Positions 1 to 64,000 of a stretch of 64,000 nucleotides of DNA are shown here, piece after piece; the first letter of the stretch is position 1, and the number at the start of each line of letters is the position of its first letter. The DNA is from a virus. Both the position numbers and the translations under genes were made by a program. Under the pieces are notes generated by a model, which had not been told where the DNA came from, made no database searches, and was given only the letters and a program-made list of their open reading frames with translations. The stretch lies in IMG/VR virus record IMGVR_UViG_3300034683_000333; one strand, 5' to 3'.

Positions 1-939
1 CCCAATGTAAACGACGAAGACCACATTCGTGATACAGTTCAAAAAGCCCGTTATCAACTTTGTGCACAACTTTAGCAAAACGTCACCATGTGGGTTAGAA
101 ATGGGTGTGAACTAATTGGTTTCCCAAGGGATATATTAAGACGTAGTGGTATTATGGAAGGTATTCTTGTAATGGCTATGGAAGAATCACTCGAACCAGT
201 ATCGTTTTACGAAAATGATTTGGCTATGGACACATTTTATGAAAACAAATCAGATGCAGACAAAGCTACGCAACGTGTATTTGTGCGTCAATTAAATATC
301 ATCAATGAACAATATAAGGTCTTCACAAGTCTTCCTAATATGAAAGACACGAGATTCGTGTATGAATTAAAAACGTTTGAAAATACAAAGCATCAAAACG
401 AAAGCTGGCAAATTACTGATATCGTGAAATACACACCAACAAGTCTCCCCGTAGATTTTAAAGCAAGTGATCCAGATCATATCTAGGATTTGAATCATAT
501 ATATTATAACGCTCTTGTTCCAACATACACAAGCAATGTTGGACGGGGTGGTGGCCTTATTGCAAAATTAGAGTACAGAGTCCAGGGAAAACAGGAAATC
601 AAATACATTACGTCCAAGAGTAGCGACTTTATTTCCGGTCTCAGTAATTCACAGCAGATTAGATTTGATGTTCAAACGTTTGAAACGGATAACCTCGACA
701 AACTCTTAGAAGATTTGTTTCCAACAAGTAGCAAAACAATTAAAATTTCACTAGGAGCCATTAAATCACAAGATGATCATAGCGCATAGGAATCACTTTA
801 CCTTTCCAATCCTTTCATAACAAACATCGTTGTAAATCATAACTATTTATCAGAAATTGATGAAGTTAATGTCGTTGCAACAATATATGATTAGCCAATT
901 AAAACACCATCATTACCAGACCCATTGATCAAATTCTGA
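1..939 (+). CDS. Hypothetical protein, 5'-partial, read through 4 TAGs
   Basis: Frame 1 is open from base 1 to TGA 937-939 except for TAG at 73, 484, 787 and 892. Joins track ORFs 88..486 and 490..789. Confidence 0.75.
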
Positions 940-953
940 CACAGAAATAAATG

Positions 954-983
954 TTGACAAGATGAAGCCTAACGTGATATTAT
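954..983 (+). promoter_or_regulatory. Sigma70-type promoter (extended -10)
   Basis: TTGACA 954-959 and TG-a-TATTAT 975-983. It abuts the right end of the outer IS. Confidence 0.55.
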
Positions 984-1130
984 TTGACACTCCCCATGAC
1001 TAAAGTCAGGGGATTCTTGGGTCGTTAACGCCCTCATCCATTTCTGGTTCGGACAACGCCCAAGTTAAGGGTGTGCCATCACCCCTCCCTAGGCAGGTCA
1101 TATAGACCCTAGGGCTGGTAGACTATCGCT
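984..1130 (-). ncRNA. Right end / omega-RNA scaffold of the outer IS
   Basis: Lies between the tnpB remnant stop (1131) and the TCAA end, and includes the terminal hairpin. Confidence 0.6.
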
Positions 1131-1243
1131 TTATGCTACACCATCTACCACAGGTGCTTTCATTATATTTATAGCACCTAATCTATCTCTATGTGTTATA
1201 TATCCACATGATTTGCATACATATTTTCTATCTCTCGCTTTGT
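1131..1243 (-). pseudogene. tnpB: C-terminal remnant of the outer tnpB
   Basis: Translates KARDRKYVCKSCGYITHRDRLGAINIMKAPVVDGVA*, the TnpB Zn-finger / RuvC-III tail. Confidence 0.8.
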
Positions 1244-1346
1244 GTGAACTACCCCCACCTATAGAGGTGGTGGCTTCGTGGTCAATACTCCCATCGGAGC
1301 AAGTTTACCCACGCTCAAAGGGCTGTTCCATCCCCGTATATGCCAT
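1244..1346 (-). ncRNA. Right end / omega-RNA scaffold of the inner IS
   Basis: Lies downstream of the tnpB stop and contains the CCACCACCTCTATAGGTGGGG hairpin. A near-identical copy is at 15240. Confidence 0.7.
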
Positions 1347-2417
1347 TTACATGGCTAATTTTAGTAAGTTCTTTGCTGCATTTACATCTCTATCGTGTTT
1401 AACATCACAATTAGGACACTTCCATTCTCGTAATGCTAAATTCTTTACTTCTATATTTTTATATCCACATTCACTACATATTTGACTTGATGCATAGTTT
1501 TGTGAGGCTATTATTATTTCTCTCCCATACCATTTTGCCTTATATTCTAATATTCTTCTAAATTCTGCCCATGATACTTCACTTATTGATTTTGATAGAT
1601 GTTTGTTTTGTTGCATATTCTTTACTCTCAAATCCTCTAAAACTATAACTTGGTTTTCGTTTATAATTTTAGAGGACAATTTATGAAGAAAATCTTTTCT
1701 TTGATTAGTTATTTTTTCATGTAATTTAGCAAGTTTTTGTCTATTTTTCTCATAATTTTTACTACACTTTTGTTTCCTTGATAAATCTCTTTGAAGTTTC
1801 TTTATTCTTTTTTCAGTTCTTCTTAGCCATTTAGGATTTTCTACTTTTGTTCCATCTGAAAATACTGCAAACTCTTTTAATCCTAAGTCTATACCTATTT
1901 TCTTGTCTACCTTAGGTAAAAATTGAATTTCTTCTTCTACAAGTATTGAAACATAGTATTTACCTGTTGGCGTTTTAGATATAGTTACAGATTTTATAAT
2001 TCCTAAAAACTGTCTATGTTGCTTAATCTTTATCATTGTTTTCAATTTTGGTATTTTCAAATAACTATTTTCTATTTTGACGGTTCCATTTTGATTATTT
2101 GTTGTATAAGATTGATAGCCCTTCTTTTTCTTGAATTTAGGAAAACCTATCTTTTTATCTCTAAAAAAGTTTTTATATGCTTTTTCTAAATTTATTTGTG
2201 CATTAGCAAGAGCAAGACTATCTACTTCTCTTAGAAATGGATATTCTTTTTTATATTGTGCAGGAGTTGTTTTAAGGATTTTCCCTGTTTGTTTATAATG
2301 GTCTATCTTATCATTAAGCATTTTATTATATATAAACCTTACACAACCGAATGTTTTAGCAAAAAATTCCTTTTGTTCTTTTGTTGGGTATATCCTGTAT
2401 TTATAGGCTTTTAGCAA
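1347..2417 (-). CDS. tnpB: TnpB RNA-guided endonuclease (IS605 OrfB)
   Basis: MLKAYKYRIYP N-terminus, RuvC motifs GIDLG / VLEDL / DRDVNAA, and Zn finger CSEC..CPNC. Confidence 0.95.
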   Translation of the reverse strand: MLKAYKYRIYPTKEQKEFFAKTFGCVRFIYNKMLNDKIDHYKQTGKILKTTPAQYKKEYPFLREVDSLALANAQINLEKAYKNFFRDKKIGFPKFKKKKGYQSYTTNNQNGTVKIENSYLKIPKLKTMIKIKQHRQFLGIIKSVTISKTPTGKYYVSILVEEEIQFLPKVDKKIGIDLGLKEFAVFSDGTKVENPKWLRRTEKRIKKLQRDLSRKQKCSKNYEKNRQKLAKLHEKITNQRKDFLHKLSSKIINENQVIVLEDLRVKNMQQNKHLSKSISEVSWAEFRRILEYKAKWYGREIIIASQNYASSQICSECGYKNIEVKNLALREWKCPNCDVKHDRDVNAAKNLLKLAM

Positions 2418-2419
2418 AG

Positions 2420-2899
2420 TTACACCTTCTTCCCTTGTGTTTCTATATATTTCTTAATTACTTCAATTGGTGCGCCACCTGTTGTAAGTAAGCAATAACT
2501 TCTTGACCAAAAATATTCCTTCCAAAGTTGTTGTTTGATTTCAGGGAACTCTTTTTTTACAAGTCTACTGCTGGCACTTTTATAAGCATTTATAAATTTA
2601 GATAGTTCGCTATTAGGATGTGCTTTGAATAATATATGAATATGGTCTTTACCGTGATTCCATTCTTGCAAGGTGATATTATAATTACCTTGTATTTTTT
2701 CAAATATTTCTTTTAGTCTGTTTGATATATTATCGTCAATTACTTTTCTTCTATATTTTGTTACTAAAACAAGATGATAATATAACAAGAATACTGAATG
2801 ATTATTATTGTCTAAATTTATTGGCTTATCAATCCTCCCGTCTCTAATACTGATTGTATTATTGAAGGAAGGTTTTGTCAAGCAACATTCATCACCCAC
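2420..2899 (-). CDS. tnpA: IS200-type Y1 transposase (true start uncertain, about 2820)
   Basis: HSVFLLYYHLV, HUH motif DHIH, FWSRSY and IKKYIETQ. Confidence 0.92.
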   Translation of the reverse strand: MGDECCLTKPSFNNTISIRDGRIDKPINLDNNNHSVFLLYYHLVLVTKYRRKVIDDNISNRLKEIFEKIQGNYNITLQEWNHGKDHIHILFKAHPNSELSKFINAYKSASSRLVKKEFPEIKQQLWKEYFWSRSYCLLTTGGAPIEVIKKYIETQGKKV

Positions 2900-2928
2900 T
2901 TATAGAAGTGGGCGACTTCTGTTGCTGG

Positions 2929-2956
2929 TTAGGTTAAATTTAACTGTTAATTTCAT
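2929..2956 (-). pseudogene. tnpB: N-terminal stub of the outer tnpB
   Basis: ATG AAA TTA ACA GTT AAA TTT AAC CTA A follows tnpA and is cut by the inner IS. Confidence 0.7.
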
Positions 2957-2970
2957 AATTCACCACCTTT

Positions 2971-3369
2971 CTATACATTCTTTTGATTTTCTATATATTT
3001 TTGTATTGCTTTTTCGCTTACGTATCCAACAGTACAGCAAAAATAACTTCGTGTCCAAAGTGAAGGGATTCTACTTCTTAATTCAGGATATTTTTCTCTT
3101 AAAATTCTACTGCTTGTTCCTTTAAAATATCGTACTAAACTGTGCAAATGTTGTCGTGGATCGAAACTTATAAACATATGAACATGGTCTGGTATTATTT
3201 CTAATGCTTTTATTTCAACATCTTTCTCTTTAGCTATATCATAAAATATTTGCCTTAAATCTTTCTCTATATCTCCAACTAACACCTTACGTCTGTATTT
3301 AGGACAAAATACTATATGATATTGATTAAGATATACTATACCTTCTTTATGTGTGTATTTATCTTCCAT
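2971..3369 (-). CDS. tnpA: IS200-type Y1 transposase of the outer element
   Basis: YHIVFCPKYRR, PDHVHMF, LWTRSYF and IQKYIENQ. Ends on TAG (standard-code stop). Confidence 0.95.
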   Translation of the reverse strand: MEDKYTHKEGIVYLNQYHIVFCPKYRRKVLVGDIEKDLRQIFYDIAKEKDVEIKALEIIPDHVHMFISFDPRQHLHSLVRYFKGTSSRILREKYPELRSRIPSLWTRSYFCCTVGYVSEKAIQKYIENQKNV

Positions 3370-3527
3370 TAGATACTTACCTCCTATCTAATTTTATTAT
3401 ATCATAGATTAGATAAGTGTCAAGTATTTAATTGCTTAAGCCGAGATAAGCCTTCATCCCCGTGACTAAAGTCAGGGGCTTTCGGCTAAGCCAATTGTAA
3501 TTGAAATTGAGGGAGGGGGGAATCAAA

Positions 3528-3755
3528 ATGAAAAGAAAATTCTTTGAAGAGGATGCCACCGGACTCAAGAAAGACCTGCTCCGCCACATGGAACTTGAAA
3601 AGGAGTTGCTTGAAGAAATTGATGAAGTTATGAAAATTGAAGATCCAAAATATCGTGAAGTGCTTTTAAGGTCGTACAACGAAATATATGCAAATCTTCT
3701 CCAATCCAAGGCGGAACTTGCGGAAAAAATTGGACGTAAAAAGAAGAGAAAGTAA
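3528..3755 (+). CDS. Small helical hypothetical protein
   Basis: GGAGG RBS before ATG 3528, followed by a terminator hairpin. Confidence 0.7.
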   Translation: MKRKFFEEDATGLKKDLLRHMELEKELLEEIDEVMKIEDPKYREVLLRSYNEIYANLLQSKAELAEKIGRKKKRK

Positions 3756-3756
3756 C

Positions 3757-3781
3757 GGGGGGCAAATAGCCCCCCATCTTT
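3757..3781. terminator. Probable bidirectional intrinsic terminator
   Basis: GGGGGCaaataGCCCCC hairpin between convergent genes. Confidence 0.65.
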
Positions 3782-6700
3782 TTAGAAAAGTCTTTTTACG
3801 ATAACATCCAGATATTTTTCGGGTATGACACTTGGAATGTGAACCCGAATCGAAAGCTTATCCATAACATTCTGGACTCCAATATTTGACCCACATAGCT
3901 CCATGGTAAGAAGGTTTCCAAACTCAGTATCCCAACGCCACAAGTTATTTAGTGGAAGAAGATTAACGTAGAATGTTCCAGTCGATGTGGTATCCACACT
4001 CACCACAATGTCTTCGTAGGGAACTGCAAATGACCAACCCACCTCAATGGAATTTGATTTTCTATAAACATAGACCGAAGCGCTCTGAAAGAGACTTGAT
4101 GACTCCATTTGCCAAATCTTATCCGTGTAGGAAACGACGTGAACGGGATTTTGAGCACTAGGACTTCTTCCGGTTGTTGGCAAGTTCCATCTGGCCCACC
4201 AATCCCGAACAATTCCTTGGATCGTACTCCGAAGCTCCGGGTAGATCTCCATAAGACCCACAAACTCTTTGAGCGTTACGGGCATGGAATATGGATCAGA
4301 CAATCCATTAAGAAGGGCTTCGGCCCACGGAACCGCCTTGTCTCCAGCACGAAGCGTCCATGCAAATGTGAGATAACTTCGGAATCGGATGTTGTATGTC
4401 GTATCTGGAACCATGACAAGATGGTAAAAGGCATCACCCGTTTCAACATACTTTTTCATGTAATCATCAACCAGTATGTTGTAATTAAGTTTAATCTCAC
4501 CCAATGCCGTTTCGGCCTATGATTGATTAACATAAACATTATTTGATTCGAGTATATCTTTGACACGATTAGCAAGATTCTTATCAGAAAACTCATTTTT
4601 TGATAACTAAACGTTTTCGGGTAAGAAGATAAGATTTGATTTTACATCCTAAGTATATACTGGTAGAGAAAGCGTGATTGGAACAATGTATGTCGAATAA
4701 AATAACTCCAAAACGGAACTAGGAAGAAACCTTTCAAACACTGCACGGAACTTTTTACGAAGCTCAAAGAAGGCCCCCTAAAACGCCTTGCCATCATCAT
4801 AAGCTGAATCGGTAGTATTTCCAAGAACAGCATTCATTGATTTTTGCATTGTTTGGACGTGTTGATTATTTTGATCAAACACAGCCAAAAACCAAAGAGC
4901 CTTAAAGATGTTTACCCCGGTTGAAATCACACTAGACAAAACACTAGGATCGGAAAGTTGTAGGCGTGAACTTACAGTTACCATTGATGAAGTTGTTTTT
5001 TGAACACCATCTTCATCAACATATTTGATATTTACAATAATAGTCTGCGGTTCCGTGCTATACACAAGATATTTATGAAGTAACTTAACACCAGTTCCAT
5101 AGACCTCATGCACATACATTTCCGTTGATTGAAGAGCTTTGATATCGTAAAGCGATGTTAGTTCAACCAATGTATCGTTATATACATAATCAACTTCTGT
5201 AATTCTAAATTTAGAATAAAGTCGTGAATTTTGCGTAGGTTCAATGAGAATGGTAAACACATCTTCGGTAACTTCGGAGGCTTCACATGTTAGATCCGTC
5301 GAATAAACACGAGAAACAGTGAATGTATCAAATGAAAATGGTGCTATAATGATGTTACTAAGAAATGATTTAAGATTTTCTTTAACGCTTTTATTATTTT
5401 CTGCACTATAAATAAGTGTATCGATAATTTCATTCGTCGTAAGAGACATCGCTGTTTGATCAATCATCACATCCACTTTAACATTGTCCATAAACCAGTT
5501 AACAATTGAAGATATTGATCCACCAAGAAATCCATTTTCCTCCATCCAATCAAAGAATGTAGTGTCGAACGACTCTTTCTTTTTCGTTGTAATATACTTT
5601 TTCCGCTAACTTAAACCATCTACATAATTTCTATATTTCCATGAACTAGGTAATTTATCTTTATAATACTTCACAAGAAAAGATTCCATAGCAATTGGCT
5701 GAATAGAAGAACCATTGAAAATATTTGACGAATTAAACTTTACCCATCCAGTATGATTTCCAGATCGGGAGATTTTTCCGATTGTATATTCGACAAGTCC
5801 ATTGAACGACATCTTCTCAATAGCATCATTTTCTAATTTTGTCTTAACGTTTTCGGGGTCGTTGCGATCCAATGAAAAGTAATGAATCATATAATCTAGC
5901 GTAGCCGTATCATCCCAAGAATCATCCGTTAACAATAAATTTTGGAAACGATTCTTCCCCAATATCATTGCATTGGATTTTAACGTAGGTTCAAGAGAAA
6001 CCTCAATCTCATTTCCAATGTGTGACTGGTAATCATTCTAGAAATCAATAAAAAAGTTTTTCATGCCATTGATAATAGTATCCAATACAGTCGATTTTGT
6101 TAAATTCACAACATCTTTTGTGTGTCCAATGTTCGGTGACATAAATTTATGTATAATAATATCATCTCCATCTTGATTACTGTCATAAACAAAATATTCA
6201 ACCAAATCCATCCCAATGGACATCGGAACTTTAAATTGAACTGGAACACCACGAATCGTCGTTGTTTTATTGTAGGTTAGTTCTTTGATATCAATTCCGG
6301 TTCTAAATAGATTGCGATCCGTTAATGTATAAATATACGTCTCATCTGACGCAAAAGTAACATCTTGTTTTATTTCTTCAACTTTCTTATATAATTGCTG
6401 AACAACGGGCTCATGCGATTTCTTTCTAAGCTTATACCTGGTTGTAATAAACGGCACTTCCATCTATTCTTGGAAATAATTAACATCTGTTGTGTCAATA
6501 CCCTCAGTTGTAATTGATAGGTGGATAATACCATTTAATGATTGTATAATATCATCAGTGTAGTTCATACCCTGCTTAAAACGATAACGATAATAAAGTG
6601 TAAACCATTTATTAAGATTTCCGGTTTCATTTAGTTGCAGGGTGGGTTCAAGGGACAATGAATAAGAAGTTGTGTCCCACTCCAGATATTCAAAAATTGG

Positions 6701-8278
6701 TCCCGTGGCATCCAGTTCAACGACAATTGGAACGTTTTGTAGATAAATCAATTCATATTTTACTGGAATTGACAGAACCATCCAACGATCTGTTGCATCC
6801 GGGCTTAAATAGGCACTGAAATCATCATAACTTGTAAAATCATCACTCCACGGAACAAGAAGATCCGGGTTCCAACCATTTTTCACCCCCGTGTATTCCG
6901 GTGTAAAATTGATTTTTGCGATATAGTCTTTAATGATATCAAAGGGAGCATAAACAAACCGTTTGATGTAGTCTTTATTGGCTTCACTAAATGTATCCGA
7001 CATGAACAACCGGATACCATTTTCTCCGTAGGATAGTAGATTTTTATTTACATCGAATCGTAAATTAAATGTATCGAGATAAATTTTATTTACAAATTGG
7101 CTGTATGGGACCTTCGAACTCCAAAGAAGGTTGTTTGAATACTCCAGAACATCTATTTTAATCGGAATATCCGTGGTGCTGTCAACAAACAACGCCATGG
7201 AATCTTCTGTTTCCACAAACGTAAAATCCACATCCCAATCTGGAATGATGTTTTTAACTTGAAACCAAATATATGTATTCCACCAAAGCGTGCCGTCCTG
7301 GTAAAGATTGAATTCCCATTGATAGCGATTGTTCCGAATAAGCAAAAAACGAATGAAATTTACATTCAGAATATCAAGATGCCCATTCTCCATTCGTTGC
7401 ACACTCGACACCACCTCGTACAAATCGCTTGGTGTGTTGAGTGCCCCTGTAAAATCCACATCCCAATGTACACGATTCAGGTAGAAATCTTGCGCCTCGG
7501 ACCAGAAAAGGTTGAATAAAACATCCGTATCCGCACCCGTTTTCAACTCGTAGACTTCACTTGGTGTATGGAAATACTATTTCTTTTCTTCAGCATGAAC
7601 AACATCCCATGAATCGCCGACGGTACGCTTTATGTTTTCGATAAAATGATTTCTGACTATTTCTTTATAGTCAATCAATTCAATTTCATTCCAAGACAAA
7701 TAATTAAGCTTTAACTTATTATTCAATTTAACGACATAATTGTTATAAATATAATCCTTTAATCCCGTCATAAGTGCATAATCGTTAAACATATCCATTT
7801 CAATAAAGTGAACATCATACTGAATAACCAAATCGTTTGCAAGCCATGGAATGGTTGGTTTCACAAACAACGGAAACGAAAACATATTACCTTCACTTAA
7901 TTCCGGCTAACGGACAACACGAAGAACAAAGTGAAGATCGATTTCCTTCATGAGAAGTGTGTGATCGTAGATGATTTCATCTCGTGTAAACATTACAACA
8001 CTTTGGTCATAACGATTCGTTCCATCCGACTAAAAGATATCCAGGACCTCGAAAAACGTCCGGTCTTTCAAAAACCAACTGTCATCAAATACAAGCTCCA
8101 TGGCGGTAACGTCGGAATACGATTCGAAAACCGTTTTTTGAAGCGTTGAATCGAGTGATAAATAATTTTTTATGGTCTGAATGTCCGTTGTAATATCAAA
8201 TGTTGTATCAGACCAACTTGTTTCATCACCACGATTAAAGTAAATTTTGTGCCTTAGATTGTTTAGGTAAGTAGCCAT
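3782..8278 (-). CDS. 1498-aa hypothetical, probably virion structural, protein with 10 in-frame TAGs
   Basis: Single frame from ATG 8278 to TAA 3782, interrupted only by TAG at 8030, 7907, 7577, 6464, 6038, 5606, 4778, 4649, 4607 and 4517. Joins 7 track ORFs. Confidence 0.88.
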
Positions 8279-8287
8279 ATATCAGCC

Positions 8288-9199
8288 TCATTTTACGATT
8301 CTATTTTTAAAGTTTATGTAATCAATATTATAGAAAATCTTCCTAAAAGAAGCCTTATTGTTTGTGATTTTTCTTAAATACACTTCGCCCGTTGCAACAT
8401 CTTTCATAACCAAGTAAAAATCTACAAACTTTGAAAATTGATCCATACTCGAAAAATTTTGCGAAAGAATTTGTTGTTCGAGCGCATCGGCATTTCTCAA
8501 AGGAGATGACGTAACGGTGAATCGAACCTCAAAAAAGGGAATGTACTTTGTTTGAGAACGAATATCAGGATCATCAATTATAAATGCAAAATGGGTGGAA
8601 TCCTTAAACGAACGGGACTATTCAAAAAAGGAAGAATCAACTGGTGTTTCAAAGTCGTCGTGTTCAAAGAAATCGTCAAAATTGTATTTAGAAAGTATGA
8701 ATGGCGGAATTTCGTTATAGGCCGTTTCGTCAAAGAAAAATGACGAGTTGTAGAAACGTTTTTCTGTTACAAGCTTATCTCCAAAGTAAAAATAGTATAT
8801 AACTTCAATGGGAAATCTAAAAACAGATTTGATTTCATCTCCTGCATCCAACAACTGGGATTTGATCACCGGAACATGCATAATTTTTGAAAACGACGTA
8901 TTAAACTTTGGATAAAATGCCAACTATCGAAACCAACTATCGAGATCTTCTTCATAATTTAGAATATTTAGAACACTTGTCTCGTCATAGTTCAATAACA
9001 GGTCTTCGTTATCAATGGGGATTAAGTTAATCTTCATCGAAAGCTTTTCGCTTGTATCGATTAAAGTGGACAACGAGGCAATATCTATAAGCGCATTGTT
9101 ATATGAAAATTTTGAATCAGATTTTTTACTTAAAGGAACAATTACACCAAGACGTTCATTATAATTATATATGATTTCTCGTAATTTTGCATTGTCCAT
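8288..9199 (-). CDS. 303-aa hypothetical protein (2 TAGs)
   Basis: AAGGAG RBS. TAG at 8924 and 8618 joins three track ORFs. Ends on TGA. Confidence 0.82.
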
Positions 9200-9321
9200 G
9201 CGACACTCCTTAAACGGTGGAAGTTCATATATTATATCTTTGAAATTAGTTGGACAATGAAAAGAAAAAGGCCAATCACAAAACGTGATCGGCCTTGTAA
9301 AATGTGTTGATTAGATGGTTT

Positions 9322-9549
9322 TTATTTAGACTTTGGCTTTTTGGCCTTCTTAACATTTTTCTTCGACTTGGTTTTCTGTTTCGCTTCAATGATCTCTTCC
9401 TCACCGTCATGATAAATAGCCGTTTCACGAAGATTCCCAGGTGCCACGATATAGACACTTCCAGGATCTTCCTTTAGTGCATTCACCAAATCTTCTCGTG
9501 TAAAGAAAATGTCATCCCTTGTCGTTTTTGTTTTTTCTTTCTTATCCAT
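9322..9549 (-). CDS. Small protein with a Lys-rich tail
   Basis: GGAGG RBS, starts MDKKEK, ends TAA. Confidence 0.7.
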   Translation of the reverse strand: MDKKEKTKTTRDDIFFTREDLVNALKEDPGSVYIVAPGNLRETAIYHDGEEEIIEAKQKTKSKKNVKKAKKPKSK

Positions 9550-9958
9550 TGTTTTCCTCCTATTGACTTTTCCAAAAATACACACAAAATGTCGAAGGCT
9601 TTCGATTATATTTCTTCTCGTATTTGGAAGCCTCAGACTCGTATTTATTATAATCTATTAGTTTCAAAACTTCAAGTAAAAAATAATCAATAACTTCATC
9701 CCAATTTACATCATCTAATGTATACCGTTGTTTTTCCTTATCAAAACGCCCACCAAAAAATTCAAGATATGGATTAACAACCTTTTGTGTAAGTGGATCT
9801 GGCAATCCAATTTCCTTATATAACTCAACAATCTTATTGATTACCTAATCGGGCCATAACTTTGATTTAGCTACACGACCCAGCGTAACAAGATCTGGTC
9901 GATATATTACAAATGGTTTGAACTTTGGTGGTAAGGTTTTGCTATTTTTAACAAACAT
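9542..9958 (-). CDS. Hypothetical protein (2 TAGs)
   Basis: ATG 9958 overlaps the upstream TAA (TAATG). TAG at 9845 and 9560. Ends TAA 9542. Confidence 0.72.
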
Positions 9959-10734
9959 TATGGTTTCCTCATTTGAACAGAATTGATATAGTTATATCTA
10001 CCAGTTAAAATGTCTTTCATCTTTTTATTTGTTTGTTCATCGAATCCAACTTGATCCACAACATTCAAAATTTCATCCAGAGAAACTGTATTAAAATGTT
10101 CCAAGCTCTGTTCTACTTCATCGGGACTCAATCGGGTATAAACCTTGGCGGCATTACCAATTTGAAAAAATGTATCCAATTCAGGAACGCTATCACCGTT
10201 AAACAGGTGATCCCCCTTGGGTGCTCCCTGTGCCCTAAAGAGGAGAGCACCACCGGCATCGAGTCGAAAAGGCTGGCCCGTTTTTGAATTGATAAAACAA
10301 TTGTCAAAAACTAACCCGAAAACATCCCAATTGGCAAGAAAGGCATCCACCGCATAACCCATTCCAGCCTTCTTGAAATCCTCGTCGGTCTTAAGGGGTT
10401 TGAGATCGTCCACCTATTTGGAAGCAATTCCGAATTCACCATTTCGTTCGATGAATTTAACTTCCGGCGTCTCCAAGCCCCACAATTTATAGAGTTGCAC
10501 GGCCAACATTTCATTGCGGGCATGTTTTTCCGTCTCGGGAAATTTCACGTACCACTTTTCTCCCTTTTCATCCCGAAAAACACCCCCACGGTTTGACCCG
10601 AGTTGACCACCTTCCCTCGTCCACTTGTCAATGGTGGTTGGTTTTTTATCCACCACCTAGTAACCCTGAAGGTATGGTTTCCCCTTTTTGCTTACTTTAG
10701 GAACCTTCTTTAATCGCCCGTGTCCACGTTTCAT
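9958..10734 (-). CDS. Atypical kinase-fold (HipA / PI3-4K-like) phage domain protein (2 TAGs)
   Basis: GSNRGG loop, WYVKF..RNE, DAFLANWD, DN and RLDAGGALLFRAQG. TAG at 10657 (QGY*V) and 10414 (ASK*VD). Confidence 0.65.
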
Positions 10735-10898
10735 TATACCTTTTCCAACTTGTTAAATTCTTCTTCATCCATTTCGTTAATTTGGATAGCATATTGAACA
10801 CCAAGGTCCAATTCGTCGAGCAACATCACAAAAGCTTTTTTATCATTAACGACATACCAAGTATCGTCAAAGAGCCCACGAATTTTATAAACTTTCAT
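10734..10898 (-). CDS. 54-aa protein missed by the track (small paralogue family)
   Basis: MKVYKIRG...INEMDEEEFNKLEKV, with a GGGGAG RBS and a TAATG overlap with the next gene. Confidence 0.7.
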   Translation of the reverse strand: MKVYKIRGLFDDTWYVVNDKKAFVMLLDELDLGVQYAIQINEMDEEEFNKLEKV

Positions 10899-10914
10899 TT
10901 ATTACACTCCCCAA

Positions 10915-11097
10915 TCATGCGTTTTCCATCTTTTCGTATTCTTCTTCGTCAATGTAAGCAATGCGAAGAATTAGATCCATCCCTTCACCTGGATTTTCTT
11001 TTTCGGTTGCTTCGATGATCTTCACAATATCGCTTAGAGATTTACAAACAAGATAATCTTCATCACCCCAAAACTTAATAGCATAAACCTTAATCAT
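10915..11097 (-). CDS. 60-aa protein (small paralogue family)
   Basis: MIKVYAIK...IDEEEYEKME, with an ATGA overlap. Confidence 0.7.
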   Translation of the reverse strand: MIKVYAIKFWGDEDYLVCKSLSDIVKIIEATEKENPGEGMDLILRIAYIDEEEYEKMENA

Positions 11098-11696
11098 TGT
11101 TTAATCTCCTGTTGTCTATGGTTAAAAATGTTATTATACCAATTAGTTTGACTTCTCTTGGTATTATTTGCCTTAATTTTTACAAATCGTAGCCTATATT
11201 CAATAGCCTCCCTTGGAACATTAAAAACATCCACCAAATAATCTGTCAAATCCTCCATGGGCTTATTTTCGAGAAAGTTTTTGATTTCCTTCAAGAGCCT
11301 CCAACGTGGAACCAGCATATCCAAGGCAAAATCATTAGCAAGCTTATTTTTATGATCATTTCCAGTAAAATCGAACACCGTGTTGACCGTTTCGGGATTC
11401 CATGCGTCCTCTTTCTTTTTTCCACCGTATTTTGCGCCAAAATATCCAGTGACCAGATGTCCAAGGCAATGGGCAAGTACATAACGACGCATCGATTCGT
11501 CCGTCACATTACTTCGATTGATCACAATGATTTTTCCTTTGGGGGAAGTGTTTCTCCAGATGGCGAGCGTCTTGGGGGATTGTCGATCGTAAACCTCTTG
11601 ATAATAAACATCCAACTCTCGCATTGCACGTTCAAGATCTACAATACCGTTCGAGTCTGTAATGTCACGAGCAAGCTTAATTGCAACTTGGTTCAT
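11094..11696 (-). CDS. ImmA/IrrE-like metallopeptidase-fold protein with HExxH changed to HCxxH
   Basis: RRYVLAHCLGH, ANDFALDMLVP and FNVPREAIEYRL. Confidence 0.75.
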   Translation of the reverse strand: MNQVAIKLARDITDSNGIVDLERAMRELDVYYQEVYDRQSPKTLAIWRNTSPKGKIIVINRSNVTDESMRRYVLAHCLGHLVTGYFGAKYGGKKKEDAWNPETVNTVFDFTGNDHKNKLANDFALDMLVPRWRLLKEIKNFLENKPMEDLTDYLVDVFNVPREAIEYRLRFVKIKANNTKRSQTNWYNNIFNHRQQEIKQ

Positions 11697-11720
11697 TTCC
11701 GTCTCCGTTGTCTTACATTT

Positions 11721-11942
11721 TTATTTAGTTTTTGGTTTCAGAAAAACAACACCTTGACTTGGAACAAGAACAGAAAGCACATTTACGTTCCCGATTTCTT
11801 TAGACCCATTTTTATTGTATAACACCAAGAAATCATTTCTAAAGAAAACATCATTTAAATAAGACTGTATCGACTCATAATCACTCTCATTGCAATCATT
11901 TATGTCAAGTTCAACAATACATCTCCACTTTTGTTTGTTCAT
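11721..11942 (-). CDS. Hypothetical protein
   Basis: GGGAG RBS, in the operon context. Confidence 0.55.
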   Translation of the reverse strand: MNKQKWRCIVELDINDCNESDYESIQSYLNDVFFRNDFLVLYNKNGSKEIGNVNVLSVLVPSQGVVFLKPKTK

Positions 11943-11957
11943 CTTCGCTCCCTTAGT

Positions 11958-12218
11958 TTACATACAAAGAATACTATTGTATTTTATATTATTCATCTTT
12001 ATCCAATTAAAGAACCTCTCTGAAATATCCTCGCAATCAAACTTATTAGTTGGAAAATACATAACATGTTTGATTACTTTTCCATTAACTTCACATTCAG
12101 TAATCATTTTAGATCGATCCCCATGTCTCTCCACAACTTTATTGAGCATAACCATTTGAACATCAACCTCCATACGTAACATAATGAATATGAGATTCAA
12201 CACATCAAACTTTAGCAA
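11958..12218 (-). CDS. Hypothetical protein (start uncertain)
   Basis: Open frame co-directional with its neighbours. Confidence 0.45.
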   Translation of the reverse strand: MLKFDVLNLIFIMLRMEVDVQMVMLNKVVERHGDRSKMITECEVNGKVIKHVMYFPTNKFDCEDISERFFNWIKMNNIKYNSILCM

Positions 12219-12460
12219 ACTCGAATGCCGCTTCAGCTAGAACTCTCACCACGAATGATCTGCATGTATAATCGGTTTCGCTTCAGTATCAGAAAATGCA
12301 ACCAATTGTCAACCAATTTCGCTAAATCCCACCACCTCCTTCTGTTTAACATAAAAAAACTAAATTTATTTATAATATAATACGTTACTTGTGTATATCA
12401 ACTACAAGATAATTTTATACATAAACAAGTAAATACATTTATTTTGTTTGAATTATAAAC

Positions 12461-12916
12461 TTAATAACTCAAAAGACGACGACTTAACACATTAAATACA
12501 TAAACACGCTTATTTAGTTTTTTTGATTTCTTGATTGTATCCCAAGTTCCGCCGGTATCTTTATCTACGAAAGCAAGCACAACATCAGACAATCTTGCAA
12601 TCTCTCCATTTCTAATCATACCCGCCTTGCGACCAAAACGTTCCCAATCTGGTTTAATGATCACACTGGGTAGACCGTTTTTATCGACAAACTTTTCTGC
12701 AAATGTATCAACTCCCCTGGCTCCACCCGAAACAATCACATAAGATGAAGCTGGAATATTCAATTTATTCGAATAAGCATCTATAAAAGTTTTAATGTAT
12801 TTGTTAACAAGAGACTCATCAGTAATAGAACGGCTACCAACAATGGCTAGATAAACAAAGTGTTCATCTTTTTTGAAATCGGGTGGTATATTATTTATAA
12901 ACACTTGTTTCATCAA
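12461..12916 (-). CDS. SLOG-superfamily (YspA / DUF2493-like) protein
   Basis: LAIVGSR, VSGGARGVD and PDWERFGRKAGMIRNGEI. Confidence 0.85.
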   Translation of the reverse strand: MMKQVFINNIPPDFKKDEHFVYLAIVGSRSITDESLVNKYIKTFIDAYSNKLNIPASSYVIVSGGARGVDTFAEKFVDKNGLPSVIIKPDWERFGRKAGMIRNGEIARLSDVVLAFVDKDTGGTWDTIKKSKKLNKRVYVFNVLSRRLLSY

Positions 12917-13254
12917 AGACCTCCCACATCACATCGATAAATATATCACACAAAGTACACATTGTCAAACATAGATACCACCAAAAGCGTCTTATACCTT
13001 TCGTTAAGCCATATAACATCCAAAAATGGGAGAAAATCGAAGAAAAGTGGAGAAAATGCGAGAAACGGGGGTTCGTCATTCGGGGCGATTTTGGGTCCCC
13101 CAATTTCAGGAAGACCACCCCAAATCGCCCCTAATCGAGATTGAATCGTCGTTCAGGTTTACATACATGGCTATTATCGGACATTGGGTTCCTTATCTGC
13201 TCAAAACCGTTGACATTTTAGCACCGTGGGCTTGTTTTATAAACCGAAAGTGAC

Positions 13255-13662
13255 TCACGAAAATCTTAAAAACGTCTCCGGGTACCGATACCGACGATCC
13301 AAAAGTTCCTTGATCGTCTCATAATGCCTTCCAAGCTCGGGGTGATTGAGAACATCCACAAGAAACTGCAAAACCGCATCGTGGTTTTTCACATAGTTCA
13401 TCGTAATCGCCTCGAAATACCCCCCGTGATCGACCTTCCCGGCGTATTCATCAGACTCGAAAAAACCGGTGATATTGTTTTTGTAACAAAAATCAAAGAT
13501 TCTCCCGATGTCACGAGAAACATCATCGCTTTTAATCCACACAAGAAAGACTCCATCGCCCCTTGTGAATCGATCATCAATAATCATCTTAAAATTTTCG
13601 ACAAACCTATTTCTTGTTTCCTCGTCGGGCATCGTGAATTCAAAATAAATTGTGTTACCCAT
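13255..13662 (-). CDS. Hypothetical protein
   Basis: 135-aa ORF with an RBS-like GGGAG. Confidence 0.7.
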   Translation of the reverse strand: MGNTIYFEFTMPDEETRNRFVENFKMIIDDRFTRGDGVFLVWIKSDDVSRDIGRIFDFCYKNNITGFFESDEYAGKVDHGGYFEAITMNYVKNHDAVLQFLVDVLNHPELGRHYETIKELLDRRYRYPETFLRFS

Positions 13663-13684
13663 CTCTATACACTCCCACTTTGTT

Positions 13685-13885
13685 TTAATGGTGATTAACT
13701 TTTACGAATTTCTTTGGAATATAATATTCGCAAAAAAACACATTATTGGGCAAATATGTAAAATCGAACATAGCATTGGATACATATGAATCTTTACGAT
13801 TTTCATTTTGTTTACGAAGTTCAGAGCGCAAGCATTCATCGCCCTTTGGACAACCTACATTTACACAAACAGTAAACAAAGTCAA
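13685..13885 (-). CDS. Small Cys-containing protein
   Basis: CxxxxCPxxxxC motif. Confidence 0.55.
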   Translation of the reverse strand: MTLFTVCVNVGCPKGDECLRSELRKQNENRKDSYVSNAMFDFTYLPNNVFFCEYYIPKKFVKVNHH

Positions 13886-13912
13886 CTCCTTTTTTTACAT
13901 TTTAAAATAATG

Positions 13913-14890
13913 TTATTTGTAGAGTTTAAGAATCATTTGTTCCGCATAATTATGGTCAAACGACAAATCCGCAAACGGACCTTTTTCAGATAGCTCTTCA
14001 ATTTCTTCAATTTGTGATGCCAAAAGATCATTACATACTTTCCATTCCAACTGCCCATGCTTAATCTTCAAAATGAATTCAATTGCATCACTGGGAAGTG
14101 GGAATTTCAACTCACCATGAAGATAAAGATTTTTTGCTTGATACAAAATCCGAAAAGCATGAGACACGGCTTTCCAATCAATTCCTTCATTGGCCTCAGC
14201 CATTCTAGCACGATGACCGTAGATTTTCCATTCTCGTTCGATTCTTTCTTTGAATTCCCCCGTCCTAATGTTCAGTTGATGGGCCTTCCCATTAACAATT
14301 AACATGCTATTTTTAATAAAACAGAGATTTTCGGCGTTGATCGCTTGAACAAAATCATCGGCATAATCGAGCAATCGACTGTCTTCATCAATATGCCTAA
14401 ACTTCTCAACCAATTTACTTAATACGCTAAGACGACTGCCTTTTAGTCCATACTTTTTTGCTTGTTGATAACAATAACCCAAAAATGCTTTGTTCTTTTT
14501 TAATTGCAATAACTTTTTGCAATTAAAGAAGTCTTTGTGTAATGAATTATAAATAACTACATTTTCGTTTGTAATACTAAACAATAAATCGATTGCAACT
14601 GTATCGCCTTTAGACAGCAGGGCGTAAAATTTTTGAATTGACCAGAGACCAAAATCAACGTCATTGGGGCCATTTCGTGTATTATTATCACTAGTTGAAA
14701 AATGTACTGACTCCGGTTGTTTGTTTAAAATACATGAACTTAAAGATGGTAAAAAGATGCCTCGAAAATCTTCATCAGAATTTTCGGTTGCCGTGCCATA
14801 CAAATGACTCCCGAATTTTGTTAGATACAATAACTCAACATTGTTTTCTTTACACTTTTGAATGGCAAAGTCTAGCATATTGATCTCCAC
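13913..14890 (-). CDS. Pol-beta-superfamily nucleotidyltransferase (T4 NrdC.11-like)
   Basis: FGSHLYGTATENSDEDFRGIF and DWKAVSHAFR. Confidence 0.85.
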   Translation of the reverse strand: MEINMLDFAIQKCKENNVELLYLTKFGSHLYGTATENSDEDFRGIFLPSLSSCILNKQPESVHFSTSDNNTRNGPNDVDFGLWSIQKFYALLSKGDTVAIDLLFSITNENVVIYNSLHKDFFNCKKLLQLKKNKAFLGYCYQQAKKYGLKGSRLSVLSKLVEKFRHIDEDSRLLDYADDFVQAINAENLCFIKNSMLIVNGKAHQLNIRTGEFKERIEREWKIYGHRARMAEANEGIDWKAVSHAFRILYQAKNLYLHGELKFPLPSDAIEFILKIKHGQLEWKVCNDLLASQIEEIEELSEKGPFADLSFDHNYAEQMILKLYK

Positions 14891-14931
14891 TAATTCTTTA
14901 AACGCATTTTATGCGATCGAAAGGAAGAACC

Positions 14932-15243
14932 ATGTCCTTTACCAAAATTGATAATACACATTTTGTGTGTGATCTTTATGAACTCTATAAGACCGATATT
15001 TCAGCATACGTTCTTCAAAAAGTCAAAGATCTAGCAGTATTTAATAACACAACGGAAACCAAGTTTCATTTTGATCTTTTGTTTCTCACTCCCTCCAATT
15101 TGGTAAGCGACTACTACAAAACCAACATCAACATTTTGGCAGATATTATCGATGGGATAAGCATGGTCGATAAACACACATTAACCAATACTTATCTCAC
15201 CGATGTAACATCCGCCGATCAGGTTTATATGAACGAAGAGTGA
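14932..15243 (+). CDS. Hypothetical protein, probably truncated by an IS right end
   Basis: AAGGAAG RBS. Its TGA stop is supplied by the IS-end sequence GTGAAC at 15240. Confidence 0.6.
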   Translation: MSFTKIDNTHFVCDLYELYKTDISAYVLQKVKDLAVFNNTTETKFHFDLLFLTPSNLVSDYYKTNINILADIIDGISMVDKHTLTNTYLTDVTSADQVYMNEE

Positions 15244-15331
15244 ACTACCCCCACCTATAGAGGTGGTGGCTTCGTGGTCAATGCTCCCATCGGAGCAAGA
15301 TTACCCACGCTCAAAGGGCTGTTCCTTCCCC
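15240..15331 (-). ncRNA. Orphan TnpB omega-RNA / IS right end
   Basis: About 90 nt nearly identical to 1244-1335 (three single-base differences seen). No tnpA, tnpB or left end nearby. Confidence 0.8.
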
Positions 15332-15373
15332 AGCTTTACCAATTAAGATAACACGATTCACAGAACCAGACAT
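15311..15373 (-). pseudogene. ssb: 5' fragment of an ssb gene fused to the omega-RNA
   Basis: AAGGAGG RBS, then MSGSVNRVILIGKAG, resembling the bacterial SSB N-terminus (GSVNKVILxG). It runs into IS sequence at GGGGA. Confidence 0.65.
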
Positions 15374-15423
15374 AAAAAATCCTCCTTGTGATAGTTAAAG
15401 TTAAAGTTAACGTTAGTATATTT

Positions 15424-15975
15424 TCAAAGTTCTATAAAATCAAGCGCCATGTTCAACAAACCACTTTTTTCATGATCTGGACCGAAAAAGTGTCCAAATG
15501 AATCCACAACCTCCCCAGTCTCTTTGTTAATGATCTTGTAATAGTAAACCTCACCACGAAGATAATAATCGTAGACTTCCACTTGGTGTTTAAGAAAGTC
15601 AGTCACACTATTAAATCCGAAAAAATGACCAACAAAATGGGATGTCTTTACATAAGCAAAACCCACCTTCAACCCCCGGAGACGATTAACATATTCTTCA
15701 GTACTTAAGATCACATCGTCTTTGCCATGATAGTAAACCGGGATATGTATAATATCATTGTCAATCAAATATTTTTCCAAACTTACCACATCTTTTTCAT
15801 ATTCTTCCATCTTCTCGTGACCAAACATATCAACAGGAGCACAACAAATGATTTTTGAACAATCATTATAATTCAGTGGATTTTGTTCATCGTCGAGCCA
15901 TTCACGTTCCGAATCGATTTCAATAATATAACTACCGTAATCAAGACTTTGTTTTTCCGGCATCATCCCCTCCAC
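15424..15975 (-). CDS. Hypothetical phage protein
   Basis: 183-aa ORF with YLRGEVYYY..DSFG. Confidence 0.7.
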   Translation of the reverse strand: MEGMMPEKQSLDYGSYIIEIDSEREWLDDEQNPLNYNDCSKIICCAPVDMFGHEKMEEYEKDVVSLEKYLIDNDIIHIPVYYHGKDDVILSTEEYVNRLRGLKVGFAYVKTSHFVGHFFGFNSVTDFLKHQVEVYDYYLRGEVYYYKIINKETGEVVDSFGHFFGPDHEKSGLLNMALDFIEL

Positions 15976-16108
15976 GATATGCCTCAGTTAGAATAGAAGT
16001 AATGGCTTTAACTTCGGCGTTCACCTCATCTCTCAATCGTTTAAACTGTTCCTCAATTTTCTCCATCTTCGATAACTTTAGCTCAATATTCTTCAATCGA
16101 TCCAAAAT

Positions 16109-16357
16109 TCACAATGTCGGTTCGGTTTGTCGCTCCAGCCATTGGTTATGTTCATTTACCACAGCATCGGCCAATTCTTCATTAAAAAATCTTTCGTTAG
16201 ACCAATATACATTCTCGTCAGGACCTTCAATCCACCCCCATAAGTAACCGTTGGTAGTTGTATGACAATTTGTTTTAACCGTCCATGGTACACCGTTATG
16301 CTTAATCTCTAGTTTGCCACAACGAATGGTTCCGTATTCTGTAGTATAAGGTTTCAT
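16109..16357 (-). CDS. Hypothetical protein; the frame stays open to 15941 beyond its TGA
   Basis: AGGAG RBS. A coiled-coil-like 55 codons follow the TGA in frame. Confidence 0.6.
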   Translation of the reverse strand: MKPYTTEYGTIRCGKLEIKHNGVPWTVKTNCHTTTNGYLWGWIEGPDENVYWSNERFFNEELADAVVNEHNQWLERQTEPTL

Positions 16358-16581
16358 GTCTCATTCTCCTATTCTTCAAAAAACAATGTAAGTCAACAAC
16401 CAGTGCGTTTGAGCGTATTTTACATAGTTCACAACCTCCTTTTCTACTCATATAGAATTTGCAGAAACCGTTGATCCACCATACCACAAACAAGCCAATT
16501 TGTTAAGTAATCTTTTCATTATTGCAAAATGAGTGCTGAAATGATATCATATATAAAATTCAAATGAAAGGAGAATGTCTC

Positions 16582-16776
16582 ATGGTAAAAATCTACGGTG
16601 TCAGGGAAAAGGGGGAAGAACAGTACAATGTCACAACATCAGAAAGGGAATTTCACAATCTCATTGATCATTATGAGATCAACTCACTATCACAACTGGT
16701 AAGACTGGATGTAATCATTTTGAAATTGGAAAATACTTCATACGAAGAGCTTGTCAAACAACTTAAAGACCTTTAA
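16582..16776 (+). CDS. Small protein (distant member of the small paralogue family)
   Basis: AAGGAG RBS, starts MVKIYGV, followed by the hairpin ACCTGGATcaagcATCCGGGT. Confidence 0.7.
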   Translation: MVKIYGVREKGEEQYNVTTSEREFHNLIDHYEINSLSQLVRLDVIILKLENTSYEELVKQLKDL

Positions 16777-16875
16777 AATACCAATCAAAACCTGGATCAA
16801 GCATCCGGGTTTTTTAATTTCACCTCAATGATGTTAAAAAACGATGAAAAAACACATTTTTTTTAAAAAAAATGC

Positions 16876-16904
16876 TTGACGATCATTTTGCTATTTGTTA
16901 TTGT
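16876..16904 (+). promoter_or_regulatory. Sigma70-type promoter
   Basis: TTGACG-17-TATTGT. Confidence 0.55.
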
Positions 16905-16957
16905 GCAATCAAACGATGGGGTTGGTAAACGAAGAATCCAAACAAAGGAGAATCATC

Positions 16958-18316
16958 ATGTATAAGAATCAGGTTGCCATTCCCGAAAATTATTTCTATG
17001 AGATGAGCAAAAAGGACTACAGCAACATGCACGAAGCTGTAATCCGTGAGTTCTTCCAAAACAGTGTGGATGCCGGAGCCAAAAATTTCATCATCTGCTT
17101 CGATCAGGAAAATCATGAAATCATGTTCATTGACGATGGTACGGGAATGGACGAGGATACCATCCTGAACAAGCTTCTTGTCATGGGTGGAAGCGGCAAG
17201 GTTGGTGGTGAAACTGTTGGTGCTTTCGGTCACGCCAAAATTTTGATTTATTTTTCCTGGTTGGAATATGAAATCCGAACGAGGGATATTGTTGTTCGTG
17301 GGAAGAGCAACATGTATTCCGTTGAAAAGTCAGATCTCGAATATGTTAATGGGTGTGTAAGTACCATTAAAGTAAACGAAGAAGATTTTCAAAAGATCAA
17401 AACCTTTTCTGATTATTATTTCAACTATTGCAACACAAACACAAATGTTTATGTCGTAACATTTACGGGTACATATTCTTATGTTAACAAAAAGGAACAA
17501 TGCCTAAAAGAAAGAAAACTTATCAGCAAAACAAAATACTTTGATATATACATTGGAACAGAGTTTAAAGATAGCTATGATAACCGACAGATCTATGTTC
17601 GGACGAACGGTATTCATATGTTCAAATCTTATAATGGTTCACTGAGCGCTCCCATCATCGTCAACGCTAGGGGTGTGGCCTATGAAGTGTATAATCAAAA
17701 TAGGGATAGTCTGAAACAAGAAGCACAACTTGACATGAACAACCTTCAAAATATTCTATCCGTCGATTCCGTAAGTACAGTTGCAAATTTCTTTAATATA
17801 AGTAAGCAAGAAAGTGAGAAAAAGACAAAAAAAGTGATTGATCGCATGGAGCTTCAATACTACACAAGTCAGAACGTCGGGACAATCCCATTTTATGGTT
17901 GTGTCCCGAGTAAAATGAAAAACACCATGAAGCTCAAGCGCTACATTCGTCTTTATATGTTTGCAGAAACTCTTCTTGAAAACTACTACAACAGCTTAAA
18001 CAAACCGGCTCCAAAACTCGGTGTGGTGTTTTCCAATGAAATATTGGGCGTGGTGAGAAAGGATGAAAACGACGAACCCGTTGTGTGTATCAATTTGGAA
18101 AAAATCGGATCTCATGCTCCTAATAAAAAACTCATGGTCTTTCACCTTATTGAAGTGTTGACACATGAGATTGCTCACGTGGAAACAATTAAGAGATCCA
18201 ATTATTATGGATATCATAATGAAGAGTTCGTGCTTATGTTTCACACTGTAAGGGAATTTTTTTGGGATTTCGATGAACTGGTAAAAGAATTTAAAAAAAT
18301 ATGGAAAAGCATTTAG
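16958..18316 (+). CDS. GHKL (HSP90 / MORC-like) ATPase with a C-terminal HExxH motif
   Basis: IREFFQNSVDA, DDGTGM and GAFGHA, plus THEIAH near the C-terminus. Ends on TAG. Confidence 0.8.
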   Translation: MYKNQVAIPENYFYEMSKKDYSNMHEAVIREFFQNSVDAGAKNFIICFDQENHEIMFIDDGTGMDEDTILNKLLVMGGSGKVGGETVGAFGHAKILIYFSWLEYEIRTRDIVVRGKSNMYSVEKSDLEYVNGCVSTIKVNEEDFQKIKTFSDYYFNYCNTNTNVYVVTFTGTYSYVNKKEQCLKERKLISKTKYFDIYIGTEFKDSYDNRQIYVRTNGIHMFKSYNGSLSAPIIVNARGVAYEVYNQNRDSLKQEAQLDMNNLQNILSVDSVSTVANFFNISKQESEKKTKKVIDRMELQYYTSQNVGTIPFYGCVPSKMKNTMKLKRYIRLYMFAETLLENYYNSLNKPAPKLGVVFSNEILGVVRKDENDEPVVCINLEKIGSHAPNKKLMVFHLIEVLTHEIAHVETIKRSNYYGYHNEEFVLMFHTVREFFWDFDELVKEFKKIWKSI

Positions 18317-18326
18317 AAAAAAAAAA

Positions 18327-18353
18327 GTGCCACCAATTGGTGGCACGTTTTTT
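18327..18353. terminator. Intrinsic terminator
   Basis: GTGCCACCaattGGTGGCAC flanked by A and T tracts. Confidence 0.8.
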
Positions 18354-18359
18354 ATATCA

Positions 18360-18536
18360 TCAATCAAATCCCTTAAAATCGCTTAATTTCTCAAACTCCT
18401 CATCTGTCATTTCACCAACCCGGATGATGATTTCATCTCCGGGTTGAAGTTTTTTGAGAACCCGTTTTACATCCTGAACAGACTTTAGACCTAGGTAATT
18501 TTCATATCCAAGAGGCTTCAAAAAATAAACGATCAT
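18360..18536 (-). CDS. 58-aa protein missed by the track (small paralogue family)
   Basis: MIVYFLKP...IRVGEMTDEEFEKLSDF, with a GGGGG RBS. Confidence 0.7.
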   Translation of the reverse strand: MIVYFLKPLGYENYLGLKSVQDVKRVLKKLQPGDEIIIRVGEMTDEEFEKLSDFKGFD

Positions 18537-19745
18537 TTGTTATTCCCCCTTTTTTGGTTTTTTTACTTTCTTTAAGAATTTGTTTATAACACCCGAAAAA
18601 ATACTTTGAGCACGCTTTTTAAACTACTTTGTCTTATCTGAATCAACTTCAAGTGATTCCCTGCGAACGACCGTTGACAATTGCGGTTCACGAACGAGCT
18701 TTCCAAAGCGGTACGTATCGGAAAGCCTGGCATTGATGTGCTTATTTGTAAAATATCGAAAAACATTTAAAATTCCAGCCAATGGTTTTGTATTTTGGGA
18801 AAGAATCGTTTGAACCATCACACGATCATTATCCGATAGATGAGCAAACGGAATATACAACAAGGTTTTTAAGATCTTTTGAACCTTTTCATCCTGTTTG
18901 GAAAACCACTCGTTCCAAAGATCGTTCATAACCCCATCATCGTCTCTTCCCACGGTGGCCTGACGAAACACATCGTGGGCACCCAAAGGAGACGAGATGA
19001 CCGTATTGTAGGTTCCCATGGGGGTCCAGGTTTTTGTGGCAAGGGTTCCAGCCGACACCTGCTTGGCACGCTCGGAAAGATCAGTGTTTACGACCACAAA
19101 ATCCAAGCGTCTTCCCAATGAATCGCTAGTCTTGAAGGCTCTTACCACACGAAGGGCTTCACGTTCTGGAACACCCTTTCCACGGATCTTTCCAATCACC
19201 ACGGCCTCACGCAATGATCGGAACATGCGACGGCGGTTGTTGTCATTAAAAATATCCGATAATTGCCTCGAATATTTCTTCATGCGCTTTTGAATCGAGT
19301 TTTCAATTTTTACCTACTCTTTTTCACCAATGGACGAACGATAATTTCCGATACCACCCGCCTCACGAATTCCCTTCATGAGTTTTGCAACAAAGGCACC
19401 GTCCGGTTTATTGAATCCAACATTGTTTTTGTAGATCGTTCTCATGGCAAGCTGTTCGGCATCGGTTTGAAATTCCTATAGAAACAACATTTGCTCAAAT
19501 GCATAATCTTTATCTTTTTCAATCTTTCTTCGGATATCTCTCCACGATCTTCTTGAATTGAGTAAATCTTTGTTAGAAAATTCTCCAATACCATGGGCAA
19601 CCAATTCACTTTCTTTCTAGAACTTTTTATATTCCTATCGGGAAACAACCTTACCTTTTCGTACATAATTTATACGAGTTTTAGGGTATTTCCCCTTCCT
19701 TCTACCACGAACATCCAATGCTTTCGTAAATTTAATATCATTCAT
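18502..19745 (-). CDS. Hypothetical protein (5 TAGs)
   Basis: ATG 19745 overlaps the upstream TGA. The frame is open except for TAGs and includes FL*EFQTDAEQ..NNVGFN..KKYSRQL. Confidence 0.75.
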
Positions 19746-20812
19746 CGCTTAAATCCCCGTTTTTTGTAAACAACTTCATGCCATTTTTTAAATAAATCGT
19801 AATATGTTTTAGAGACACGAAAAATCGTATCCGCCACTTTTTGCATATTAACGTTGATCTTATGTTTTATTTGTGTTTCAAAAACAATATCAATATAGTT
19901 TTTATCCGATTGCCCAAATACCCATTCACAATTGAATACATCGAATATTTTACAATTAGTCAGAAATTCCTTCACCACACGCTCAAGAAAGGCATCGTAA
20001 TTTTCACTATCTTTATATTTGAGAAGTCCTTTTTCACTGATAATATCACACGCTTTGTATCTATCGAGTGTGAGATGTCCAAATTCATGTTTATAACGAT
20101 TGAACAGACTTGTTACAAAACGTTTTGTAATTAACATGGGAGGCATGATATTATCTACCTTATCGCCCAACAACGCCTTCATAATAACATATTCTTCATA
20201 TGTTTCTACACGTAGCTTATCAACGACCATATCATAAGAACCAATAGGATAGAAATTCAAATGCATTTGTTTGTTTTTGCGAACCCGATGAAATACATTT
20301 GCATATTCCAAAAGTGCAACAAGATCGTTGTCGTGACTAAAAACAAAACAACGGGATGTATCCACACCAGAATCGACTAATTTCTTCAAGATGTATCCCA
20401 ATTGATAATCCGCTTCATTGAAAAAATACACGCCATGACCCAGATCAGTAAATATGGATTGAATAAGCGTCCGATTAATGCTATAGGGGTGCGATTTACT
20501 TAGGTTGGCTGAAACAACGGCATCTTCACGCCTTCTGATGGAATGATTTCTATTTTTCTTATACCTTGCGTTCATCATGGACACATGTTTTGGAATTCCA
20601 TTATCAATGAAAATATAAAAATTTGCCGTTGGATTTGATGCAGTGGTATTGAAATACAATTCCAATAATTTTGCCAGAGGTGTTATGTTCACACGATTCC
20701 ACATTACTAGATTATATTGTAAATAGGGGATAAGGAAAGCTCCCCCATCAACTAGAATGTGAATTTCTCCATCCTTTGGTATGTATTTTTTAACTTCTTT
20801 CATGATAAACAT
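19742..20812 (-). CDS. 5'-3' exonuclease / flap endonuclease (T4 RNase H-like)
   Basis: ILVDGG, FIDNG, EADY, SHDNDL and LLGDKVDNI. Confidence 0.85.
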   Translation of the reverse strand: MFIMKEVKKYIPKDGEIHILVDGGAFLIPYLQYNLVMWNRVNITPLAKLLELYFNTTASNPTANFYIFIDNGIPKHVSMMNARYKKNRNHSIRRREDAVVSANLSKSHPYSINRTLIQSIFTDLGHGVYFFNEADYQLGYILKKLVDSGVDTSRCFVFSHDNDLVALLEYANVFHRVRKNKQMHLNFYPIGSYDMVVDKLRVETYEEYVIMKALLGDKVDNIMPPMLITKRFVTSLFNRYKHEFGHLTLDRYKACDIISEKGLLKYKDSENYDAFLERVVKEFLTNCKIFDVFNCEWVFGQSDKNYIDIVFETQIKHKINVNMQKVADTIFRVSKTYYDLFKKWHEVVYKKRGFKR

Positions 20813-21692
20813 TTTCTCCTAACAGGCTTAAATCAACAGTTTTTGTCAATAAAAATAAACTCTACAAATCACGTAGCACTCCACTGTTCCACAAAACGTA
20901 GTCACAAAGACGACGACACACATCCACATAACACATTTTGATTAGCTTGTCAACATCTTCGCAACCTAAACGATCTCTATATAAATCTTTAATATGATAA
21001 CAAATTATACTATCAAAATTGGTTTGATGCCTTTTGATTATGTCATCATAAAATGAGAAGATCCATCCCGATAAAATATCGTGAATACTTACGTCGGTTT
21101 TAGTATATAAACCCACAGGATTCACATGATAAAAACCAAAGAAATCATTCATACAAACAATAAGCTCAATTGTTTTATAGAATGCCAACTTATCGGCAAC
21201 GTCACTTATATATGTAAATTGAAATCCACGTTTCAACTAAAATGGTATTGATTTATATTTTGTTAATACAATTAAAAAATTGGAAAGATTTGTCTTATAC
21301 TTTTGCTCCACAACATAGAAAAACAACCACTCCACAAAATTAAGTAATATTGTGCCAAAACCATAATTTCTAAGCTCAAAATCATACACACTCATATCTA
21401 TTAAATATAGTGTCAGACAAGAAAATTGATCATGATAGAATGCTTTTGCTATTAATGAAAATAATTTATTATTTATCATAAAAGTGATAATATCATTACC
21501 ATTATCTTTTATTGAACTAAACCTGATATTTCCACATGACAAAAATAAACTGTCACAAATAGACGAAACATCACCGTATCCACATCGACGTAAATACGCA
21601 TAAACATCACTATTTGAAAGTATATTACATTTACAAAATGAATGTATACTTGAAGTTAAGTCTTTAATGTTATCGTTCTCAAAATATGTCAT
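20790..21692 (-). CDS. GNAT-family acetyltransferase-domain protein (TAG readthrough)
   Basis: Motif A RNYGFGTILL and motif B SIPF*LKRGF, which spans TAG 21237. A second TAG at 20862 may be a stop or sense. Confidence 0.7.
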
Positions 21693-21883
21693 TTACCTGG
21701 TTTACCCCAGTAAAGGGCCTTTCTTATTTCCTTTAAGTCTGCAATAATCAAATCAACTTTATCTTCAAACCTACTCTCACGCATGAAATCTTTATGGGCA
21801 TAATCTAATAAGCTCTGAATTTTTTCATAACTAGACCTTACAAGTTTTGTATATACATCAATTTTATTTATGAAATTATCCAT
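21689..21883 (-). CDS. Small hypothetical protein
   Basis: ATGA overlap with the next gene. Confidence 0.6.
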   Translation of the reverse strand: MDNFINKIDVYTKLVRSSYEKIQSLLDYAHKDFMRESRFEDKVDLIIADLKEIRKALYWGKPGK

Positions 21884-22038
21884 GTAATTACAAAATTTTT
21901 TATATAAATACTACAGCCACGCACAAATAATCACGAGAACAGCAATCGATACGGGCAGATTGTTTGTAATCAACTAATTTATTGTATTTGCTATTAAAGC
22001 GTCCATTCGCCACTCCAATAGAAAGGATTCTAAACATC

Positions 22039-22662
22039 ATGAATTCCTATATCTTTTACTTCGACTATCTCTTTAAAAATTAGTTGTTTAACTATCTTCA
22101 AACTGAAGTATTAAATCTCAAACTAGTATATGATCCATATTCTGATAACACACTTAATCCATTGGATAAAACACTTACAGACGACATCAATGAAGCATCC
22201 AATGACGACTGGATCTATGTAAAAAACATCGATTTTTTCAATGCAGTAAAAACATCCTACGATTATCCGATTATCATTGTACCGGAATTCATTACATCGG
22301 CAAACACACAAAATTTTCGAATCCTCAATTATTCAATCAACATTGACTACAACCCCATTTATACACATAAGGAATCACTTGCGTTAGCCAACTCGATTTT
22401 GAACCTGTGGGATATACCATTGGATGGGACAAGATATTGTCTTATCGGAACTGAATTTAGACTATGGGACTTCTTCGATGACGATCCAGACTCCACACTT
22501 CTGGAAAATATCGGCGAACTCAAGTGCATTATGTTCACAAAACCATCCGTCAAGAAAACGCCAACCGGACAGGCAAACTATCTTAGATATGTAATTGACT
22601 TATCATTTTTATTGTTACTTAACGTGGATGCAACACTTATTGGATCGTGTATCCAAGTTTAA
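22039..22662 (+). CDS. Hypothetical protein (1 TAG)
   Basis: AAAGGA RBS, ATG 22039, TAG 22081. Confidence 0.72.
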
Positions 22663-22663
22663 G

Positions 22664-24085
22664 TTACAATTTTACATTATTTACAGTGAAATGAATCGTC
22701 ATGTTCGTTGCACCACCGTAAGAAGGATCTTTAGCATAATATGAAAATTGGGGGAGAAGATTTTGAGAACCCATCACATCTGATTCAAAACAAAAAATAA
22801 ATACAATCCGATTGATTTCCGACATAATCTGAAGAACTTCCAATCCACTGAATGTATGATCTAAATTCCAAATAACAGTTTTATCATTCCAGACGATTTC
22901 ACGTTGTTCGTTAAACGAAATCCTCGATACCACATCGGACAAAAGATCGAACGCAACGTTTCTCTACTTAAGGTTGGGAGAAACATGTTCCGTGCCCGAC
23001 ACCAATTTGAGAACCGATGAAAAAATTCCAATTTGGGCATTTTCCAACACCCGATGATGAACCAGTGCCACGGCCAGGCGTAACCACTGAGAAACCGTCG
23101 TCTCGTCAAAGCCGTAATGAAACGTCAAAGCGGACCACAACCAATCTCCGTAGGGAATGGGATACCCACTCAACCACTCTTCGGATCTGCTGGAAATCGT
23201 GTTGAAGACCACGAGATTTCGCCGCCCCAAAATCTGAAAGGCCATGGTTGGAACCACTACGTGGGAAGCGGGAAGAAATGAATTGCTATCAAATGTAAAA
23301 TCCCATTTTTCCAAGCCAGGAACAAACCCCGATAAACCCCTCCATTGATAGGCCAAAACATCCGTTTGGTCACCAACCGTTCTATCCAGGGTAGTAGCAT
23401 CATGGGAAATCACCCGACGAACCAGGGGGACATTCATCGTGAAATCACCCAACAATCCCGTCACATCCAACTAGATCGTGGAATCGGGTGAAAGCCAAAA
23501 GATGGTGTCATCAACGGCCTGAAAAACAAACGTGAAAAGATCCGTCCACACGGGAGCGTGGAACGTAAAATCGGATGAAGTCACATCCTCGGCAAACGAA
23601 GTAAACATATTCTTGATAATTTGTGGATTATATCGGTAATTAAAATATTTACTATCATTAAAACAGCAAAGAACACGAACCCTGTCGATATACTTAAAAA
23701 ACTTTTCCTGTAACTGATTTGTTGAACGAATTGTATCTGTCTGAGATTTAAGTTCAATCTGTCTACGAAAGCGTTTTTTACTAAATGGTATATAAATCAA
23801 AAATTCGTTGAGCTTTTCCCTTAGTTCATCAACCGATGCTGTTAAAAGTTCAGTAACATCAGAATAATATGTATTAAATCTAATCGGCTGACTCTGAATA
23901 AGAGCTTCTTCAACAGGTCGATCATCAAAAAAGACGGTCGTCCCATCGAGAACAACCGTCTCAAACAAGCGATGGCGTGAGAGTATATCCTGAAAACAAC
24001 GATCCACTAAATGTTTCCAGTTATTTTGAATCAACGACAAGTCCTAATAGATTTGTTTCTTCGATTTGAAATTTTGTAAAATCAT
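22664..24085 (-). CDS. 473-aa hypothetical protein (3 TAGs)
   Basis: TAG at 24044, 23471 and 22964 joins three track ORFs. Confidence 0.8.
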
Positions 24086-24134
24086 GTAAATATCCCCATT
24101 TTTTATGTTTTTACATATCAAAAAATTAGTGCTT

Positions 24135-24797
24135 TTATTTTGCTACACTTGATGGAGTGGGAAGGGGATAAAGACCAAACGTAATATAAACCAATGAATC
24201 ATTCAGCGACTTAGCAACAGCCTGGATGAATACATCTTCGTTGTCACCCCCCACATGGAAATTCACAATGCGATTCTCACTCCCATAAATCCTTGCAATT
24301 TCTGGATGCACCTTCGTGGGATGAGCGACGTAACGAGTCAGAAACTCGATAGCCCGAACGAGACTTAGAAAATGCACCGTTGCATTGGAATACGTTGCCA
24401 CGGCGAAATTAAGCTTTCTGGCTGGTGTGTCCAATGGGGGTTCGTTGTAAAAAGCGAGTGGAAAACTCGCAACAATTTTATCATTGGAATTCCCAACCAC
24501 TTGAACGATTTTCTGCTTATTTTCATAACCCAAATAGAATGCATCTTCTTCCTGAATCGATCGAATAAACCTCTCGCTATAAAGCGTACTCGCCGGTGGA
24601 ATCACAATGCTGGAATTATTTAGAAACCCGACACTTCCACGATAAAACGATTTGTGCCATTCCAGCTTCAAAAACAAATCTTCACCGGGATAAACGTAAC
24701 GAAAATGATCATCCACAAGACCAATGGCGCAATGACACACACCAAAGGTCATGTGGGCATCCATCACGATTTTAGGCACATGAAATAAATATCCCAT
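24135..24797 (-). CDS. Hypothetical protein
   Basis: 220-aa ORF with an AAGGA RBS. Confidence 0.7.
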   Translation of the reverse strand: MGYLFHVPKIVMDAHMTFGVCHCAIGLVDDHFRYVYPGEDLFLKLEWHKSFYRGSVGFLNNSSIVIPPASTLYSERFIRSIQEEDAFYLGYENKQKIVQVVGNSNDKIVASFPLAFYNEPPLDTPARKLNFAVATYSNATVHFLSLVRAIEFLTRYVAHPTKVHPEIARIYGSENRIVNFHVGGDNEDVFIQAVAKSLNDSLVYITFGLYPLPTPSSVAK

Positions 24798-24800
24798 TTT

Positions 24801-26060
24801 TCATCCTTCAATTTTTTCACCGAAAATCAAGGATTTAATTGTTTCAAACTCTTCCCCAAACTCCATGAACGCAAGATATCTCGCAAAAGCTGATAACTCA
24901 TCTTCCGTAATGGAGTCAATGTGCTTTTTTATTTGTTTCGTTTTATCGTTCGAATTTCTAATATCGTTCACGAACTCGGTAACTTTTGGTAGAATCACAT
25001 TGGTTCGTGCCACAATCTCATCGACTTCCAAAGCCTCCTCATCAGATTTTTCATCCTTTGTCTTTGTAAGCTTGAAAACACTGTTGATTTTCGGCTTCGA
25101 TGCGTGGAACAAATCATTTTCAATTTCGTGGATCACCAACTCCAAAAGAGCACTCACGTTTTTGGGCTTCACTTCTCCATTGTCAATTTCAAAGCGCAAA
25201 TTCACGATTCGAGTAAACAGCGAATCAACGCCCAAATTCGATTCAAAGACAACGTTTTCATTTTCATCCAGCAACCGAATTTGAGTATTGAGATTTATAA
25301 TATCGCTAAAAACTCTTTCCAAATTTTCCTTGATTTCGGTTTCCGTCTCACCACGGATGATCTGATAAACTTTGTAATATGGAATCTCAAGAAAGAATAC
25401 CTTCCCAGTTTCCTCATCAATCAAAGAAACGTAACATCCAAGCCGCTCGTCATTAAACGATTCGGCTTTCATGGCACCGATAATATAATAATTTTTCTTT
25501 TGATTAAATGTGTACTTATGCAAATGACCTGAAATAATTGGTACATCAGAGCTAAAGTGTTTGCTCAAATACTCCACGGTAACTTCATCATTACCAAATA
25601 CGTCCCTCGTTCCAGCGTGGGCCAAAACAACCTTTACGCCTTCATCGAGAATCGACAAATCAAGATTTTCCTTGTTGTAGTAATGGGGAAGATAAAGTAT
25701 TCCATTTTCAACTGTCGGAACACTAATAATATCATCGTGGAAATAGCGAAGGATGTTATTTTTTTCCCCATCAATCGTGGAATACTTATCATGATTTCCA
25801 ATGATGATCTTAATGTCTTTTGTTTCAGAAAACGTGGATTTCAAAAACTGAATAAAATCGTTAAAATACACAACCTTTCGATAGGTTATGTATTCGCAAT
25901 CCATAACATCACCAAGTAGGGTTATCCTATCAATCGATAAGTTGCCGTTGAAAAATTTATCCTTTAGTTCATCAAGAACGTACTTCAAGTGTTCCATCTG
26001 AATACTATATCGATCATTTATTTCATTTGTTAAATGGAGATCACCAATTATTAAATTCAT
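24801..26060 (-). CDS. Mre11 / SbcD-like metallophosphoesterase nuclease (T4 gp47-like)
   Basis: IGDLH, LGD, GNHD, AH and SGHLH. Confidence 0.85.
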   Translation of the reverse strand: MNLIIGDLHLTNEINDRYSIQMEHLKYVLDELKDKFFNGNLSIDRITLLGDVMDCEYITYRKVVYFNDFIQFLKSTFSETKDIKIIIGNHDKYSTIDGEKNNILRYFHDDIISVPTVENGILYLPHYYNKENLDLSILDEGVKVVLAHAGTRDVFGNDEVTVEYLSKHFSSDVPIISGHLHKYTFNQKKNYYIIGAMKAESFNDERLGCYVSLIDEETGKVFFLEIPYYKVYQIIRGETETEIKENLERVFSDIINLNTQIRLLDENENVVFESNLGVDSLFTRIVNLRFEIDNGEVKPKNVSALLELVIHEIENDLFHASKPKINSVFKLTKTKDEKSDEEALEVDEIVARTNVILPKVTEFVNDIRNSNDKTKQIKKHIDSITEDELSAFARYLAFMEFGEEFETIKSLIFGEKIEG

Positions 26061-26137
26061 GTTGCACTCCAAAGTTTAATGTAAATGCTTGTCATACAAA
26101 AAAATCAGAATGGGGGATTATTGTCCCCCACTCAGCT

Positions 26138-26716
26138 TTAAAAATATTGTTCGATGGCCTTTTGTTGAATTTTTTTGTATTCCGCTTCAACGATTCTCAC
26201 AAACTCGTGAATAAGAATTTGGTGCATTTCCTGAACAAATTGGGTATTGTCCGATTTCACATGAAAAACATGGGTAGCAGATTCGGCAAGAGGAGTTTCT
26301 TCATTCATTCCACCAACAAATGCAACTCGGATGATGTGAGGATATCCTTTCACACTATTAAATGCTTTTACAACGTTTGCTGATTTGCCACTTGTGGAAA
26401 AACCAATGATTGTAGAACTAATGTCCACAAATGCAAGTGCTTGGCGTGCGAATACATTTTCATAACCATAATCATTGGAAATAGCAGTCATCACAGCAAT
26501 GTCAGAATTAAGACAGATTGCAGGAAGAGGATCACGATCACGAAAACAACGACCCACTAATTCAGCCACAAGATGTTGTGCATGTGTGGCGCTTCCTCCA
26601 TTACCACAAGCCAACACTGCAAATCCACGATCGAATCCACGGGCAATGTGCAATGCTACGTTTTCCATAATTTTTTCATCAACATCCACAGTCTTCATAA
26701 TTTCGTAAATGTTCAT
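26138..26716 (-). CDS. gmhA: Sedoheptulose-7-phosphate isomerase
   Basis: CGNGGSATHAQHLVAELVGR, TAISNDYGYENVFARQ, STSGKSANV and VQEMH. Confidence 0.93.
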   Translation of the reverse strand: MNIYEIMKTVDVDEKIMENVALHIARGFDRGFAVLACGNGGSATHAQHLVAELVGRCFRDRDPLPAICLNSDIAVMTAISNDYGYENVFARQALAFVDISSTIIGFSTSGKSANVVKAFNSVKGYPHIIRVAFVGGMNEETPLAESATHVFHVKSDNTQFVQEMHQILIHEFVRIVEAEYKKIQQKAIEQYF

Positions 26717-26745
26717 AGGCACCTCCTGTTTTATGGTTCGCACAA

Positions 26746-26774
26746 AATATACTTTATGAGACAGGAAATGTCAA
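26746..26774 (-). promoter_or_regulatory. Sigma70-type promoter for the gmhA operon
   Basis: TTGACA-17-TATATT. Confidence 0.7.
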
Positions 26775-26855
26775 CGAAAAATTTACCGGGTGTTAAAAAG
26801 CGACCGGCATCCATTTAACATGTAAACAACAATGATGAATGTGATTAAATAGCTA

Positions 26856-26884
26856 TTGACATTGTTCAATAACTGTGATATAAC
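26856..26884 (+). promoter_or_regulatory. Sigma70-type promoter
   Basis: TTGACA-17-TATAAC with a TG extension. Confidence 0.75.
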
Positions 26885-26916
26885 ATAATTACAAAACAAG
26901 ATTGAAGGAGGACACC

Positions 26917-27423
26917 ATGGACATTGAACAAATCGCAGAAAAAAAGATTGTGAAATTCATTTATGAAAATTCCAAGGGAGAAGTCGCCGAATTTGTGATC
27001 AATACCCGAATCCCGTTCGGTGCCGTCGCCAAACGGGATAAGCGTTGGTTCGAAAAAAATCTTGAAAAAATCTCGGATCATCTCAAAAAGCACTACCCCA
27101 AGGTCGCAGAAAAGGCCGTCCTGGATGTTGGTGGGCGCTTTCAACCCAAAACATACGATCCCGATGCCAAGCGGAAGGGACCCGTTTATGTGAACGTGGC
27201 ACCTGGTATCTCCATGCTGAAGGACAAACCAGAACAGCTTTATCTTTCGGGTTATGTCGTAAAGAAAAAGGTTTTGAAAAAGGGTGAATACAAACCCGTC
27301 AAAAGCCGAGAACTTACCCTAGCAAAGCGGGAAATTGAAAATGAATTTAAAACAAATAGGTTTCGAAAATTTAAGATTGATTCGATAAAGGAGTTTTTAG
27401 ATGAAACAAAAGAAGCGGCGTAG
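26917..27423 (+). CDS. Basic hypothetical protein ending on TAG
   Basis: AAGGAGG RBS. TAG is followed 4 codons later by TAA, then the hairpin GAGGCGGC..GCCGCCTC. Confidence 0.8.
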   Translation: MDIEQIAEKKIVKFIYENSKGEVAEFVINTRIPFGAVAKRDKRWFEKNLEKISDHLKKHYPKVAEKAVLDVGGRFQPKTYDPDAKRKGPVYVNVAPGISMLKDKPEQLYLSGYVVKKKVLKKGEYKPVKSRELTLAKREIENEFKTNRFRKFKIDSIKEFLDETKEAA

Positions 27424-27534
27424 ACCGATAGCTAACGTGAGGCGGCTTCTTCCCAGCCGCCTCAAAACAAAAACAATCCAAGACAAAAAAAAGTACACCC
27501 GAAAAGAAAAACACAAAAAAAGATCGGGAGAAGG

Positions 27535-27762
27535 TTAGACAAATTCTCCCGATCTCTTTTTACAATATTCAAAAAACGTGCATTCCGAATCTTCGCACGA
27601 ATTCCAATGAAGAAAACAAACCCTACCTTTTTGAATCCTTACATACTAAACGAAACAATCTAAGCACAGACCACTAGTGTACGATTCATTATCTAACAAC
27701 TCTAGATTTTCTTCTTCGTTAAACTAAAACTTACCGCATCGGATACAGTGATTTAGCAACAA
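27535..27762 (-). CDS. 75-aa Cys-rich (Zn-binding) protein, 2 TAGs, missed by the track
   Basis: GAGG RBS with a TTG start. CIRCGKF*F..SGLCLDCFV*Y..C..C..C..C. Confidence 0.65.
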
Positions 27763-27803
27763 TTAAACCTCGTCTAATTTAAGTTTCACACGAACAGGAA
27801 CAA

Positions 27804-28091
27804 TCATTGGATTTTTCCTAATTTTTTCCATTTTTCGACACTGTAGCTTTCCAGATCGAGCATGGCTTCGTCTTTTGTTCTGAAAAATCCACGCAAGAGA
27901 CGCTTTGTATAGGTGTTAAATAGACCCCATCCACTCAATTCAGTTTCGGGAGTCGGACTAGGCTCATCAAACACCTGGTGAGGAAGCTCCAACTCCTCTT
28001 CCGTCCAGTACCCTCTGAATGCATCCGCATCCGTTGTGTTGAAACTCAAACGAGATTCATCGTAACCACAAGAATGCGTTTCAGTTTTCAC
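27804..28091 (-). CDS. Hypothetical protein
   Basis: 95-aa ORF. Confidence 0.55.
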   Translation of the reverse strand: MKTETHSCGYDESRLSFNTTDADAFRGYWTEEELELPHQVFDEPSPTPETELSGWGLFNTYTKRLLRGFFRTKDEAMLDLESYSVEKWKKLGKIQ

Positions 28092-28236
28092 ATTTCGATT
28101 CCCAATACCAGAAGACCTTTAGAAACCAACAACCCTCATAATCTCCTCCCACGTTGATGATACAAATAACAAAGAAACACCCATACAATAACACTTATTT
28201 CAAAAAATCAACCATTAAACACAAGATGAAACACGA

Positions 28237-30027
28237 TTACGCAATTTGTAACTCACGCAACACACGATCCACCTCCAAAACCATTTTCCGCACCGTTTGT
28301 GAAGATCGGTGAGAAAAGTTAACCATCCAGTGCGGCTTGGTGTTATAAAGCAAGGTTCGTTCCCTTTCCAATGATCGATCAATGATTTTTTCCTATTCCC
28401 CCAGATTATCCGTATAGACATGATTCCTTTGGTCTTCCCAATCCTTTGCAAACTTTGATAAGGCTTCTTTTACCTTTGTTTTCTTATCATCACTTAATTT
28501 TGGAAATTTTTCTGCAATATCAGTAATTTTCCTGTAAATATCAGAAAACTTTTTAACAGGTAGAGTTTGCTACACATTGACCATATCGACATCTGGAACA
28601 GTACCCTCAAACTTATCTGGATGTTGTGAAATAAATGATCCAATCAATCCTTTATGATATGCATTATCTCCATAAATATTCATATTTTCATAGTTCCTGA
28701 ATCCCATAGTTTCTGGATGCTATGTTAAAGATACCCTTGCATCCTTTTCACCATCTTTATTTGTCGTATACATAACAAAATCGTTTGTTTTATGGGACAA
28801 TGCACTTCCAACAACATTTATGTTATCTATAGTTATATTAACTTCCATATTTCCAGTCTCTATATCCTTCTGTAACAATGACTGACAGGAAGGAACATGT
28901 TTATCTGGTGACATAGTTAATATATTCAAAGGATTTTTGCTAACATATATCTTATTCGATGTTCCTGCACCACTTTTTTCGTTAAATCGTTGTCCAAAAT
29001 ATCCGGCCAGTGATTTCAGTTCTTTGTTCAGTTCTTCAAACTTAGAAATCTTCGTACCACTATTAAGAAGTAAGGTTAGATGGGTACCAACAGAAGCCGC
29101 ATCCACCTTCTTCATATGTGAACGCAATTGGCGGATTTCATCCTTCGACGCATCGGGAAGATCCGATTCAAGTCGGGAAAACTCTTTCATTAGTTCTTTT
29201 CGCATAGCCTCACCGTCGCCAACATAGATACCACCTAAATCTTCCCGATAAAATTTGTCAAATTTTTGCCGATCAAATGACAAAAAAACATCGGGGGAAA
29301 TTCCCTCATTCCAGTTGGCAATATTGCTGGAAATGATTGTTTGGGCAACGCCCTTGGAAAATTTGTTGGGATCGTCTCGGAAGGCGGAAATAAGCTGGTC
29401 AAAAAGTCCGTCGGATGAAACAAACGAAGCTTGTCCATGGGTAAGCCCCAATTCTGTAACCGTGCTCAAAAAATTCTGAATACGCTCAACGAGCTTTTCG
29501 TTTTCTCTAAGAGCATGTAATTGGGTATCAGCACCATCATAATCAAACGAAAACGTAAATGGATCTTCCCGTGTGGTCTTAACCCCAAGCGCCTTTCGAA
29601 ACTCGGCCTCAAGCCCGTCCACAAATTGAATATTTCGGTCCACGTTCCCTTTTTTCAATATTTCGCTAAAAAACTGGCGTTTGTCAAACCTTAAAGTTTC
29701 CACACCGAAAAATTCACGATCCCAGCCGTCGAAAATCTCCTGGAATATGCCCTCTCGACTCAGGGTTTCCCGATCCACTCCATGACCGCTTCCGAATAGA
29801 TCCATGACAGCACTTTCCAGATCGGAATCTGTGATGGAATCCTTTAATCTTTCTCCATCAAAAAATTTCTCATGAAGTTCCTTATGGTTTTGTTTCTATT
29901 TTCCAACGGGCGTCAATTCAGTATCTACTCGTTTTTCACCTTCTCTTGTGTAACCCCGAACCTGACGCCCTTTACGTAGGTGGGGTTTTACTAGGATTTG
30001 TTGTTTAACTTTAGGTCCGATCGCCAC
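28237..30027 (-). CDS. 596-aa hypothetical protein (4 TAGs) with a basic N-terminus
   Basis: GGAG RBS with GTG 30027. Frame open to TAA 28237 except for TAG at about 29896, 28720, 28570 and 28393. Confidence 0.8.
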
Positions 30028-30088
30028 ATTAAATCTCCATATTCAATGTTTTTATGAAATTAGTGGCAATCATAAAATGGAGATGAGA

Positions 30089-30165
30089 TGGACCCCGTGG
30101 CAGGATTCGAACCCGCACCCAACGGATTTAGAGTCCGTCGCTCTAACCAATTGAGCTACACGGGG
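30089..30165 (-). tRNA. Amber suppressor tRNA, anticodon CUA, CCA encoded
   Basis: CCCCGTG TA GCTC AATTGGTTA GAGC G ACGGA CT-CTA-AA TCCGT TGGGT GCGGG TTCGAAT CCTGC CACGGGG T CCA forms a canonical cloverleaf. Confidence 0.96.
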
Positions 30166-30251
30166 TCATTTATCTATATATCAATTTTATGTTGAACCTC
30201 TCCCACTTACGCTTCGCTAAGAAGTGGGAGATTCTTGAGAAGTTTGGTAGA

Positions 30252-31493
30252 TTACACTACCCTTATTCTCAAAGGGTGGTTCAAACACCCATTATCCCTC
30301 GCAACTTGTATTGCTCTGGGAATGCCTTTGATATATTTTCTTAATATATTCAATGCCCCATTTACGTCAGCATTAATTAACATACCATTGTTTGTTTTAA
30401 AAAGACCTCTCGTTATTCTTCTTGACTTATTGTAATTAGCTTTATTTATTTCTTCTAAATCTATTGCACTACACCCACTTGTATAAGATTCATTAATCAT
30501 TACTACCTTTAACCCTACCAACTCTGCCTTATATTTTATTTTATTGACTAATTCTTGTTGTGGTATTTGCACAAAACTCTTAGCGAAATTCTCTTGTTTA
30601 ATTCCTCTAATATCACCTATAACTATTGTATTACAATTCATTGTAAGTGCTAATTCTACTATTTTTTTACTTATTTTGTGTAATTTATCTTTAATATAAT
30701 CATTTCTTTTCTTTTGTAATTTTATTATTTTCTTTGTTCTTTTAAAATTTTTGCTATCATTACATTGTTTCATAGCAATAGAAGTTAATCTTGCTATTTC
30801 TTTATTGTAATAAGCATTTTTACTTTTTAAATGCTTACCACTAAAAATAATACATTGTTCATTATCTTTAAATACACAAGTTGCAAGATTATCTAATCCT
30901 AAATCAATTGCCATTACATTATCACCAGTTACTTTATTTATAATTTCATTTTCCCATATTATTAGTAAATACCATCTTTTAGAAGAATTATTCCATTGTA
31001 ATTTAATTTGATTAATCCTCGATAAATTCACAGGTATTTTGACATTCTTCATGTCAAAATTTAAACTTTGAACCTGAAACTTATCTTGTATTGCCTTTGA
31101 TAATGATAGCTTTAATATACCATTTTTATACCTTATCCCTGCTGTTGTAAATATTATCTCGTTCTTTTTATTATTTGTATTCTTAAACTTTGGTGGTTTA
31201 GGCAATCCTAAATATTTATTTGGATTTTTCTTATAATCTTTTATTGAAGCAAAATAAGATTTCCAATCCTGTTCTAACATCTTCAAACACCATTGATAAG
31301 TGTGCGAATGTAGAAATTGTGTATGATAATTTTGCTTATATAACTTTTCAGTTTCATAATAGTTTTTAAAACCATTTTCTCTATTTTCATAGTTTGCTAT
31401 GTTATATAGCTTTGTTGTATGATATGATAATTCTTCTATAATATTTTGTTGTAATTGATTTAATTTAGGATAGTATTTAAAACTTACTTTCAT
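30252..31493 (-). CDS. tnpB: TnpB nuclease (clade lacking the Zn finger)
   Basis: AIDLGLDNL, INESYTS and INADVNGALNI. Confidence 0.9.
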   Translation of the reverse strand: MKVSFKYYPKLNQLQQNIIEELSYHTTKLYNIANYENRENGFKNYYETEKLYKQNYHTQFLHSHTYQWCLKMLEQDWKSYFASIKDYKKNPNKYLGLPKPPKFKNTNNKKNEIIFTTAGIRYKNGILKLSLSKAIQDKFQVQSLNFDMKNVKIPVNLSRINQIKLQWNNSSKRWYLLIIWENEIINKVTGDNVMAIDLGLDNLATCVFKDNEQCIIFSGKHLKSKNAYYNKEIARLTSIAMKQCNDSKNFKRTKKIIKLQKKRNDYIKDKLHKISKKIVELALTMNCNTIVIGDIRGIKQENFAKSFVQIPQQELVNKIKYKAELVGLKVVMINESYTSGCSAIDLEEINKANYNKSRRITRGLFKTNNGMLINADVNGALNILRKYIKGIPRAIQVARDNGCLNHPLRIRVV

Positions 31494-31515
31494 ATTTTCA
31501 CCTCCTTTTAGTTTT

Positions 31516-31566
31516 ATTATATCATAATGTTATCACCTTGTCAACTATGTTTTTTTATGATATAAT
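31516..31566. promoter_or_regulatory. Overlapping divergent sigma70 promoters of the IS
   Basis: Minus strand TTGACA-17-TATAAT (31544-31516). Plus strand TTGTCA-17-TATAAT (31538-31566). Confidence 0.7.
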
Positions 31567-31584
31567 ATATTTGGGGGTGATAAT

Positions 31585-31740
31585 ATGGCTATTTCAAAGG
31601 ATAATACAAGGACTCTTATTACTATTCCAAAAGAGTTAAAAAAACAACTAGAAGAAATTGCTAAGCAAGATAATAGAAGTTTTAATAATTTAGTGGTCAA
31701 AATTCTAAAAGACTATGTTAGCAATTCATCTCCCACCTAA
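31585..31740 (+). CDS. Ribbon-helix-helix (Arc / CopG-like) protein, 51 aa, below the track cutoff
   Basis: MAISKDNTRTLITIPKELKKQLEEIAKQDNRSFNNLVVKILKDY. Confidence 0.85.
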   Translation: MAISKDNTRTLITIPKELKKQLEEIAKQDNRSFNNLVVKILKDYVSNSSPT

Positions 31741-32251
31741 AGAGGTGGGAGTCTTCTTGCTTGTTTTCTGATAAAAACTTTTTGTAAATATTCTGCAAAA
31801 ATTCTTCATCAACAACCTCAAATGAATAATCAATTTTATCCAAAAACTTCTTCATTTGATTTATATAATCATTGATATTGTCCATATCTTTATTACATGT
31901 GACATCCTGTGTCAAGTCATTACCAACTCCAAATTCAACGTCTTCTTCCTCCATTGGCAATTTTTTTATCATTGATTTTAACACTTTCAGTGAATCATCA
32001 AACTTTTCAACAACCGGATCTCTATTAGGTGCAACATTGTTATCATCGGAATCATACAAGAACAATTTACTATACACTCGTTTAAAAACCTTGTGCATCA
32101 CATTGTAAAGTCTTGCGAAATCTTCTTCATTAAAATCGTAAATATCGTGATCTTCAACAAAAGCATCGAGAGCATCCAATATATCACTAAATGTAACAAA
32201 ACTTTCGATCATTACAAATCTATTGTCTGTTTGTTGTTGTGTGCGATCCAT
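31718..32251 (-). CDS. Acidic hypothetical protein with its C-terminus replaced by IS sequence
   Basis: The last codons lie in the IS left end. Joining the flanks gives ..LSENIKLIYR*. Confidence 0.65.
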   Translation of the reverse strand: MDRTQQQTDNRFVMIESFVTFSDILDALDAFVEDHDIYDFNEEDFARLYNVMHKVFKRVYSKLFLYDSDDNNVAPNRDPVVEKFDDSLKVLKSMIKKLPMEEEDVEFGVGNDLTQDVTCNKDMDNINDYINQMKKFLDKIDYSFEVVDEEFLQNIYKKFLSENKQEDSHLFRWEMNC

Positions 32252-32822
32252 TTCCGCCCCCTTCTATTTTAATTTGACAAGCCAAACCACTCGTTTTCAA
32301 AAATTCATACATATTATTTTGTGAAAACCTCACACTATTCCACTTATAATTAGTCGCAAGTTTTTCATCAATATCAATGTAACGATCAATCAAATACCTA
32401 AGAAACAAATAAGATTTCTTTAGTGTGTATTTTAGGCTATATTTATACATTATTTTCTCATATACACTACAATCGGCAAGATAGTCACTAACAACACAAT
32501 TATAAAAGCCTCTTGAGACAAAATAACTATGATAGATACACGGATGAAACAACTCAATATGATACCTATTTAATAACTCATGAACTTCTAATATGTTTTC
32601 CTTCATAGGACCAACGGAAATCAGATAAGGAATATCCAACACCACACCAAATGCATAAGAGTTCTTGGTATGGATACACACAATATCCGACGTTGTAAAA
32701 TAACTATACCCTTTTACAAAAAATTCTCCATACCAATCATCGAAACGTGGATGAACACATGTAAAGCGGTTCTTTTGTTTGCTCGTGATCACGCTATCTG
32801 AATTATAGTAAGTCATTGACAC
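32220..32822 (-). CDS. Hypothetical protein
   Basis: 200-aa ORF ending on TAG (short readthrough possible). Confidence 0.65.
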   Translation of the reverse strand: MSMTYYNSDSVITSKQKNRFTCVHPRFDDWYGEFFVKGYSYFTTSDIVCIHTKNSYAFGVVLDIPYLISVGPMKENILEVHELLNRYHIELFHPCIYHSYFVSRGFYNCVVSDYLADCSVYEKIMYKYSLKYTLKKSYLFLRYLIDRYIDIDEKLATNYKWNSVRFSQNNMYEFLKTSGLACQIKIEGGGNGSHTTTNRQ

Positions 32823-32828
32823 TACTCA

Positions 32829-33398
32829 TCAATTCAATGTAGTGTTGTCCACGAATTCTCCAGCCGAACCACCCATACCTGCACTAGATCTGTTATCGGC
32901 AAGTGCTCCCAAAAAATGAACAACCGAAACCCGCATTTTTGGATCAACCGAACAAAATTCTGAATACGCCTCCAAAACCCCCTCGACGGGTTCCAAGATG
33001 AGTGAGGGATTGTTTATGATGATTTTATCTTGTTTCGCAATACCAAACCCGAGACGCACATTCATATCCTCTTGGCCCACACCGGTCTTTTCTCTGGAAA
33101 CCTCGTTTAGGATAACCGTCCCGGAATACATGCTCCCACCCACATGAGCACCACCACATTCCAGGGGTGGAACCAAACTTGCCCGCATCACAAGGGGACC
33201 ATCGACCTTTTCCAATTCCGTCCCTTGAACAACTGGAATGTCACTGGAAGTAAGAAACTCCATGCGTATGAACGCCGGATCTTCCAACACGATCGCACCA
33301 ACATACTTACTCAAATCATCAAACTTCAATTGGGTTTTGCCGATATAATGAAGTCCTGTGGATGTAACAACGATATAAACGTTCTTCTTTTCTTCCAT
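32829..33398 (-). CDS. Hypothetical protein
   Basis: AGGAG RBS, 189 aa. Confidence 0.7.
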   Translation of the reverse strand: MEEKKNVYIVVTSTGLHYIGKTQLKFDDLSKYVGAIVLEDPAFIRMEFLTSSDIPVVQGTELEKVDGPLVMRASLVPPLECGGAHVGGSMYSGTVILNEVSREKTGVGQEDMNVRLGFGIAKQDKIIINNPSLILEPVEGVLEAYSEFCSVDPKMRVSVVHFLGALADNRSSAGMGGSAGEFVDNTTLN

Positions 33399-33421
33399 TT
33401 CATTCTCCTTTGTTTTAAATT

Positions 33422-34381
33422 TTACTTATGTGTATATTTTTTCGAAATGTATTCAAAAACTTTTGAGAACTCATCGATAAAATTAAAATTGAAATGCTCA
33501 TAAAACGGAAAGCAAAGCACGTTAAATTTCTTCGCAAACTTGTTAACGATTTCCTCCACGTCAATCCGTATTCCGATTTTTCTCAACTTACCTAAATATA
33601 GTGTTGGAGAAACAATTTCTGGTACGGTAATATCACGTATCAACTTTGCATAAAATTCTGCATCCGAATCACGCTTGGCACGTCGTAACTTAATACTAGG
33701 AAACGAACCAAACTTGTTTATAACTTGTTCACACACCTTACGAAGTTCATCATTATTTTCAATATCAATCGGAGATAATGTAATCGGAACATGAAGTCCT
33801 TTTGAGAAAGTCTGACCAAAAAAATCTCCAAAAAGAGTATTATAAATCAACATCCCACGTGTGTGGGCACCGATCGACTTCAATTCGGCAAAGTTTTTAG
33901 GTGGATTTATTGGATTTCCTAGATAAGAAAAATCGTATTCTTTAACGGCGGATTCAATTTTGTTAATGATATCCCACAACACATCCCGGAGATTAAAATT
34001 TTCGGCATCTCCCTGAATGTAACGGGTGATCTCATCCACGAGATCCACCACGTACTGCTGTGCCGCACGACGACCCTCGACGCCACGCACTTCCACGTCC
34101 TTTTTTCCCGTCACCGGATCAACCGTACAAGCAATGTATCGCTTGATTTTATACGCAACCATGCGACTTACAACAAATTCGTTTTTAAGTCTCATCCTAA
34201 CGAAATCGGTTCGATTCATATTGTGACGATCCATAAAATTAAGCATTTCTTTATTTAGATCGTCCTCGATTTCTTTGATGAGTCCGGTGTCGTTTCCAGG
34301 AAGTCGAATAAACAGACTATCCGTATCAATGATCTTGACGACATCCGTATCTTCAGCATATCGCACAATGTCACTTAACAT
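33422..34381 (-). CDS. Family B DNA polymerase, C-terminal subunit (motif C and thumb)
   Basis: IIDTDSLFI, LKNE, KRY and VRGVE. Confidence 0.8.
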   Translation of the reverse strand: MLSDIVRYAEDTDVVKIIDTDSLFIRLPGNDTGLIKEIEDDLNKEMLNFMDRHNMNRTDFVRMRLKNEFVVSRMVAYKIKRYIACTVDPVTGKKDVEVRGVEGRRAAQQYVVDLVDEITRYIQGDAENFNLRDVLWDIINKIESAVKEYDFSYLGNPINPPKNFAELKSIGAHTRGMLIYNTLFGDFFGQTFSKGLHVPITLSPIDIENNDELRKVCEQVINKFGSFPSIKLRRAKRDSDAEFYAKLIRDITVPEIVSPTLYLGKLRKIGIRIDVEEIVNKFAKKFNVLCFPFYEHFNFNFIDEFSKVFEYISKKYTHK

Positions 34382-34758
34382 TTCTTATTTAACACCTTTT
34401 TCAAAGGTTCCAAACTAATGTTAAAACTATGGTCAAAAGTGACTTTCCAGTCATTTTCTTCCATAACTTTTCCAATAATCTATGGAAAATCACATACTTC
34501 AATACGAGCATTGCTGTTCATACTCACATCAAAGGCAATCTCGACGCTTCCATTAAGCCAATCATAAAACAACAGCCTTACGTTGTCAACAAGAAATGTA
34601 TTATCTGCATCCGGGGAAGAGATTTCGCAAAATCCATTGTACATCAAAGCTCCTGAAATATACATTCGTCTCATATCATCCAGTACATCTTCATCAAACT
34701 CAGTTAGATCTATACAAAAAGAAACAATTGCAAAAACCACATCTGTTTGTTCAACCAT
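34375..34758 (-). CDS. Hypothetical protein (1 TAG)
   Basis: Readthrough of TAG 34480 ends at a TAA that overlaps the next ATG. Confidence 0.7.
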
Positions 34759-34772
34759 TGTGCTACCTCCAT

Positions 34773-35699
34773 TTAAACAAAAATCTCTCGATAAAAATAG
34801 CTATACAAATCTTCATATATCATCAATGTATTATTCGTTTCATTAACCTCTTCGTAGTACGTCAAATCATTTAATTCATGTACTGTTTCATAAAACAAAG
34901 ATAGAAATAAATAACTATTAAGCATTGTAACATATGTATCAATACGCTTTGTTGACACTTTTTTGACTTTTTTGTTCATGAAATGTTTTATTTTAAAAAA
35001 TTTATTCATGTCGTAATAAACGTCAAAAAATTTAGCGGTAATGTTACCAGAAAAAGGGACAACCTCCTTAGAAATCAAATCAATGTACTTTTTGTCGATC
35101 CAATTCTTTTCGTTATTTAACTTATGAATAACGAATCCTCCTGATAAATACTTGCTAACAAGATATTTCAACATATCTGAGAAAGTGACAAAAAAGTGTC
35201 TAAGAACAAAATACAACTCGTCATCAGTAAAGTTGCACAAAAACGAATAGATTGAATCAGAACTTTGAACACGATCATATCCAGGAATGAATCCGTGTTT
35301 CAAAATTTCACGGTAATTACCACAAAGGTCTTTATCAAAATCATCAACAATAAATTTGTAAGTCAGTTTGATTGGCTGAATTTCATCACCATCGCCGAGA
35401 ATAACATCACGCAATGTAAATCCAAGGTGGACATGATTCTGCTTATTCCATCGCATCTACAAATCGTACAATACAGTGTCGATATAATACCAATAATCTT
35501 CTTCATTTATTTTGAGATCTTGCTTAATGGATTGAATACTTTTCTTCTTGGAATTGGGATCATACATAAAATCAAACACCGTGGAATCCAAGATGTGTTT
35601 GCTTTTTGTGGGGTTATCACCCGTTTCAATCTCCCCGCCAAATTCACCAAATACGACATTATTGATGTAATACTCCTGACGATCTGCACGATTTCCCAT
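34773..35699 (-). CDS. 308-aa hypothetical protein (1 TAG)
   Basis: TAG 35457 is directly followed in frame by ORF 34773..35456. Confidence 0.72.
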
Positions 35700-35739
35700 A
35701 ATTTAGTCCTCCTTGGAGTTGTTTATATTTTACTGGATA

Positions 35740-37902
35740 TTACCAACCATTCTTCTGAAAAACCTCGTTGATGTACTTGTTGGCGTACAAAATCTCCATA
35801 CGCCCCGTTGACGTGACACACGAAACAAGCAGTCGATTAAACAAAACTCCAAATGAATATCCAAAATATCCGTAAATCGAATTCGCATAAATTTTATAAA
35901 ACAACTGATAAATATGATACTTTCTTTTTTCTATCGGATCTGTCGCTTCGGCCTTTTTCTTTTTATACTCCGCACGAATTGTCAACAATCGCTCACACAT
36001 CTTTGCAATAAATCCAGGCTTCTTATCGTATATAATCCCTATATTAGCAATTGTGTATTTCCCAGAACGGAAAATACCACGATACACTTTGGAAGCGGAT
36101 ACATTTAAAAAACGATCTTTTACAAAATCATAGACAACGACACGTCGATCATCTCTTGGCTCATCGAAACCATTATAGAGATAATCGATGGTTTCTCGAA
36201 TGGGAGTGATAAACCTGGCCGTCTCAACACTGATGTTAAGACCATACATAATTGTCGGGTACATAGAGAAAAAATCAAGGTCGATGAGTTTTTCGGAAAC
36301 ACCAATAAAACTCTTATTGTAAGCACCACCATAAGAACGAATTGAATGGATGTTGGGGGCGATCACTTTACGCACCCAATCCCATTCATCCTCACCTTCA
36401 CTAAGTCGATTGTGACAAGATGTGGTCACCTGGTGAGCATCCAGGAACTTTTTCCGTTGATCCTCCTTGATCTTCCCACGTCGAATCTGACCAAGCAAAG
36501 TCTGAATGCTATATACCTTCGTATCACTTGAATCATCATCGGAATCATCGTTGTCACTGTTTGTATTATCTTCAGAAACATCATTTTCATCAAGAGATGT
36601 GATATGATTTTTCAAGAAATTGACAATATTCTTATAGAAATATATCTTCAAATCTTTCTTCTCCAAACCATAAAAATCTGCATTAACAGCCTTATATACT
36701 TCATTGAAATAATAGTTATAATAGTTTGTAAACTTTGAAGCAATAAACACAATACCATTAGCTTTACCAAATTTCATAAAATATGGTTCAAGTATGTTCT
36801 TTACATTAAAAACATGCAATACGGCACCATTCTTATGAAACTCAAACATAACATCAATAAGATTAAGATTTTGATCCATCAAATAAATAAGAAAACAGTC
36901 AACGATATTATATGCAATATCAAGAAATGTATCGCTTTCAATTTTATTTACACCAAGTACAGCATTTGCAATATAATCAAGCTTCATACTTGGCATATTT
37001 TTCGATACAATAAACTTATAAAGATTCATGTAATCAATTGAAAACCCATGTGAAAATACATAACACTTTTCAAATCCATCAAACGTTGTATAATATTCAA
37101 TTTTAATACTATTCTTTTCACACCTATTGATAAGATATTGAAGGTCAAAGTTATTAACATTCCATCCAGTAACAATCGCAAATTGCCGCAAACACTTTAA
37201 AATATCAACCAACATCGAACTTTCTTCATCGTAAACATTATAAACAATCCGAAGATCTTCAAAGTCACTGGAATTCACACGACCAGAAACGTGATTCTTA
37301 ATTTTTTCCATAATCTCGTCATGAGATGTGAACTCCACCCGATCACGGAGATAAAACACATTTGCCGTCTTCGTCTCGCAATCGAAGATTGTTGCCAAAT
37401 CGATGGGATATTTTGCCTTCCCGGGATCAGGAAACGAACCGTCATCGGGAAACATCTCGATATCGAACACACACACCCGTACATCATTTCGATCGGCAAG
37501 CGTCACGGGAAGTGTCTTGATGTGGTATTCTGAACGAAACGTATTGTAGGTAAGATACCGAGTGGGATGAAATTCTGTATTGGCAACGGCAGAATATGAT
37601 TTGACATCGCCAATGGTGGAAAGGTGCATCGGATGGACTTCGATTTTTTCACATCGCTTTGCATACTGAAGATACAAAGCTTGAAATTTGTTGCTCTCTG
37701 TTTTCAGATTATCAATGCTATACCTATACACCGGGACCTTAATAGAAACCCGCTTTGAAACAACATGCTTCGTTTCCTTATTTACGAAATGCAAAACACA
37801 TTGTTTTCCAACATAATAAGCATTTAGAAGAACATACCCCTTCTCTTCCCCACGCTTAATCAAATCCAAAATATCAGACAAGCTCATTTCTTGTTGCATC
37901 AA
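35740..37902 (-). CDS. Family B DNA polymerase, N-terminal subunit (3'-5' exonuclease plus motifs A and B)
   Basis: VFDIEM, TGWNVNNFDLQY, MKLDYIA, YNIVD, DLDFFSMYP and KIYANSIYG. It lacks motif C and ends on TAA. Confidence 0.9.
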   Translation of the reverse strand: MMQQEMSLSDILDLIKRGEEKGYVLLNAYYVGKQCVLHFVNKETKHVVSKRVSIKVPVYRYSIDNLKTESNKFQALYLQYAKRCEKIEVHPMHLSTIGDVKSYSAVANTEFHPTRYLTYNTFRSEYHIKTLPVTLADRNDVRVCVFDIEMFPDDGSFPDPGKAKYPIDLATIFDCETKTANVFYLRDRVEFTSHDEIMEKIKNHVSGRVNSSDFEDLRIVYNVYDEESSMLVDILKCLRQFAIVTGWNVNNFDLQYLINRCEKNSIKIEYYTTFDGFEKCYVFSHGFSIDYMNLYKFIVSKNMPSMKLDYIANAVLGVNKIESDTFLDIAYNIVDCFLIYLMDQNLNLIDVMFEFHKNGAVLHVFNVKNILEPYFMKFGKANGIVFIASKFTNYYNYYFNEVYKAVNADFYGLEKKDLKIYFYKNIVNFLKNHITSLDENDVSEDNTNSDNDDSDDDSSDTKVYSIQTLLGQIRRGKIKEDQRKKFLDAHQVTTSCHNRLSEGEDEWDWVRKVIAPNIHSIRSYGGAYNKSFIGVSEKLIDLDFFSMYPTIMYGLNISVETARFITPIRETIDYLYNGFDEPRDDRRVVVYDFVKDRFLNVSASKVYRGIFRSGKYTIANIGIIYDKKPGFIAKMCERLLTIRAEYKKKKAEATDPIEKRKYHIYQLFYKIYANSIYGYFGYSFGVLFNRLLVSCVTSTGRMEILYANKYINEVFQKNGW

Positions 37903-37904
37903 GA

Positions 37905-38999
37905 TTATACTCCCGATATCGGAATGTTTTTGATATTCGTTGACACCACACTCTGATAATATCGCTTGACATTTGAATTTAAAATATTCCGAAACCGGAT
38001 TAGCAACATCAACACCCCAAACGCCTTCTCCTTATCCCCATTATCGTACATCATATCGACGAACATGTCAAGACATTTTGCATAAGTAAAAATGTATTCC
38101 AAAATATCAAAATAGTATTCAGTACTTAAAAAATCATGTATGATATTTCTATATTTCAACCAAACACTGATTTCAATACCATTTAATACAACATAATGAC
38201 TTGAGATATCTTTTATAATGAAGTCCATAAAAGACTTATTATCTATTGATTGACGAATTTTATTTCCAATCACATACAATACAAATGATATAGTAGTTAT
38301 TGTACCCAACGGAATTGTAAGCTTTTCATTTTCCAGCTTCTTTATATATGGAATACCATAAACATCAATAAAAGACTTGAATTTATGAATATTATATTTA
38401 CCAGACATTAACATTGAACGATAAGCTGTCGCCGTCTTGATAAATTCATCGAATTCATTAGAATTAGATAAAATCAAATTAGACAATGTGTCAAGTCTGT
38501 TATAGAAATTTACAAAACAACCCTAAGTATCGTAAAACCACTTGCTGGGTTTTGCATATGAAAAACCATTTTGACATTTACAAAGTGCGCTTAACTCCCT
38601 CGTCCTGACGATATTCAACACCATGGTCAACCTTGGGTTTCCCTTGAACAACAGAATTGTGTTGGATGAATCTTTAGACTCTGGAATCAAACCACTAAAC
38701 AAATCACGATACCACGTCAAATTGTTAACAAACCGATCCTCAATAATATCGAACACTTTTATTCTACGATCAAAATTAAACGACTTATATACACTATTTT
38801 TTTCATCATCAACAGTACAATAATTGCGTAAATAATAATAAATTGAATTTTTTAGACTACTTTCGTTTCCAGATGTGTAATGTTTTATGTTATTAAAAAT
38901 AAAATCAAGGGCAGTTTCGAAACTGCCCATGTTACGCAAATAGTCAACTCCGACCGACTGAACAAAGGTCTCAATAATCGGTTTGTAGTTACACTTCAA
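37905..38999 (-). CDS. 364-aa hypothetical protein (1 TAG)
   Basis: TAG 38523 joins two track ORFs in frame. Confidence 0.72.
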
Positions 39000-40227
39000 G
39001 TTCGCCTCCTATGTCCGAAAAGTCCGCAGATTCAGAAAAATCATTGAATCGGCAAAACGAAAAATACGGACACCACCCACACAACATCGTATCACCGGAA
39101 GGGTACTTAATGCTTTCCCGTGAAAACAGAAGGTGCATCACCTTAAACATACCCGACATCAAGACCATCGGAACATAGTAGTAATTGTTCTCGTTCGAAT
39201 CTTTAAGCGTTTTAGAATACAACAAATTATATTGTTTCTGGAGCGACGTTCGATGCTTATCATAGAATTCGAAAAATGAAGTTATTCTATTAACATACGT
39301 ATGCAAACGGTCAATGACGATATTGCGGTTCACCTGCTTTGGATTGACCCGAACCTTACCTTCTTTAACCACGAGAAGATATTTAGTAACCGGAACGTTC
39401 GGAAATCCGAGACTATAGTAGAACAACTGCTGCCAGTTAAGGTAATTTGGATTTCCCAATTTATAGTCCAGGATATGAACATGGTCAGGATACTTTACCA
39501 CAAGATCCGAAATACCAACAAATTTCACACCATTGGAAATATTCAATTCAAAACGAAATTCAGGGACCAACTCAAAACCGTGGTGATTTCCACAAATTTT
39601 TGTGAGAAATCCACCGAGCATCCGAGTACCTTCCCGAACACCGTTGTCAATGGCATAATAATCGGTAAAACAGTTCATCCTCGGAAGAAACGACCGAAGT
39701 AACTCCACATCCGAATAAACCAGATCATAGCGAACAGAATACGATGGAAAGAAAACGGAGATGATTTCCTTTACCATCTCATTTGGGTTAGAATATTCGC
39801 TCGGTTCAAATATCTTGGCATAGCCACGATGAACTTCATGAACAATATCAATAAATAGTTTTCGATCAAAAACTCCTGGTTCGGAGTTATTATTATAATT
39901 GATAATAACATCTTCGAGAAACTTATGAACAACCTTACCAGTAAAAATTTCCTCACTTATAGTAAAAAACCACTGACCAAGCACATAGGAAAGCGCATAC
40001 TTCATAATACACTGATCGAATGTATTCATCTCAGAATAACTTATTGATTTCTTGACCCGTTTTTTGAACACATTGCTAGGGTAAAGCGGTGTTAGATCCG
40101 CCACCCGGTAAAACGAGTCAACACCAGAAAGGCGCTCGGCGATTCTCGGCAATGTCCACCCTTTCCTAGAATCATTTCGTTCCGGTAGAACCAAGTCCCG
40201 AAGTTCTTGTGCTGTATTGATCATCAT
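38989..40227 (-). CDS. PD-(D/E)XK exonuclease (RecB / Cas4-like, putative Fe-S); start perhaps TTG at about 40153
   Basis: SYSEMNTFDQC, GKVVHKFLE, GISDLV..ILDYKLG and CGWCPYFSFC. Confidence 0.82.
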   Translation of the reverse strand: MMINTAQELRDLVLPERNDSRKGWTLPRIAERLSGVDSFYRVADLTPLYPSNVFKKRVKKSISYSEMNTFDQCIMKYALSYVLGQWFFTISEEIFTGKVVHKFLEDVIINYNNNSEPGVFDRKLFIDIVHEVHRGYAKIFEPSEYSNPNEMVKEIISVFFPSYSVRYDLVYSDVELLRSFLPRMNCFTDYYAIDNGVREGTRMLGGFLTKICGNHHGFELVPEFRFELNISNGVKFVGISDLVVKYPDHVHILDYKLGNPNYLNWQQLFYYSLGFPNVPVTKYLLVVKEGKVRVNPKQVNRNIVIDRLHTYVNRITSFFEFYDKHRTSLQKQYNLLYSKTLKDSNENNYYYVPMVLMSGMFKVMHLLFSRESIKYPSGDTMLCGWCPYFSFCRFNDFSESADFSDIGGELEV

Positions 40228-40720
40228 ATTGACTCACATCCTCTGTTAGCACACTGAAATCTACCCGAATCATGGGAACAATTTCAGCCTGTGCGATTCG
40301 TTCCCCATGAGAAATCTTTACGGGAATATTACTCACATTCATCGCCAAAACAAACGTTTGTTCTGGATAGTCGTAATCAATAACACCCTCACAATTCGCC
40401 AGAATCAATCCATTTTTGAGTGCCATTCCAGACCGTGGGTGGATTCTCATGGAATGCCCAACCGGAATATGGAACTTCATCCCGGTGGGAATAAGCACCC
40501 TGTGGAACGGTTTAATGATAACAGATTCTTCCTCGATTTCAATAATTTCTTTTTCATTTTGTGGTGAATACCCCACAACCGTCTCAACCCTAAGATACGC
40601 TCGGAGATCAAAACAGCAACTTCCAAGTGTTGCATATCCAGGAATTTCAACATCTTCAAAAATCTTATAAATCCCAAGAGTCAAATTGTCAATACCCTTA
40701 CAATTACAGATGGTTTTCAT
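40172..40720 (-). CDS. dut: Trimeric dUTPase
   Basis: CFDLRA, PRSGMALK, GVIDYDY, GERIAQ and GLGSTG. Confidence 0.95.
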   Translation of the reverse strand: MKTICNCKGIDNLTLGIYKIFEDVEIPGYATLGSCCFDLRAYLRVETVVGYSPQNEKEIIEIEEESVIIKPFHRVLIPTGMKFHIPVGHSMRIHPRSGMALKNGLILANCEGVIDYDYPEQTFVLAMNVSNIPVKISHGERIAQAEIVPMIRVDFSVLTEDVSQYDDQYSTRTSGLGSTGTK

Positions 40721-40735
40721 TATTAAAATCTCCTT

Positions 40736-41065
40736 TCAATTGGATTCAGCAAGTACAAGACAATTTTCATCAACGTAATCACAGCAATACCATTTTCCAT
40801 CCAAAAGAATAATTTGTGGGATATATTGAGATCCCTTCGCAACGCAATTTACCTGCTTGCAATCTTTATCCCAATTACACCTAAACTCATCTGTTTCAAA
40901 TATATGACTCTCAAGTAGTGCTATCTGACGCTTACGAACCAAACTCGAATTACATCTTTTACACGTCACTGAATCACCCCCTAACACCGTTTCTACGTCC
41001 AATTTTGTTAATGAACGACATCTAACACACTAAAAGTTATCAAGATAAGCTTTATCTTTTTTCAT
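40736..41065 (-). CDS. Cys-rich Zn-binding protein (1 TAG)
   Basis: ATG 41065 forms an ATGA overlap. NF*CVRC and CKRC motifs. Confidence 0.7.
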
Positions 41066-42111
41066 CTCAAAACCTCACACTCGATTGTATCAATAAGTTT
41101 ACCATATCTTTTAATTGAGTCAAGGGAAGGCATATTCGATTGCGTTTTTACCTTCAACCAACCTAAATATGACAATATTTTTAAAACATTTAAAAACTCA
41201 TCGGAATTGCTACAAAACTCAAACTTGTATGCGCCACCCATAAATGCATACGATGATAGGATCACATCCCCCGCACCGACAACCGTTTGTCCCAGCGATT
41301 CGACATAATGGGGAACACCAACACAAAAACCGTGTCCGTGCGTAGAATATCCATACAACCCCCTCGACCCATTTGTAACAATAATGGAATCCAAATGCAA
41401 TATTAACGAAAGATATTTCATTCGGTTATAGATTTTACTGTCATTAACAGAATACATTTTACATAGTTTCGTAAATTCTTTCATGTTACACGTCAAATGG
41501 TTACACCACTCAATATATCTACGTATCACACTTGGACGACAATTTACAACAACGCTATCGTAACATCCAGTTAGATCCGTTTTTATTCTGCTGATAAAAT
41601 AATCAGATATGAATCCCTTTGCATAATCTGGAATAACAAGCACATTATAATACGATCTACTCATATTTTGTTGCATCATGGTCAACAATTCATCGTACAA
41701 ATAATCAGGATACCCATTAAACTCTGAAAAACATTTATCATAATCAATTCGTGTAATGTATCTTTTCGTATCTTGTTCAATAAAACGATCTTTTACTGGA
41801 ATGCTTTGTTTTTCTATAAAATCCGCAATAATAGCATTAAGTGTAAATTGTTTTGGAACACCATTAATTAAACTTGAATCATTTTTTGTCAATAATGAAT
41901 AAAAATCAACTCGATTGGGGCAAAAAGTACCTAAAATATTCGCAACATTTGTTGATCCACCATATCTTGTTTCCATAGAACAAACATCAACAATTTGATT
42001 ACTTGGCAATTCCAAATTGTCTCGAAAAACAATGCAGTCAAAAAATCGGTCTAAAATCACATCCCCAATCACATGGAACCTAACGTTACTAGGAACAGAC
42101 TTCTAGATCAT
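41062..42111 (-). CDS. PfkB-family sugar kinase (HldE / RfaE kinase-like), TAG at codon 3
   Basis: AGGAGG RBS, then MI*KSV..VIGDVILD, GGSTNVA, PDYAKG, VTNGSRG and VGAGD. Confidence 0.8.
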
Positions 42112-42162
42112 TGCATTCCTCCTAAAAAAAAAAAGAGAGATGGTGTTTCCCCCATCTCAAAC

Positions 42163-42933
42163 TCAAAACTCCACAGTAAATTCATCATTCGCAACAAAGT
42201 CAGACTCATCTGTTGCAAAATCAACGTCGTTAAATTCTTCATTCGACGCCCCACCAGTTACCTCGGGTTTGGCACTTGCTACTGCGCCAGCCCTACGGCT
42301 CGGAAGCTCATCGGCGGACTGATAGCCGTTTTTGAGCTGGTTTTGTGGAGCCAATCCGGGACCACTTGCCCGATAAACCATGCCCATGATCCGATGGATC
42401 AGGCAATTCTGGTGGTAGGACGCCAAAAAATTTTCCACATAATCGGCGATCATGTTCGCTTCGGCGTCCGTAACGGATACCGTGATCTGCCCACTGAATG
42501 TTACACGGAGATAATACTTTCCCTGATAACACCCAGGCATGATATAGATCATCGTTCGCTTCTTGGGATTGCTGAACTTCTGCTCATCAGCAATCGACTT
42601 GTACTTGGCCGAAATTTCGTCATTATCGACCTTATTCTTCTTAAGTGCACCCAAAATCTGACACCACTTCCGCCAACGATAAGCGAACTCCCAAATGGTA
42701 TTATACGCTGTGAAATAATAGGTATTCTCCCGCTTCCAATCGTAGGTGCGATTATCCCCCGAAGACCCCTCATTAACATGGGCAAACTGGATCACAAACA
42801 CGGGGTTACTCTGATACCCCTTCGAAAAATAGCTCACCCCAACATACATCGCCGCCTTGGGACGATAAACACCAAAGCTGTTTTCGAAGTTAATAAAATT
42901 GTTGTTGTCGTTTTTTCCGTTTGTGTACGCCAT
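42163..42933 (-). CDS. Putative ssDNA-binding protein
   Basis: Lies downstream of recA and has an acidic tail ending in DEFTVEF. No family motif was recognised. Confidence 0.5.
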   Translation of the reverse strand: MAYTNGKNDNNNFINFENSFGVYRPKAAMYVGVSYFSKGYQSNPVFVIQFAHVNEGSSGDNRTYDWKRENTYYFTAYNTIWEFAYRWRKWCQILGALKKNKVDNDEISAKYKSIADEQKFSNPKKRTMIYIMPGCYQGKYYLRVTFSGQITVSVTDAEANMIADYVENFLASYHQNCLIHRIMGMVYRASGPGLAPQNQLKNGYQSADELPSRRAGAVASAKPEVTGGASNEEFNDVDFATDESDFVANDEFTVEF

Positions 42934-42954
42934 GATTAACCCCCCTTTTTTTGT

Positions 42955-44256
42955 TTATCCGTTAAACCTAATGTAAGTCGGTAGAACATCCACCAACTTT
43001 TTCGTACCGTCAAAATAACATATTTTAATATCGTTGTAAAGTCTTTTTATGAATTCAATGTAATCCGAATCAGAAAAAATGTGTTGCCTAAACATCATTA
43101 CTGCACCACATTTCACCATAACCTTCCAAAACGGAATAGAATCGTTGGTTAAAAAGAAATTGTAAAGGTCAACAAGTGAATCGAACTTAAGTTCCTCCGA
43201 CGAAGAAACATTTTCTTCCATAAAATCGTCCATATCCAGTGTTTCTTCTTTTTCGTTGCCATCAATTTCGGTGTATTTTATCACCAACGTTTTGGGAATA
43301 GATAGTTTATAAGGTCCACGTTTCTTTTCCAGAATACCCAGATCCTTAAGCATCATAATATTACTCAAAATCGCATCAAAGCCAGAAAACTGCGTCATCT
43401 CCAATCGAAAATCAACACCAACAAATGCATCCCGAGCCTTTTGAATCGTCCACAAAACACTTCTTGCCGCATCGGGCCGTTTTGTAAAAAATTTCGATTT
43501 ACTAAGACTCTTACCATAAAGAGTCAAATGACTCTTGTGCCGAAGAAAATTCCCACCGGGTGGTTCAGGTGGTGCAAACATATCCTGCTTTTCCCGATAT
43601 TGATTAATCACAAAGAACGTCATCCCAAGAGACGAAAATTGAAGATCACGAAGCATACTCGAAACAGCACGTGCCGTATCACCACGACCAGTAACCATTT
43701 TGGGCGGTGTGGCGGCCACACTATCCCAAATGACAACAAGCTCCTTTTGAGGAAACTTTTTCTTTACGATATCCAAAATTGCAGGGATATCCTCAATTGT
43801 GTTGGGAATGATTGGCTTTTGAAATGGAAGAACGATTTTGATTCGCTTCAACCATTCCGTGGCAACGCCCTCTTCCGAATCAAGAAACAAGAAGATGTAA
43901 CGATCTTGTTCCCCATTCAAAACAGATTGCCTGAAGATAGAACTCGCAATTTGAAAAGAGAGCGTTGTTTTTCCACTCCCGGGAACCCCCCAAAGATAGG
44001 TCATTCGATTCTTTGGTATTCCACCACAAAGAACCAAATCAAGATACGGATTTCCTGTTTTAAATAGATGCTTTTCCTCTCCGTCATCACTCAACGAGAG
44101 ACTTGCAACATCTTTGTACATCGATTCCAATTCATTATTCATTTTTTCAAGAATAGAATTGAAATCAATCGTTCCAGAATCTTCATTGATCTCTTTCCGT
44201 TCGTTTTCAATAATCATTTGATCTTCCATTACGGCCTCCCTTTTTCTTCTAGCCAT
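42955..44256 (-). CDS. recA: RecA / UvsX-like recombinase
   Basis: GNPYLDLVLCGGIP, Walker A GVPGSGKTT, FLDSE, IWDSVAA and INQYR. Confidence 0.88.
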   Translation of the reverse strand: MARRKREAVMEDQMIIENERKEINEDSGTIDFNSILEKMNNELESMYKDVASLSLSDDGEEKHLFKTGNPYLDLVLCGGIPKNRMTYLWGVPGSGKTTLSFQIASSIFRQSVLNGEQDRYIFLFLDSEEGVATEWLKRIKIVLPFQKPIIPNTIEDIPAILDIVKKKFPQKELVVIWDSVAATPPKMVTGRGDTARAVSSMLRDLQFSSLGMTFFVINQYREKQDMFAPPEPPGGNFLRHKSHLTLYGKSLSKSKFFTKRPDAARSVLWTIQKARDAFVGVDFRLEMTQFSGFDAILSNIMMLKDLGILEKKRGPYKLSIPKTLVIKYTEIDGNEKEETLDMDDFMEENVSSSEELKFDSLVDLYNFFLTNDSIPFWKVMVKCGAVMMFRQHIFSDSDYIEFIKRLYNDIKICYFDGTKKLVDVLPTYIRFNG

Positions 44257-44314
44257 TTAATCCTCCAGTAAAAAACTAATTAAAAAACAATAAAAACAAA
44301 GGAGAATCCTTTCG

Positions 44315-44452
44315 ATGGGCAAAAAGAAACTCCCTCGTGTTGACATAGATTAGCAGACTCTCATCGACGAGTCAAGTAAAAAATCAAAAAAGAAAAAGAT
44401 TTGTCGCAAGCTCAAAAAATCAAAGAAAAAGTTTAAATTAAGTATTAAATGA
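44315..44452 (+). CDS. 45-aa Lys-rich basic peptide (1 TAG), missed by the track
   Basis: AAGGAG RBS. MGKKKLPRVDID*QTLIDESSKKSKKKKICRKLKKSKKKFKLSIK. Confidence 0.55.
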
Positions 44453-44956
44453 TTTAACGATACGATTGATAACGTCAGTTGTTGAATATTTATGAATGTG
44501 CTCAATATAAACAACATCTGTAAATAAGCTACCAGTAACATCTTTTCCAACATATTCACTAGACTTAAATAGATATGTTGGTTTTATTACCTGAACTATT
44601 TTTTCAAGCTCGCTTTCTTCATTAAACAAAAGAACATCATTAACATATATTATAGAAGATAACACATCATAACGATCTTGGCAAGTGTTAATAGGTCTAC
44701 GATCACCTTTCAGTTTCTTAATTGAAGTGGAAGTGTTCAAGCAAACAACAAGATAGTCAACACGCAGATTTGCGTTCTTCAAAAAATTAACATGACCGGG
44801 ATGTAAAATATCAAAACATCCATTTGTAATCCCAATCTTCTTACCACGTTCTTTTAGTAATTGAGAAACATTCATAATTCGCTTTAATGATTTCAATGAA
44901 TCATTATATAACTTACAATTACCATCGGGATACAAATCACACGAACACCCAAACAT
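44438..44956 (-). CDS. Cytidylyltransferase-fold sugar-phosphate nucleotidyltransferase (HldE / RfaE domain II-like)
   Basis: TNGCFDILHPGHV, LNTSTSIKKLKGDRRPIN and YSTTDVI. Confidence 0.9.
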   Translation of the reverse strand: MFGCSCDLYPDGNCKLYNDSLKSLKRIMNVSQLLKERGKKIGITNGCFDILHPGHVNFLKNANLRVDYLVVCLNTSTSIKKLKGDRRPINTCQDRYDVLSSIIYVNDVLLFNEESELEKIVQVIKPTYLFKSSEYVGKDVTGSLFTDVVYIEHIHKYSTTDVINRIVKSFNT

Positions 44957-44962
44957 TAGACA

Positions 44963-45571
44963 TTACCTCCGGTTAGTTTTTTTAGATTCAGTAATATTTC
45001 TAAAATATGCTATATAAAAAGAATCCAATATATCGGAAAGCGGAGACTTTAATTTATCACCACCACCATTAACATCATTATATATAGACAAAACATCGTC
45101 GTACCATTCATTTGAAACAATTATCTTAGATGAATCAACCATATCACAAAAGACTCTAAACAGTTCCTCCTTCTTGGCATTACCCTTATAAATTGCTTTT
45201 TTCACCATAGTTGGTGATACAACACAAAAAGTGTTCATCTGCCTCGTCAAAACCAGTTTTAAAATACCAACGAATTCACCTATCGAAAAAACTTTTCCAA
45301 CAGCCCTAAAAGCATAATCTTCAATCAAAAGGTCATCATAATCATACCGTTCAATAAAATTTGAAAATGTTTTTACAACTTCATAATAGTATAAAATATC
45401 ATTACCAATTGCTTTACGATCAATAAATATCGGGGTTATTGTACCACGCTCACATCGATCTGCCATCCTTTGTGTCGGAACCACGACCCAGGATCTCGTT
45501 ATGCCGTCTTCTGTCTATACGGTCATGGCCGTAGATGTGATTGAAGGATCAATTCCGATGTAGCACTTCAT
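44963..45571 (-). CDS. RuvC-like Holliday junction resolvase (TAG at codon 19)
   Basis: GGAGG RBS. MKCYIGIDPSITSTA (catalytic Asp) lies upstream of TAG 45515, then LLIEDYAF, KKAI and DILDSF. Confidence 0.85.
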
Positions 45572-45610
45572 TGCAAAACCTCCGAATTTTTTGATTCATA
45601 TATTTTATAA

Positions 45611-45640
45611 AAAAGGCTCGACCGAAGCCGAGCCTCTTTT
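45611..45640. terminator. Intrinsic terminator
   Basis: AAAAGGCTCGaccgaagcCGAGCCTCTTTT. Confidence 0.65.
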
Positions 45641-45646
45641 AGTTAA

Positions 45647-46345
45647 TCAAACCATAAGCTTCAAAAATTGCATTCTCATGTCGTCATCCCATTTGCGATC
45701 CTTTAGGCGGATCGGAAGCTTAACACCCATCGTCCGCAATATTTTCCAAACGTCGGTTTTTTTGTAAAACAAATATTTGGAAAGTTCAAAACATCCATCG
45801 GGTGTGAACAAGAACACCCTTTCCGTTCTTTTTTGCCAATCCTCGGAATCCACCATTTTGACAACCGCAAGGTTCGATTCCTTAACAACCTACGTGATAT
45901 AGAATCCCTCGGGAATCGAACAATTGGTAAAATTTCTCAACCTTTTCTTAAAATTCCTATCTCTCCATACAACATACTTTTCAGGAAATGTATTTCTATA
46001 GGCCAAATCCCGATCATTTACATTACATTCGGTTTTGGTCCAATCATTTCTTCTTATCTTTGCTTTATCTCTTTCAGCCACAATTCGAACATATTTTTTC
46101 TGTTTTTCAGTATACCAAGAAACAGTAAGATATGTGGTTTTAGCCAAATATTTATAGCTGTTTCCAACATGGCCTCCATCCGAATAGATGTAGCCATACT
46201 TATTTTCTTCAATCATGGGAATGTATTTAAACAGTACCCAACGTTCAATGAGACGACACCGATTACCACGTTCTACAGTGTCAAGAATCTACTCGATCTC
46301 ATTCTTTACATTTTCTACATCAATGAAAATAAAACGCTTTTCCAT
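45647..46345 (-). CDS. 232-aa hypothetical protein (2 TAGs)
   Basis: GGGGGG RBS with ATG 46345. The TAGs join two track ORFs. Confidence 0.72.
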
Positions 46346-46514
46346 GATTGCCCCCCTATGTTTGAGTCATCCAACCCTTATCGTTAGTTATGATTTATCA
46401 TAACTTGATAAGTATGTCAAGAAGATTTTTTAAATTTTGATTGGAAAATTAGATTTTCAAAGGGATGAAATGGAATTGATTAAGACTAACCAAAAAATCA
46501 AAGCTATTAAACAA

Positions 46515-46552
46515 TAAAAAACCCGGTCACTCTATCGAGGCCGGGTTTTTTG
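46515..46552. terminator. Intrinsic terminator downstream of mucR
   Basis: AAAAACCCGG..CCGGGTTTTT. Confidence 0.75.
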
Positions 46553-46569
46553 TAGGCGGTGGTAAAAAC

Positions 46570-47154
46570 CTAATCTTTCTTCTTTTCGTCCTTCGTATCC
46601 TTTTTTGTCTCCTTCGTTAAATCAACAGCAACGGCCTGCTTGCCAACGCTCGTCACCGCATCCACGACCGGTTCTGCACCACCAACGGCAACCTTATCTT
46701 CGCTTTTCCGTCTGCTAGCCTGATACTTCCGAAGATTTTCGGGAAGCCCACGCTCCTTGGCAAGCTTCGATCGGCGCTTGCTCACCTCAAGACACGAAAG
46801 GGGCTGGCGCTTTCCAAATCCCCACTTGGCTTTGTATTCCTTGGGGGTCAAACCGTGCTCACGAAGGTGTATGAATGTGAGTTGCTTAAATTCTTTACCA
46901 CATTCGAGACAAATCACCTTGTCCTTCTGGATACTGTTCTCGGGTGAAATCTTTTCTTCCACTTCTTCAATTTGTGGGGCAAACAGTCGATCGATATCGA
47001 ATTTTTCGATTTCGCCCTCATCCATCTTGTTAAGTTTCATGATCCCAAGGTAGGTTTTCCGAACTTCTTCCAAGATTTCCCTGGGAGACATGTTGGGATA
47101 ATCCCGACGATCCTTAATGAGATTAACAGCAAGTTCCATCATCTTGTTTTCCAT
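46570..47154 (-). CDS. MucR / Ros-family Zn-finger regulator
   Basis: SIQKDKVICLECGKEFKQL..HLREHGLTPKEYKAKWG..PL..SKRRSKLAKERGL. Ends on TAG. Confidence 0.9.
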   Translation of the reverse strand: MENKMMELAVNLIKDRRDYPNMSPREILEEVRKTYLGIMKLNKMDEGEIEKFDIDRLFAPQIEEVEEKISPENSIQKDKVICLECGKEFKQLTFIHLREHGLTPKEYKAKWGFGKRQPLSCLEVSKRRSKLAKERGLPENLRKYQASRRKSEDKVAVGGAEPVVDAVTSVGKQAVAVDLTKETKKDTKDEKKKD

Positions 47155-47262
47155 GGTTACACCTCCCACATCTTATTTTGGCTTCTGAAGTTTAAAACTG
47201 ACCACCACTCTACGGGAATAACAATAAATCATCTTGATATAGCGATCAAGCATTTTTTTTCT

Positions 47263-48744
47263 TTATTTAACCTTATATGGTTTTAAGTCTTTAGACTCAC
47301 TTGTAAAATACTTTAAACCCCTAAAATGTGGTTCAATCCATATTGTCTTTCGCAGTGCCATCCTTGGTCCATGAGCTTGTCGCCTAAAATGACCCCGAAC
47401 ACTTACCAGCTTGTTCAACTTCCTACCAAAACCAGACCCGGAAGGCAAATTGGATATACGACGGACACCAGAACTAGGCTTAATATATATGTAATTGCGT
47501 ACATAACTTCGGCGCTTTTCTAGTGAACGCATCTTTTTCGGTTTCTTGGTTTGTAGGATTTGTTTTTCAAGCTCTGTATACTCTTTCCGATGCACAGCAA
47601 GTTCGGGGTAAAGATTTATGTAAAGAACAGTAGACAATACTAAATTTAAAACATCCTTCGACATTCTCCTCCCAACACGAGCTTCAGCATCTCTGAGTGT
47701 ATCACTAGGTTTCTGATTATCAGAAATCCTAATATTGTAAAATTTATACATTTCTTCGTTTGTAGTGTACTCAATACCATAAAGCACGAGATGAAGATAA
47801 TCTTCAAGACGACTCACCAACACGCCACGAAACTCGTAATGTTCATCGGGTGTCACCCTGGATAAATCGTGACCAATCCAAAAAGGGTCATCTGGATCAA
47901 GCTCATCCACAACATCCATATTTACATTTGTGTTCCCGTAATCCAATACCATGACCTCGTTTGGAAATGTAATGTATTTCCATTCCAGTTCACAATCGGT
48001 CGAAAATAAATACGGGAATAAAGACTCGTCGATTTTATAAATTCCACCTTTTAGTAACAATACAATTTCTGTATACAACGAAACAACCATATCACTTAAA
48101 ACAACATTCGGACCGGCTAATCTAATGAACCCAAATACGCTATTTACGTACTCATAAGTTACTCGTTCAATTTTATCTTCAATTTTCAGTTCATTATTAA
48201 AAACTGCATCAACTATCTTATCCCGATTAAGCTTCGGAAGCCTATCGTAAAAATATCGTGTAAACTGATATCCATGACAAACATCTTTTGTTGGCTTAAA
48301 ACTCGCATACCATTGAAGAGATTCCAAATACCTTCTATCAAATTCCTCAACCGAAGAAAATATTTCAATCCTAATACTTTCCTTAATAAAAGACATAAAT
48401 GCAATATGAGTATTCCCAAACTTCTCAATATATGGCTTAAAATAACCAGAACTAAACGTTATCGCACCGAATACCACTTTCCCATTATGACTATATAATT
48501 CTTGCATCAACAAACGTAGTACAACATCATCCTCTTCTGGAAGATCAACAACATCTTCCATAATAATACCATAATGTAGATACGGTTCTTGGAGACGACC
48601 ACGATGCCACATTCCCGTTCTTGGAACAAATACATATATTTCACTGGGAGTATAAAGTTCAACATCCGGGAAATCATTATAAATTAAGACGGCGCAATAA
48701 TCCTTAATCCCTATCATCCGAATATGTGAATTTTGAATGCTCAT
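47263..48744 (-). CDS. 493-aa hypothetical phage protein
   Basis: C-terminal VRGHFRRQ..G..IWIEP basic motif, common in phage proteins. Confidence 0.75.
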   Translation of the reverse strand: MSIQNSHIRMIGIKDYCAVLIYNDFPDVELYTPSEIYVFVPRTGMWHRGRLQEPYLHYGIIMEDVVDLPEEDDVVLRLLMQELYSHNGKVVFGAITFSSGYFKPYIEKFGNTHIAFMSFIKESIRIEIFSSVEEFDRRYLESLQWYASFKPTKDVCHGYQFTRYFYDRLPKLNRDKIVDAVFNNELKIEDKIERVTYEYVNSVFGFIRLAGPNVVLSDMVVSLYTEIVLLLKGGIYKIDESLFPYLFSTDCELEWKYITFPNEVMVLDYGNTNVNMDVVDELDPDDPFWIGHDLSRVTPDEHYEFRGVLVSRLEDYLHLVLYGIEYTTNEEMYKFYNIRISDNQKPSDTLRDAEARVGRRMSKDVLNLVLSTVLYINLYPELAVHRKEYTELEKQILQTKKPKKMRSLEKRRSYVRNYIYIKPSSGVRRISNLPSGSGFGRKLNKLVSVRGHFRRQAHGPRMALRKTIWIEPHFRGLKYFTSESKDLKPYKVK

Positions 48745-48764
48745 TCATTTTCCTTTCAAATAAG

Positions 48765-49025
48765 TTACATATACAAGGTAATATCCAATTGTTTTGATAT
48801 AAATAAATAAACTAGTGTCGATACAATCTTTTCCAACTCAACCTCTACACCCATTTCCTTCAATTTTCTGTCGATTTCTGTCCAAGTCTCATCATCCCAA
48901 TCACTCATAACACCAACGATCTCACGTCTTGCACATTGAGTACACAACATTTCACCACCAAACGGAGATTCGAAAACAACATTCAAATCTCCACAATCAC
49001 GACACCCGGTATTTTCCATACACAC
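48765..49025 (-). CDS. Small CxxC protein
   Basis: CRDC and CTQC. Confidence 0.55.
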   Translation of the reverse strand: MCMENTGCRDCGDLNVVFESPFGGEMLCTQCARREIVGVMSDWDDETWTEIDRKLKEMGVEVELEKIVSTLVYLFISKQLDITLYM

Positions 49026-49722
49026 ACCCCTTTAGATAAAAAAGTGGATCAGTATAATTTTTTGAAATTGGATTTTCAATCATTTTGATTACACGATTAA
49101 TATTTTTCTCCATGTGACTAACAACCAAAATTTCATTTTTCGTATGTTGATTGTAATAACCAATGGAAAGATTTACATGGGGAACACCATAGTATCTAGT
49201 CAAATACAACACATCGGAAAATGTTCCTATGTGTCTATCATACCCAAAGCGCTCCACATATAGCATCACATCCCTAGAAATTCTGCCATAGAAAACATAC
49301 TGATCACACGCCATCCGGTCAAGGGCAATAAATAGCCTGTCTCTCCCAACCCAATGCCCCGATTCAACGAACGTCTTCATTCCCAATCCACCACATTCTT
49401 CGTAGTTGGTCAAAAGAACGCTCGGACGCCATTTGCACTTCGAAAGAATCTGAAATATGGCATACACACCAGCTCGATCATCCGACCCAAGAATACCATT
49501 TTCATTTCGAACGACGCCATTTTTCCACTTAAGATTAACAGGAACTCCAGGATCTCGCACCGTGTCCACATGAGCCACAATGCACATGGGAACCTCACCA
49601 ATGGCATAGACAAATTGATCATCTAACCGGATAACCGTTTTAAAATATTTTTCCAATTCTGCACCCGCATCACATAATAGTCGATAATTATCTTTTTTTA
49701 TGATACTTTCCAGATCATACAT
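48997..49722 (-). CDS. M28 / M20-like Zn peptidase
   Basis: AHVDTV, GSDDRAG, EECG and YYNQHT. Confidence 0.8.
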   Translation of the reverse strand: MYDLESIIKKDNYRLLCDAGAELEKYFKTVIRLDDQFVYAIGEVPMCIVAHVDTVRDPGVPVNLKWKNGVVRNENGILGSDDRAGVYAIFQILSKCKWRPSVLLTNYEECGGLGMKTFVESGHWVGRDRLFIALDRMACDQYVFYGRISRDVMLYVERFGYDRHIGTFSDVLYLTRYYGVPHVNLSIGYYNQHTKNEILVVSHMEKNINRVIKMIENPISKNYTDPLFYLKGCVYGKYRVS

Positions 49723-49781
49723 TAAATTAAGCCTCCCCCTACTAATTTTTCAAAATAAATTTTTAACACCGGAGACAAAAT

Positions 49782-52700
49782 ATGTTTTCACAAAACTCAT
49801 CCATGAATCTTGATATCCTATCAAATAAAGACTTTGTAAAAGCATATAATACAATACTCCAGTCTCTCAATCAAGATACGCCAATTTTTTACCAAAATAC
49901 TGACAAGTTCCAAATTACCATCAACCCCCAAGACTTTGACTTACTACAAGTCAACGAAAAACTATCACACGCCATCATACTACCATACGAAGTTAGTATT
50001 GTCAATAAATCTTTTATGAAAACAAAAGTATATCGATTGGTATCACGAAAACTTCCAAATACGATAAACTAGCACACGAACGCACAATTCCCATTCACCG
50101 TTGAAATTGACCAAACCAGGTCCTTTCTATTGTACGTGACTATTGATACACTTGATGATATTGATTGGTTAATCGATAACGATTTGGCATTTGTCGCTTA
50201 TACAGATAACACCACCCTTTACGAAATCGATTTTGCGATAAGAGTGCCTGACATTCGTGGAATTTCTTCATTTAGCCAGTTTGAAAACTACATCGAAGCA
50301 AAAGATTGGTACGAATCCGGTGTAACGGATTTCGACGAAATCATTAACCTTAGTATAGGAATCCATAAACAATCACAAGCAAGCCGCATCCTTAATCAAG
50401 CATTGATTGATTTTACAGATCGCTCATCACAAGAATTCAATTCATTAATTCAGTCCATTTAGAATCCAGAAGACATCTCTGAACTCGAAAAATAGAGAGC
50501 AACCTTCAAACCCCATCTTCCTGGAGATTTCATTTGGGCGCTCCTCACACTTGAAGACAACTATTCACTCAAATCAAAAATGAAGTTTAATATTCAAAGA
50601 ATTTCATATATTTCTGGTATTTTAGAAAACAAAAAAAATTGCGGATATGATGAAGCATCACAAATGTTTGAAAATTAGAAGAATTCAGTTGAAGTCTATA
50701 CCGGAACGGACATAACAGAACAACGACAAAAACTCGATTTACTTACTATGCAGATCAGAATACCTTGGTTCGGCTCTGAATGGTGTATTTTTGACGTTAT
50801 TACGACCATTCTAAATATCAATGGATACCAAACTACTGTAACAGACAACCAAAGTCTAAAGGAATATGTGGGACAACACATTCGATCAAGCGGAATCAGC
50901 AACTTAACACCTTATATAGAAGATGTAAACATAAACTATGATATTAGCTCACAAATTAAGGAAAATACTTATACATTTACAACTTTGGTTCCTACTGGTT
51001 ATGTACCTAAACCTGACAATACAACACAATATGGTTACAAAATCATTCATGCAGATCATTCTATTTTGTTTAGTGATATTCTCGATACAACCGACTTTGA
51101 GATAAGCTTTATATATCATCGCCCAGTAAACATAACAAGTAGGAATTTTATTTTTCATGATTTCAAAGATTCTTTTATTCAGAAAATGTTAAGTTATGAT
51201 TGGACATCTTATTTTGGTGGAAGCATCGACCCAAATATTCCCATTAACCTACTATCGACAGACTACACGATTGAACTCTAGAAAACCAATGAAAATGGTG
51301 ACTTCACCTACGACAACACACAATGGGTGGTCAATAAAGTTACAACACTTCATCTTTCTGATGAAATTGTTGAATCTTTTAGAATAACGAACTTTGAAAT
51401 TCTTGACGATGGAAGTGGTGACATCCTTCTAACACAAACAAATAATGTAACCGACATCGTTGCAATCCACAAAATTGACGTATTCAATGAAGGAAACACA
51501 TATTTGCAACTTACTGAAGCGAAATGGTTTTTGCCTACAATATACCCATATCAAGAACAATTCAAAACAGCATTTCCATCATTCTTCGTTGGCCTCGACA
51601 CCATAACAAACAACAAAGAATTTTATCAATCCATGATTAAACGAATCGACATTGTTTCAACTGGAACACTAACTCCTGGTGAAACGGGTTCAATTTTCGT
51701 TGTTGTCAGACTGAATAGAAACATATTAAGTCATTACCTATCACAATTTATTGAAATACCATATGCAATCAAGCTAACATTCAATGAAGATCTTCATTAT
51801 TACATCACGTGGAGCACAAATGGCATTATTTCAAAATACCTCGACTGGAAAGAAGGAAAACAAAAGTATCATCCCAAGAACATTATGTGGCAGTAGCCAT
51901 TTTCCAATGAAATTCATAACGGTGATTTGCCACTGGCAATTCCAGATGATGATGTATATAAATACTTTCCACCTAATTTTAATTACTAGTTTTCCACCTA
52001 CCACGAAGAATCAAGCGACCCAGTGACATATCCCAACGACTTTGTAAAAACACTGGCACGGATGAGCGAAGATCCTTCTACGAATCTACCAGCGCCCATC
52101 GTCAAACCTGGACAATACGGCATCGTCGCATACCCGATGATTCTTCCTATTCCAGAAGGTGAGACAAACATCGGGAGCATTTCTGATCTCATCACCCGGT
52201 GTCATACCGCACCACTCAACAAAACCACCTATCGAATTCACTGGCTCTATTTCAACGAATTTTTTGATGACATCCTCTCAACATACAAAACGGCAAAAAA
52301 ACTCGGCTTTAGTTGGATTCCAACGTCAGAAAATACACACTACGTAACAAATGGTCTTGACTATACTGAAAATAGAATAATTCCAAATACAGGAAGTATT
52401 CGACCAATCAATTTAGAATAGTTTACCAAAATCAACGCAAAAGTTACATTTATGTTTAATGAAACACTTAAAAATGTATTTGAATACAGCTTCCCACGCA
52501 CCATTTCAACATATGAAACGCTAAGCGATGTAGATAAATTTTTACAAGAACTTAAAGGTGAAAATGAAGAAATAATACCACCAAAAGAAGATAAACCAAA
52601 GAAGTTTTTGGATAAATTCCTTTACAAAGTAAAATTAGGTGAAATTGTAGGAAACAAACCAGGAACTATGATTGTTCAAACCGATTATATGAATCTTTTA

Positions 52701-54395
52701 ACAATTCAGCGACACGACAATTTCACGATCAAAACACACTCAATCGGCCCCGATTCACCAGACACGTATCAAATTTCAATAGTTGATCCGACACTTGGTA
52801 ACGGGGAAATCATTATTCGCTTCTTAGGATCTGATTACACTTTTACTTTCGAATGGGAAAAAATTGATGAACGTTCCATCCTCGAAAACATTGGTAACGT
52901 TGTAATCGATCCAGATTACATCAACCTTAAATACATTCCCATTGACGAAACATATTCTGTTGCCATCTCCATTACAAATCCAAATCCGTTTCCATTGGAT
53001 ATCACGAGCTTACCCATGGCAAATGATTCGATGTTGGTTGTTGAAATGGTTGAATTTCCAGAAAATGAATATCTTAATCTTCTTTATCATCATTGGAAAG
53101 TCCTAAATAAACCTTATAAACTTCAACCCAATGAAACTGTAAAACTTGTTTTACGAATTATTCCACGTCGCATTGGGGTGAACTTTCATACATTATACTT
53201 AAAAATCGGTAATTCAATCCGAACTGTTGACATCGAATTTAACTCTTTTGTAAATAACAAACCATATTTTGTTCTAGATGAAGAAAGTAGAATTGTCGAT
53301 TTTGGAGATGTACCCATCGGGAAAATTGAAGAAAAATCAATTATTATTAAAAATATCGGTGATGTTATTGGAAAAATAAATTCAGTTTACACTTTCGGAA
53401 ATGATGCTCAACATTTCAAGCTTCTCGATCCAAGAACTGGAGAAATTGCAGAACGTTTGTCATTTAATAAGATTGTAAAACCGAAAACATCCCTTCACGT
53501 ACCGGTACGATTCTACAGCCAATCATACGGTCTGAACACGTCGTATGCTCACATCGAAACCAATGAACCGGTTGTTGACCAGTGGCAAATTTTCGATGAT
53601 TCGACCCAGCTATTCAGAAATGCACCAAAGTATCTGTCAACACTGTTACGTGCTCAAGTCGTTTTGGAAGACGACCCAGTTGATCTTGATACCTATATTT
53701 TCCTTGGTTATGTACATCCAACCAGAAGTCGTTTTAGAACATACGAATTAACACTCAATAACAAATCATCCGATAAGATCATTAGCATTTAGAAAATTGA
53801 TAACTACATGAAAAACTATATTAAAATAAAATACAGTCAAGAGCCTTTCTCACAGAAAACAAGCGTTTATATAACACTCAATCCAAGATCATATTCAGAA
53901 AACATATATTTTGATCAACTATTTGTCTGGTATTCCGTTTATGACAAGAAGACGCATAAACGTCGAATCGTATTGAAAAAAATACCCATTTCGTGGCAAG
54001 TTACCTCAGAAAACTATTATGAATTTGACATCAATGCAAGTGAGCTTATTCTTGTCACAAAACCGTTTATCAAAACAATGAAAGTTTTGCATGTCACAAA
54101 CTTTAGCAACGTCGATGCAACAATGGAGATAAGCTTTTTGAACGATTTTAGTGGACTTTACTCTATTGTACCCCATCTTATTGGACCTGTTCTTATACCA
54201 GAAGGAGTTCGATACACTTTCAGAATTCTTTTCGGTGGGGATCAACGATTTCTTGGAAAATATGACACAGGAATAAACATTCTATTCAATATTGGTGAAT
54301 CAACAATATAGAAAACAATTGCATTGAAGGGACTCATTGGAGAAGAAAACATCATTAAAGCGTACAAGCGAAAAAATATCATCATAACAACCTAA
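49782..54395 (+). CDS. 1537-aa protein with ASH / choice-of-anchor-D-like Ig domains (10 TAGs), probably structural
   Basis: Single frame from ATG 49782 to TAA 54393, broken only by TAG. Joins 7 track ORFs. IVDFGDVPIGK..IIIKNIG motif. Confidence 0.88.
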
Positions 54396-54401
54396 CAAAA
54401 A

Positions 54402-54425
54402 TGGGCGGTCTCACTGACCGCCCTT
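54402..54425. terminator. Terminator between convergent genes
   Basis: GGGCGGTCtcactGACCGCCC. Confidence 0.7.
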
Positions 54426-54430
54426 CTCAT

Positions 54431-55618
54431 TTAAACCATCTTGATGATTTTGCCAAATGGTGGCTTAAACCAATTATTTCTTATCGTGAGCATCCAAAGT
54501 ACCGGGAACCTCGGAACCGATTGGGGAAACGTATTGCAATACCCATCGGTATAATAGAGACACACCTTGGGTAAAACACGTTCTCTTTGGAGAAGATTGA
54601 ATCCAGGAACAAAACTCGTTCCACCACCGCCACGATACGTGAGTTCAATTTTATCGTGAGGCTTCACGACGAAATAATCATGAACGGCGAAATCCACCGT
54701 AATAAAATGAATGGTAGCTTCAAATTTCGCCCGAATCTCTTCCAAATCACGGTTGATTTGAGAAATCATATCCCGTGAAATACTACCACTCGTGTCCACA
54801 ATCACGGCAACATCCAGCGCTTCCTTTTGACGAGCCTTCCCAGGAAGGACAATGCCATGAGCACGAAGACGTTTTTTGGTCTTCTTCCACGACGTGGTTT
54901 TAGAAAGGCACGTCGTTAAAAACTGATTCAAGATCTTCCTATAATCCACACTCGGATTGAAAACCTTGTCGAATTCTCGCAAAAAATGACCGGCTCTTGT
55001 TCCAGCCAACGTTCCACCAAGGCTTTGTCGAAGGCTTTCAACGGTAGAACGCCATTCAATTTCCTGTTCGTTTTCATTTTTTTCACCGACAGAATTCCGA
55101 AGTTCTTCTGGAACGGGAAGCGTCCCGGGGGAGTAGAGATCATCGGGAGCACCGCCACCACCCGAACCCGATTCGGCATTGGAACCGGAAGAACCATTTT
55201 GCTCGGCCTTATCTTCTTCCTGCAACAACAATTCGTAAACTTCTTCGGCGCTCATTCCATGAAAACGACTGTCGAACAATGCACCCTTAACAAGCGAATG
55301 ATTGGAAACCAAAATGCCATTCACAACATAATCTGCCGCCGTGTTCCATGTTTCTTTTTCACGGCTACCTATTCTCAGATGATGCAACATCGCACAATGC
55401 ATCACCTCATGGGCAAACACAAACACTTGTTCTGGAACGCTTAATTCATCAAAAAAATCAGGATTGTAGGCCAAAAATTGACCATCCGTTGCCGCCGTCT
55501 TTATTTCACTAGTAGGGAAAATAACAAGCTTATTGAGAAGATTAGCAAAGAAAGGATCTACGAGAACGAATCTTGCCTTAATGTTTCTCAATCGTTCTTG
55601 TTCTTTCTTGTTGATCAT
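54431..55618 (-). CDS. DUF2201-type metallopeptidase-VWA protein
   Basis: AATDG, FAHEVMH, IVDTSGS and GGGGTSF. Confidence 0.88.
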   Translation of the reverse strand: MINKKEQERLRNIKARFVLVDPFFANLLNKLVIFPTSEIKTAATDGQFLAYNPDFFDELSVPEQVFVFAHEVMHCAMLHHLRIGSREKETWNTAADYVVNGILVSNHSLVKGALFDSRFHGMSAEEVYELLLQEEDKAEQNGSSGSNAESGSGGGGAPDDLYSPGTLPVPEELRNSVGEKNENEQEIEWRSTVESLRQSLGGTLAGTRAGHFLREFDKVFNPSVDYRKILNQFLTTCLSKTTSWKKTKKRLRAHGIVLPGKARQKEALDVAVIVDTSGSISRDMISQINRDLEEIRAKFEATIHFITVDFAVHDYFVVKPHDKIELTYRGGGGTSFVPGFNLLQRERVLPKVCLYYTDGYCNTFPQSVPRFPVLWMLTIRNNWFKPPFGKIIKMV

Positions 55619-55647
55619 TTCACCCTCCGTTGCTTGTTTGTAATAAA

Positions 55648-55676
55648 TATATATCACAAAACAAGCAACAAGTCAA
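55648..55676 (-). promoter_or_regulatory. Sigma70-type promoter
   Basis: TTGACT-17-TATATA with a TG extension. Confidence 0.55.
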
Positions 55677-55714
55677 TAAAAAAGGGGATGGTTGTGAACC
55701 ATCCCCGAAGGTTC

Positions 55715-56596
55715 TTAATTCATGTACTTCTTAATTTTTTCGAGAATCTTCGCCGCATCTTCGGCGACCTTCTTCTTGGTGTCGGGATTTTCTTTGATTT
55801 CATCTACATTCACACCACCAAAGACATCCCGAATTTCCGTGGCAAGACGATTAAGCTCGGGATCATCCGACACGTTAAGGGATTCCACAATTTCAACAAT
55901 ATCGTTTGCCGCCTCAAACATGCTCTTGCGAAACCTTTCGGCCTCGGGATCGGTCAAACGATCCTTGATCTTTTTCACCACATTCATCATGCGGATCACA
56001 AGATCCTTGCTGGCCGCCTCAAAACGCTTCTGAAGCAACTGTTCGAGGCGATTCCGCATCCTCTCCACTTCCTCACCACCAAGACTTACTCGAAAATCGG
56101 TGGTGGGAATGGGAAACACATCGATGGAAATTCCGAAATAGGATCGAATTTCGCTCTCGGAAGGATAGTCATTGGGGTTAAAAAGGTGACCCAATTCAAC
56201 CCGGCTCTGCTCCACAAGATCGTTATACTCATCAATAAACTTGTCCACCGCCTTTTCCCACTCGGAACGGGCCTTCTCGATTTTTTCCATGTATCGGAAA
56301 TAATTCTTCGTCGGAAGAAGACGTTCCCCACGATCCCCCCAAGGAAGTGTGTTTTTCCGATGCATATTACGAAGCCTTTGTTCAAGCTTTTTAAGCTCGT
56401 TCAGCCTCTCCTTGGGAACCAGAAACTTCACATAGTTTCCACGGGTCTCCTTCACACCATAGGTCGAGGAAACGGCGTCATTTCCACGAACATCAGTGGT
56501 TTTTCCCACCCAACAGGAAATTGTGAGATCAACCACCACGGCCTTTTCACAAATGTCATTCTTATTATCTTCAATCTTCATGGCGATAGCTTCCAT
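55715..56596 (-). CDS. Conserved phage protein usually found with MoxR / VWA genes
   Basis: LTISCWVG, TLPWGDRGERLLP, LGHLFNPNDYP and DFRV. Confidence 0.8.
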   Translation of the reverse strand: MEAIAMKIEDNKNDICEKAVVVDLTISCWVGKTTDVRGNDAVSSTYGVKETRGNYVKFLVPKERLNELKKLEQRLRNMHRKNTLPWGDRGERLLPTKNYFRYMEKIEKARSEWEKAVDKFIDEYNDLVEQSRVELGHLFNPNDYPSESEIRSYFGISIDVFPIPTTDFRVSLGGEEVERMRNRLEQLLQKRFEAASKDLVIRMMNVVKKIKDRLTDPEAERFRKSMFEAANDIVEIVESLNVSDDPELNRLATEIRDVFGGVNVDEIKENPDTKKKVAEDAAKILEKIKKYMN

Positions 56597-56650
56597 TTCT
56601 TCTCCTCCTATGTTTAATTGTTTAATTCACCAACCCCTTATTGTGATTCT

Positions 56651-56679
56651 TTTATACCAGAATCATTGTTTAATGTCAA
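56651..56679 (-). promoter_or_regulatory. Sigma70-type promoter
   Basis: TTGACA-17-TATAAA. Confidence 0.75.
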
Positions 56680-56730
56680 GTGGAAAATCAATCATTAATC
56701 TTTTGATTTTCCACTTGATCAATCATTGTT

Positions 56731-57777
56731 TTAATTAAGATACTTTGCAAACTTTACAGCCCACAGCGCCATTTCACTCGTTTCAAGAAGGGCTGGCTTT
56801 ACCTCTGCAATCATCCTAATGAATGCGATTTCATATTCATCACCGAAACGTTCAACATACTTCTTGATCTTTCCGATATTCTCACCATTCACAACATTGA
56901 TCAAAGAATTGCAAACAGCATGACGAATATCATGTTCTTCTGGAACTGGAGTTCCTTCAGGATCATTCAAAATATCATCAATATCAGGAAACTTTTCAAA
57001 CATCTTAATAAAATTCAAAAATTCAATACCAACACCGTCACCAACCGTTCCAATAATCAACTCGTCTCGAACAGAACCGGTAAAGGAATAAACAATATCA
57101 CTTACATATTCCCATGTTCTGGGCGTTGCGAACGTAACCGCATCCGAATCGGGATTAAACTGGAAAAGATGGTGCCGTTGCTTGGAAACATAGGCAATCA
57201 CATAGGGATGAATGTTGTTGTTTTCGGCCCACTTGATCCACGATTCCACGTCAACGTCAACGTTGATGTGGATGAACCGATTGGCGAGTGGAGCACTCAA
57301 ATCGTAGGTATACGCACGATCTTCGCTTCTGTTTCCAGCCGCAACCACAACCCAACCATCGGGAAGTCGATAATTATCAATTTTGCGATCCAATGCAAGC
57401 TGAAGCGCAACCTTTTGGATATCGGGTTCGGCGGCGTTCAGCTCATCGAGAAAGAGAATACCACGACCATCGTGGGGAAGAATCGAAGGCTGAAACCACA
57501 CCGTCTTTACAGACGAAACGGGAATGTATTCATCCATGGAATTGAGATTGCGAAGGCGATCCTCTTCCACGACAGCAGGAAACGGAATGCCACGCATGTC
57601 CACCGTATCGTAGTAGATAAGGCGGAAATCAATGAATCCGACACCAAGTTCATCGGCGACCTGCTTGATAAGCGTGCTCTTTCCGATACCAGGAGGCCCC
57701 CACATATACAAAGGACGACGAAATCCGTTTTCAAGCGATTTCTTAATGACCACCTTGATGTCCGAAATCTTCATCAC
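56731..57777 (-). CDS. MoxR / dynein-related AAA+ ATPase
   Basis: GPPGIGKS, LFLDELN, AAGNR and LANRF. Confidence 0.9.
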   Translation of the reverse strand: MMKISDIKVVIKKSLENGFRRPLYMWGPPGIGKSTLIKQVADELGVGFIDFRLIYYDTVDMRGIPFPAVVEEDRLRNLNSMDEYIPVSSVKTVWFQPSILPHDGRGILFLDELNAAEPDIQKVALQLALDRKIDNYRLPDGWVVVAAGNRSEDRAYTYDLSAPLANRFIHINVDVDVESWIKWAENNNIHPYVIAYVSKQRHHLFQFNPDSDAVTFATPRTWEYVSDIVYSFTGSVRDELIIGTVGDGVGIEFLNFIKMFEKFPDIDDILNDPEGTPVPEEHDIRHAVCNSLINVVNGENIGKIKKYVERFGDEYEIAFIRMIAEVKPALLETSEMALWAVKFAKYLN

Positions 57778-57823
57778 ACCCTCCTATGTTTTGGGTTAAT
57801 CACCAACCCGTCCAGTTTCCGAA

Positions 57824-57852
57824 AATATACTTTTTTTGAATCATTCTGTCAA
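57824..57852 (-). promoter_or_regulatory. Sigma70-type promoter
   Basis: TTGACA-17-TATATT. Confidence 0.72.
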
Positions 57853-57961
57853 CAACTTTTTTTCGTAACGTCTGTTTTTTTATTGCACATTGCTTCTAAT
57901 CTTTTACAATGTCGTTAAGCTAACTAATTTCTTATAAAATTCTATCAGCGAGTATTGAAGG

Positions 57962-59470
57962 ATGAAAATAAAAAAGCGAAAGAACAACCCAAAACTAATA
58001 AAAACACCACAATCGGTCATCCGCATAAATGATGGTAAAACTGAAGTTTATCGTCAACATTTTTACAAGTTAGCAAATAAACAAAAAAACATCAATCTTA
58101 ATCGAATAGGATTAAACAAAGACGAACGTTTGATAGTTGACACACTACTTGAACATTCCGATAAGGTATATCTTGTTGGTGGTGCTGTAAGAGATTTATT
58201 TCTCGGCAAAAAACCAAAGGATTTTGATTTAGCAACTGATTTAAAACCAGAAGAAATCATAAAAATTTTTGGTGAAGACAAAGCAAAATTAACGGGAAAT
58301 GTATTTCCAACAGTCCGAGTAAAAATAAATGATTCTGAGATTGAAGTAAGTACATTCAGAAAGGAAATTGGAGAACCAACCGGAGATAGAAAGCAATTTA
58401 CCGTAAAATATGCCACAACAATCCAAGAAGACCTGGATAGAAGAGATCTTTCCATCAACGCCATTGCCATCAATTGCAAAACGGGGGAAATCGTCGATCC
58501 ACACAATGGAATTTCAGATATTGAAAACAAAGTTATTCGATTTGTAGGCGATCCACGTGATCGACTCCGGGAAGATCCTTTGCGGTTCTACCGGGCCATT
58601 CGATTTCGTCTTAAATTGGATGGAAAATATGCACCCGAAACGATTTCGGCTCTTAAAGACCCATCAGTGGTCCAAATGGTAAAGGAAAATGTATCTAAAG
58701 AACGAATCCGAGAAGAGATTTTAAAGTCCATGAGCGCCACACAACGGGCGTCTGGATTTTTCAGGGATTTACATGCGTTCGGTATGTTGGAATACCTGTT
58801 CCCACCACTAGCCAAGTCCGTAAAACACGACGGTGGTCCACACCACGGGGAAGATGTGTTCACCCATGCTATGTTGGTGGGAGACAATTTCACCCCACGA
58901 ATCCCCAACGATCCCAATGAATCTCTGGCAAAACTGGCCGCTTACCTACACGACATTGGGAAACCAAGCACATACGACCCCGAAAACCGCTCCTTCTATA
59001 ATCACGAAAAAATTGGAGTTTCTGTTGCAACTGAAATTCTAAAAAGCTTGAAATTCTCTACTAAAGAGATAGAATATGTATCGAAATTCATTCGCTACCA
59101 CATGAACAAACCGACCACCCCAAAGGGCGCTCGAAAACTGATTCAACAATTCGGTGAAGAAGATTTGCCCAATCTCATCGAGCTTTTTCACGCAGACACA
59201 ATCTCAAACTTGAACAAAACGCCGGAAGAGATTAAATTTAGTAAGGAAAAGATTGAAAATATACGGATTTTAATTGATGAGGTAAATTCAGAAAAAGATA
59301 AATTTTTGAAACCAATAATTACGGGCCACACACTCATAAACGAACTCAAACTTAAACCCGGAAAAATTTTCAAGGAAATTCTCGATTTTGCAAACGAATT
59401 GACCTTGGAAGATCCAAATAGAACCAAAGAGGAAATACTTAACCAAATTAAGAGGAAATTTGATTTATGA
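57962..59470 (+). CDS. cca: Class II CCA-adding tRNA nucleotidyltransferase with an HD domain
   Basis: VGGAVRD..DFD, DLDRRDLSINA, EDPLR, and H..HDIGK. Confidence 0.88.
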   Translation: MKIKKRKNNPKLIKTPQSVIRINDGKTEVYRQHFYKLANKQKNINLNRIGLNKDERLIVDTLLEHSDKVYLVGGAVRDLFLGKKPKDFDLATDLKPEEIIKIFGEDKAKLTGNVFPTVRVKINDSEIEVSTFRKEIGEPTGDRKQFTVKYATTIQEDLDRRDLSINAIAINCKTGEIVDPHNGISDIENKVIRFVGDPRDRLREDPLRFYRAIRFRLKLDGKYAPETISALKDPSVVQMVKENVSKERIREEILKSMSATQRASGFFRDLHAFGMLEYLFPPLAKSVKHDGGPHHGEDVFTHAMLVGDNFTPRIPNDPNESLAKLAAYLHDIGKPSTYDPENRSFYNHEKIGVSVATEILKSLKFSTKEIEYVSKFIRYHMNKPTTPKGARKLIQQFGEEDLPNLIELFHADTISNLNKTPEEIKFSKEKIENIRILIDEVNSEKDKFLKPIITGHTLINELKLKPGKIFKEILDFANELTLEDPNRTKEEILNQIKRKFDL

Positions 59471-59880
59471 AAGATAGCATAAACGAAAAAGCGAATCTTT
59501 TCATCAACATAGTAAAAAAAAGTAACGGTATGCTCCACGCTTGTGTGATACTGATGGATGACGATTTTTCGTTGTTAGATACCTATTCAAACCACAACAT
59601 CAAAGAAGAGGTCCTGAAAAACACACTGAAATCAATGATCTTGACATATTTGCCAGAAAACCTAGCTATTAACATCATTTCATCTACACCGAATATTTAT
59701 GAAATAGTTCCAGAAATAATTCCAACTGAAATCGTAAAAATAAATAATATATGTAACAAGGAAGATTTATTACATTACTACTCGCTTAGTGAAGATTACA
59801 CACTAGCGAAAGACGAGAAAGAAAACTTTGAAAAACTCGTGAATCTTTGCGAAATGACAATAGAGTTCTACAAATCTTAA
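59467..59880 (+). CDS. Hypothetical protein
   Basis: ATGA overlap with cca. Confidence 0.65.
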   Translation: MKDSINEKANLFINIVKKSNGMLHACVILMDDDFSLLDTYSNHNIKEEVLKNTLKSMILTYLPENLAINIISSTPNIYEIVPEIIPTEIVKINNICNKEDLLHYYSLSEDYTLAKDEKENFEKLVNLCEMTIEFYKS

Positions 59881-59893
59881 TTGGAGAGCCAAC

Positions 59894-60385
59894 ATGAAGT
59901 TTAACAAAAACTAGGCAAAAGAACGATTTTACAAATTCAATCACAGCGGTGCGGCAACCGACATAAAACTCACATTATTCGAATGCCGCTCAATGAAAGA
60001 ATTCTGGGAAACTCTCGAAGAAGGCTTCGGTCCAATCCGAGACGACGTTCTTTACGGGAAGGGAAAATTTTTTAGTAAAGAAGAAATTCATAAATTCAAG
60101 GAAGATCGAATTCTTACGGACTACACACGAGAGGTTCACGACATCTTGCGGTTTCTCTCGACACCCGACGTATTTCGAACATTCGAAAAATTATATTTTC
60201 AGGAAACCGACAAACCCGACCTTTTCACTAGAGAAAATAGTCGGAAATTTTATGAGATGGCATGGCGTCCCTTTATCAAAGACCTACATGCTATCGGGAA
60301 TATCGAGAAGAATTGGAAAAAATACCTAACTAACTATGCGAAAAAACTAAATAAAACGAAGGTAAAAGTAAAACAGATCACTTAA
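59894..60385 (+). CDS. Hypothetical protein (TAG at codon 7)
   Basis: GGAGAG RBS with ATG 59894, in frame with the track ORF. Confidence 0.7.
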
Positions 60386-60502
60386 TACGAAAAATTTTCA
60401 CGAAAATCGTCATCTACCTGTTGCAAATAAAGCGAACCTTTTTTATATTAGGGGAAGTACCTTCTTGGAGCTATGTAGTAACACCAATCAACGAAAGGAG
60501 AC

Positions 60503-61729
60503 ATGCGATTGATGGAGAGTTTCACCCCCACCGACTATTCCGTTTCGATGGTTGGCTTTCGTCCAACGTCCAATTTGCACCTTGGGCACTATCTTTCCAT
60601 TATCAAACCAATTTTAGAAAATCAGTTTAAAACAATAATTTTTTCGGCTGAACTACACACCCTTACTTCTTCACAACATCACCCCGGTCGTGCGTTGAAA
60701 GACGCACGAGAAACCACAATCCAATGTATCACGACAATTTCTCGCTATGTCAACCTGGACCCTGAACATGTTGTTTTTATCAGCCAATATGAGATGAAAG
60801 ACAAACACTATGAACTCCATAACATGATTATCAACGCTGGAACCACACCGGCAATTCTATTCAGAAACCCAATTTACGTCAGTGCACTTAAGAATGAATT
60901 CATTGATTACCTAAACGATAAGCAGACATTAAACGAAGAAGAGATAAATTGCATCGTGGATGTTTTCTTTTCTCATTCCGATATCCTGATTGGTGGGCTA
61001 ACGCCCTTGGGAACAAACTGTATCATCAACCAACTCGAAAAATGCAAAATTGATAAAAAGACAATCAATGAAATAATCCATCACGTAACCAAAATCTCTT
61101 ATGGAAATCTGGGACTAGCCCATTATCCTCTTCTCATGGCGGCTGATGTGATCCTCTACGAACCCGACACACTCATTGTCGGTGACGACCAGAAACCCAA
61201 CGTCCAAATAATCCACGAAATCATCGATATGTTGACACATCGATGGAACATTGGCATCAAGCGATTTCGACCCGTTTATTCAGGCGACCGACCCCTTTGT
61301 GGATTCGACGGACGCAAAATGTCGAGTTCTCTAAATAATTATCTTCTACTCGATTGGTTCACGACCGCAAAAGATCTAGTTTACGAATATTACAATAGAT
61401 TTATCACTTATCCGAGACGCCGAACTGAACCTGGAATCTTCCACGAGTGTCCATTAAGCACACACTGGATCGCCTTTGGAAACAAAGACCAGATTGAAGA
61501 AATTCAATCAGCTTGCGAAACAGCAAAAATTGGATGCCTAGATTGTAAACGTAAAATTGCGGAACACATGTTGGTCACATTGAAACCACGATTTAGGGCC
61601 ATACCAAACGTCAAAAGTCTCATCGAAGAAGGAAGTTGGTGGGCCAAAAATCGAATTAAAAATTCGAGTATATTTTCAGATTGGAATTATTCAGAAACCT
61701 TCGATTCGCTAGATATTCTTACCTACTGA
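60503..61729 (+). CDS. trpS: Divergent bacterial-type tryptophanyl-tRNA synthetase
   Basis: GFRPTSNLHLGH (HIGH), AELH, YPLLMAAD, VGDDQ, GRKMSSS (KMSKS) and CETAKIGCLDCK. About 65-aa insertion. No TAG. Confidence 0.9.
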   Translation: MRLMESFTPTDYSVSMVGFRPTSNLHLGHYLSIIKPILENQFKTIIFSAELHTLTSSQHHPGRALKDARETTIQCITTISRYVNLDPEHVVFISQYEMKDKHYELHNMIINAGTTPAILFRNPIYVSALKNEFIDYLNDKQTLNEEEINCIVDVFFSHSDILIGGLTPLGTNCIINQLEKCKIDKKTINEIIHHVTKISYGNLGLAHYPLLMAADVILYEPDTLIVGDDQKPNVQIIHEIIDMLTHRWNIGIKRFRPVYSGDRPLCGFDGRKMSSSLNNYLLLDWFTTAKDLVYEYYNRFITYPRRRTEPGIFHECPLSTHWIAFGNKDQIEEIQSACETAKIGCLDCKRKIAEHMLVTLKPRFRAIPNVKSLIEEGSWWAKNRIKNSSIFSDWNYSETFDSLDILTY

Positions 61730-62211
61730 TTACCAACCAGCTTCCACATCCGAAAACACGAAAGGGGAACCGAAAAAAACGGTTCCCTTTTTGTATATTT
61801 AGTGTTTTTAAAAATGATATTTGACTGCTTAATTACATCCATCGTTGTAATCAAAAGCGTATTCAAACTGGAATTAAACATGACATACACTTCCGCTTTA
61901 CAATGGCGTTTTCTAGCTGGCACATCAACAGTTTCCTAACCTTGCCATTCTCCATATTTAGTCCACACATTTTTGACTTCCACTTCAACCGGAATATAAC
62001 AATCATTTTCCTTATCATATAACATAATATCAAAATCACGATATTGTTCTTCGTCTGGTACAATAACATCATATCGTTTGAATTGACAAAAAAATGACGC
62101 ACCCACATTCTTTGCAGGTGCGTCAAATTGTTCGTAATGAATTCTACTGAATTTCTTTTTTCCAACGGAGATTTCAGAACAAGAGGCGGATTCCATTCCC
62201 ACTTTTCGCAC
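61687..62211 (-). CDS. Hypothetical PD-(D/E)XK-like phage protein (TAG readthrough)
   Basis: DFD..PVEVEVK..W. TAG 61936 joins two ORFs. It may stop at TAG 61723 or TAA 61687. Confidence 0.6.
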
Positions 62212-62229
62212 TCACCTAAAAAATTTTAT

Positions 62230-62619
62230 TTACCAACCTACACGGCGGTTTAATTTTTCGTCTTCGTTTACATATATATTTTGCAGACGTTCCATTTCCA
62301 CATGAACTACCGTATAGGATCGACTCCTAAGCTTTCCCAATCTAGGATTTTCATCCATTGAAAAAGCTCTTGCTTTGAAATTGGTATAATTCATAGAAGA
62401 AATAACACCAATCATATAGATAAGAAAAGTTTTACGATCTACAAACACACGATAACGATAATCATAATCACGATTTTCGATAATGTTTGATTTTTCAACA
62501 CCGGCACATTCACAAAACCTTTCAATATCCTCACGAACTCGTGCACGCACCAACACTTCATCATCATTATTGTGATTCACAACCACCGAAAAGAAACCAT
62601 CCTCATTGAAAATCAACAT
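62230..62619 (-). CDS. Conserved hypothetical phage protein
   Basis: GFFSVV..LVRAR..DYRYR. Confidence 0.72.
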   Translation of the reverse strand: MLIFNEDGFFSVVVNHNNDDEVLVRARVREDIERFCECAGVEKSNIIENRDYDYRYRVFVDRKTFLIYMIGVISSMNYTNFKARAFSMDENPRLGKLRSRSYTVVHVEMERLQNIYVNEDEKLNRRVGW

Positions 62620-62620
62620 G

Positions 62621-63277
62621 CTAGCTCTCCTTTCTTGTTTGGGTTATTGTTGTATAACACACATTACCATTACTACTATTTTTCAAAGATGCGTAGAACA
62701 TCATTCTTCCATACACAGACAACACTTTTTGCGGATATCTATTGGCATTACCACTGTAGTGCCTTAATGTTTTGATAACATCATAATCATACATTTTAAG
62801 GAGTTTGGTTAGTATATAATTACCAACACGGATGTTTTTCTCAATATCCAATAAATCTTTACGATTACGAATTCCAAATTGCTTTAATTCATCTTTCCAA
62901 ACATCATAATAAATCTGGCATAAACCGAAAGCTCCAACACTACTATGAGCATTTGGATTAAAATGACTCTCAACATACATAATTGATATTAGAAGAATTG
63001 GATAATCACTAACTTTATACGCTACATCAACAACTTTGTCAATATATTTTTCACGTTCATGCCCTATATATTGTATAATATGATCTTTTACTAATTTTTT
63101 ATTTACACCGGTATTTTGAGAAGGTAGTAAAAAATGCGGCGGAAAATAATCAATAATAATTCCCTCATTGTTGGTTTCCTCTTCTTCTATGTTGGGTTTG
63201 TTTACTATATATTTATCAGATACAAAAAAACCAATCATCAAACCGACACAAAATGCTACGTATGAAATGTACTTCAT
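62621..63277 (-). CDS. SLT-domain lytic transglycosylase with an N-terminal TM / signal segment
   Basis: IMYVESHFNPNAHSSVGAFGLCQI, NIRVG and YSG. Ends on TAG with a TGA 6 codons later. Confidence 0.85.
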   Translation of the reverse strand: MKYISYVAFCVGLMIGFFVSDKYIVNKPNIEEEETNNEGIIIDYFPPHFLLPSQNTGVNKKLVKDHIIQYIGHEREKYIDKVVDVAYKVSDYPILLISIMYVESHFNPNAHSSVGAFGLCQIYYDVWKDELKQFGIRNRKDLLDIEKNIRVGNYILTKLLKMYDYDVIKTLRHYSGNANRYPQKVLSVYGRMMFYASLKNSSNGNVCYTTITQTRKES

Positions 63278-63723
63278 GTAACCTCCTCAAATTCGAGTAT
63301 TCGATACCGCACACCACATTCATCAAACATCAATCGACTGATTTCCCAACTCGACTTCCATTTTTCATTTGACCAATCGGCGCAAAACACGATTTCTTTA
63401 ATGCCACTTTGAATAATCGCCTTTGCACATTCATTACATGGTGGTAACGGCCAGATATACATCGTGCAATCATCCAACGGCGTTCCACACCTTGCGGCAT
63501 TACATATGGCGTTTACCTCGGCATGAACAACAAGATTATATTTGGTTTGTCGATCATTATAGCGCTCAGGCAGATCATTCACACCACGAGCAAATCCATT
63601 CCACCCGGTCGATCGAATCTCCCGATCCGGCCCAACAATAATAGATCCAACTTTACACGACGGATCTTTCGATTTCATCGATACTGCTTTTGCAACTTCG
63701 AGAAAGTATGTATCCCAATCCAT
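63274..63723 (-). CDS. dCMP deaminase
   Basis: SKDPSCKVG, GWNG, HAEVNAI and PCNEC. Confidence 0.93.
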   Translation of the reverse strand: MDWDTYFLEVAKAVSMKSKDPSCKVGSIIVGPDREIRSTGWNGFARGVNDLPERYNDRQTKYNLVVHAEVNAICNAARCGTPLDDCTMYIWPLPPCNECAKAIIQSGIKEIVFCADWSNEKWKSSWEISRLMFDECGVRYRILEFEEVT

Positions 63724-63726
63724 ACA

Positions 63727-64000
63727 TTAAAACCTCCAAATAACTTTTTTAACTGCATTTACACAATACTTTGATTTGTTACTATACCAAATATCAACAT
63801 ATATACTACAATATTTAACCAACGCCTCACTATGTAACTTATAATCTATCTTAGATTTGTCCCACCACTTATGAAACTGCTTAGAGTTATACTGTGCCAA
63901 TTTACCAGCATGTCGATAGTTAAATTTCTCTCCATCCCACCAAACATCAAAATACTCTGAGCAATACTTAGGTAAATATCCAGAATCTTTTTTCCAATTG
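63727..64000 (-). CDS. Hypothetical protein, 5'-partial
   Basis: Open frame to TAA 63727 with repeated KYCS.Y.D.W motifs. Confidence 0.6.
   Translation of the reverse strand, partial: NWKKDSGYLPKYCSEYFDVWWDGEKFNYRHAGKLAQYNSKQFHKWWDKSKIDYKLHSEALVKYCSIYVDIWYSNKSKYCVNAVKKVIWRF

Follow-up and report, generated by a model that had tools for sequence, protein, structure and literature searches.

Stop codon reassignment in phages whose genetic code is unlike that of the host has been surveyed previously, and only TAG-to-Gln and TGA-to-Trp changes were found (10.1101/2021.08.26.457843; PMC9523058). In the code 15 phages (crAss-like, Lak, and other phages; 10.1101/2021.08.26.457843, PMC9523058), many genes contain in-frame TAG codons and a tRNA(CUA) is encoded by the phage, while early and replication genes are compatible with the standard code and the recoded codons are gathered in large late-type genes. 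The phage analyzed here (IMGVR_UViG_3300034683_000333; a record of 126,535 bp, of which a stretch of 64,000 nt is referred to below as the window) exhibits the same features; however, TAG stands for Gln there and apparently for Trp here, where a dedicated synthetase also appears to be present.

The insertion of Trp at a stop codon is known from phage TrpRS:suppressor tRNA pairs that read TGA, and in both cases the genes of the decoding module use only the standard code. Those pairs read TGA via the anticodon UCA and their tRNAs possess G73 or A73, whereas TAG is read via CUA here and the tRNA has U73 (PMC12636597); moreover, no release factor was found here, and the tRNA and the synthetase are 30 kb apart. 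The Jade-type module, in which suppressor tRNA, synthetase, and release factor are clustered upstream of lysis genes, is an arrangement that was not found in the 126.5-kb record of this phage. Laboratory-designed TrpRS:tRNA-Trp(CUA) pairs likewise combine a tRNA-Trp body, the CUA anticodon, an altered acceptor identity, and a non-host TrpRS in order to place Trp at UAG (Hughes and Ellington, PMC2965240), although the phage pair is apparently natural and used across a genome. The pyrrolysine system, composed of PylS and an oddly shaped tRNA-Pyl, was not found in the record. With regard to natural TAG-to-Trp assignments, the plastid of Balanophoraceae was the sole case retrieved from the literature by phrase search. 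Its code (NCBI table 32) makes the assignment proposed here, but it belongs to a plant organelle with extreme AT bias and without such a dedicated synthetase, rather than to a virus in a standard-code host.

TAG as a sense codon

TAG is a sense codon in this phage, as a preliminary description of the window had proposed, and the gain in reading-frame length and coding density is specific to TAG. The following ORFs illustrate the pattern:

3782..8278, minus strand: 1498-aa ORF with 10 TAG codons, no family match, SD-like GAGG upstream
49782..54395, plus strand: 1537-aa ORF with 10 TAG codons, homologues P0001 and P0002
44963..45571, minus strand: RuvC-like resolvase (PF02075) with TAG at codon 19 (45515-45517), 3′ of the IGIDPS catalytic motif

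Both of the large ORFs, which had been put forward as the main examples, contain no internal TAA or TGA, while 56-130 TAA and TGA codons are present in their two off-frames. The earlier estimate of more than 50 TAGs in about 22 genes was of the right order of magnitude: approximately 70 in-frame TAGs in 31 ORFs were counted in the window by a rough longest-ORF caller, some of whose calls are questionable because the ORF is short or lies on the opposite strand or because its TAG is close to an end. A comparison of coding density across genetic codes, which had been suggested as a check, was performed on the whole record and showed a gain under TAG-sense only. Code 11 yielded 194 ORFs with a density of 0.86 and a mean length of 187 aa, compared with 133 ORFs, 0.925, and 293 aa when TAG was read as sense; no consolidation was observed throughout the record when TGA (196 ORFs) or TAA (190 ORFs) was treated in the same way. 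The longest TAG-sense ORFs of the record comprise 2511, 1598, 1537, and 1498 aa, and a total of 177 in-frame TAGs were found with no TAA or TGA inside ORFs of up to 2511 aa.

Gene architecture was also recovered by read-through, in agreement with the preliminary description. An SD-like motif lies upstream of 57 out of 100 starts (9% at random positions), a TAATG overlap is present at 9958 and ATGA overlaps at 41065, 19745, 21692, and 63277, and reading through the TAG of the resolvase gene restores its N-terminal IGIDPS motif. Full-length homologues cross the TAG positions: P0001 spans 98% of the 1537-aa ORF, and P0005-7 cover a 769-aa ORF from end to end. In addition, the same TAG-bearing fragments were found on several independent contigs. 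The TAG-only density gain, the homologues extending across recoded positions, and a phage tRNA(CUA) are the characteristics of a stop-codon-recoded phage.

The tRNA(CUA) and the TrpRS-like synthetase

Three genes are relevant to the decoding of TAG:

30089..30165, minus strand: tRNA(CUA) with a canonical cloverleaf, a variable loop of 5 nt, a C1-G72 pair, U73 as discriminator, and an encoded CCA
57962..59470, plus strand: CCA-adding tRNA nucleotidyltransferase, TAG-free (PF01743, HD, and PF13735; phrog_2244, E 3e-72)
60503..61729, plus strand: very divergent TrpRS-like class I synthetase of 408 aa, TAG-free (PF00579)

The CUA-anticodon tRNA reported in the preliminary description was detected by both Rfam (RF00005, 72.8 bits) and ARAGORN, the latter of which labels it 'Pyl'. 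Its top-scoring annotated matches are mycobacteriophage tRNA-Trp(CCA) genes (E 4e-10), to which positions 4-70 are 83.6% identical; the differences are C35U in the anticodon, the acceptor stem (C1-G72), and position 73 (U73). Bacterial tRNA-Trp has A1-U72 and G73, while C1-G72 is the pair of archaeal and eukaryotic tRNA-Tyr. The anticodon loop has C32/A38, compared with U32/U38 in E. coli tRNA-Gln. With G18G19, a T-loop, and a 5-nt variable loop, the molecule is canonical and unlike tRNA-Pyl.

The record contains no PF00579 gene besides the synthetase. This enzyme possesses the class I motifs of a Rossmann core and is closer to TrpRS (NCBIfam models, 107 and 98 bits) than to TyrRS (28 bits), but it is not an ordinary housekeeping TrpRS, as both scores fall below the curated equivalog cut-offs (572 and 177 bits, respectively). 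Its top PDB match is Thermotoga maritima TrpRS (2g36), with the HLGH, KMSSS, MAAD, and VGDDQ segments aligned and an insertion of approximately 70 aa between residues 123 and 193. Met16 aligns with residue 32 of the M. jannaschii TyrRS; from the B. stearothermophilus and M. jannaschii enzymes, we take MAAD and VGDDQ to be pocket segments and residue 32 to be the Tyr that contacts the substrate hydroxyl. An Atlas model of the protein matched TrpRS clusters with TM scores of 0.70 and 0.85; a single-sequence fold was unusable (pLDDT 48). Judged by its sequence, the product is a divergent TrpRS relative rather than a standard TrpRS, and it is proposed as the enzyme that charges tRNA(CUA) with Trp. 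No GlnRS/GluRS-family gene, second Trp/Tyr-type synthetase, or PylS was found in the 126.5-kb record, nor was an RF-1 domain, a release-factor gene, or an anti-RF1 function (126.5 kb, 64% of the genome). The synthetase and the CCA-adding enzyme share one plus-strand gene row, while 30 kb separate the synthetase from the tRNA. An SLT-domain gene is encoded on the opposite strand at a distance of 0.9 kb.

The amino acid at TAG

The best homologue was considered for each TAG site, which gave 26 sites in three proteins. Trp was opposite TAG at 8 sites, Tyr at 5, and Gln at 2, with 11 other residues occurring once each, and the log-likelihood ranking was Trp, Tyr (1.8 units lower), and, far behind, Gln (more than 42 units below Trp). 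In the 1537-aa ORF, comparison with P0001 and P0002 revealed Trp at TAG codons 97, 299, and 880, Phe at 1337, and Tyr at 705. The AdoMetDC of the phage reads SVHT-TAG-PE where three solved homologues have HTWPE, and both canonical Trp positions of a Kelch-like blade are TAG. Thus, conserved Trp positions are occupied by TAG, which acts like TGG: the ratio of Trp to Tyr partners is 8:5 for TAG, 30:15 for the TGG codons of the phage, and 12:203 for its Tyr codons. The probability of observing at least 8 Trp among 13 partners if TAG behaved as a Tyr codon is 9e-8, whereas the fit to Trp gives P of about 0.5. Code-11 ORF fragments of relatives stop exactly at phage TAGs (codons 109, 120, and 472 of the 769-aa ORF) and, in one instance, at a phage TGG (codon 2446 of the 2511-aa ORF). 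On the other side, the late proteins would be unusually rich in Trp (2.4-3.7%) if TAG is Trp, the TrpRS scores of the synthetase are far below the curated cut-offs, so that its substrates are only presumed, and no release-factor gene or anti-RF1 function was found in the 126.5 kb (64% of the genome). We assign a probability of roughly 0.85 to a phage code in which Trp is specified by TAG as well as TGG, leaving TAA and TGA as the only stops.

Gln would be the usual assignment: when 29 phage tRNA(CUA) were assayed in E. coli extract, 28 of them inserted Gln (PMC12636597), public pipelines already translate this phage with TAG as Gln, and Gln does occur at the two sites mentioned above. Under this table-15 scenario, known from crAss-like and Lak phages, tRNA(CUA) would be charged by host GlnRS, and the TrpRS-like gene would be an unrelated auxiliary. 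However, the public Logan proteins are table-15 translations, and therefore a Q in Logan relatives can hide a TAG; one of them, P0025, is the 2511-aa ORF of this very phage, with each of its 27 TAGs rendered as Q. The few Q matches are thus probably hidden TAGs. Together with the likelihood deficit, the aromatic positions of TAG, the C32/A38 loop, and the lack of a GlnRS gene in the record, this makes Gln highly improbable, and the alignments point to Trp instead. It follows that tables 15 and 4 would both mistranslate this phage. Tyr is an unlikely reading with some evidence in its favor; tRNA(CUA) would then be charged either by a host enzyme or by the phage synthetase, as a Trp/Tyr-family member whose specificity has shifted. 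The full likelihood prefers Trp by only 1.8 nats; in the closest relatives Tyr is opposite 5 of 11 TAGs, whereas TGG pairs with Trp only (10/10); Tyr outscores Trp when all low-identity homologues are pooled, which we ascribe to sites of poor alignment and a limited Trp sample; and ortholog composition slightly favors Tyr (P0001: 21 Trp and 94 Tyr; phage ORF: 18 Trp, 84 Tyr, and 10 TAG). The tRNA-Tyr-like C1-G72 pair points in the same direction, and a phage TyrRS:tRNA(CUA) pair is on record (PMC12636597). Nevertheless, the partner ratio of TAG is incompatible with that of the phage Tyr codons, and the hidden TAGs of relatives pair with phage Trp rather than Tyr: Q in Logan relatives faces 4 of 65 TGG-Trp positions of the phage but only 1 of its 313 Tyr positions (Fisher P = 0.0035), and between P0001 and P0002, Q (a possible hidden TAG) is opposite W at 2 of 14 positions and opposite Y at 0 of 69. 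The synthetase also prefers TrpRS models and has Met in place of the hydroxyl-contacting Tyr of TyrRS, and the short variable loop of the tRNA sets this molecule apart from bacterial tRNA-Tyr, while its body matches tRNA-Trp.

Decoding might instead be mixed or conditional, with TAG serving partly as Trp and partly as a stop or another residue depending on the infection stage, so that TAG would terminate some genes early in infection and be read through later. TAG is in excess within the last six codons before TAA or TGA (6 observed versus 2.1 expected, P = 0.02), with no such excess of TGG, and these TAGs may be former or early-phase stops. Examples are codon 133 of 138 in IS200 TnpA, 219 of 224 in the SLT gene, 200 of 220 in MucR, and the TAG-TGA tandem of 32184-32822, and the failure to find a release-factor gene in 126.5 kb is compatible with such decoding. 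The numbers are small, however, and the gene ends are from a crude caller; this reading, which we regard as slightly less probable than Tyr, complements the assignment of TAG to Trp rather than replacing it. As for the possibility that TAG is not recoded and that sequencing or assembly errors, pseudogenes, or pyrrolysine sites are responsible, the 'Pyl' label given by ARAGORN would be in its favor, but it is refuted by the 177 TAGs without a single TAA or TGA, the recurrence of TAG-bearing fragments on independent contigs, the lack of PylS in the record, and the canonical shape of the tRNA, and we consider it virtually untenable.

Proposed mechanism and implications

Given that TAG is read as sense at Trp-like sites, that a tRNA(CUA) and a TrpRS-like synthetase are encoded, and that TAG use is uneven among gene classes, we infer the following course of infection. 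Early on, host ribosomes using the standard code would translate the TAG-free genes, including those for the synthetase and the CCA-adding enzyme, and the phage tRNA(CUA) would be transcribed. This tRNA would be a tRNA-Trp derivative altered in its anticodon by C35U and in its acceptor end to C1-G72 and U73; since the acceptor end departs from the bacterial A1-U72/G73 pattern, the divergent phage synthetase, and not the host enzyme, would charge it with Trp. Trp-tRNA(CUA) would then outcompete host RF1 at TAG, which would allow the large TAG-rich ORFs (presumed virion and late genes) to be made. We find it fairly likely that a natural phage-borne orthogonal pair, consisting of a divergent, possibly Fe-S-type TrpRS and a tRNA-Trp derivative with CUA, C1-G72, and U73, installs TAG as Trp in a standard-code host, and that, with decoding and replication genes being TAG-free, the code change also gates late-gene expression.

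In the literature searched, no virus or prokaryote was described as using TAG for Trp, and the assignment would widen the range of stop codon reassignments known in viruses. It would also counter the idea that phages exploit only the mischarging tendencies of host GlnRS (TAG) and TrpRS (TGA), as this phage seems to supply its own enzyme for an assignment that the host's own machinery would oppose. In phage gene callers, the choice is limited to table 15 (TAG as Gln) or table 4, and databases store the proteins with Gln at every TAG, as in P0025; thus, about 1% of the residues in the largest proteins would be wrong, many of them conserved aromatic ones, which harms homology searches and structure prediction. 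Finally, a natural TrpRS:tRNA(CUA) with C1-G72 and U73 is a candidate orthogonal pair for genetic-code expansion, beside the TGA-reading AP1 pair.

Distribution of TAG among genes

Additional TAG-bearing and TAG-free genes in the window are as follows:

8288..10734, minus strand: three ORFs of 303, 138, and 258 aa, each containing 2 TAGs, linked by short gaps or a TAATG overlap
18540..19745, minus strand: 401-aa ORF, 5 TAGs (phrog_21015)
20790..21692, minus strand: 300-aa ORF, 2 TAGs, start overlapping the upstream stop (ATGA)
22664..24202, minus strand: 512-aa ORF, 4 TAGs
28237..30027, minus strand: 596-aa ORF, 4 TAGs, directly downstream of tRNA(CUA)
33422..44256, minus strand: replication block, few TAGs
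35740-37902 and 33422-34381, minus strand: PolB in two pieces, each TAG-free
38989-40227, minus strand: PD-(D/E)XK nuclease, TAG-free
42955-44256, minus strand: UvsX/RecA, TAG-free

TAG accounts for 3-7% of Trp codons (TAG counted as Trp) at 11.6-35.5 kb versus 31% at 88-121 kb, a regional difference with a chi-square P of 5e-10 (9e-4 without a Trp-rich family), and for about 30% in the large unannotated ORFs. In the IS200 TnpA gene (2953-3369), the TAG close to the end is located past the end of the Pfam match.

TAG as a sense codon

TAG works as a sense codon in this phage. When the full 126,535-bp record was tiled with ORFs, longest first, by a simple procedure, the standard code (table 11) gave 194 ORFs with a coding density of 0.86 and a mean length of 187 aa, which became 133 ORFs with a density of 0.925 and a mean of 293 aa when TAG was read as sense; the longest of these include ORFs of 2511 aa (27 TAG) and 1598 aa (20 TAG). 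Tiling with TGA or TAA as sense produced 196 and 190 ORFs, respectively, without consolidation, and reassignment of either codon was rejected. The ORF gain is thus specific to TAG, as the preliminary description had expected when it proposed TAG as a sense codon without naming the amino acid. The two ORFs cited there as examples, and the tRNA, are as follows:

3782-8278 (-), 1498-codon ORF with exactly 10 TAG, free of internal TAA and TGA
49782-54395 (+), 1537-codon ORF, likewise with exactly 10 TAG, free of internal TAA and TGA
30089-30165 (-), canonical tRNA with anticodon CUA

The off-frames of both ORFs contain 56-130 TAA and TGA codons. Merged ORFs are tightly packed with TAATG and ATGA overlaps, 57 of 100 of their starts are preceded by an SD-like motif (9% at random positions), and homologues continue through their TAG positions. 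In RuvC, TAG is codon 19, just past the IGIDPS motif. The remaining specific points of the preliminary description were also borne out, and every feature tested for a recoded phage was found. Sequencing error was rejected as a cause of the in-frame TAGs.

The amino acid inserted at TAG

The amino acid is very likely tryptophan: from sequence evidence, we put at roughly 0.85 the probability of a TAG = Trp code run by the phage tRNA(CUA) and a predicted phage TrpRS-like enzyme. Homologues from the Logan and JGI collections (P numbers) were gathered for three TAG-rich proteins with TAG translated as X, namely the 1537-aa ORF (P0001 and P0002), a 769-aa ORF with 12 TAG (P0003-P0014), and the 2511-aa ORF (P0016). 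At 26 alignable TAG sites, the closest homologue has W at eight, Y at five, Q at two, and a different further residue at each of the remaining eleven. Log-likelihoods computed with substitution tables that were derived from these alignments ranked Trp first, followed by Tyr at 1.8 units lower, whereas Gln was more than 42 units lower and was rejected. Pyrrolysine was also rejected, as PylS was not found in the record.

To tell Trp from Tyr, a conditional test compared TAG with the phage's own Trp and Tyr codons. Where the homologue has W or Y, the W:Y split is 30:15 for TGG, 12:203 for Tyr codons, and 8:5 for TAG, the last being typical of a Trp codon (P ~0.5) but highly improbable if TAG were a Tyr codon (P = 9e-8, or 1e-4 with only relatives at 55-59% identity). 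Profile-based (Codetta-style) inference covered AdoMet decarboxylase, RuvC, a deaminase, and Kelch repeats. In the short AdoMet decarboxylase, encoded outside the window, SVHT-TAG-PE corresponds to HTWPE in each of the three solved homologues, and TAG occupies both canonical Trp positions of a Kelch-like blade; the deaminase site lies in a variable loop and is uninformative on the amino acid. Within-genome paralogues offered one aligned TAG site. Against Trp, Tyr is often the partner of TAG, which we ascribe in part to TAG being one mutation from both TGG and TAT/TAC; in addition, low-identity alignments lean to Tyr when pooled, and ortholog composition leans slightly, but not decisively, the same way. 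TGG is not depleted in the phage (1.5%).

The relatives supply evidence for Trp in the reverse direction. P0025, the Logan copy of the 2511-aa ORF (L003:2915-10450), has Q at 27 of 27 TAGs, which indicates that Logan proteins are translations with table 15 (TAG as Gln) and that a Q in a relative can hide a TAG. Q in Logan proteins stands opposite TGG-encoded Trp of the phage at 4 of 65 aligned sites and opposite Tyr at one of 313 (P = 0.0035, Fisher's test). Similarly, between P0001 and P0002, Q is opposite two of 14 Trp but none of 69 Tyr; one such case is ELQVQM (P0001) versus ELFVWM (P0002) in a nearly identical segment. The full-length Logan relatives P0001 and P0005-7 probably also carry TAGs disguised as Q. 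In closer relatives from JGI, ORF fragments called under code 11 end exactly at phage TAGs (codons 109, 120, and 472 of the 769-aa ORF), and another ends exactly at a phage TGG (codon 2446 of the 2511-aa ORF). In public protein collections, the 2511-aa ORF is already present with Gln in place of all 27 TAGs.

Known phage recodings are TAG to Gln and TGA to Trp or Gly, and table 15 is what annotation tools provide for TAG. Borges et al. (10.1101/2021.08.26.457843) reported only TAG-to-Gln and TGA-to-Trp among phages whose code is not that of the host, with phage TrpRS only beside TGA suppressors, whereas here a TrpRS-like enzyme accompanies tRNA(CUA). Seki et al. (PMC12636597) examined 29 phage tRNA(CUA) by mass spectrometry, 28 of which inserted Gln and one Ala, and described the phage pairs GlnRS:tRNA(CUA), TyrRS:tRNA(CUA), and TrpRS:tRNA(UCA), but no TrpRS:tRNA(CUA). 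Searching the literature by phrase for a Trp reading of TAG or UAG retrieved the holoparasitic-plant plastid case alone. Unlike 'code 15' phages, defined by TAG = Gln, this phage does not support a Gln reading in its alignments and so departs from them in the defining feature.

The tRNA and the synthetase

Positions 4-70 of tRNA(CUA) are 83.6% identical to mycobacteriophage tRNA-Trp(CCA), which provided its top-scoring annotated matches among 1112 phage records. The D arm has one added U in its loop and is otherwise the same, the T arm hardly differs, and C35U is the sole difference in the anticodon loop. The acceptor stem, in contrast to that of tRNA-Trp, has been replaced (C1-G72, not A1-U72), and the discriminator is U, not G. 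Bacterial TrpRS classically recognises its tRNA by G73 and the CCA anticodon, and amber suppressors made from tRNA-Trp in E. coli are mischarged with Gln; hence, a host enzyme should charge tRNA(CUA) poorly, which would explain why the phage has its own re-tuned synthetase.

The candidate enzyme and its neighbours are as follows:

60503-61729 (+), TrpRS-like class I synthetase of the Trp/Tyr family, 408 aa, assigned by profile scores and structure alignment
57962-59470 (+), CCA-adding enzyme, separated from the downstream synthetase by two small ORFs
54431-55657 (-), DUF2201 metallopeptidase/VWA-like protein, TAG-free
56731-57777 (-), AAA ATPase, TAG-free

The synthetase scores 107 and 98 bits with TrpRS models and 28 with TyrRS models, all far under the curated cut-offs. 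Among solved structures, Thermotoga maritima TrpRS (2g36) is the best match; the two align at HLGH, KMSSS, the pocket segments MAAD and VGDDQ, and four cysteines, which in the T. maritima enzyme are ligands of a 4Fe-4S cluster near the anticodon-binding domain. Met16 is found at the position of M. jannaschii TyrRS residue 32, the Tyr contacting the substrate hydroxyl, and an insertion of ~70 aa lies between residues 123 and 193. An ESM Atlas model is structurally nearest TrpRS clusters, and sequence features place the protein nearest viral clusters of the same family; a single-sequence AlphaFold model (pLDDT 48) was too poor for use. No second Trp/Tyr-family synthetase, GlnRS/GluRS-family gene, PylS, or release factor was found in the 126.5-kb record, which is rated 64% complete.

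The minus-strand genes of the list belong to a TAG-free row (54431-57777) adjoining that of the CCA enzyme and synthetase, and a TAG-free 293-aa ORF without known function lies between them. The record has a second tRNA outside the window, tRNA-Ile with anticodon TAT (G000:C1:14907-14983 in record positions), and no others. An 87-nt gap separates tRNA(CUA) from the end of a TnpB gene upstream (OrfB_IS605 and TNB domains, 413 aa, TAG-free); the two span 30089-31493 (-), with a hairpin of 9-bp stem between them. The tRNA(CUA) may be located at an element of the IS605 type or have moved along with one.

Distribution of TAG among genes

Within gene cores, the TAG share of Trp codons, TAG/(TAG+TGG), is 3% at record 11.6-35.5 kb (7% without a Trp-rich paralogue family), 15-28% over the window, and 31% in a block of giant, unannotated ORFs at 88-121 kb (chi-square P = 5e-10, or 9e-4 without the Trp-rich family). 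TAG is absent from the synthetase, the CCA enzyme, UvsX, TnpB, the nuclease, both pieces of PolB, and both SNF2 helicases. This uneven use fits a published model whereby early genes written in the standard code bring about the change on which late genes depend. The Trp-rich family comprises four tandem paralogues of 234-294 aa, 38-47% identical (G000:C1:31729-35501, partly window 63727-64000), with ~9% Trp, an HFDxWWDPxxFNW-like motif every ~35 aa, 100 TGG and no TAG combined, and no Pfam match.

Genome-wide, six TAGs fall in the last six codons of genes when 2.1 are expected (P = 0.02; TGG, 9 versus 9.1), suggesting that a few genes still terminate at TAG with a back-up stop behind. The only or last TAG lies 0-20 codons before TAA or TGA in ORFs 32184-32822, 62603-63277, 46507-47169, and 16895-18376, among them one TAG-TGA tandem.

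An IS200/IS605 cluster at 1347-3369 (-) consists of three genes:

1347-2417 (-), TnpB-like ORF
2420-2899 (-), first Y1 transposase
2953-3369 (-), second Y1 transposase (IS200 TnpA), TAG at codon 133 of 138, just past the Pfam match end

This TAG is probably the original stop of IS200 TnpA, now read through by five codons, and the gene is probably a recent arrival and an example of one ending at TAG with a back-up stop.

Genome, gene content, and relatives

The window corresponds to bases 35228-99227 (minus strand) of the IMG/VR virus record, which has 36.6% GC and a completeness rating of 64%; identical protein fragments on a 195,227-bp contig imply a full genome of ~195 kb. No close relative at the DNA level was found in phage, IMG/VR, JGI-metagenome, or GTDB collections. 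Neither megablast of 24 kb nor tblastn of the 1498-aa ORF matched the phage collection, and in six scans of viral, metagenome, and genome contigs, made with single proteins and with alignments, no related locus was confirmed. The TAG-rich ORFs have almost no family match in Pfam or PHROGs, and no near-length homologue of the 2511-aa ORF was found. Recognisable genes include those of phage-type replication and recombination (family B DNA polymerase, UvsX/RecA, PD-(D/E)XK nuclease, RuvC, and SNF2 helicases), dCMP deaminases, an SLT lytic transglycosylase, a Ros/MucR regulator, and the mobile-element genes TnpB and IS200 transposases.

The family B polymerase is spread over two ORFs within 33422-37902 (-):

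35740-37902 (-), exonuclease and Pfam positions 61-202, with an ORF6N-like stretch at residues 408-449
34773-35699 (-), unknown ORF, one TAG
34375-34758 (-), unknown ORF, one TAG
33422-34381 (-), Pfam positions 228-347

This arrangement may reflect either splitting of the gene or insertion of a mobile element.

Follow-up and report, generated by a model that had tools for sequence, protein, structure and literature searches.

In-frame TAG codons in a phage contig are partitioned by gene class and favored near gene starts

The 64,000-nt window analyzed here belongs to a phage contig of 126.5 kb that CheckV scores as 64% complete. Reading TAG as a sense codon instead of using the standard code raised coding coverage from 80.4% to 89.5% and lowered the number of ORFs from 140 to 104; the alternative code is needed for the long ORFs. 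ARAGORN located a suppressor tRNA with the anticodon CUA and a cloverleaf fold (30089..30165, minus strand), present as one copy only in this phage, at the 3' end of a TAG-free array of replication genes. A TAG-free IS605-type TnpB gene with a consensus sigma-70 promoter (30252..31493, minus strand) lies directly upstream of it. The gene for a CCA-adding tRNA nucleotidyltransferase (57962..59470, plus strand; Pfam PolyA_pol and HD, NCBIfam CCA models) has a ACTAATTT motif 32 nt 5' and opens a candidate code-change operon. A divergent tryptophanyl-tRNA synthetase (TrpRS; 60503..61729, plus strand; Pfam tRNA-synt_1b; 6 TGG), 28 kb from the tRNA, had trpS models as its best NCBIfam matches (1e-30 vs 1e-6 for tyrS), every one below the cut-off. 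Both genes are TAG-free, as are the genes around the tRNA, which places the decoding kit in the standard code. The 163-aa ORF between them (59894..60385, plus strand), which has no match in Pfam, carries its sole TAG at codon 7 (59912-59914), as checked base by base. A search of 126 kb of this phage found no release factor.

TAG sites were compared with diverged alleles, in which the aligned residue was Trp at 23 sites, Tyr at 6, Phe at 4 and Gln at none. A 596-aa protein encoded just downstream of the tRNA (28237..30027, minus strand; ACTAATTT 30 nt 5') has four TAG sites, and at all of them full-length homologues have Phe, Tyr or hydrophobic residues. With Trp, Tyr or Phe opposite TAG and Gln at no site, the alignments indicate that TAG is tryptophan in this phage, not glutamine, and that genetic code 15, the label used in an earlier note on this DNA, is inapplicable. 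Code 15 (TAG as Gln), which is used by phage gene callers, likewise has TAG as sense and TAA and TGA as stops; the difference lies in the aligned residues. A gene caller set to TAG as Gln would mistranslate such proteins, and one that begins ORFs past the first TAG would lose their N termini. One ORF contains 27 TAGs, so TAG decoding would have to be nearly complete late in infection.

The genes readable in the standard code include a split family-B DNA polymerase (polB; 33422..37902, minus strand) encoded in parts of 720 aa (35740-37902) and 319 aa (33422-34381), both TAG-free; the genes inside the split (34375-34758 and 34773-35699) have one TAG each. TAG is also absent from the genes for a RecA-like recombinase (42955..44256, minus strand; 5 TGG) and a PD-(D/E)XK exonuclease (38989-40227), from the FEN-like (19742-20812), Mre11-like (24801-26072), dut (40172-40720), SIS/gmhA (26138-26743), VWA/DUF2201 (54431-55657) and AAA (56731-57777) genes, and from the IS transposase genes (1347..2899, minus strand). 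A recount agrees with the earlier note, which had listed the polB pair, recA, the FEN-like gene, mre11, the exonuclease, dut, gmhA, MoxR/VWA, cca and trpS as free of internal TAG. The listed genes contain 35 TGG and no TAG (P = 3e-4 given the TAG share of the whole genome), a count in which mre11, dut, gmhA and cca are uninformative on TAG avoidance because they have no Trp codon at all.

All other counts of the earlier note, covering the giant genes and the N-terminal TAGs, hold as well. The two giant genes have 10 TAGs each: one encodes 1498 aa (3782..8278, minus strand; 33 TGG) and has no PHROG or Pfam match, and the other encodes 1537 aa (49782..54395, plus strand; 18 TGG) with a weak Ig-like domain and the ACTAATTT motif 34 nt 5'. 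A 401-aa ORF whose function is not known (18540..19745, minus strand) has five. Searches of the large TAG-rich proteins against PHROGs, Pfam and NCBIfam gave nothing usable, only weak Kelch and Ig matches, and a PDB sequence search with three candidates gave no match. An AlphaFold model of the 596-aa protein (pLDDT 78) returned only generic helical bundles from Foldseek (PDB, BFVD) and a wide VIA-align search. The giant unannotated genes are probably virion or tail genes; none of the TAG-rich genes matches a structural family. In a first count, 32 of the 45 TAG-bearing genes had just one or two TAGs.

The partition of TAG by gene class is real and statistically significant. Counted over the whole contig, the replication and nucleotide-metabolism genes recognizable by Pfam have 1 TAG to 56 TGG and the giant unannotated genes 93 to 190 (Fisher p = 6e-8), and the class difference that the earlier note had noticed is borne out. 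A set of Trp-rich paralogues has 104 TGG and no TAG, and TAG accounts for 0/12 Trp codons in the AT-rich IS genes and 0/6 in the CCA enzyme and TrpRS genes. Genes with Trp codons yet zero TAG number 59, where 42 were expected and none of 2000 shuffles gave more than 54. Along the genome, the genes with TAG occur in clusters (runs test p = 0.002).

Several TAG-bearing genes have the codon very close to their start, and base-by-base inspection bore out the positions given earlier for the PfkB/HldE kinase (codon 3), RuvC (codon 19), the 163-aa ORF above and the ORFs beginning at 44315 (codon 13) and 22039 (codon 15). Upstream of the ATG of the PfkB/HldE-type sugar kinase gene (41062..42111, minus strand; sole TAG at 42103-42105) are a Shine-Dalgarno site, AGGAGG, and a hairpin resembling a terminator. 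The same arrangement, with GGAGG, lies 5' of the gene for a RuvC-like resolvase (44963..45571, minus strand), whose catalytic motif IGIDPS precedes its sole TAG (45515-45517). The putative gene at 44315..44452 (plus strand) encodes 45 lysine-rich residues and has ACTAATTA and AAGGAG on its 5' side. The 207-aa ORF at 22039..22662 (plus strand), with codon 15 as its sole TAG, follows a ACTAATTT motif by 59 nt, and the same motif lies 5' of a 105-aa ORF (21689..22006, minus strand) with TAG at codons 11 and 32. A 473-aa ORF (22664..24085, minus strand) has TAG at codons 14, 205 and 374; its start was reassigned to 24085 because a ACTAATTT motif occupies 24123-24130. TAG is codon 12, and the only one, of a 109-aa ORF (40736..41065, minus strand), and stands at codons 19 and 152 of a 232-aa ORF (45647..46345, minus strand).

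The choice between TAG and TGG was determined as a function of codon position in TAG-bearing genes. Between codons 11 and 20 the ratio is 12 TAG to 1 TGG, compared with 140:309 past codon 20 (p = 1.1e-5), and in codons 2-20 it is 15 TAG to 4 TGG (p = 3.9e-5). A-ending and G-ending synonymous pairs, used as a control, showed no shift (65/40 early vs 2578/1275 further in). After start correction, genes with a Shine-Dalgarno match of at least 5 nt had 8 early TAGs where 2.4 were expected (p = 0.001). The N-terminal peptides of the early-TAG genes are not paralogous. Beyond codon 20 there is no gradient, the TAG share staying at ~0.31 up to the ends of genes reaching 2511 codons. This bias of a recoded TAG to the first 20 codons appears to be new and previously undescribed.

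Relatives repeat the partition and, only in part, the early-TAG bias. A distant relative carries a syntenic tRNA(CUA), RF2 and the CCA enzyme; its replication and translation genes have 0 TAG to 39 TGG and the remainder of its genes 44 to 140 (p = 1e-4). Its RuvC begins MAYD-TAG-YIGIDPS and so has an early TAG of its own at codon 5, and in three relatives codon 5-6 of the gene within the split polB is TAG. No excess is seen over the first 20 codons of the distant relative's genes (3 observed vs 2.6 expected); over the first 50 codons there is one (13 vs 6.8, p = 0.01), with several gene starts uncertain. The N-terminal TAGs of RuvC and the kinase are not kept in all relatives. The pair of N-terminal TAGs in the 2511-aa gene is conserved in the relative L014 and was discarded as evidence, since the segment is 97.5% identical in nucleotides and conservation is trivial. 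Conservation of an ACTAATT motif was not evident in the distant relative, and scans of viral contigs and a metagenome found no relatives. The proposal of the earlier note that N-terminal TAGs act as translational gates gains statistical support from the strong preference for TAG over TGG in codons 2-20, a preference repeated only in part among relatives; the note's interpretation as a whole is partly supported.

The partition is not accounted for by composition, recent acquisition of genes or misplaced starts. If composition alone were responsible, replication genes would favor G over A in their codons, possibly by adapting to the host tRNA pool or through expression level, and TGG would be preferred without selection on the code. 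Replication genes do use G-ending codons more often than giant genes (AAG 0.52 vs 0.31, TTG 0.85 vs 0.50, AGG 0.54 vs 0.19), but the TGG/TAG odds ratio is ~27 compared with 2-6 for control codons. The Trp-rich paralogues are near average in codon usage yet have no TAG, the AT-rich IS genes and the CCA and TrpRS genes are TAG-free too, and the positional bias comes without any A/G shift in controls. The codon-usage shift between classes is too small for this account, although under the largest control shift 1 TAG among the 57 Trp codons of the replication genes is borderline (P = 0.054); composition alone is considered quite improbable. A historical origin, in which TAG-free genes were recently acquired from standard-code genomes and TAG accrued only in old, fast-evolving phage genes, fits the TAG-free IS elements, the absence from L014 of window positions ~984-3495 with the IS transposase genes (1347-2899), and the TrpRS, CCA enzyme, RNR and heptose genes, which are typical acquisitions. 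It is nevertheless very improbable, in that core replication genes are TAG-free in two lineages with ~38% RecA identity. Their identity to any relative is just 27-40%, which implies saturated synonymous sites, and many TAG-free genes are also without a family match.

The early TAGs invite two further explanations. TAG might be slow and leaky even late, with RF1 competing, and be best tolerated near the start, where abortion wastes least, with no regulation of timing. Selection against costly nonsense errors would indeed give an early-codon excess, and RF2 in relatives suggests managed termination. Against this, the TAG share is flat past codon 20 in genes of up to 2511 codons, the 27-TAG gene could not be made with a leaky TAG, and the TAG-free status of entire gene classes is left unexplained; this explanation is judged unlikely. 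It is hardly credible that the N-terminal TAGs are annotation artefacts lying in 5' leaders with the true starts downstream. Three such cases were encountered and corrected (31718-32290, 37905-39095 and 22664-24202), the TAG of 37905-39095 belonging to a TAGGAGG Shine-Dalgarno site. The bias persists after correction at the Shine-Dalgarno-supported starts, Shine-Dalgarno sites are missing from all alternative starts further downstream, and in RuvC the catalytic motif is located before the TAG.

A two-dialect genome with a timed code switch, in which early TAGs gate one class of genes, is considered moderately probable. Class 1, readable in the standard code, would comprise the DNA replication, recombination and nucleotide-metabolism genes, the kit (tRNA(CUA), TrpRS and CCA-adding enzyme), the IS elements and the Trp-rich repeat proteins. 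Class 2, made full-length only with TAG as tryptophan, would comprise the giant unannotated genes and scattered smaller ones, RuvC and the heptose kinase among them. In a host presumed to use the standard code, translation of class 1 would begin at once, and host RF1 would free ribosomes from class 2 messages at the first TAG until Trp-charged phage tRNA(CUA) accumulates. Selection would have put TAG into codons 3-20 in about one-third of class 2 genes, and an early-TAG gene, unsuppressed, would yield a peptide of 2-19 residues and not a long truncated protein. It is tentatively proposed that an early amber codon, lying somewhere in the first 5-35 or so codons, serves as a translational timer that selection has placed on genes that must wait and that can be attached to single genes inside early arrays, such as the RuvC resolvase. 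That RuvC is held back until packaging is conjecture.

In stop-codon-recoded phages of the crAss-like, Lak, Garnet, Agate and Jade clades, early genes follow the standard code and late or lysis genes are recoded (10.1101/2021.08.26.457843). The partition corresponds to this published model and is not itself new; it carries the idea of a mid-infection code switch that holds late genes back into a lineage with TAG as tryptophan. In both systems in-frame stops are concentrated in part of the gene set, replication genes can be read in the standard code, the suppressor tRNA is phage-encoded and the code-change genes are themselves free of recoding. RF2 is reported for TAG-recoded Lak and Agate phages (10.1101/2021.08.26.457843) and occurs in relatives of this phage. 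Borges et al. report only TAG as Gln and TGA as Trp, and their text does not mention a bias of recoded codons to the first 20 codons (10.1101/2021.08.26.457843). Here, in contrast, TAG reads as Trp, TrpRS is paired with a TAG suppressor, and the recoded class gave no matches that mark it as structural or lytic. The code-change operon of TGA-recoded Jade phages consists of TrpRS, RF1 and a TGA suppressor tRNA (10.1101/2021.08.26.457843). As in that operon, the phage TrpRS is predicted to charge a stop suppressor with Trp and the operon is without the recoded codon; unlike in Jade, the codon is TAG, the tRNA is distant from TrpRS and no release factor was found in 126 kb. In Streptomyces, several conserved TTA codons read by the bldA tRNA-Leu(UAA) lie within the first 15 codons (PMC10327506). 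In both arrangements one dedicated tRNA reads a codon that growth genes (bldA) or presumed early genes (here) lack and that a regulated gene usually carries once. TTA is a cellular sense codon whereas TAG is a viral stop codon, bldA has no synthetase or release-factor component, and there is no homology.

The positional bias is a testable signature that the choice of TAG is selected for gating and not drifting, and the early-TAG statistic is simple and applicable to every recoded phage genome. If the timer holds across recoded phage clades, infection timing would be readable from uncultured phage sequence alone.

Several TAG-bearing genes have solely a C-terminal TAG, which is probably their stop codon. 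The only recognizable lysis-type gene, an SLT lytic transglycosylase (62603..63277, minus strand), has its sole TAG at codon 219 of 224, probably a standard-code stop. The sole TAG of a Ros/MucR-type regulator gene (46507..47169, minus strand) is codon 200 of 220, and the homologue in a 64%-identity relative likewise ends at TAG. The last 20 codons of genes show a marginal TAG excess (12 vs 7.0, p = 0.05), which was rejected as a separate signal and read as leftover TAG stop codons.

The window corresponds to the minus strand of nucleotides 35228-99227 in a single 126,535-bp viral contig (64% complete by CheckV) and differs from the genome record in having A instead of G at 31218, 31224 and 62300. 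An identical protein fragment is also carried by a 195,227-bp contig. ARAGORN located a tRNA with anticodon CUA at 30089-30165 (minus strand), and Ile(UAU) is the sole other tRNA on the contig. The tRNA(CUA) gene ends in ...CACGGGG-U-CCA, so the discriminator position is U and the CCA is encoded; a U here is unusual for bacterial tRNA-Trp, which has G73. Greedy ORF coverage was 80.4% with TAG as a stop and 89.5% with TAG as sense, and 140 ORFs merged into 104; the same test gave no gain with TGA or TAA as sense. Genes (n = 124) were called under TAG-as-sense, and start sites were refined with Shine-Dalgarno matches and a single promoter-like motif as guides.

The amino acid assignment was approached through a 2511-aa giant gene, which has an allele with 59.5% protein identity on the JGI contig behind the related strain L014. 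In this allele pair and the neighboring gene, TAG aligned with Trp 23 times, Tyr 6 times, Phe 4 times and never with Gln, a substitution pattern that mirrors that of TGG-encoded Trp. Four TAG sites in a 596-aa protein (28237-30027, minus strand) lie opposite Phe, Tyr or hydrophobic residues in full-length homologues (26-32% identity). Because TAG aligns with Trp, Tyr and Phe but never Gln, TAG is tryptophan in this phage, which makes TGG the proper comparison codon. The 2511-aa gene and the genes after it (window -8780 to 983; adjoining stretch L001 and strain L014) show only about 75% nucleotide identity between the two strains, against 99% in the flanks, and the region is a hypervariable cassette, as expected of a host-recognition protein.

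TAG use is partitioned by gene class. The earlier note made this claim, and a recount found all of its counts correct. TAG is absent from the split family-B polymerase, RecA, Mre11-like phosphoesterase, PD-(D/E)XK nuclease, dUTPase, SIS/GmhA, VWA/DUF2201 with its AAA ATPase, CCA-adding enzyme, divergent TrpRS and FEN-like 5'-3' exonuclease. Pfam or NCBIfam confirms each of these except the FEN-like exonuclease, whose identity is weakly supported. The giant genes at 3782-8278 and 49782-54395 contain 10 TAGs apiece. Fourteen Pfam-supported replication, recombination and nucleotide genes have 1 TAG and 56 TGG, versus 93 and 190 in the eight unannotated genes of at least 700 aa (Fisher p = 6e-8). 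The CCA enzyme plus TrpRS (6 TGG), the IS genes (12 TGG) and four Trp-rich repeat paralogues (104 TGG) have no TAG. TAG heterogeneity between genes exceeded all 2000 label shuffles, 59 Trp-containing genes lacked TAG (shuffle mean 42, maximum 54), and TAG-bearing genes were grouped along the genome (runs test p = 0.002). The split polymerase occupies 33422-37902 as 720-aa and 319-aa genes with two inserted genes, one TAG each; an inserted gene is also present in the distant relatives L009, L012 and L013. Among phages, the closest matches come from T4-like Acinetobacter phages and carry the annotation of split DNA polymerases.

Codon composition contributes to the partition, since G-ending codons are also commoner in replication genes (odds ratios about 2-6). 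The TGG/TAG odds ratio of about 27 is beyond this control range, and TAG is equally absent from gene classes whose codon usage is average or AT-rich. Composition alone, the explanation that the earlier note had itself set against its claim, is therefore insufficient. Recent acquisition accounts for the TAG-free IS genes: strain L014, about 99% identical over the neighboring 3496-4910, lacks the first IS element (window ~984-3495), which contains transposase genes at 1347-2899. Acquisition leaves the core replication genes unaccounted for. The partition by gene class is a known kind of pattern, here in a new code variant.

A distant relative (59.4 kb of a Logan contig tiled; RecA 38% identical) encodes a CCA enzyme and an RF2-type release factor bearing an SPF motif, and its tRNA(CUA) is syntenic. 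Its recognizable replication and translation genes contain 0 TAG and 39 TGG, versus 44 and 140 in the remainder (p = 1e-4). RF2-type factors with an SPF or SPY motif are encoded at L009:4441-5457, L012:2392-3339 and L013:4635-5486 in distant relatives; no release factor was found in 126 kb of this phage.

The earlier note also proposed that N-terminal TAGs act as translational gates, and its five positions (kinase codon 3, RuvC codon 19, and codons 7, 13 and 15 of the genes at 59894, 44315 and 22039) are exact. The kinase ATG is preceded by AGGAGG, and the length of its N terminus is consistent with HldE-type kinases. GGAGG precedes the RuvC ATG and the catalytic IGIDPS motif lies 5' of the TAG, so this TAG is certainly within the protein. 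The 45-aa ORF at 44315 has ACTAATTA and AAGGAG upstream.

Early TAGs are over-represented. Codons 2-20 hold 15 of 155 TAGs versus 6.6 expected under uniform within-gene placement (p = 0.002), distributed over 14 of the 45 TAG-bearing genes (15 if the 44315 ORF is counted). In TAG-bearing genes the TAG:TGG ratio is 15:4 in codons 2-20 (p = 3.9e-5), and 12:1 in codons 11-20 versus 140:309 past codon 20 (odds ratio 26, p = 1.1e-5), beyond which there is no TAG gradient. N-terminal Trp frequency is normal and codon choice alone is altered; five A-ending versus G-ending synonymous pairs show no N-terminal shift, and GC content is flat. The bias is kept in genes with Shine-Dalgarno matches of at least 5 nt (8 versus 2.4), and the N-terminal peptides of early-TAG genes have no common motif. 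Selection for a cheap gate would be expected to produce such an early-codon bias. No description of it was found in the literature searched, and it is the new, testable part of the analysis.

Comparative support for the bias is partial. The distant relative's RuvC begins MAYD-TAG-YIGIDPS and so has its own, independent early TAG in codon 5, and in three relatives of widely differing GC a TAG stands at codon 5-6 of the gene inserted in the split polymerase. Conservation of the TAGs in RuvC and the kinase does not extend to every relative. The first-20-codon test was null in the 59-kb relative (3 versus 2.6); only the first-50 test passed there (13 versus 6.8, p = 0.01), with some starts uncertain. 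For the 2511-aa gene, the two N-terminal TAGs shared with L014 were dropped as evidence, the segment being almost identical in nucleotides.

Some hints on transcription were also obtained. Eight of the 15 copies of the 8-mer ACTAATTT are intergenic (binomial P = 2e-6), 26-44 nt ahead of a start codon. Internal TAGs occur in 9/12 genes downstream of it versus 29/112 others (p = 0.001), and the CCA-to-TrpRS gene run is likewise preceded by it. The motif (C/A)ACTAATT(T/A), a candidate phage promoter, lies 26-71 nt 5' of start codons, chiefly of TAG-bearing genes and the CCA-TrpRS run (window 9243, 21980, 22077, 24123, 30057, 44283, 49748, 57930 and sites outside it); its conservation was not evident in the distant relative. 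The kinase and RuvC, the two best-supported N-terminal-TAG genes, each have a terminator-like hairpin with a T run directly 5' (42137-42158 and 45615-45629, minus strand). Both are followed by closely packed TAG-free genes, and within these arrays TAG is the feature that separates the genes. The IS elements at 984-3495 and 30252-31584 have consensus TTGACA-N17-TGATATAAT promoters; the second, an IS605-type TnpB element, lies immediately 5' of the suppressor tRNA gene and could supply a host-type promoter for its transcription.

These findings agree with the model of Borges et al. (10.1101/2021.08.26.457843). Standard-code genes and the code-change kit (tRNA(CUA), TrpRS and CCA-adding enzyme) would be made first, and recoded genes would be delayed until suppression sets in. 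One gene carries 27 TAGs, which implies nearly complete TAG decoding late in infection; TAG avoidance in early genes is therefore more than an efficiency matter. We infer the timing, the host's code and RF1 handling. No annotation attempt yielded a usable function or family for the TAG-rich genes, so their structural role is an assumption. The nearest working analogy comes from Streptomyces, with bldA and its TTA codons. The observation in the earlier note is confirmed, and its timed-switch and gate interpretation is partly supported by the partition and the early-codon bias, with partial replication in relatives.

In seven genes, among them SLT, a Ros/MucR regulator and 26902-27435, a single TAG falls within the last 20 codons. 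The spacing between such a TAG and the following TAA or TGA looks random, the Ros/MucR homologue also ends at TAG, and one relative's RF2 terminates in TAG with TAA immediately after it. These genes are read as still using TAG as a stop codon, which fits the standard-code class. The Trp-rich paralogues (290, 234, 259 and 294 aa) are adjacent, running from window 63727-64000 to coordinate 67499 (L004:16230-19130, the adjoining stretch). They encode repeats of about 33 residues that carry the motif YCxxHFDxWWDxxxFNW, have no Pfam match, and contain 8-11% Trp, all TGG. Their position downstream of RNR is held by the RF2 gene in distant relatives.

Follow-up and report, generated by a model that had tools for sequence, protein, structure and literature searches.

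Genes and features of the window

The DNA analyzed here (the window) is a 64-kb stretch of the 126.5-kb IMG/VR record IMGVR_UViG_3300034683_000333, a phage sampled from the deep subsurface and from oil fields; the record is estimated to be 64% complete, with about a third of the genome lying outside it. ARAGORN finds only one tRNA within the window, and its anticodon is CUA (72.8 bits against Rfam RF00005, gathering score 29); the window also encodes a divergent TrpRS (Table 1). The gene caller treated TAG as sense, so all 134 genes called in the record end at TAA or TGA. In the window, 73 in-frame TAG codons are spread over 32 of the 77 called genes, and the full record has 176 TAG codons in 56 of its 134 genes, including two ORFs outside the window of 2511 aa (27 TAGs) and 1598 aa (20 TAGs). 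When TAG is read through in related contigs, coding cover rises from 61–65% to 96–99%. TAG is a sense codon in this phage, and the first-pass annotation, which had proposed a sense TAG together with an amber tRNA and a TrpRS, is borne out by the gene calls, ARAGORN/Rfam, and Pfam/NCBIfam. The final 15 codons of ORFs contain 14 TAGs where 8.0 would be expected (P = 0.027); a portion of the TAGs may still function as stops, and some early genes of the phage may still end at TAG.

Table 1. Features of the window, numbered from its first nucleotide (an asterisk marks an in-frame TAG; L010 is a contig of a related phage)
Feature	Position	Strand	Basis
ORF, 1498 aa, 10 in-frame TAGs, no known family	3782..8278	-	TAG-read-through ORF, family search
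ORF, 258 aa; TAG at 10414 opposite Trp in L010 (GIASK*VD, GTATKWID)	9958..10734	-	
ORF, 401 aa, 5 TAGs	18540..19745	-	
ORF, 300 aa; TAGs 21237-21239 and 20862-20864 both opposite Trp in L010 homologue	20790..21692	-	
ORF, 512 aa, 4 TAGs	22664..24202	-	
ORF, 596 aa, 4 TAGs; directly downstream of tRNA(CUA), same strand	28237..30027	-	
Amber-reading tRNA(CUA)	30089..30165	-	ARAGORN; Rfam RF00005
ORF, 1537 aa, late-type, 10 in-frame TAGs, Ig-like domain (weak match)	49782..54395	+	TAG-read-through ORF
CCA-adding enzyme (tRNA nucleotidyltransferase, PolyA_pol + HD), TAG-free	57962..59470	+	precomputed Pfam, identical contig L007
Divergent TrpRS-like class I synthetase, 408 aa, no TAG	60503..61729	+	Pfam, NCBIfam, structure comparison
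Terminator-like hairpin, 15 bp, just past TrpRS stop codon	61758..61794	+	consensus scan only
Peptide context SIPF*LKRGF	21237		gene calls
Peptide context GIASK*VD	10414		gene calls
Peptide context KGKPYLQGY*V	10657		gene calls
Peptide context NF*CVRC	41030		gene calls
Peptide context CGKF*F	27724		gene calls
Peptide context LFL*EFQT	19476		gene calls

The TAG codons are unevenly distributed among the genes. The genes for DNA polymerase B, a RecA-like protein, a nuclease, RNR, dCMP deaminase, the CCA-adding enzyme, and the TrpRS are free of TAG, while the TAG-rich genes are orphan ORFs of 0.8–2.5 kaa that are probably late genes for virion and tail proteins, as judged only from their size and Ig- and Kelch-like matches. 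Recoding is thus concentrated in putative late or structural genes and leaves the early genes readable in the standard code, and the phage encodes a suppressor tRNA for the recoded stop. The gene for the CCA-adding enzyme lies upstream of the TrpRS gene on the same strand with two small ORFs between them, and the two enzymes may form one translation module.

The amino acid at TAG

We aligned the TAG-bearing genes with those of three diverged relatives that are themselves TAG-recoded (relative A, JGI contigs L005, L006, and L026; relative B, L009; relative C, L010), giving 9553 aligned columns; the majority of the tally columns come from relative A, whose code is the same. Opposite the TAGs of this phage, Trp occupies 29 of 65 informative columns, followed by Tyr (8), Phe (5), and Gln (2). 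In the reverse direction, the residues opposite the relatives' TAGs are Trp (26 of 61 columns), Phe (9), Tyr (6), and Gln (1). A BLOSUM62 conditional likelihood places Trp first in both directions, with Tyr at −62.6 and −54.9 and Phe at −72.1 and −59.6 relative to Trp, and as a control the same test assigned all 61 sense codons to the right amino acid in both directions. Codons of this phage lie opposite a TAG in a relative at 14.7% for TGG, 1.4% for TAT, 0% for TAC, 0% for CAG (0/74), and 0.5% for CAA (1/197). TGG is a single transition away from TAG; CAG is likewise one transition away and yet is absent opposite TAG.

More distant comparisons were also available. Three TAGs of the window lie opposite Trp in relative C at 25–35% identity, and one TAG falls on the Trp of the family-conserved AdoMetDC motif HTWPE when aligned to structures 2iii, 1vr7, and 1tlu. 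When a 769-aa protein was compared with homologues at 27% identity, Trp was found opposite TGG at 7 of 30 sites but opposite TAG at 0 of 29, and conservation in this comparison is lower at TAG than at TGG sites.

From these alignments, the assignment of TAG to Trp is well supported. The first-pass annotation had proposed Trp with Tyr as the main alternative; the residue tally that it called for upholds Trp, which predominates in columns dominated by neither Gln nor Tyr, and we reject Tyr, which trails Trp by 55–63 log-likelihood units, and also Gln, the residue by which code 15 would be recognized. The same annotation listed seven peptide contexts in which an aromatic residue would fit at TAG. 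Six are found in the gene calls (Table 1) and the seventh, DID*QTL, is not found among them. Its labeling of SIPF*LKRGF as GNAT motif B does not hold, as the ORF has no Pfam match and the GNAT argument is not a valid basis for the assignment. The TAG in this peptide nonetheless lies opposite Trp in a distant homologue.

The amber tRNA and the synthetase

The acceptor stem of tRNA(CUA), CCCCGUG/CACGGGG, pairs C1:G72, C2:G71, C3:G70, C4:G69, and G5:C68 and is followed by the discriminator U73; the variable loop has 5 nt, the anticodon loop is CUCUAAA, and CCA is encoded. The determinants of bacterial tRNA-Trp are G73, A1-U72, G2-C71, G3-C70, G4-C69, G5-C68, and the anticodon bases C34, C35, and A36 (PMC9976931), and the phage tRNA departs from this set, retaining only G5:C68, C34, and A36, with U35 in place of C35. 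From the features of Gln-type amber suppressors (U1:A72, G73, U35) it has U35 only, in contrast to an IMG/VR suppressor on contig L027 that has the Gln-type end with U1:A72 and G73. The tRNA body is like that of bacterial tRNA-Trp, being 78% identical, in a biased sample, to an Aerophobetes tRNA-Trp(CCA) whose anticodon arm is almost the same.

These features bear on whether TAG could encode Gln as in code 15, the usual assignment in phages, with the TrpRS unconnected with the recoding. The literature favors such a reading a priori, as gut phages are reported to use only TAG→Gln and TGA→Trp (Borges et al., 10.1101/2021.08.26.457843) and Gln is also the residue that phAss-1 inserts at TAG. Furthermore, the E. 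coli amber derivative of tRNA-Trp, su+7, which shares with the phage tRNA the anticodon loop CUCUAAA and a Trp-like body, is charged with Gln by GlnRS (PMC9976931), and in the ORF at 18540..19745 one TAG lies opposite Gln in relative C (LFL*EFQT versus LLMQEYQT) while another lies opposite a TAG. Unlike in su+7, however, the acceptor end of the phage tRNA is rebuilt and lacks U1:A72 and G73, and the codon of this tRNA corresponds to Trp rather than Gln. Gln is not among the five top-scoring residues in the likelihood, and it is scarce in the TAG columns, as are its codons opposite TAG; a GlnRS/GluRS-type gene is absent from the 126.5-kb record (~64% complete). We give the Gln reading practically no credence.

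The phage synthetase matches Pfam tRNA-synt_1b (PF00579) at 96.7 bits (cut-off 21.1), and its best NCBIfam matches are trpS models, with TIGR00233 at 97.8 bits being under the equivalog cut-off of 176.75 and the other trpS models also scoring far under theirs. TyrRS models reach only about 27–28 bits, and these weak matches are confined to the N-terminal ~50 residues (E about 1e-5). All named sequence homologues are TrpRS, and the best PDB match is T. maritima TrpRS (2g36). An AF2 model (pLDDT 89.2, pTM 0.86) was compared with the PDB by Foldseek, and the top ~46 matches are all TrpRS (TM by target 0.70–0.82). By these comparisons, the enzyme is a TrpRS relative outside the standard trpS equivalog. 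The class I Rossmann-fold motifs are present, HLGH and KMSSS aligning with HIGH and KMSKS of 2g36, and AELHTLT, LMAAD, and GDDQ align with ADWHALT, LQAAD, and GEDQ; four Cys residues are aligned as in the 4Fe-4S TrpRS of Thermotoga. D212, D226, and Q227 are invariant across 40 sequences, and we take these and the aligned motifs to be the Trp-pocket residues, after B. stearothermophilus TrpRS. As aligned, the enzyme keeps both the catalytic motifs and the Trp pocket.

Other parts of the enzyme have diverged. A helical insertion of ~65 aa in the catalytic domain, at about residues 120–195, is common to the TrpRS of two other TAG-recoded relatives, and the three phage enzymes form one clade (SH-aLRT 99). 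In this tree they are a separate lineage, although the branches are very long and long-branch attraction may lie behind the clade. At K123, E232, R235, R239, D300, and other positions, which possibly face the tRNA, each of the three phage enzymes departs from residues that are 85–100% conserved among 37 cellular TrpRS. All three are encoded on TAG-recoded phage contigs, the clade has so far been found in TAG-recoded phages only, and a 195-kb contig also bears the same TrpRS. The partial contigs of relatives B and C showed no tRNA(CUA), so the co-occurrence of tRNA(CUA) and TrpRS is established for this phage only.

The enzyme is the only class Ic synthetase gene in the record, and we considered whether it could instead be tyrosine-specific, with TAG encoding Tyr. 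The C1:G72 pair carried by the phage tRNA is a hallmark of archaeal and eukaryal tRNA-Tyr, the anticodon loop is also one base off that of tRNA-Tyr, the N-terminal residues match TyrRS weakly, and Tyr is the second commonest residue opposite TAG. A phage TyrRS:tRNA-CUA pair is also known (PMC12636597). However, the likelihood and the TAT and TAC frequencies disfavor Tyr, the LMAAD pocket motif is kept, the strong sequence and fold matches are all TrpRS, and the tRNA lacks the long variable arm of bacterial tRNA-Tyr, a class II tRNA. We therefore consider Tyr very improbable. Even less credible, in our judgment, is decoding of TAG with a nonstandard aromatic residue, for example an analogue of tryptophan that the divergent enzyme would load. 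Such a residue would be Trp-like in alignments and thus indistinguishable from Trp by comparative data, and the enzyme does score far under the trpS cut-off on a very long branch; but it retains the Trp-pocket residues of solved TrpRS, TAG and TGG interchange freely between relatives as synonyms would, and no genes that could make such a residue were noticed.

Charging of tRNA(CUA) and comparison with known codes

The explanation that we favor, with a probability of roughly 0.6, is that TAG has two readings and that the late genes are decoded with Trp via tRNA(CUA), for which the phage TrpRS would be the likeliest charging enzyme. The replication and nucleotide-metabolism genes, the CCA-adding enzyme, and the TrpRS, all TAG-free, would be made under the host's standard code, and the TAG-filled large late genes would be completed only while TAG is decoded, with tRNA(CUA) pairing with UAG and delivering Trp. 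The ~65-aa insertion and the replaced conserved residues may be adaptations to the CUA anticodon and the non-bacterial acceptor end (C1:G72, U73). We infer the early/late timing of TAG decoding, and the manner in which competition with RF1 would be handled belongs to the same inferred side of the explanation.

The case that the phage TrpRS charges tRNA(CUA) with Trp as a natural orthogonal pair is circumstantial. Three observations suggest charging by this enzyme: it preserves the Trp pocket but has changes at residues that are conserved elsewhere, its clade is found in three diverged phages with TAG recoding, and tRNA(CUA) lacks the bacterial Trp and Gln acceptor determinants. Alternatively, TAG could encode Trp with tRNA(CUA) charged by the host TrpRS, and the phage enzyme would then be auxiliary, mainly serving tRNA-Trp(CCA), for example by boosting the Trp-tRNA supply or resisting host shut-off. 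Most recoded phages have no synthetase, host charging has been proposed for them (Borges et al., 10.1101/2021.08.26.457843), and the body of tRNA(CUA) resembles bacterial tRNA-Trp. The tRNA nevertheless lacks G73, four acceptor pairs, and C35 among the bacterial TrpRS determinants, and no tRNA-Trp(CCA) gene for the enzyme to serve was found in the 126.5-kb record (~64% complete). The altered residues of the enzyme and the restriction of its clade to TAG-recoded phages also argue against host charging, which we consider unlikely. A more specific form of charging by the phage TrpRS, which we advance tentatively and rate somewhat short of even odds, is a self-contained orthogonal pair in which the G73, A1-U72, and C35 rules are dropped, CUA and the rebuilt acceptor are read via the CP1-region insertion and the altered helical domain, and the pair acts as a timer switching TAG from stop to Trp for the late genes.

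We found no report of a stop-to-tryptophan TAG code in phages in the literature searched. Surveys of recoded phages ascribe their restriction to TAG→Gln and TGA→Trp to easy acceptance of the tRNAs by host GlnRS and TrpRS (10.1101/2021.08.26.457843), and a phage with TAG as Trp departs from this pattern. A new tRNA recognition solution is needed because the anticodon change alters a major TrpRS identity base, and the phage appears to carry this solution as a gene. If the orthogonal pair is real, phage stop-codon codes would gain a third kind, and genetic code expansion would gain an amber Trp pair that is ready for use; with its non-bacterial acceptor identity the pair is a candidate for placing Trp analogues at amber codons, as a complement to the UGA-reading AP1 pair (PMC12636597). 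Pipelines limited to codes 11, 4, and 15 mistranslate such phages, with code 15 placing Gln at 176 sites here. The deep-subsurface and oil-reservoir habitat indicates that recoding reaches beyond gut phages.

The closest known systems are the TGA-recoded Jade phages, whose code-change module consists of tRNA-UCA, TrpRS, and RF1 (Borges et al., 10.1101/2021.08.26.457843), and the phage TrpRS:tRNA-UCA pairs AP1 and HF2, of which AP1 is orthogonal in E. coli by experiment (PMC12636597). As here, a phage suppressor tRNA and a phage TrpRS accompany a stop codon read as Trp, the machinery is in the standard code, and late or lysis genes are recoded. Their codon is TGA, however, which requires a change only at wobble position 34, whereas TAG requires U35 in place of C35; AP1 has G73 and HF2 has A73, compared with U73 and C1:G72 here; and the enzyme of this phage carries the ~65-aa insertion and falls in a long-branch clade of its own. 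Unlike the Jade module, no release-factor gene (PF00472) is present in the 126.5-kb record (~64% complete). The 8–11 kb beyond one record end likewise contain no further synthetase, tRNA, or release factor; another could lie in the remaining third of the genome.

Code-15 phages, including crAss-like phages, Lak, and phAss-1 (PMC9523058, PMC10607447), share with this phage the TAG codon, a tRNA(CUA), mostly structural or late recoded genes, and early genes that fit the standard code, but they insert Gln rather than Trp; this phage has a tRNA without Gln-type acceptor features and a dedicated synthetase gene. The metagenomic GlnRS:tRNA-CUA and TyrRS:tRNA-CUA pairs (PMC12636597) are also natural phage synthetases with amber tRNAs, but for other amino acids, and TrpRS:tRNA-CUA is not among the pairs reported there. 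TAG is also Trp in NCBI genetic code 32, used by Balanophoraceae plastids, but that is the code of a reduced plant organelle genome, whereas here it would be that of a virus in a host presumably using the standard code.

Coding capacity and TAG-recoded relatives

When TAG is read through, the window contains ORFs of 1498 and 1537 aa with 10 TAGs each, and the rest of the genome contains ORFs of 2511, 1598, 769, 761, and 860 aa with 27, 20, 12, 8, and 6 TAGs, respectively. A simple gene caller placed 134 genes over 95% of the genome, and the 176 TAG codons are spread over 56 of these genes (within the window, 73 TAG codons in 32 of 77 genes); since TAG counts as a sense codon in this caller, every gene call ends at TAA or TGA by construction. 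The coding cover of the relatives' contigs described below also increases once TAG is read through. That TAG is a sense codon in this phage is essentially certain.

Genes free of TAG are those with recognizable early-type functions, namely family-B DNA polymerase, a RecA-like ATPase, a PD-(D/E)XK nuclease, and ribonucleotide reductase; dCMP deaminase, an SNF2 helicase, the CCA-adding enzyme, and tryptophanyl-tRNA synthetase (TrpRS) are TAG-free too. Genes rich in TAG are large and orphan, with no matches beyond Ig-like or Kelch-like ones. Trp-codon frequency by gene class was tried as a test and did not discriminate, with TGG plus TAG at 2.8% in TAG-rich genes and TGG at 1.45% in TAG-free genes. 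A few TAGs may still be the stops of early genes, in which case a TAA or TGA within the next few codons would serve as a back-up; over the whole record, the last 15 codons of ORFs hold 14 TAGs where 8.0 are expected (P = 0.027). Not all TAGs near ORF ends are stops, because one late TAG is kept in relative B (see below) with conserved residues after it.

Read on the opposite strand, the window corresponds to bases 35228-99227 of one 126,535-bp virus record, which CheckV estimates to be 64% complete, so that about a third of the genome lies outside it. An identical TrpRS is also carried on a 195-kb contig, found in the protein database within the cluster of P0014. Phage sequence is present in four runs of one subsurface-metagenome study, with no RNA run listed among them, and small pieces identical to the phage were found in one metagenome from crude oil and one from an oil field. 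Contigs from three runs gave small identical pieces only, with zero informative variants, and contigs L029-L037 are 100% identical to the phage and add length at one end only.

No relatives were found in IMG/VR, in INPHARED by tblastn, or in a near-length search that took the 2511-aa protein as query, and scans of JGI metagenomes yielded nothing apart from one 1.4-kb contig. In an exhaustive HMMER search, the 769-aa, 12-TAG protein matched only 12 proteins among 1.84 billion representatives; from these matches and later look-ups we recovered three relatives, all of them TAG-recoded. Relative A (JGI contigs L005, L006, and L026) is a mosaic with ~99% identity to the phage in some genes and 41-69% protein identity in TAG-rich genes. 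Compared with genome positions 98-126 kb, outside the window, it has some genes that are 99-100% identical and TAG-rich tail-like genes at 41-69%, a pattern suggestive of tail-module exchange between otherwise near-identical phages of one sample series. Relative B is a 5.2-kb contig (L009). Relative C (L010) is a piece of an 87.5-kb NCBI MAG contig (JAHZTS010000267.1) and has several genes in common with the phage at 25-49% identity; a second contig (L011) carries its TrpRS.

The amino acid at TAG

The TAG-bearing ORFs had almost no Pfam or PHROG matches, and therefore homologue alignments replaced a Codetta-style tally over family profiles. A tally of paralogues and internal repeats within the genome was dropped because the pairs were too few; the putative pair KQ[TAG]FSKLNMN/KQ[TGG]FSKLNMN was absent from all frames. 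The tally that we used comprises 9553 aligned columns, mostly from relative A, in alignments of no more than 95% identity, with TAG-TAG columns set aside. The first-pass annotation had proposed that TAG encodes Trp, and this is what the tally favors: the phage TAG faces Trp in 29 of 65 columns, followed by Tyr 8, Phe 5, Leu 3, Val 3, Gly 3, Gln 2, and others once each, and the relatives' TAG faces phage Trp in 26 of 61 columns, followed by Phe 9, Tyr 6, and Gln 1. Neither Gln nor Tyr, the alternatives raised at first pass, dominates in either direction. By BLOSUM62 conditional likelihood, Trp ranks first both ways; Tyr trails it by 62.6 and 54.9 natural-log units, Phe by 72.1 and 59.6, and the same procedure was correct for 61 of 61 sense codons in both directions.

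If TAG encoded Tyr, it would be a synonym of TAT and TAC, and interchange with these codons would be expected to be the most frequent, which is not the case. The share of phage codons facing a TAG in a relative is 14.7% for TGG, 1.4% for TAT, and 0% for TAC. For Gln, the corresponding shares are 0.5% for CAA and 0% for CAG; CAG is mutationally as near to TAG as TGG is, but it never faces TAG.

Two comparisons are independent of relative A. In those proteins of relative C that are 25-35% identical, three window TAGs (asterisks) face Trp, in SIPF*LKRGF vs SLPFWVKNDF, DL*SLF vs ILWELF, and GIASK*VD vs GTATKWID, and one faces Gln. Outside the window, an AdoMetDC-like ORF has a TAG at the position of the W of HTWPE in three solved structures. 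Conservation at TAG sites is below that at TGG sites. Overall, we put the probability that TAG encodes Trp at about 0.9. The AdoMetDC-like ORF itself has CSCS before HT(W)PE where the ES(H) self-cleavage site is usual, and thus may not encode an active pyruvoyl enzyme.

The amber tRNA and its putative synthetase

ARAGORN detected two tRNAs in the record, tRNA-Ile(UAU) and tRNA(CUA). The latter scores 72.8 bits as an Rfam tRNA (gathering score 29) and has U8, A9, a 5-nt variable loop, the anticodon loop CUCUAAA, and an encoded CCA. Its acceptor stem, read from the sequence, is CCCCGUG/CACGGGG with discriminator U73, giving C1:G72 and C:G instead of G:C at pairs 2-4. Bacterial TrpRS depends on G73, anticodon bases C34, C35, and A36, and the first base pair, and the Bacillus subtilis enzyme additionally on G2-C71, G3-C70, and G4-C69; GlnRS recognizes U35, pairs 1-72 and 3-70, and the discriminator, and in E. 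coli an amber derivative of tRNA-Trp receives Gln (PMC9976931). By these rules, neither host enzyme would be expected to charge the phage tRNA(CUA) well. Since its codon nevertheless corresponds to Trp, a dedicated enzyme is likely. The record contains one class Ic synthetase gene only, and no GlnRS/GluRS-type gene or release-factor domain was found in its 126,535 bp (~64% complete); tRNA-Trp(CCA), which the phage TrpRS might otherwise serve, is absent from the record. Given that TAG is Trp, the phage TrpRS is the probable charging enzyme.

The TrpRS ORF matches the Pfam tRNA-synt_1b and NCBIfam trpS models, far under the equivalog cut-offs, and every named protein among its 708 homologue matches is a TrpRS. 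Among solved structures, the closest match is Thermotoga maritima TrpRS (2g36), which binds a 4Fe-4S cluster; the phage HLGH, AELH, LMAAD, GDDQ, and KMSSS motifs and four cysteines align with their counterparts in it. An AlphaFold2 model is confident (pLDDT 89.2), and in the PDB its ~46 best Foldseek matches are TrpRS without exception. Residues at about 120-195 form an extra helical bundle within the catalytic domain, an insertion common to the TrpRS of relatives B (48% identity) and C (29% identity). The three phage enzymes cluster together outside 73 cellular TrpRS (SH-aLRT 99) on very long branches. Compared with 37 cellular TrpRS, catalytic and pocket positions are retained, and all three are altered at G29, G81, K123, P222, E232, R235, R239, F241, P252, D300 (to Tyr), and A382, each 85-100% conserved in cells. 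The insertion and several of the altered basic and acidic residues may face the tRNA. The CCA-adding enzyme is encoded upstream of TrpRS, two small ORFs away and on the same strand. Downstream of TrpRS is a strong terminator-like hairpin, and a promoter-like site ahead of the gene does not exceed chance.

As for the origin of the tRNA(CUA), a strict pattern scan of bacterial genomes gave no match and a loose one gave ten tRNAs of mixed isotypes; the nearest is a tRNA-Trp, which is only a hint because the pattern biases the sample. IMG/VR tRNA(CUA) genes that share its anticodon arm are unrelated, and their fragments lack TrpRS.

Known recodings and neighboring genes

We regard the system as a phage stop-codon recoding with a code-change module. 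In Borges et al., the only phage recodings are of TAG to Gln and of TGA to Trp, with TrpRS occurring only alongside TGA recoding, in Jade phages (10.1101/2021.08.26.457843); in phAss-1, TAG is Gln. Phage TrpRS:tRNA-UCA pairs (AP1 and HF2), a GlnRS:tRNA-CUA pair, a TyrRS:tRNA-CUA pair, and a UAG-to-Ala tRNA are described in PMC12636597, but a TrpRS:tRNA-CUA pair is not among the phage pairs characterized there. TAG as Trp is already known from Balanophoraceae plastids (NCBI table 32), and a non-exhaustive full-text literature search found no description of it in a phage.

Features of the window and two features of the record outside it
Feature	Position	Strand	Remarks
TnpB/IS605 OrfB-type paralogue	1347-2417
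SIS-domain protein	26138-26743	-
tRNA(CUA)	30089-30165	-
TnpB/IS605 OrfB-type gene	30252-31493	-	OrfB_IS605 + Cas12f1-like TNB; ends 87 nt upstream of tRNA(CUA)
Family-B DNA polymerase, later part	33422-34381	-	319 aa
Orphan ORF	34375-34758		one TAG
Orphan ORF	34773-35699		one TAG
Family-B DNA polymerase, first part	35740-37902	-	720 aa; exonuclease domain and first part of polymerase domain
PfkB-type kinase	41062-42111	-	best PDB match heptose-7-phosphate kinase
Cytidylyltransferase-like protein	44438-44956	-
DUF2201/VWA-like metallopeptidase and MoxR-type AAA ATPase genes	54431-57777	-	divergently upstream of CCA-adding enzyme/TrpRS block
TrpRS	60503-61729	+	408 aa
SLT-domain gene	62603-63277		example of a TAG near the ORF end; standard-code caller stops at TAG after 218 aa
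tRNA-Ile(UAU)	genome c14907-14983		outside window
AdoMetDC-like ORF	L004:6108-6542 (genome 121107-121541)	+	outside window

The split of the polymerase gene around the two orphan ORFs may be due to insertion of a mobile element, or the polymerase may truly be a split one. The kinase, cytidylyltransferase-like, and SIS-domain proteins suggest a phage-encoded sugar-nucleotide (heptose-like) pathway. In relative B, a TnpB homologue lies near TrpRS, and ARAGORN calls a doubtful "tmRNA" over the 3′ end of that homologue.

What the first reader, a model, noticed from the sequence alone, without database searches (positions are those of the whole stretch)
60503..61729. Phage TrpRS keeps its Trp pocket but has an approximately 65-aa insertion and divergent tRNA-contact regions
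Seen: HIGH and KMSKS motifs and the Trp-pocket residues (His of AELH, Met and Asp of LMAAD, Gln of GDDQ) are intact. An extra segment lies between RNPIYV and YPLLMAAD. The helix after GDDQ and the anticodon-domain TYPRRRTEPG differ from bacterial TrpRS as I recall it. The gene has no TAG, as needed to bootstrap a code switch. Inference: the amino acid specificity is retained and the tRNA specificity has been rewired.
Basis: partly seen in the sequence, partly recalled or inferred. Interest (0 to 1): 0.8.

Follow-up and report, generated by a model that had tools for sequence, protein, structure and literature searches.

The report
Phage TrpRS rewired for amber tRNA
A large uncultured subsurface phage that reads the stop codon TAG as tryptophan encodes its own tryptophan-charging enzyme, which keeps the tryptophan pocket but has lost the residues that normally read the tRNA's middle anticodon base and discriminator base, so it looks like the private partner of the phage's TAG-reading tRNA.

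Summary
Window 60503-61729(+) is a TAG-free, bacterial-type TrpRS of the [4Fe-4S] (Thermotoga-like) subclass. HIGH and the Trp pocket are intact, but KMSKS reads KMSSS. An insertion of about 63 aa sits in CP1.

Inside this phage's genes, TAG aligns with Trp in homologues. Relatives interchange TAG with TGG. The enzyme belongs to a clade of at least 25 metagenomic TrpRSs, and every contig of that clade I could read is phage-like and TAG-interrupted.

All 25 lack three residues that contact tRNA in the E. coli TrpRS-tRNA crystal structure:
- the Glu that reads G73 is mostly Gln;
- the Arg on the nucleotide-1 phosphate is Asn or His;
- the Asp that reads N4 of C35 is mostly Tyr or Phe.

The phage tRNA(CUA) has a tRNA-Trp-like body but U35, U73 and C-G at pairs 1-72 to 4-69.

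The insertion is probably not the specificity switch. Aquificota housekeeping TrpRSs carry a same-site insertion, keep Glu and Asp, and a Thermocrinis genome with such an enzyme has a canonical tRNA-Trp(CCA, G73).

Nothing was tested biochemically. Other agents of this scan already flagged TAG=Trp on this same genome. I found no report of a TrpRS:tRNA(CUA) pair in the papers I searched.

The parts
60503..61729 (+). Phage TrpRS gene, 408 aa. An alternative start at M4 (60512) gives the 405-aa database form P0001.
   Evidence: ORF. PF00579. PDB TrpRS hits. AF2 model pLDDT 90.5. Foldseek matches to bacterial TrpRS structures.
60578..60589 (+). HIGH motif (H26-L-G-H29)
   Evidence: Alignments. H26 is invariant.
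60896..61093 (+). CP1 insertion, about residues 132-197 (about +63 aa), predicted as a confident helical bundle
   Evidence: 85 versus a modal 22 residues between anchors. Helices 123-139, 145-155, 159-162, 168-180 and 185-197 at pLDDT 88-97. No solved TrpRS has it.
61136..61192 (+). Specificity helix and GxDQ, residues 212-230, with Trp-pocket residues M212, D215 and Q230
   Evidence: Columns invariant or nearly so across 126 other TrpRSs.
61205..61216 (+). Q235 in place of the G73-reading Glu (E. coli E155), and H238 in place of the Arg on the nucleotide-1 phosphate (E. coli R158)
   Evidence: Glu in 124/126 and Arg in 121/126 other TrpRSs. No Glu and no Arg in any of 25 clade members. Roles from PMC12135181.
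61316..61330 (+). KMSKS loop, reading KMSSS (S275)
61406..61414 (+). T302-Y303-P304 anticodon loop. Y303 replaces the Asp that reads N4 of C35 (E. coli D226).
   Evidence: Other TrpRSs have Asp 112 and Asn 12 of 126. The clade has Tyr, Phe, His or Ile and never Asp. Role from PMC12135181.
61448..61546 (+). Four Cys of the [4Fe-4S] motif (C316, C338, C345, C348; C-x21-C-x6-C-x2-C) and K349 (E. coli K274)
   Evidence: Alignment to 2g36. Motif from PMC2954223. Cys present in all 25 clade members.
30089..30165 (-). tRNA(CUA), the presumed substrate. It has C-G at pairs 1-72 to 4-69, G5-C68, U73, an encoded CCA, and anticodon loop CU-CUA-AA.
   Evidence: ARAGORN. Sequence. 83.6% identity over positions 4-70 to mycobacteriophage tRNA-Trp(CCA).
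61687..62211 (-). Neighbouring gene with two in-frame TAGs (61936-61938 and 61723-61725), used to read the meaning of TAG. Its 3' end overlaps the TrpRS 3' end.
   Evidence: 150 homologues: the TAG-163 column is Trp in 120/133. The TAG-92 column is Tyr 56, Trp 42, Phe 40, Gln 0.
57962..59470 (+). CCA-adding enzyme with HD domain, same strand, two small ORFs upstream of TrpRS. Possibly part of one translation module.
   Evidence: PF01743, PF01966, PF13735, PF12627.

Best explanation
The gene encodes a bacterial-type, [4Fe-4S]-subclass tryptophanyl-tRNA synthetase. It still activates tryptophan, but its tRNA-reading surface has been changed so that it charges the phage's own tRNA(CUA) instead of, or in preference to, canonical tRNA-Trp(CCA, G73).

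Proposed mechanism:
1. The gene contains no TAG, so it can be translated by the standard-code host early in infection.
2. The enzyme then loads Trp onto tRNA(CUA), whose acceptor end (C-G at pairs 1-72 to 4-69, U73) should be ignored by the host TrpRS and by the Gln-charging enzymes.
3. The 168 in-frame TAGs counted in 52 ORFs of the 126.5-kb piece I hold can then be read as Trp.

Shown here: family membership, fold, motif status, the clade-wide residue replacements, the tRNA sequence features, and the statistical meaning of TAG.

Inferred: that Q235, H238 and Y303 read U73, the 5' end and U35; that the pair is orthogonal to the host; that the enzyme is active with KMSSS; and that it binds an Fe-S cluster.
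For: TrpRS identity and intact pocket.

TAG means Trp:
- In the adjacent gene, 150 standard-code homologues have Trp in 120/133 at one TAG column and only aromatics at the other. The query was submitted with Gln at the TAGs, which biases against Trp.
- A paralogue and two homologues of a 401-aa gene have Tyr, Trp, Asn and Thr, Phe, Phe at two TAGs.
- A BLOSUM62 likelihood over 22 distant pairs puts Trp first and Gln 19 nats worse.
- Among six related contigs, TAG faces TGG in 101 of 191 differing columns and Gln codons in 8.

Rewired contacts:
- Of 53 columns at least 88% conserved in 125 other TrpRSs, 10 are listed as changed in all four first-found clade members. Three of these are E155, R158 and D226. 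T225 and K274 are kept.
- The pattern holds in all 25 clade members: no Glu at 155 (Gln in 21), no Asp at 226 (Tyr, Phe or His in 24), no Arg at 158.
- A standard-code phage TrpRS (Microcystis phage MaAM05) and all 15 Aquificota enzymes keep Glu, Arg and Asp.
- Residue roles come from PMC12135181.

tRNA:
- The body is tRNA-Trp-like but carries U35, U73 and inverted pairs 1-4.
- Bacterial TrpRS needs G73, C35 and G2-C71, G3-C70, G4-C69.
- E. coli GlnRS mischarges amber tRNA-Trp and depends on pairs 1-72, 3-70 and the discriminator (PMC9976931).

Clade context: the four first-found enzymes form one clade (SH-aLRT 100). All readable contigs (L001, L003, L008, L135-L138) are phage-like and TAG-interrupted.
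Against: - No aminoacylation, mass-spectrometry or expression data exist.
- The enrichment of tRNA-contact residues among changed conserved columns is only marginal on its own. My hand hypergeometric took 3 of 5 contacts against 8 of 48 others (11 changed columns) and gave P about 0.05. I can name only 10 changed columns, which would make it 3 of 5 against 7 of 48. The clade is divergent everywhere.
- The gene and the tRNA lie 30 kb apart on opposite strands, not in one operon.
- No tRNA(CUA) was found in the parts of the relatives' contigs that I hold, including about 30 kb of a 66.7-kb contig.
- The second Lys of KMSKS is lost in this enzyme alone.
- Whether Gln and Tyr actually read U73 and U35 is chemical reasoning, not a model with RNA.
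Confidence: 0.7

Rival explanations
1. Relaxed rather than switched specificity. The enzyme charges both canonical tRNA-Trp(CCA) and tRNA(CUA), acting as a general Trp-tRNA booster that also tolerates the suppressor.
For: T225, K274 and the C34/A36 side of the anticodon site are kept. One published phage TrpRS for a UCA tRNA (HF2) also charges E. coli tRNA-Trp (PMC12636597).
Against: Loss of the G73-reading Glu lowers activity strongly in E. coli and B. subtilis enzymes (PMC12135181). All 25 clade members lack it, and they also lack the Asp that donates specificity for C35.
Confidence: 0.15
2. An ordinary auxiliary synthetase, as in other large phages, that serves tRNA-Trp(CCA) and has nothing to do with TAG. 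Under this reading tRNA(CUA) is charged by a host enzyme.
For: Large phages do carry synthetases without recoding, for example Microcystis phage MaAM05 trpS. The gene is not next to the tRNA.
Against: MaAM05 keeps Glu, Arg and Asp, and this clade does not. The clade was found only on TAG-interrupted phage contigs. TAG aligns with Trp. Host TrpRS should reject U35 and U73.
Confidence: 0.08
3. The CP1 insertion is the element that rewires tRNA choice.
For: It replaces the E. coli 112-123 segment. That segment holds E119 and I121, which make water-mediated contacts to the phosphates of C68 and C69. All 25 clade members have the insertion.
Against: Aquificota housekeeping TrpRSs have a same-site insertion of +65 to +69 aa with a similar helix pattern. 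They keep E155 and D226, and a Thermocrinis genome with such an enzyme has tRNA-Trp(CCA) with G73. A phage-plus-Aquificota clade is not rejected and fits slightly better than the free tree.
Confidence: 0.2
4. TAG encodes another aromatic residue (Tyr or Phe), and the TrpRS is incidental.
For: One TAG column is Tyr 56, Trp 42, Phe 40. Tyr and Phe are the next most frequent partners of TAG. C1-G72 recalls archaeal tRNA-Tyr.
Against: Trp is 120/133 at the other column. TGG accounts for 101 of 191 partners although Trp is about 1.5% of codons. The tRNA has a short variable arm and U73, unlike bacterial tRNA-Tyr. No TyrRS or PheRS was seen, and PF00579 matches only this gene.
Confidence: 0.04

Closest known systems
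Phage 'code-change' TrpRS:tRNA-Trp(UCA) pairs (Jade phages in Borges et al., bioRxiv 10.1101/2021.08.26.457843; AP1 and HF2 pairs in PMC12636597)
   Same: A phage-encoded TrpRS, itself free of the recoded stop, accompanies a phage suppressor tRNA and installs Trp at a former stop codon in a standard-code host. AP1 is orthogonal in E. coli.
   Different: Those pairs read UGA, where only wobble position 34 changes and bacterial TrpRS does not discriminate. They sit in an operon with RF1. Here the codon is UAG, so the central anticodon base changes. The enzyme has lost the C35-reading Asp and the G73-reading Glu. The tRNA is 30 kb away. No release factor was found in the 126.5-kb piece I hold. 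Borges et al. report only TAG to Gln and TGA to Trp.
Thermotoga maritima [4Fe-4S] TrpRS (PDB 2g36; PMC2954223)
   Same: It is the best sequence and fold match. The four-Cys motif in the anticodon-binding domain and the same catalytic core are present.
   Different: TmTrpRS has no CP1 insertion. It has Glu, Arg and Asp at the tRNA-reading positions and the usual KMSKS. The Cys spacing is x22 there and x21 here.
Aquificota housekeeping TrpRS with CP1 insertion (Hydrogenothermaceae, Sulfurihydrogenibium, Thermocrinis; P0004, P0014, L092-L103)
   Same: The insertion is at the same site, of similar length and with a similar helix pattern. The four Cys are present in P0004, the one member I tabulated. 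A joint clade with the phage enzymes is not rejected.
   Different: These genes sit in chromosomal housekeeping context. They keep E155, R158 and D226, and the Thermocrinis genome has tRNA-Trp(CCA, G73). Sequence similarity between the inserts is only marginal.
E. coli su+7 amber suppressor derived from tRNA-Trp
   Same: It is a tRNA-Trp body with anticodon CUA.
   Different: su+7 keeps the tRNA-Trp acceptor end and is mischarged with Gln (PMC9976931). The phage tRNA has inverted pairs 1-4 and U73, and comes with its own synthetase.

Membership tests
Bacterial-type TrpRS (class Ic, PF00579) | Rossmann catalytic domain with HIGH signature | tested here: met
   H26-L-G-H29. H26 is invariant in alignments. 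Pfam E 1.8e-27.
Bacterial-type TrpRS (class Ic, PF00579) | KMSKS loop | tested here: inconclusive
   The loop is present but reads KMSSS. The second Lys is kept in 124-125 of 126-127 others and in the other 24 clade members. From my own knowledge, human TyrRS (KMSSS) and human TrpRS (KMSAS) are active with such variants.
Bacterial-type TrpRS (class Ic, PF00579) | Trp pocket: specificity-helix Asp (E. coli D135) with Met, the His of the xDxHAxT strand, and GxDQ | tested here: met
   H52, M212, D215, G227, D229 and Q230.
Bacterial-type TrpRS (class Ic, PF00579) | Overall fold like solved bacterial TrpRSs | tested here: met
   AF2 pLDDT 90.5. Foldseek E 1e-14, TM to target 0.84 for 2g36.
Bacterial-type TrpRS (class Ic, PF00579) | Trp activation and tRNA charging | not testable with these tools
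   Needs ATP-PPi exchange and aminoacylation assays.
[4Fe-4S] TrpRS subclass (TmTrpRS type) | C-x22-C-x6-C-x2-C motif in the anticodon-binding domain | tested here: met
   C316, C338, C345 and C348 align to Tm C236, C259, C266 and C269. The first spacer is x21. Cluster binding itself was not tested.
Canonical bacterial tRNA-Trp(CCA, G73) recognition set (EcTrpRS-tRNA structure, PMC12135181) | Glu155 hydrogen-bonding to G73 | tested here: not met
   Q235. Gln in 21, and Tyr, His, Asn or similar in the rest of 25 clade members. Glu in 124/126 others.
Canonical bacterial tRNA-Trp(CCA, G73) recognition set (EcTrpRS-tRNA structure, PMC12135181) | Asp226 reading N4 of C35 | tested here: not met
   Y303. 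Tyr, Phe, His or Ile in the clade, and Asp or Asn in 124/126 others.
Canonical bacterial tRNA-Trp(CCA, G73) recognition set (EcTrpRS-tRNA structure, PMC12135181) | Arg158 on the phosphate of nucleotide 1 | tested here: not met
   H238. Asn or His in all 25 clade members, Arg in 121/126 others.
Canonical bacterial tRNA-Trp(CCA, G73) recognition set (EcTrpRS-tRNA structure, PMC12135181) | Thr225 and Lys274 (N3 and O2 of base 35, and A36) | tested here: met
   T302 and K349 are kept.
Phage code-change module (Borges et al.) | aaRS gene written without the recoded stop, in a genome that uses that stop as sense | tested here: met
   0 TAG in TrpRS. 168 in-frame TAGs in 52 of 117 ORFs.
Phage code-change module (Borges et al.) | Suppressor tRNA, aaRS and release factor clustered in one operon upstream of lysis genes | tested here: not met
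   The tRNA is 30 kb away on the other strand. No RF-1 domain was found in the 126.5-kb record, which is 64% complete.

The most novel reading that the evidence does not exclude
This is the synthetase half of a natural, host-orthogonal TrpRS:tRNA(CUA) pair that defines a phage genetic code with UAG = Trp. It is shared by a diverse clade of at least 25 subsurface and oil-reservoir-type phages. Specificity was switched by a few substitutions (Glu to Gln for base 73, Asp to Tyr or Phe for base 35, Arg to Asn or His at the 5' phosphate) on an Fe-S TrpRS scaffold that was probably acquired from an insert-bearing cellular lineage.
Probability: 0.6. Interest if true: 0.9.

Novelty: new variant of a known kind. 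Interest (0 to 1): 0.8.

Why it matters
Published recoded phages read TAG as Gln and TGA as Trp. The only phage TrpRS:tRNA pairs I found described serve UGA.

A TrpRS that has changed both its anticodon-35 reader and its discriminator reader would be a worked natural example of how a synthetase-tRNA pair is re-aimed at a stop codon. It would explain how a phage avoids the Gln mischarging that affects amber tRNA-Trp in E. coli. It would also be a ready candidate for an orthogonal amber-suppressing Trp system for genetic code expansion.

There is a practical consequence as well. Gene callers that assume TAG = Gln (code 15) mistranslate these phages.

Tried and rejected
- Pfam and PHROGs on about 36 TAG-containing ORFs gave almost no families, so most TAG columns could not be read against profiles.
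- A PDB search of the RuvC-like ORF gave only chance hits.
- Codon composition alone (TGG versus TAG per gene) did not discriminate Trp from Gln.
- Three IMG/VR scans with the protein or alignments found no relatives.
- An exact-DNA scan of species genomes for the L001 contig found nothing, and loci from the look-up of encoding contigs could not be extended through the genome search.
- A scan for the tRNA's anticodon and T arms in IMG/VR found only an unrelated tRNA(CUA) in an unrelated 175-kb phage without any PF00579 gene. I do not count it for or against.
- ARAGORN found no tRNA in the held parts of seven relatives' contigs. These contigs were sampled only in part.
- Insert homology between phage and Aquificota at sequence level was marginal: HMM scores beat 489-500 of 500 shuffles for some members and not for others, and hhalign probability was 5%.
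- The free tree did not place the phage clade with Aquificota, but the constrained tree had a higher likelihood, so the placement is open.
- Sequencing runs: no RNA holder was listed. Four DNA holders come from one subsurface study that may be the source.
- I did not run complex prediction, because it takes no RNA and a homodimer pass would only reflect likeness to solved TrpRS dimers.
Full report
**What is at the coordinates**

Window 60503-61729(+) is one uninterrupted 408-aa ORF under the standard code. The identical database protein starts three residues later and was seen on nine contigs, the longest 195 kb. The ORF matches Pfam PF00579 at E 1.8e-27. Its best solved relative is the T. maritima [4Fe-4S] TrpRS 2g36, at 1e-22. 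An AlphaFold2 model built on 83 sequences has mean pLDDT 90.5. The model matches only bacterial TrpRS structures; its TM-score to 2g36 is 0.84.

**Checking the observation**

- HIGH is present as H26-L-G-H29.
- The Trp pocket is intact. H52, M212, D215 and Q230 occupy the columns of E. coli H45, M132, D135 and Q150, which are invariant or nearly so in 126 other TrpRSs.
- KMSKS is not intact. It reads KMSSS, and the second Lys is otherwise almost universal. The same sequence was assembled from several samples, so this is not a read error. From my own knowledge, KMSSS and KMSAS variants are active in eukaryotic TyrRS and TrpRS, so I treat this as a caveat rather than as inactivation.
- The insertion is real. 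There are 85 residues between the N-P and Y-P anchors, against a mode of 22. It is predicted as a confident helical bundle. No solved TrpRS has it.
- The 'PRRR.EPG...C' stretch is largely the normal signature of the Fe-S subclass. All four Cys ligands of the C-x22-C-x6-C-x2-C motif are present, with x21 as the first spacer.
- The gene has no TAG and six TGG codons. TAG makes up 22% of TAG+TGG genome-wide, so zero TAG has P = 0.22. It is necessary for bootstrapping but not remarkable alone.

**Does this phage read TAG as Trp?**

The window belongs to a 126.5-kb IMG/VR record that CheckV estimates at 64% complete. Reading TAG through fuses fragments into long ORFs. There are 168 in-frame TAGs in 52 of 117 ORFs, and all ORFs end in TAA or TGA. 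The record has only two tRNAs, Ile(UAU) and one with anticodon CUA.

I tested the meaning of TAG in three ways.

1. The gene next to TrpRS (61687-62211, minus strand) has two TAGs. I submitted it with Gln at both, which biases against Trp, and got 211 homologues at E of 0.001 or better. I aligned the 150 listed. One TAG column is Trp in 120 of 133 filled cells. The other is Tyr 56, Trp 42, Phe 40 and never Gln. A relative at 48% TrpRS identity (L003) has TAG at both of the same positions.
2. In a 401-aa gene, a paralogue from the same phage has TGG where this copy has TAG, and the other partners are aromatic. A BLOSUM62 likelihood over 22 distant pairs ranks Trp first, Phe and Tyr 3-4 nats behind, and Gln 19 nats behind.
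3. Among six related contigs that carry this type of TrpRS, TAG faces TGG in 101 of 191 differing columns, Tyr codons in 24, Phe in 13 and Gln in 8. These pairs are not independent, and some wrong-frame ORFs are included. Even so, Trp is about 1.5% of codons, so the signal is very large.

I conclude that TAG = Trp, at roughly 0.93.

**The clade**

The first search found only two close relatives. A second search seeded with P0003 found 21 more. That makes 25 distinct enzymes of 384-414 aa.

The four first-found members form one clade with SH-aLRT 100. Every contig I could read (L001/L002, L003, L008, L135-L139) is phage-like, with GP88 and ParB-like genes and many small ORFs. All are TAG-interrupted and partly syntenic with this phage. 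In the P0003 subclade the gene sits between homologues of two genes that are adjacent in this phage. Here it sits elsewhere, next to a CCA-adding enzyme. So the gene is conserved while its position moved.

In 50,697 deposited phage genomes the only hit is Microcystis phage MaAM05 trpS. That enzyme has no insertion and keeps the canonical contact residues.

**What changed in the enzyme**

The E. coli TrpRS-tRNA crystal structure (PMC12135181) assigns these roles:

| E. coli residue | Role |
|---|---|
| Glu155 | two hydrogen bonds to G73 |
| Arg158 | phosphate of nucleotide 1 |
| Thr225, Asp226, Ser227, Lys274 | read C35 and A36, with Asp226 reading N4 of C35 |
| Tyr270, Gly271 backbone | read C34 |
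| Glu119, Ile121 | water-mediated contacts to the phosphates of C68 and C69 |

I scanned objectively for columns at least 88% conserved in 125 other TrpRSs and found 53. Ten columns listed in the output are changed in all four first-found clade members: G23, G71, K111, P145, E155, R158, F164, P175, D226 and A317.

Three of the five conserved tRNA-contact columns are among them. My hand hypergeometric calculation took 3 of 5 contacts against 8 of 48 others, which assumes 11 changed columns in total, and gave P about 0.05. With the 10 columns I can name, the split would be 3 of 5 against 7 of 48. The statistic is marginal either way.

The pattern is more telling than the statistic:
- The residue that distinguishes C from U at position 35 is replaced by Tyr, Phe or His in 24 of 25 members.
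- The residues that contact atoms shared by C and U (T225, K274) are kept.
- The G73 reader is never Glu, and is Gln in 21 of 25.
- Arg158 is never kept.

Two MAFFT modes and the HMMER alignment to 2g36 give the same equivalences.

**The tRNA**

Its body (positions 4-70) is 83.6% identical to mycobacteriophage tRNA-Trp(CCA), which is the top-scoring class of hits. The anticodon loop differs from those tRNAs only at position 35.

The acceptor end is different. It has C-G at pairs 1-72 to 4-69, then G5-C68, and U73. The identity review PMC9976931 lists G73, the anticodon and G2-C71, G3-C70, G4-C69 as determinants for bacterial TrpRS. It reports that amber tRNA-Trp is glutaminylated in E. coli. 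It also reports that GlnRS, and the indirect Gln pathway, depend on pairs 1-72 and 3-70 and on the discriminator.

So the tRNA differs from tRNA-Trp at the nucleotides whose protein readers have been replaced, and it lacks the acceptor determinants of the two host enzymes most likely to take it. That is the basis for calling the pair rewired and probably orthogonal. It is an inference.

**The insertion**

The insertion replaces E. coli residues 112-123, the CP1 segment that holds E119 and I121, so it must lie near the acceptor stem. However, a same-site insertion of +65 to +69 aa occurs in TrpRSs of Hydrogenothermaceae, Sulfurihydrogenibium and Thermocrinis.

- Those genes sit among ribosomal, trp and replication genes.
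- They keep E155 and D226 in 15 of 15.
- A Thermocrinis genome that has such a TrpRS has tRNA-Trp(CCA) with G1-C72 and G73.
- An AF2 model of one such enzyme (pLDDT 94.9) shows a comparable run of helices in the insert.
- Sequence similarity between the two inserts is marginal.
- A tree built without the insert columns does not reject a phage-plus-Aquificota clade. The constrained tree is 5.65 log-likelihood units better than the quick free search, with p-AU 0.57.

My reading, at about 0.65, is that the insertion was inherited from an insert-bearing cellular TrpRS lineage and is not what re-aims the enzyme.

**What remains open**

- No tRNA(CUA) was found in the held parts of the relatives' contigs.
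- No release factor was found in this 64%-complete record.
- The functions of the two small ORFs between the CCA-adding enzyme and TrpRS are unknown.
- No expression data exist.
- No biochemistry has been done.

**Comparison with the literature**

Borges et al. found TrpRS only in TGA-recoded Jade phages. They state that only TAG to Gln and TGA to Trp were seen in phages whose code differs from the host's. PMC12636597 characterises phage TrpRS:tRNA(UCA), GlnRS:tRNA(CUA) and TyrRS:tRNA(CUA) pairs and a UAG-to-Ala tRNA, but no TrpRS:tRNA(CUA) pair. My phrase searches found no report of amber read as Trp in phages. That covers only the open-access library.

Other agents of this scan have already flagged TAG = Trp, the tRNA and this enzyme on this same genome. 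I used two of their leads and tested them independently.

**Verdict**

This is a real, probably functional TrpRS. It is a new variant of the known phage code-change synthetases, aimed at UAG instead of UGA, and it carries a clade-wide signature at the tRNA-reading residues.

Noticed in passing
window 57962-59470 (+), with small ORFs at 59467-59880 and 59993-60385: A CCA-adding enzyme with an HD domain lies just upstream of TrpRS on the same strand. It contains no Trp codon at all in 502 aa. Two family-less ORFs separate it from TrpRS. This may be a tRNA-maintenance and charging module.
   Followed up: partly
window 61687-61729: TrpRS and the convergent minus-strand gene overlap by about 43 nt. 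One of that gene's Trp-coding TAGs (61723-61725) lies inside the last codons of TrpRS.
   Followed up: partly
window 63727-64000 (runs off the window; G000:C1:34629-35501): A 290-aa ORF has 29 TGG codons (10% Trp) and no TAG. It is built of repeats such as K-W-W-D. Such a Trp-rich, TAG-free protein is striking in a phage that also spells Trp as TAG.
   Followed up: no
window 2953-3369 (-) and 30252-31493 (-): An IS200-like Y1 transposase (Pfam E 1.6e-41) has its only TAG at the position where the standard-code ORF ends. So TAG may still mark the end of a recently acquired mobile gene. A homologue of L003's TnpB/Cas12f-like gene (31% identity over 137 aa; Pfam hit is on the L003 gene) lies directly beside the tRNA(CUA). 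The relative L003 carries that TnpB-like gene beside a structure that ARAGORN calls a tmRNA, which is more likely the element's guide RNA.
   Followed up: no
L092-L103, L088, L089 (Aquificota genomes): Housekeeping TrpRSs of Hydrogenothermaceae, Sulfurihydrogenibium, Thermocrinis and Aquificaceae carry a 65-69-aa helical insertion in CP1. It is absent from all solved TrpRS structures, and I found no description of it.
   Followed up: partly
L134 (IMGVR_UViG_3300032893_000003, 175 kb), 9009-9085 (-): An unrelated, complete phage genome has a tRNA(CUA) with the same anticodon arm and T loop, and also U73. Its D arm and acceptor stem are different, and it has no TrpRS or TyrRS family gene. What its TAG means was not examined.
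   Followed up: partly
G000:C1:14907-14983 (-), outside the window: The only other tRNA in the 126.5-kb record is tRNA-Ile(UAU).
   Followed up: no
window 60503-61729, residue 275: This phage's enzyme alone among the 25 clade members has Ser for the second Lys of KMSKS. This may mean slower catalysis or a compensating cation.
   Followed up: partly
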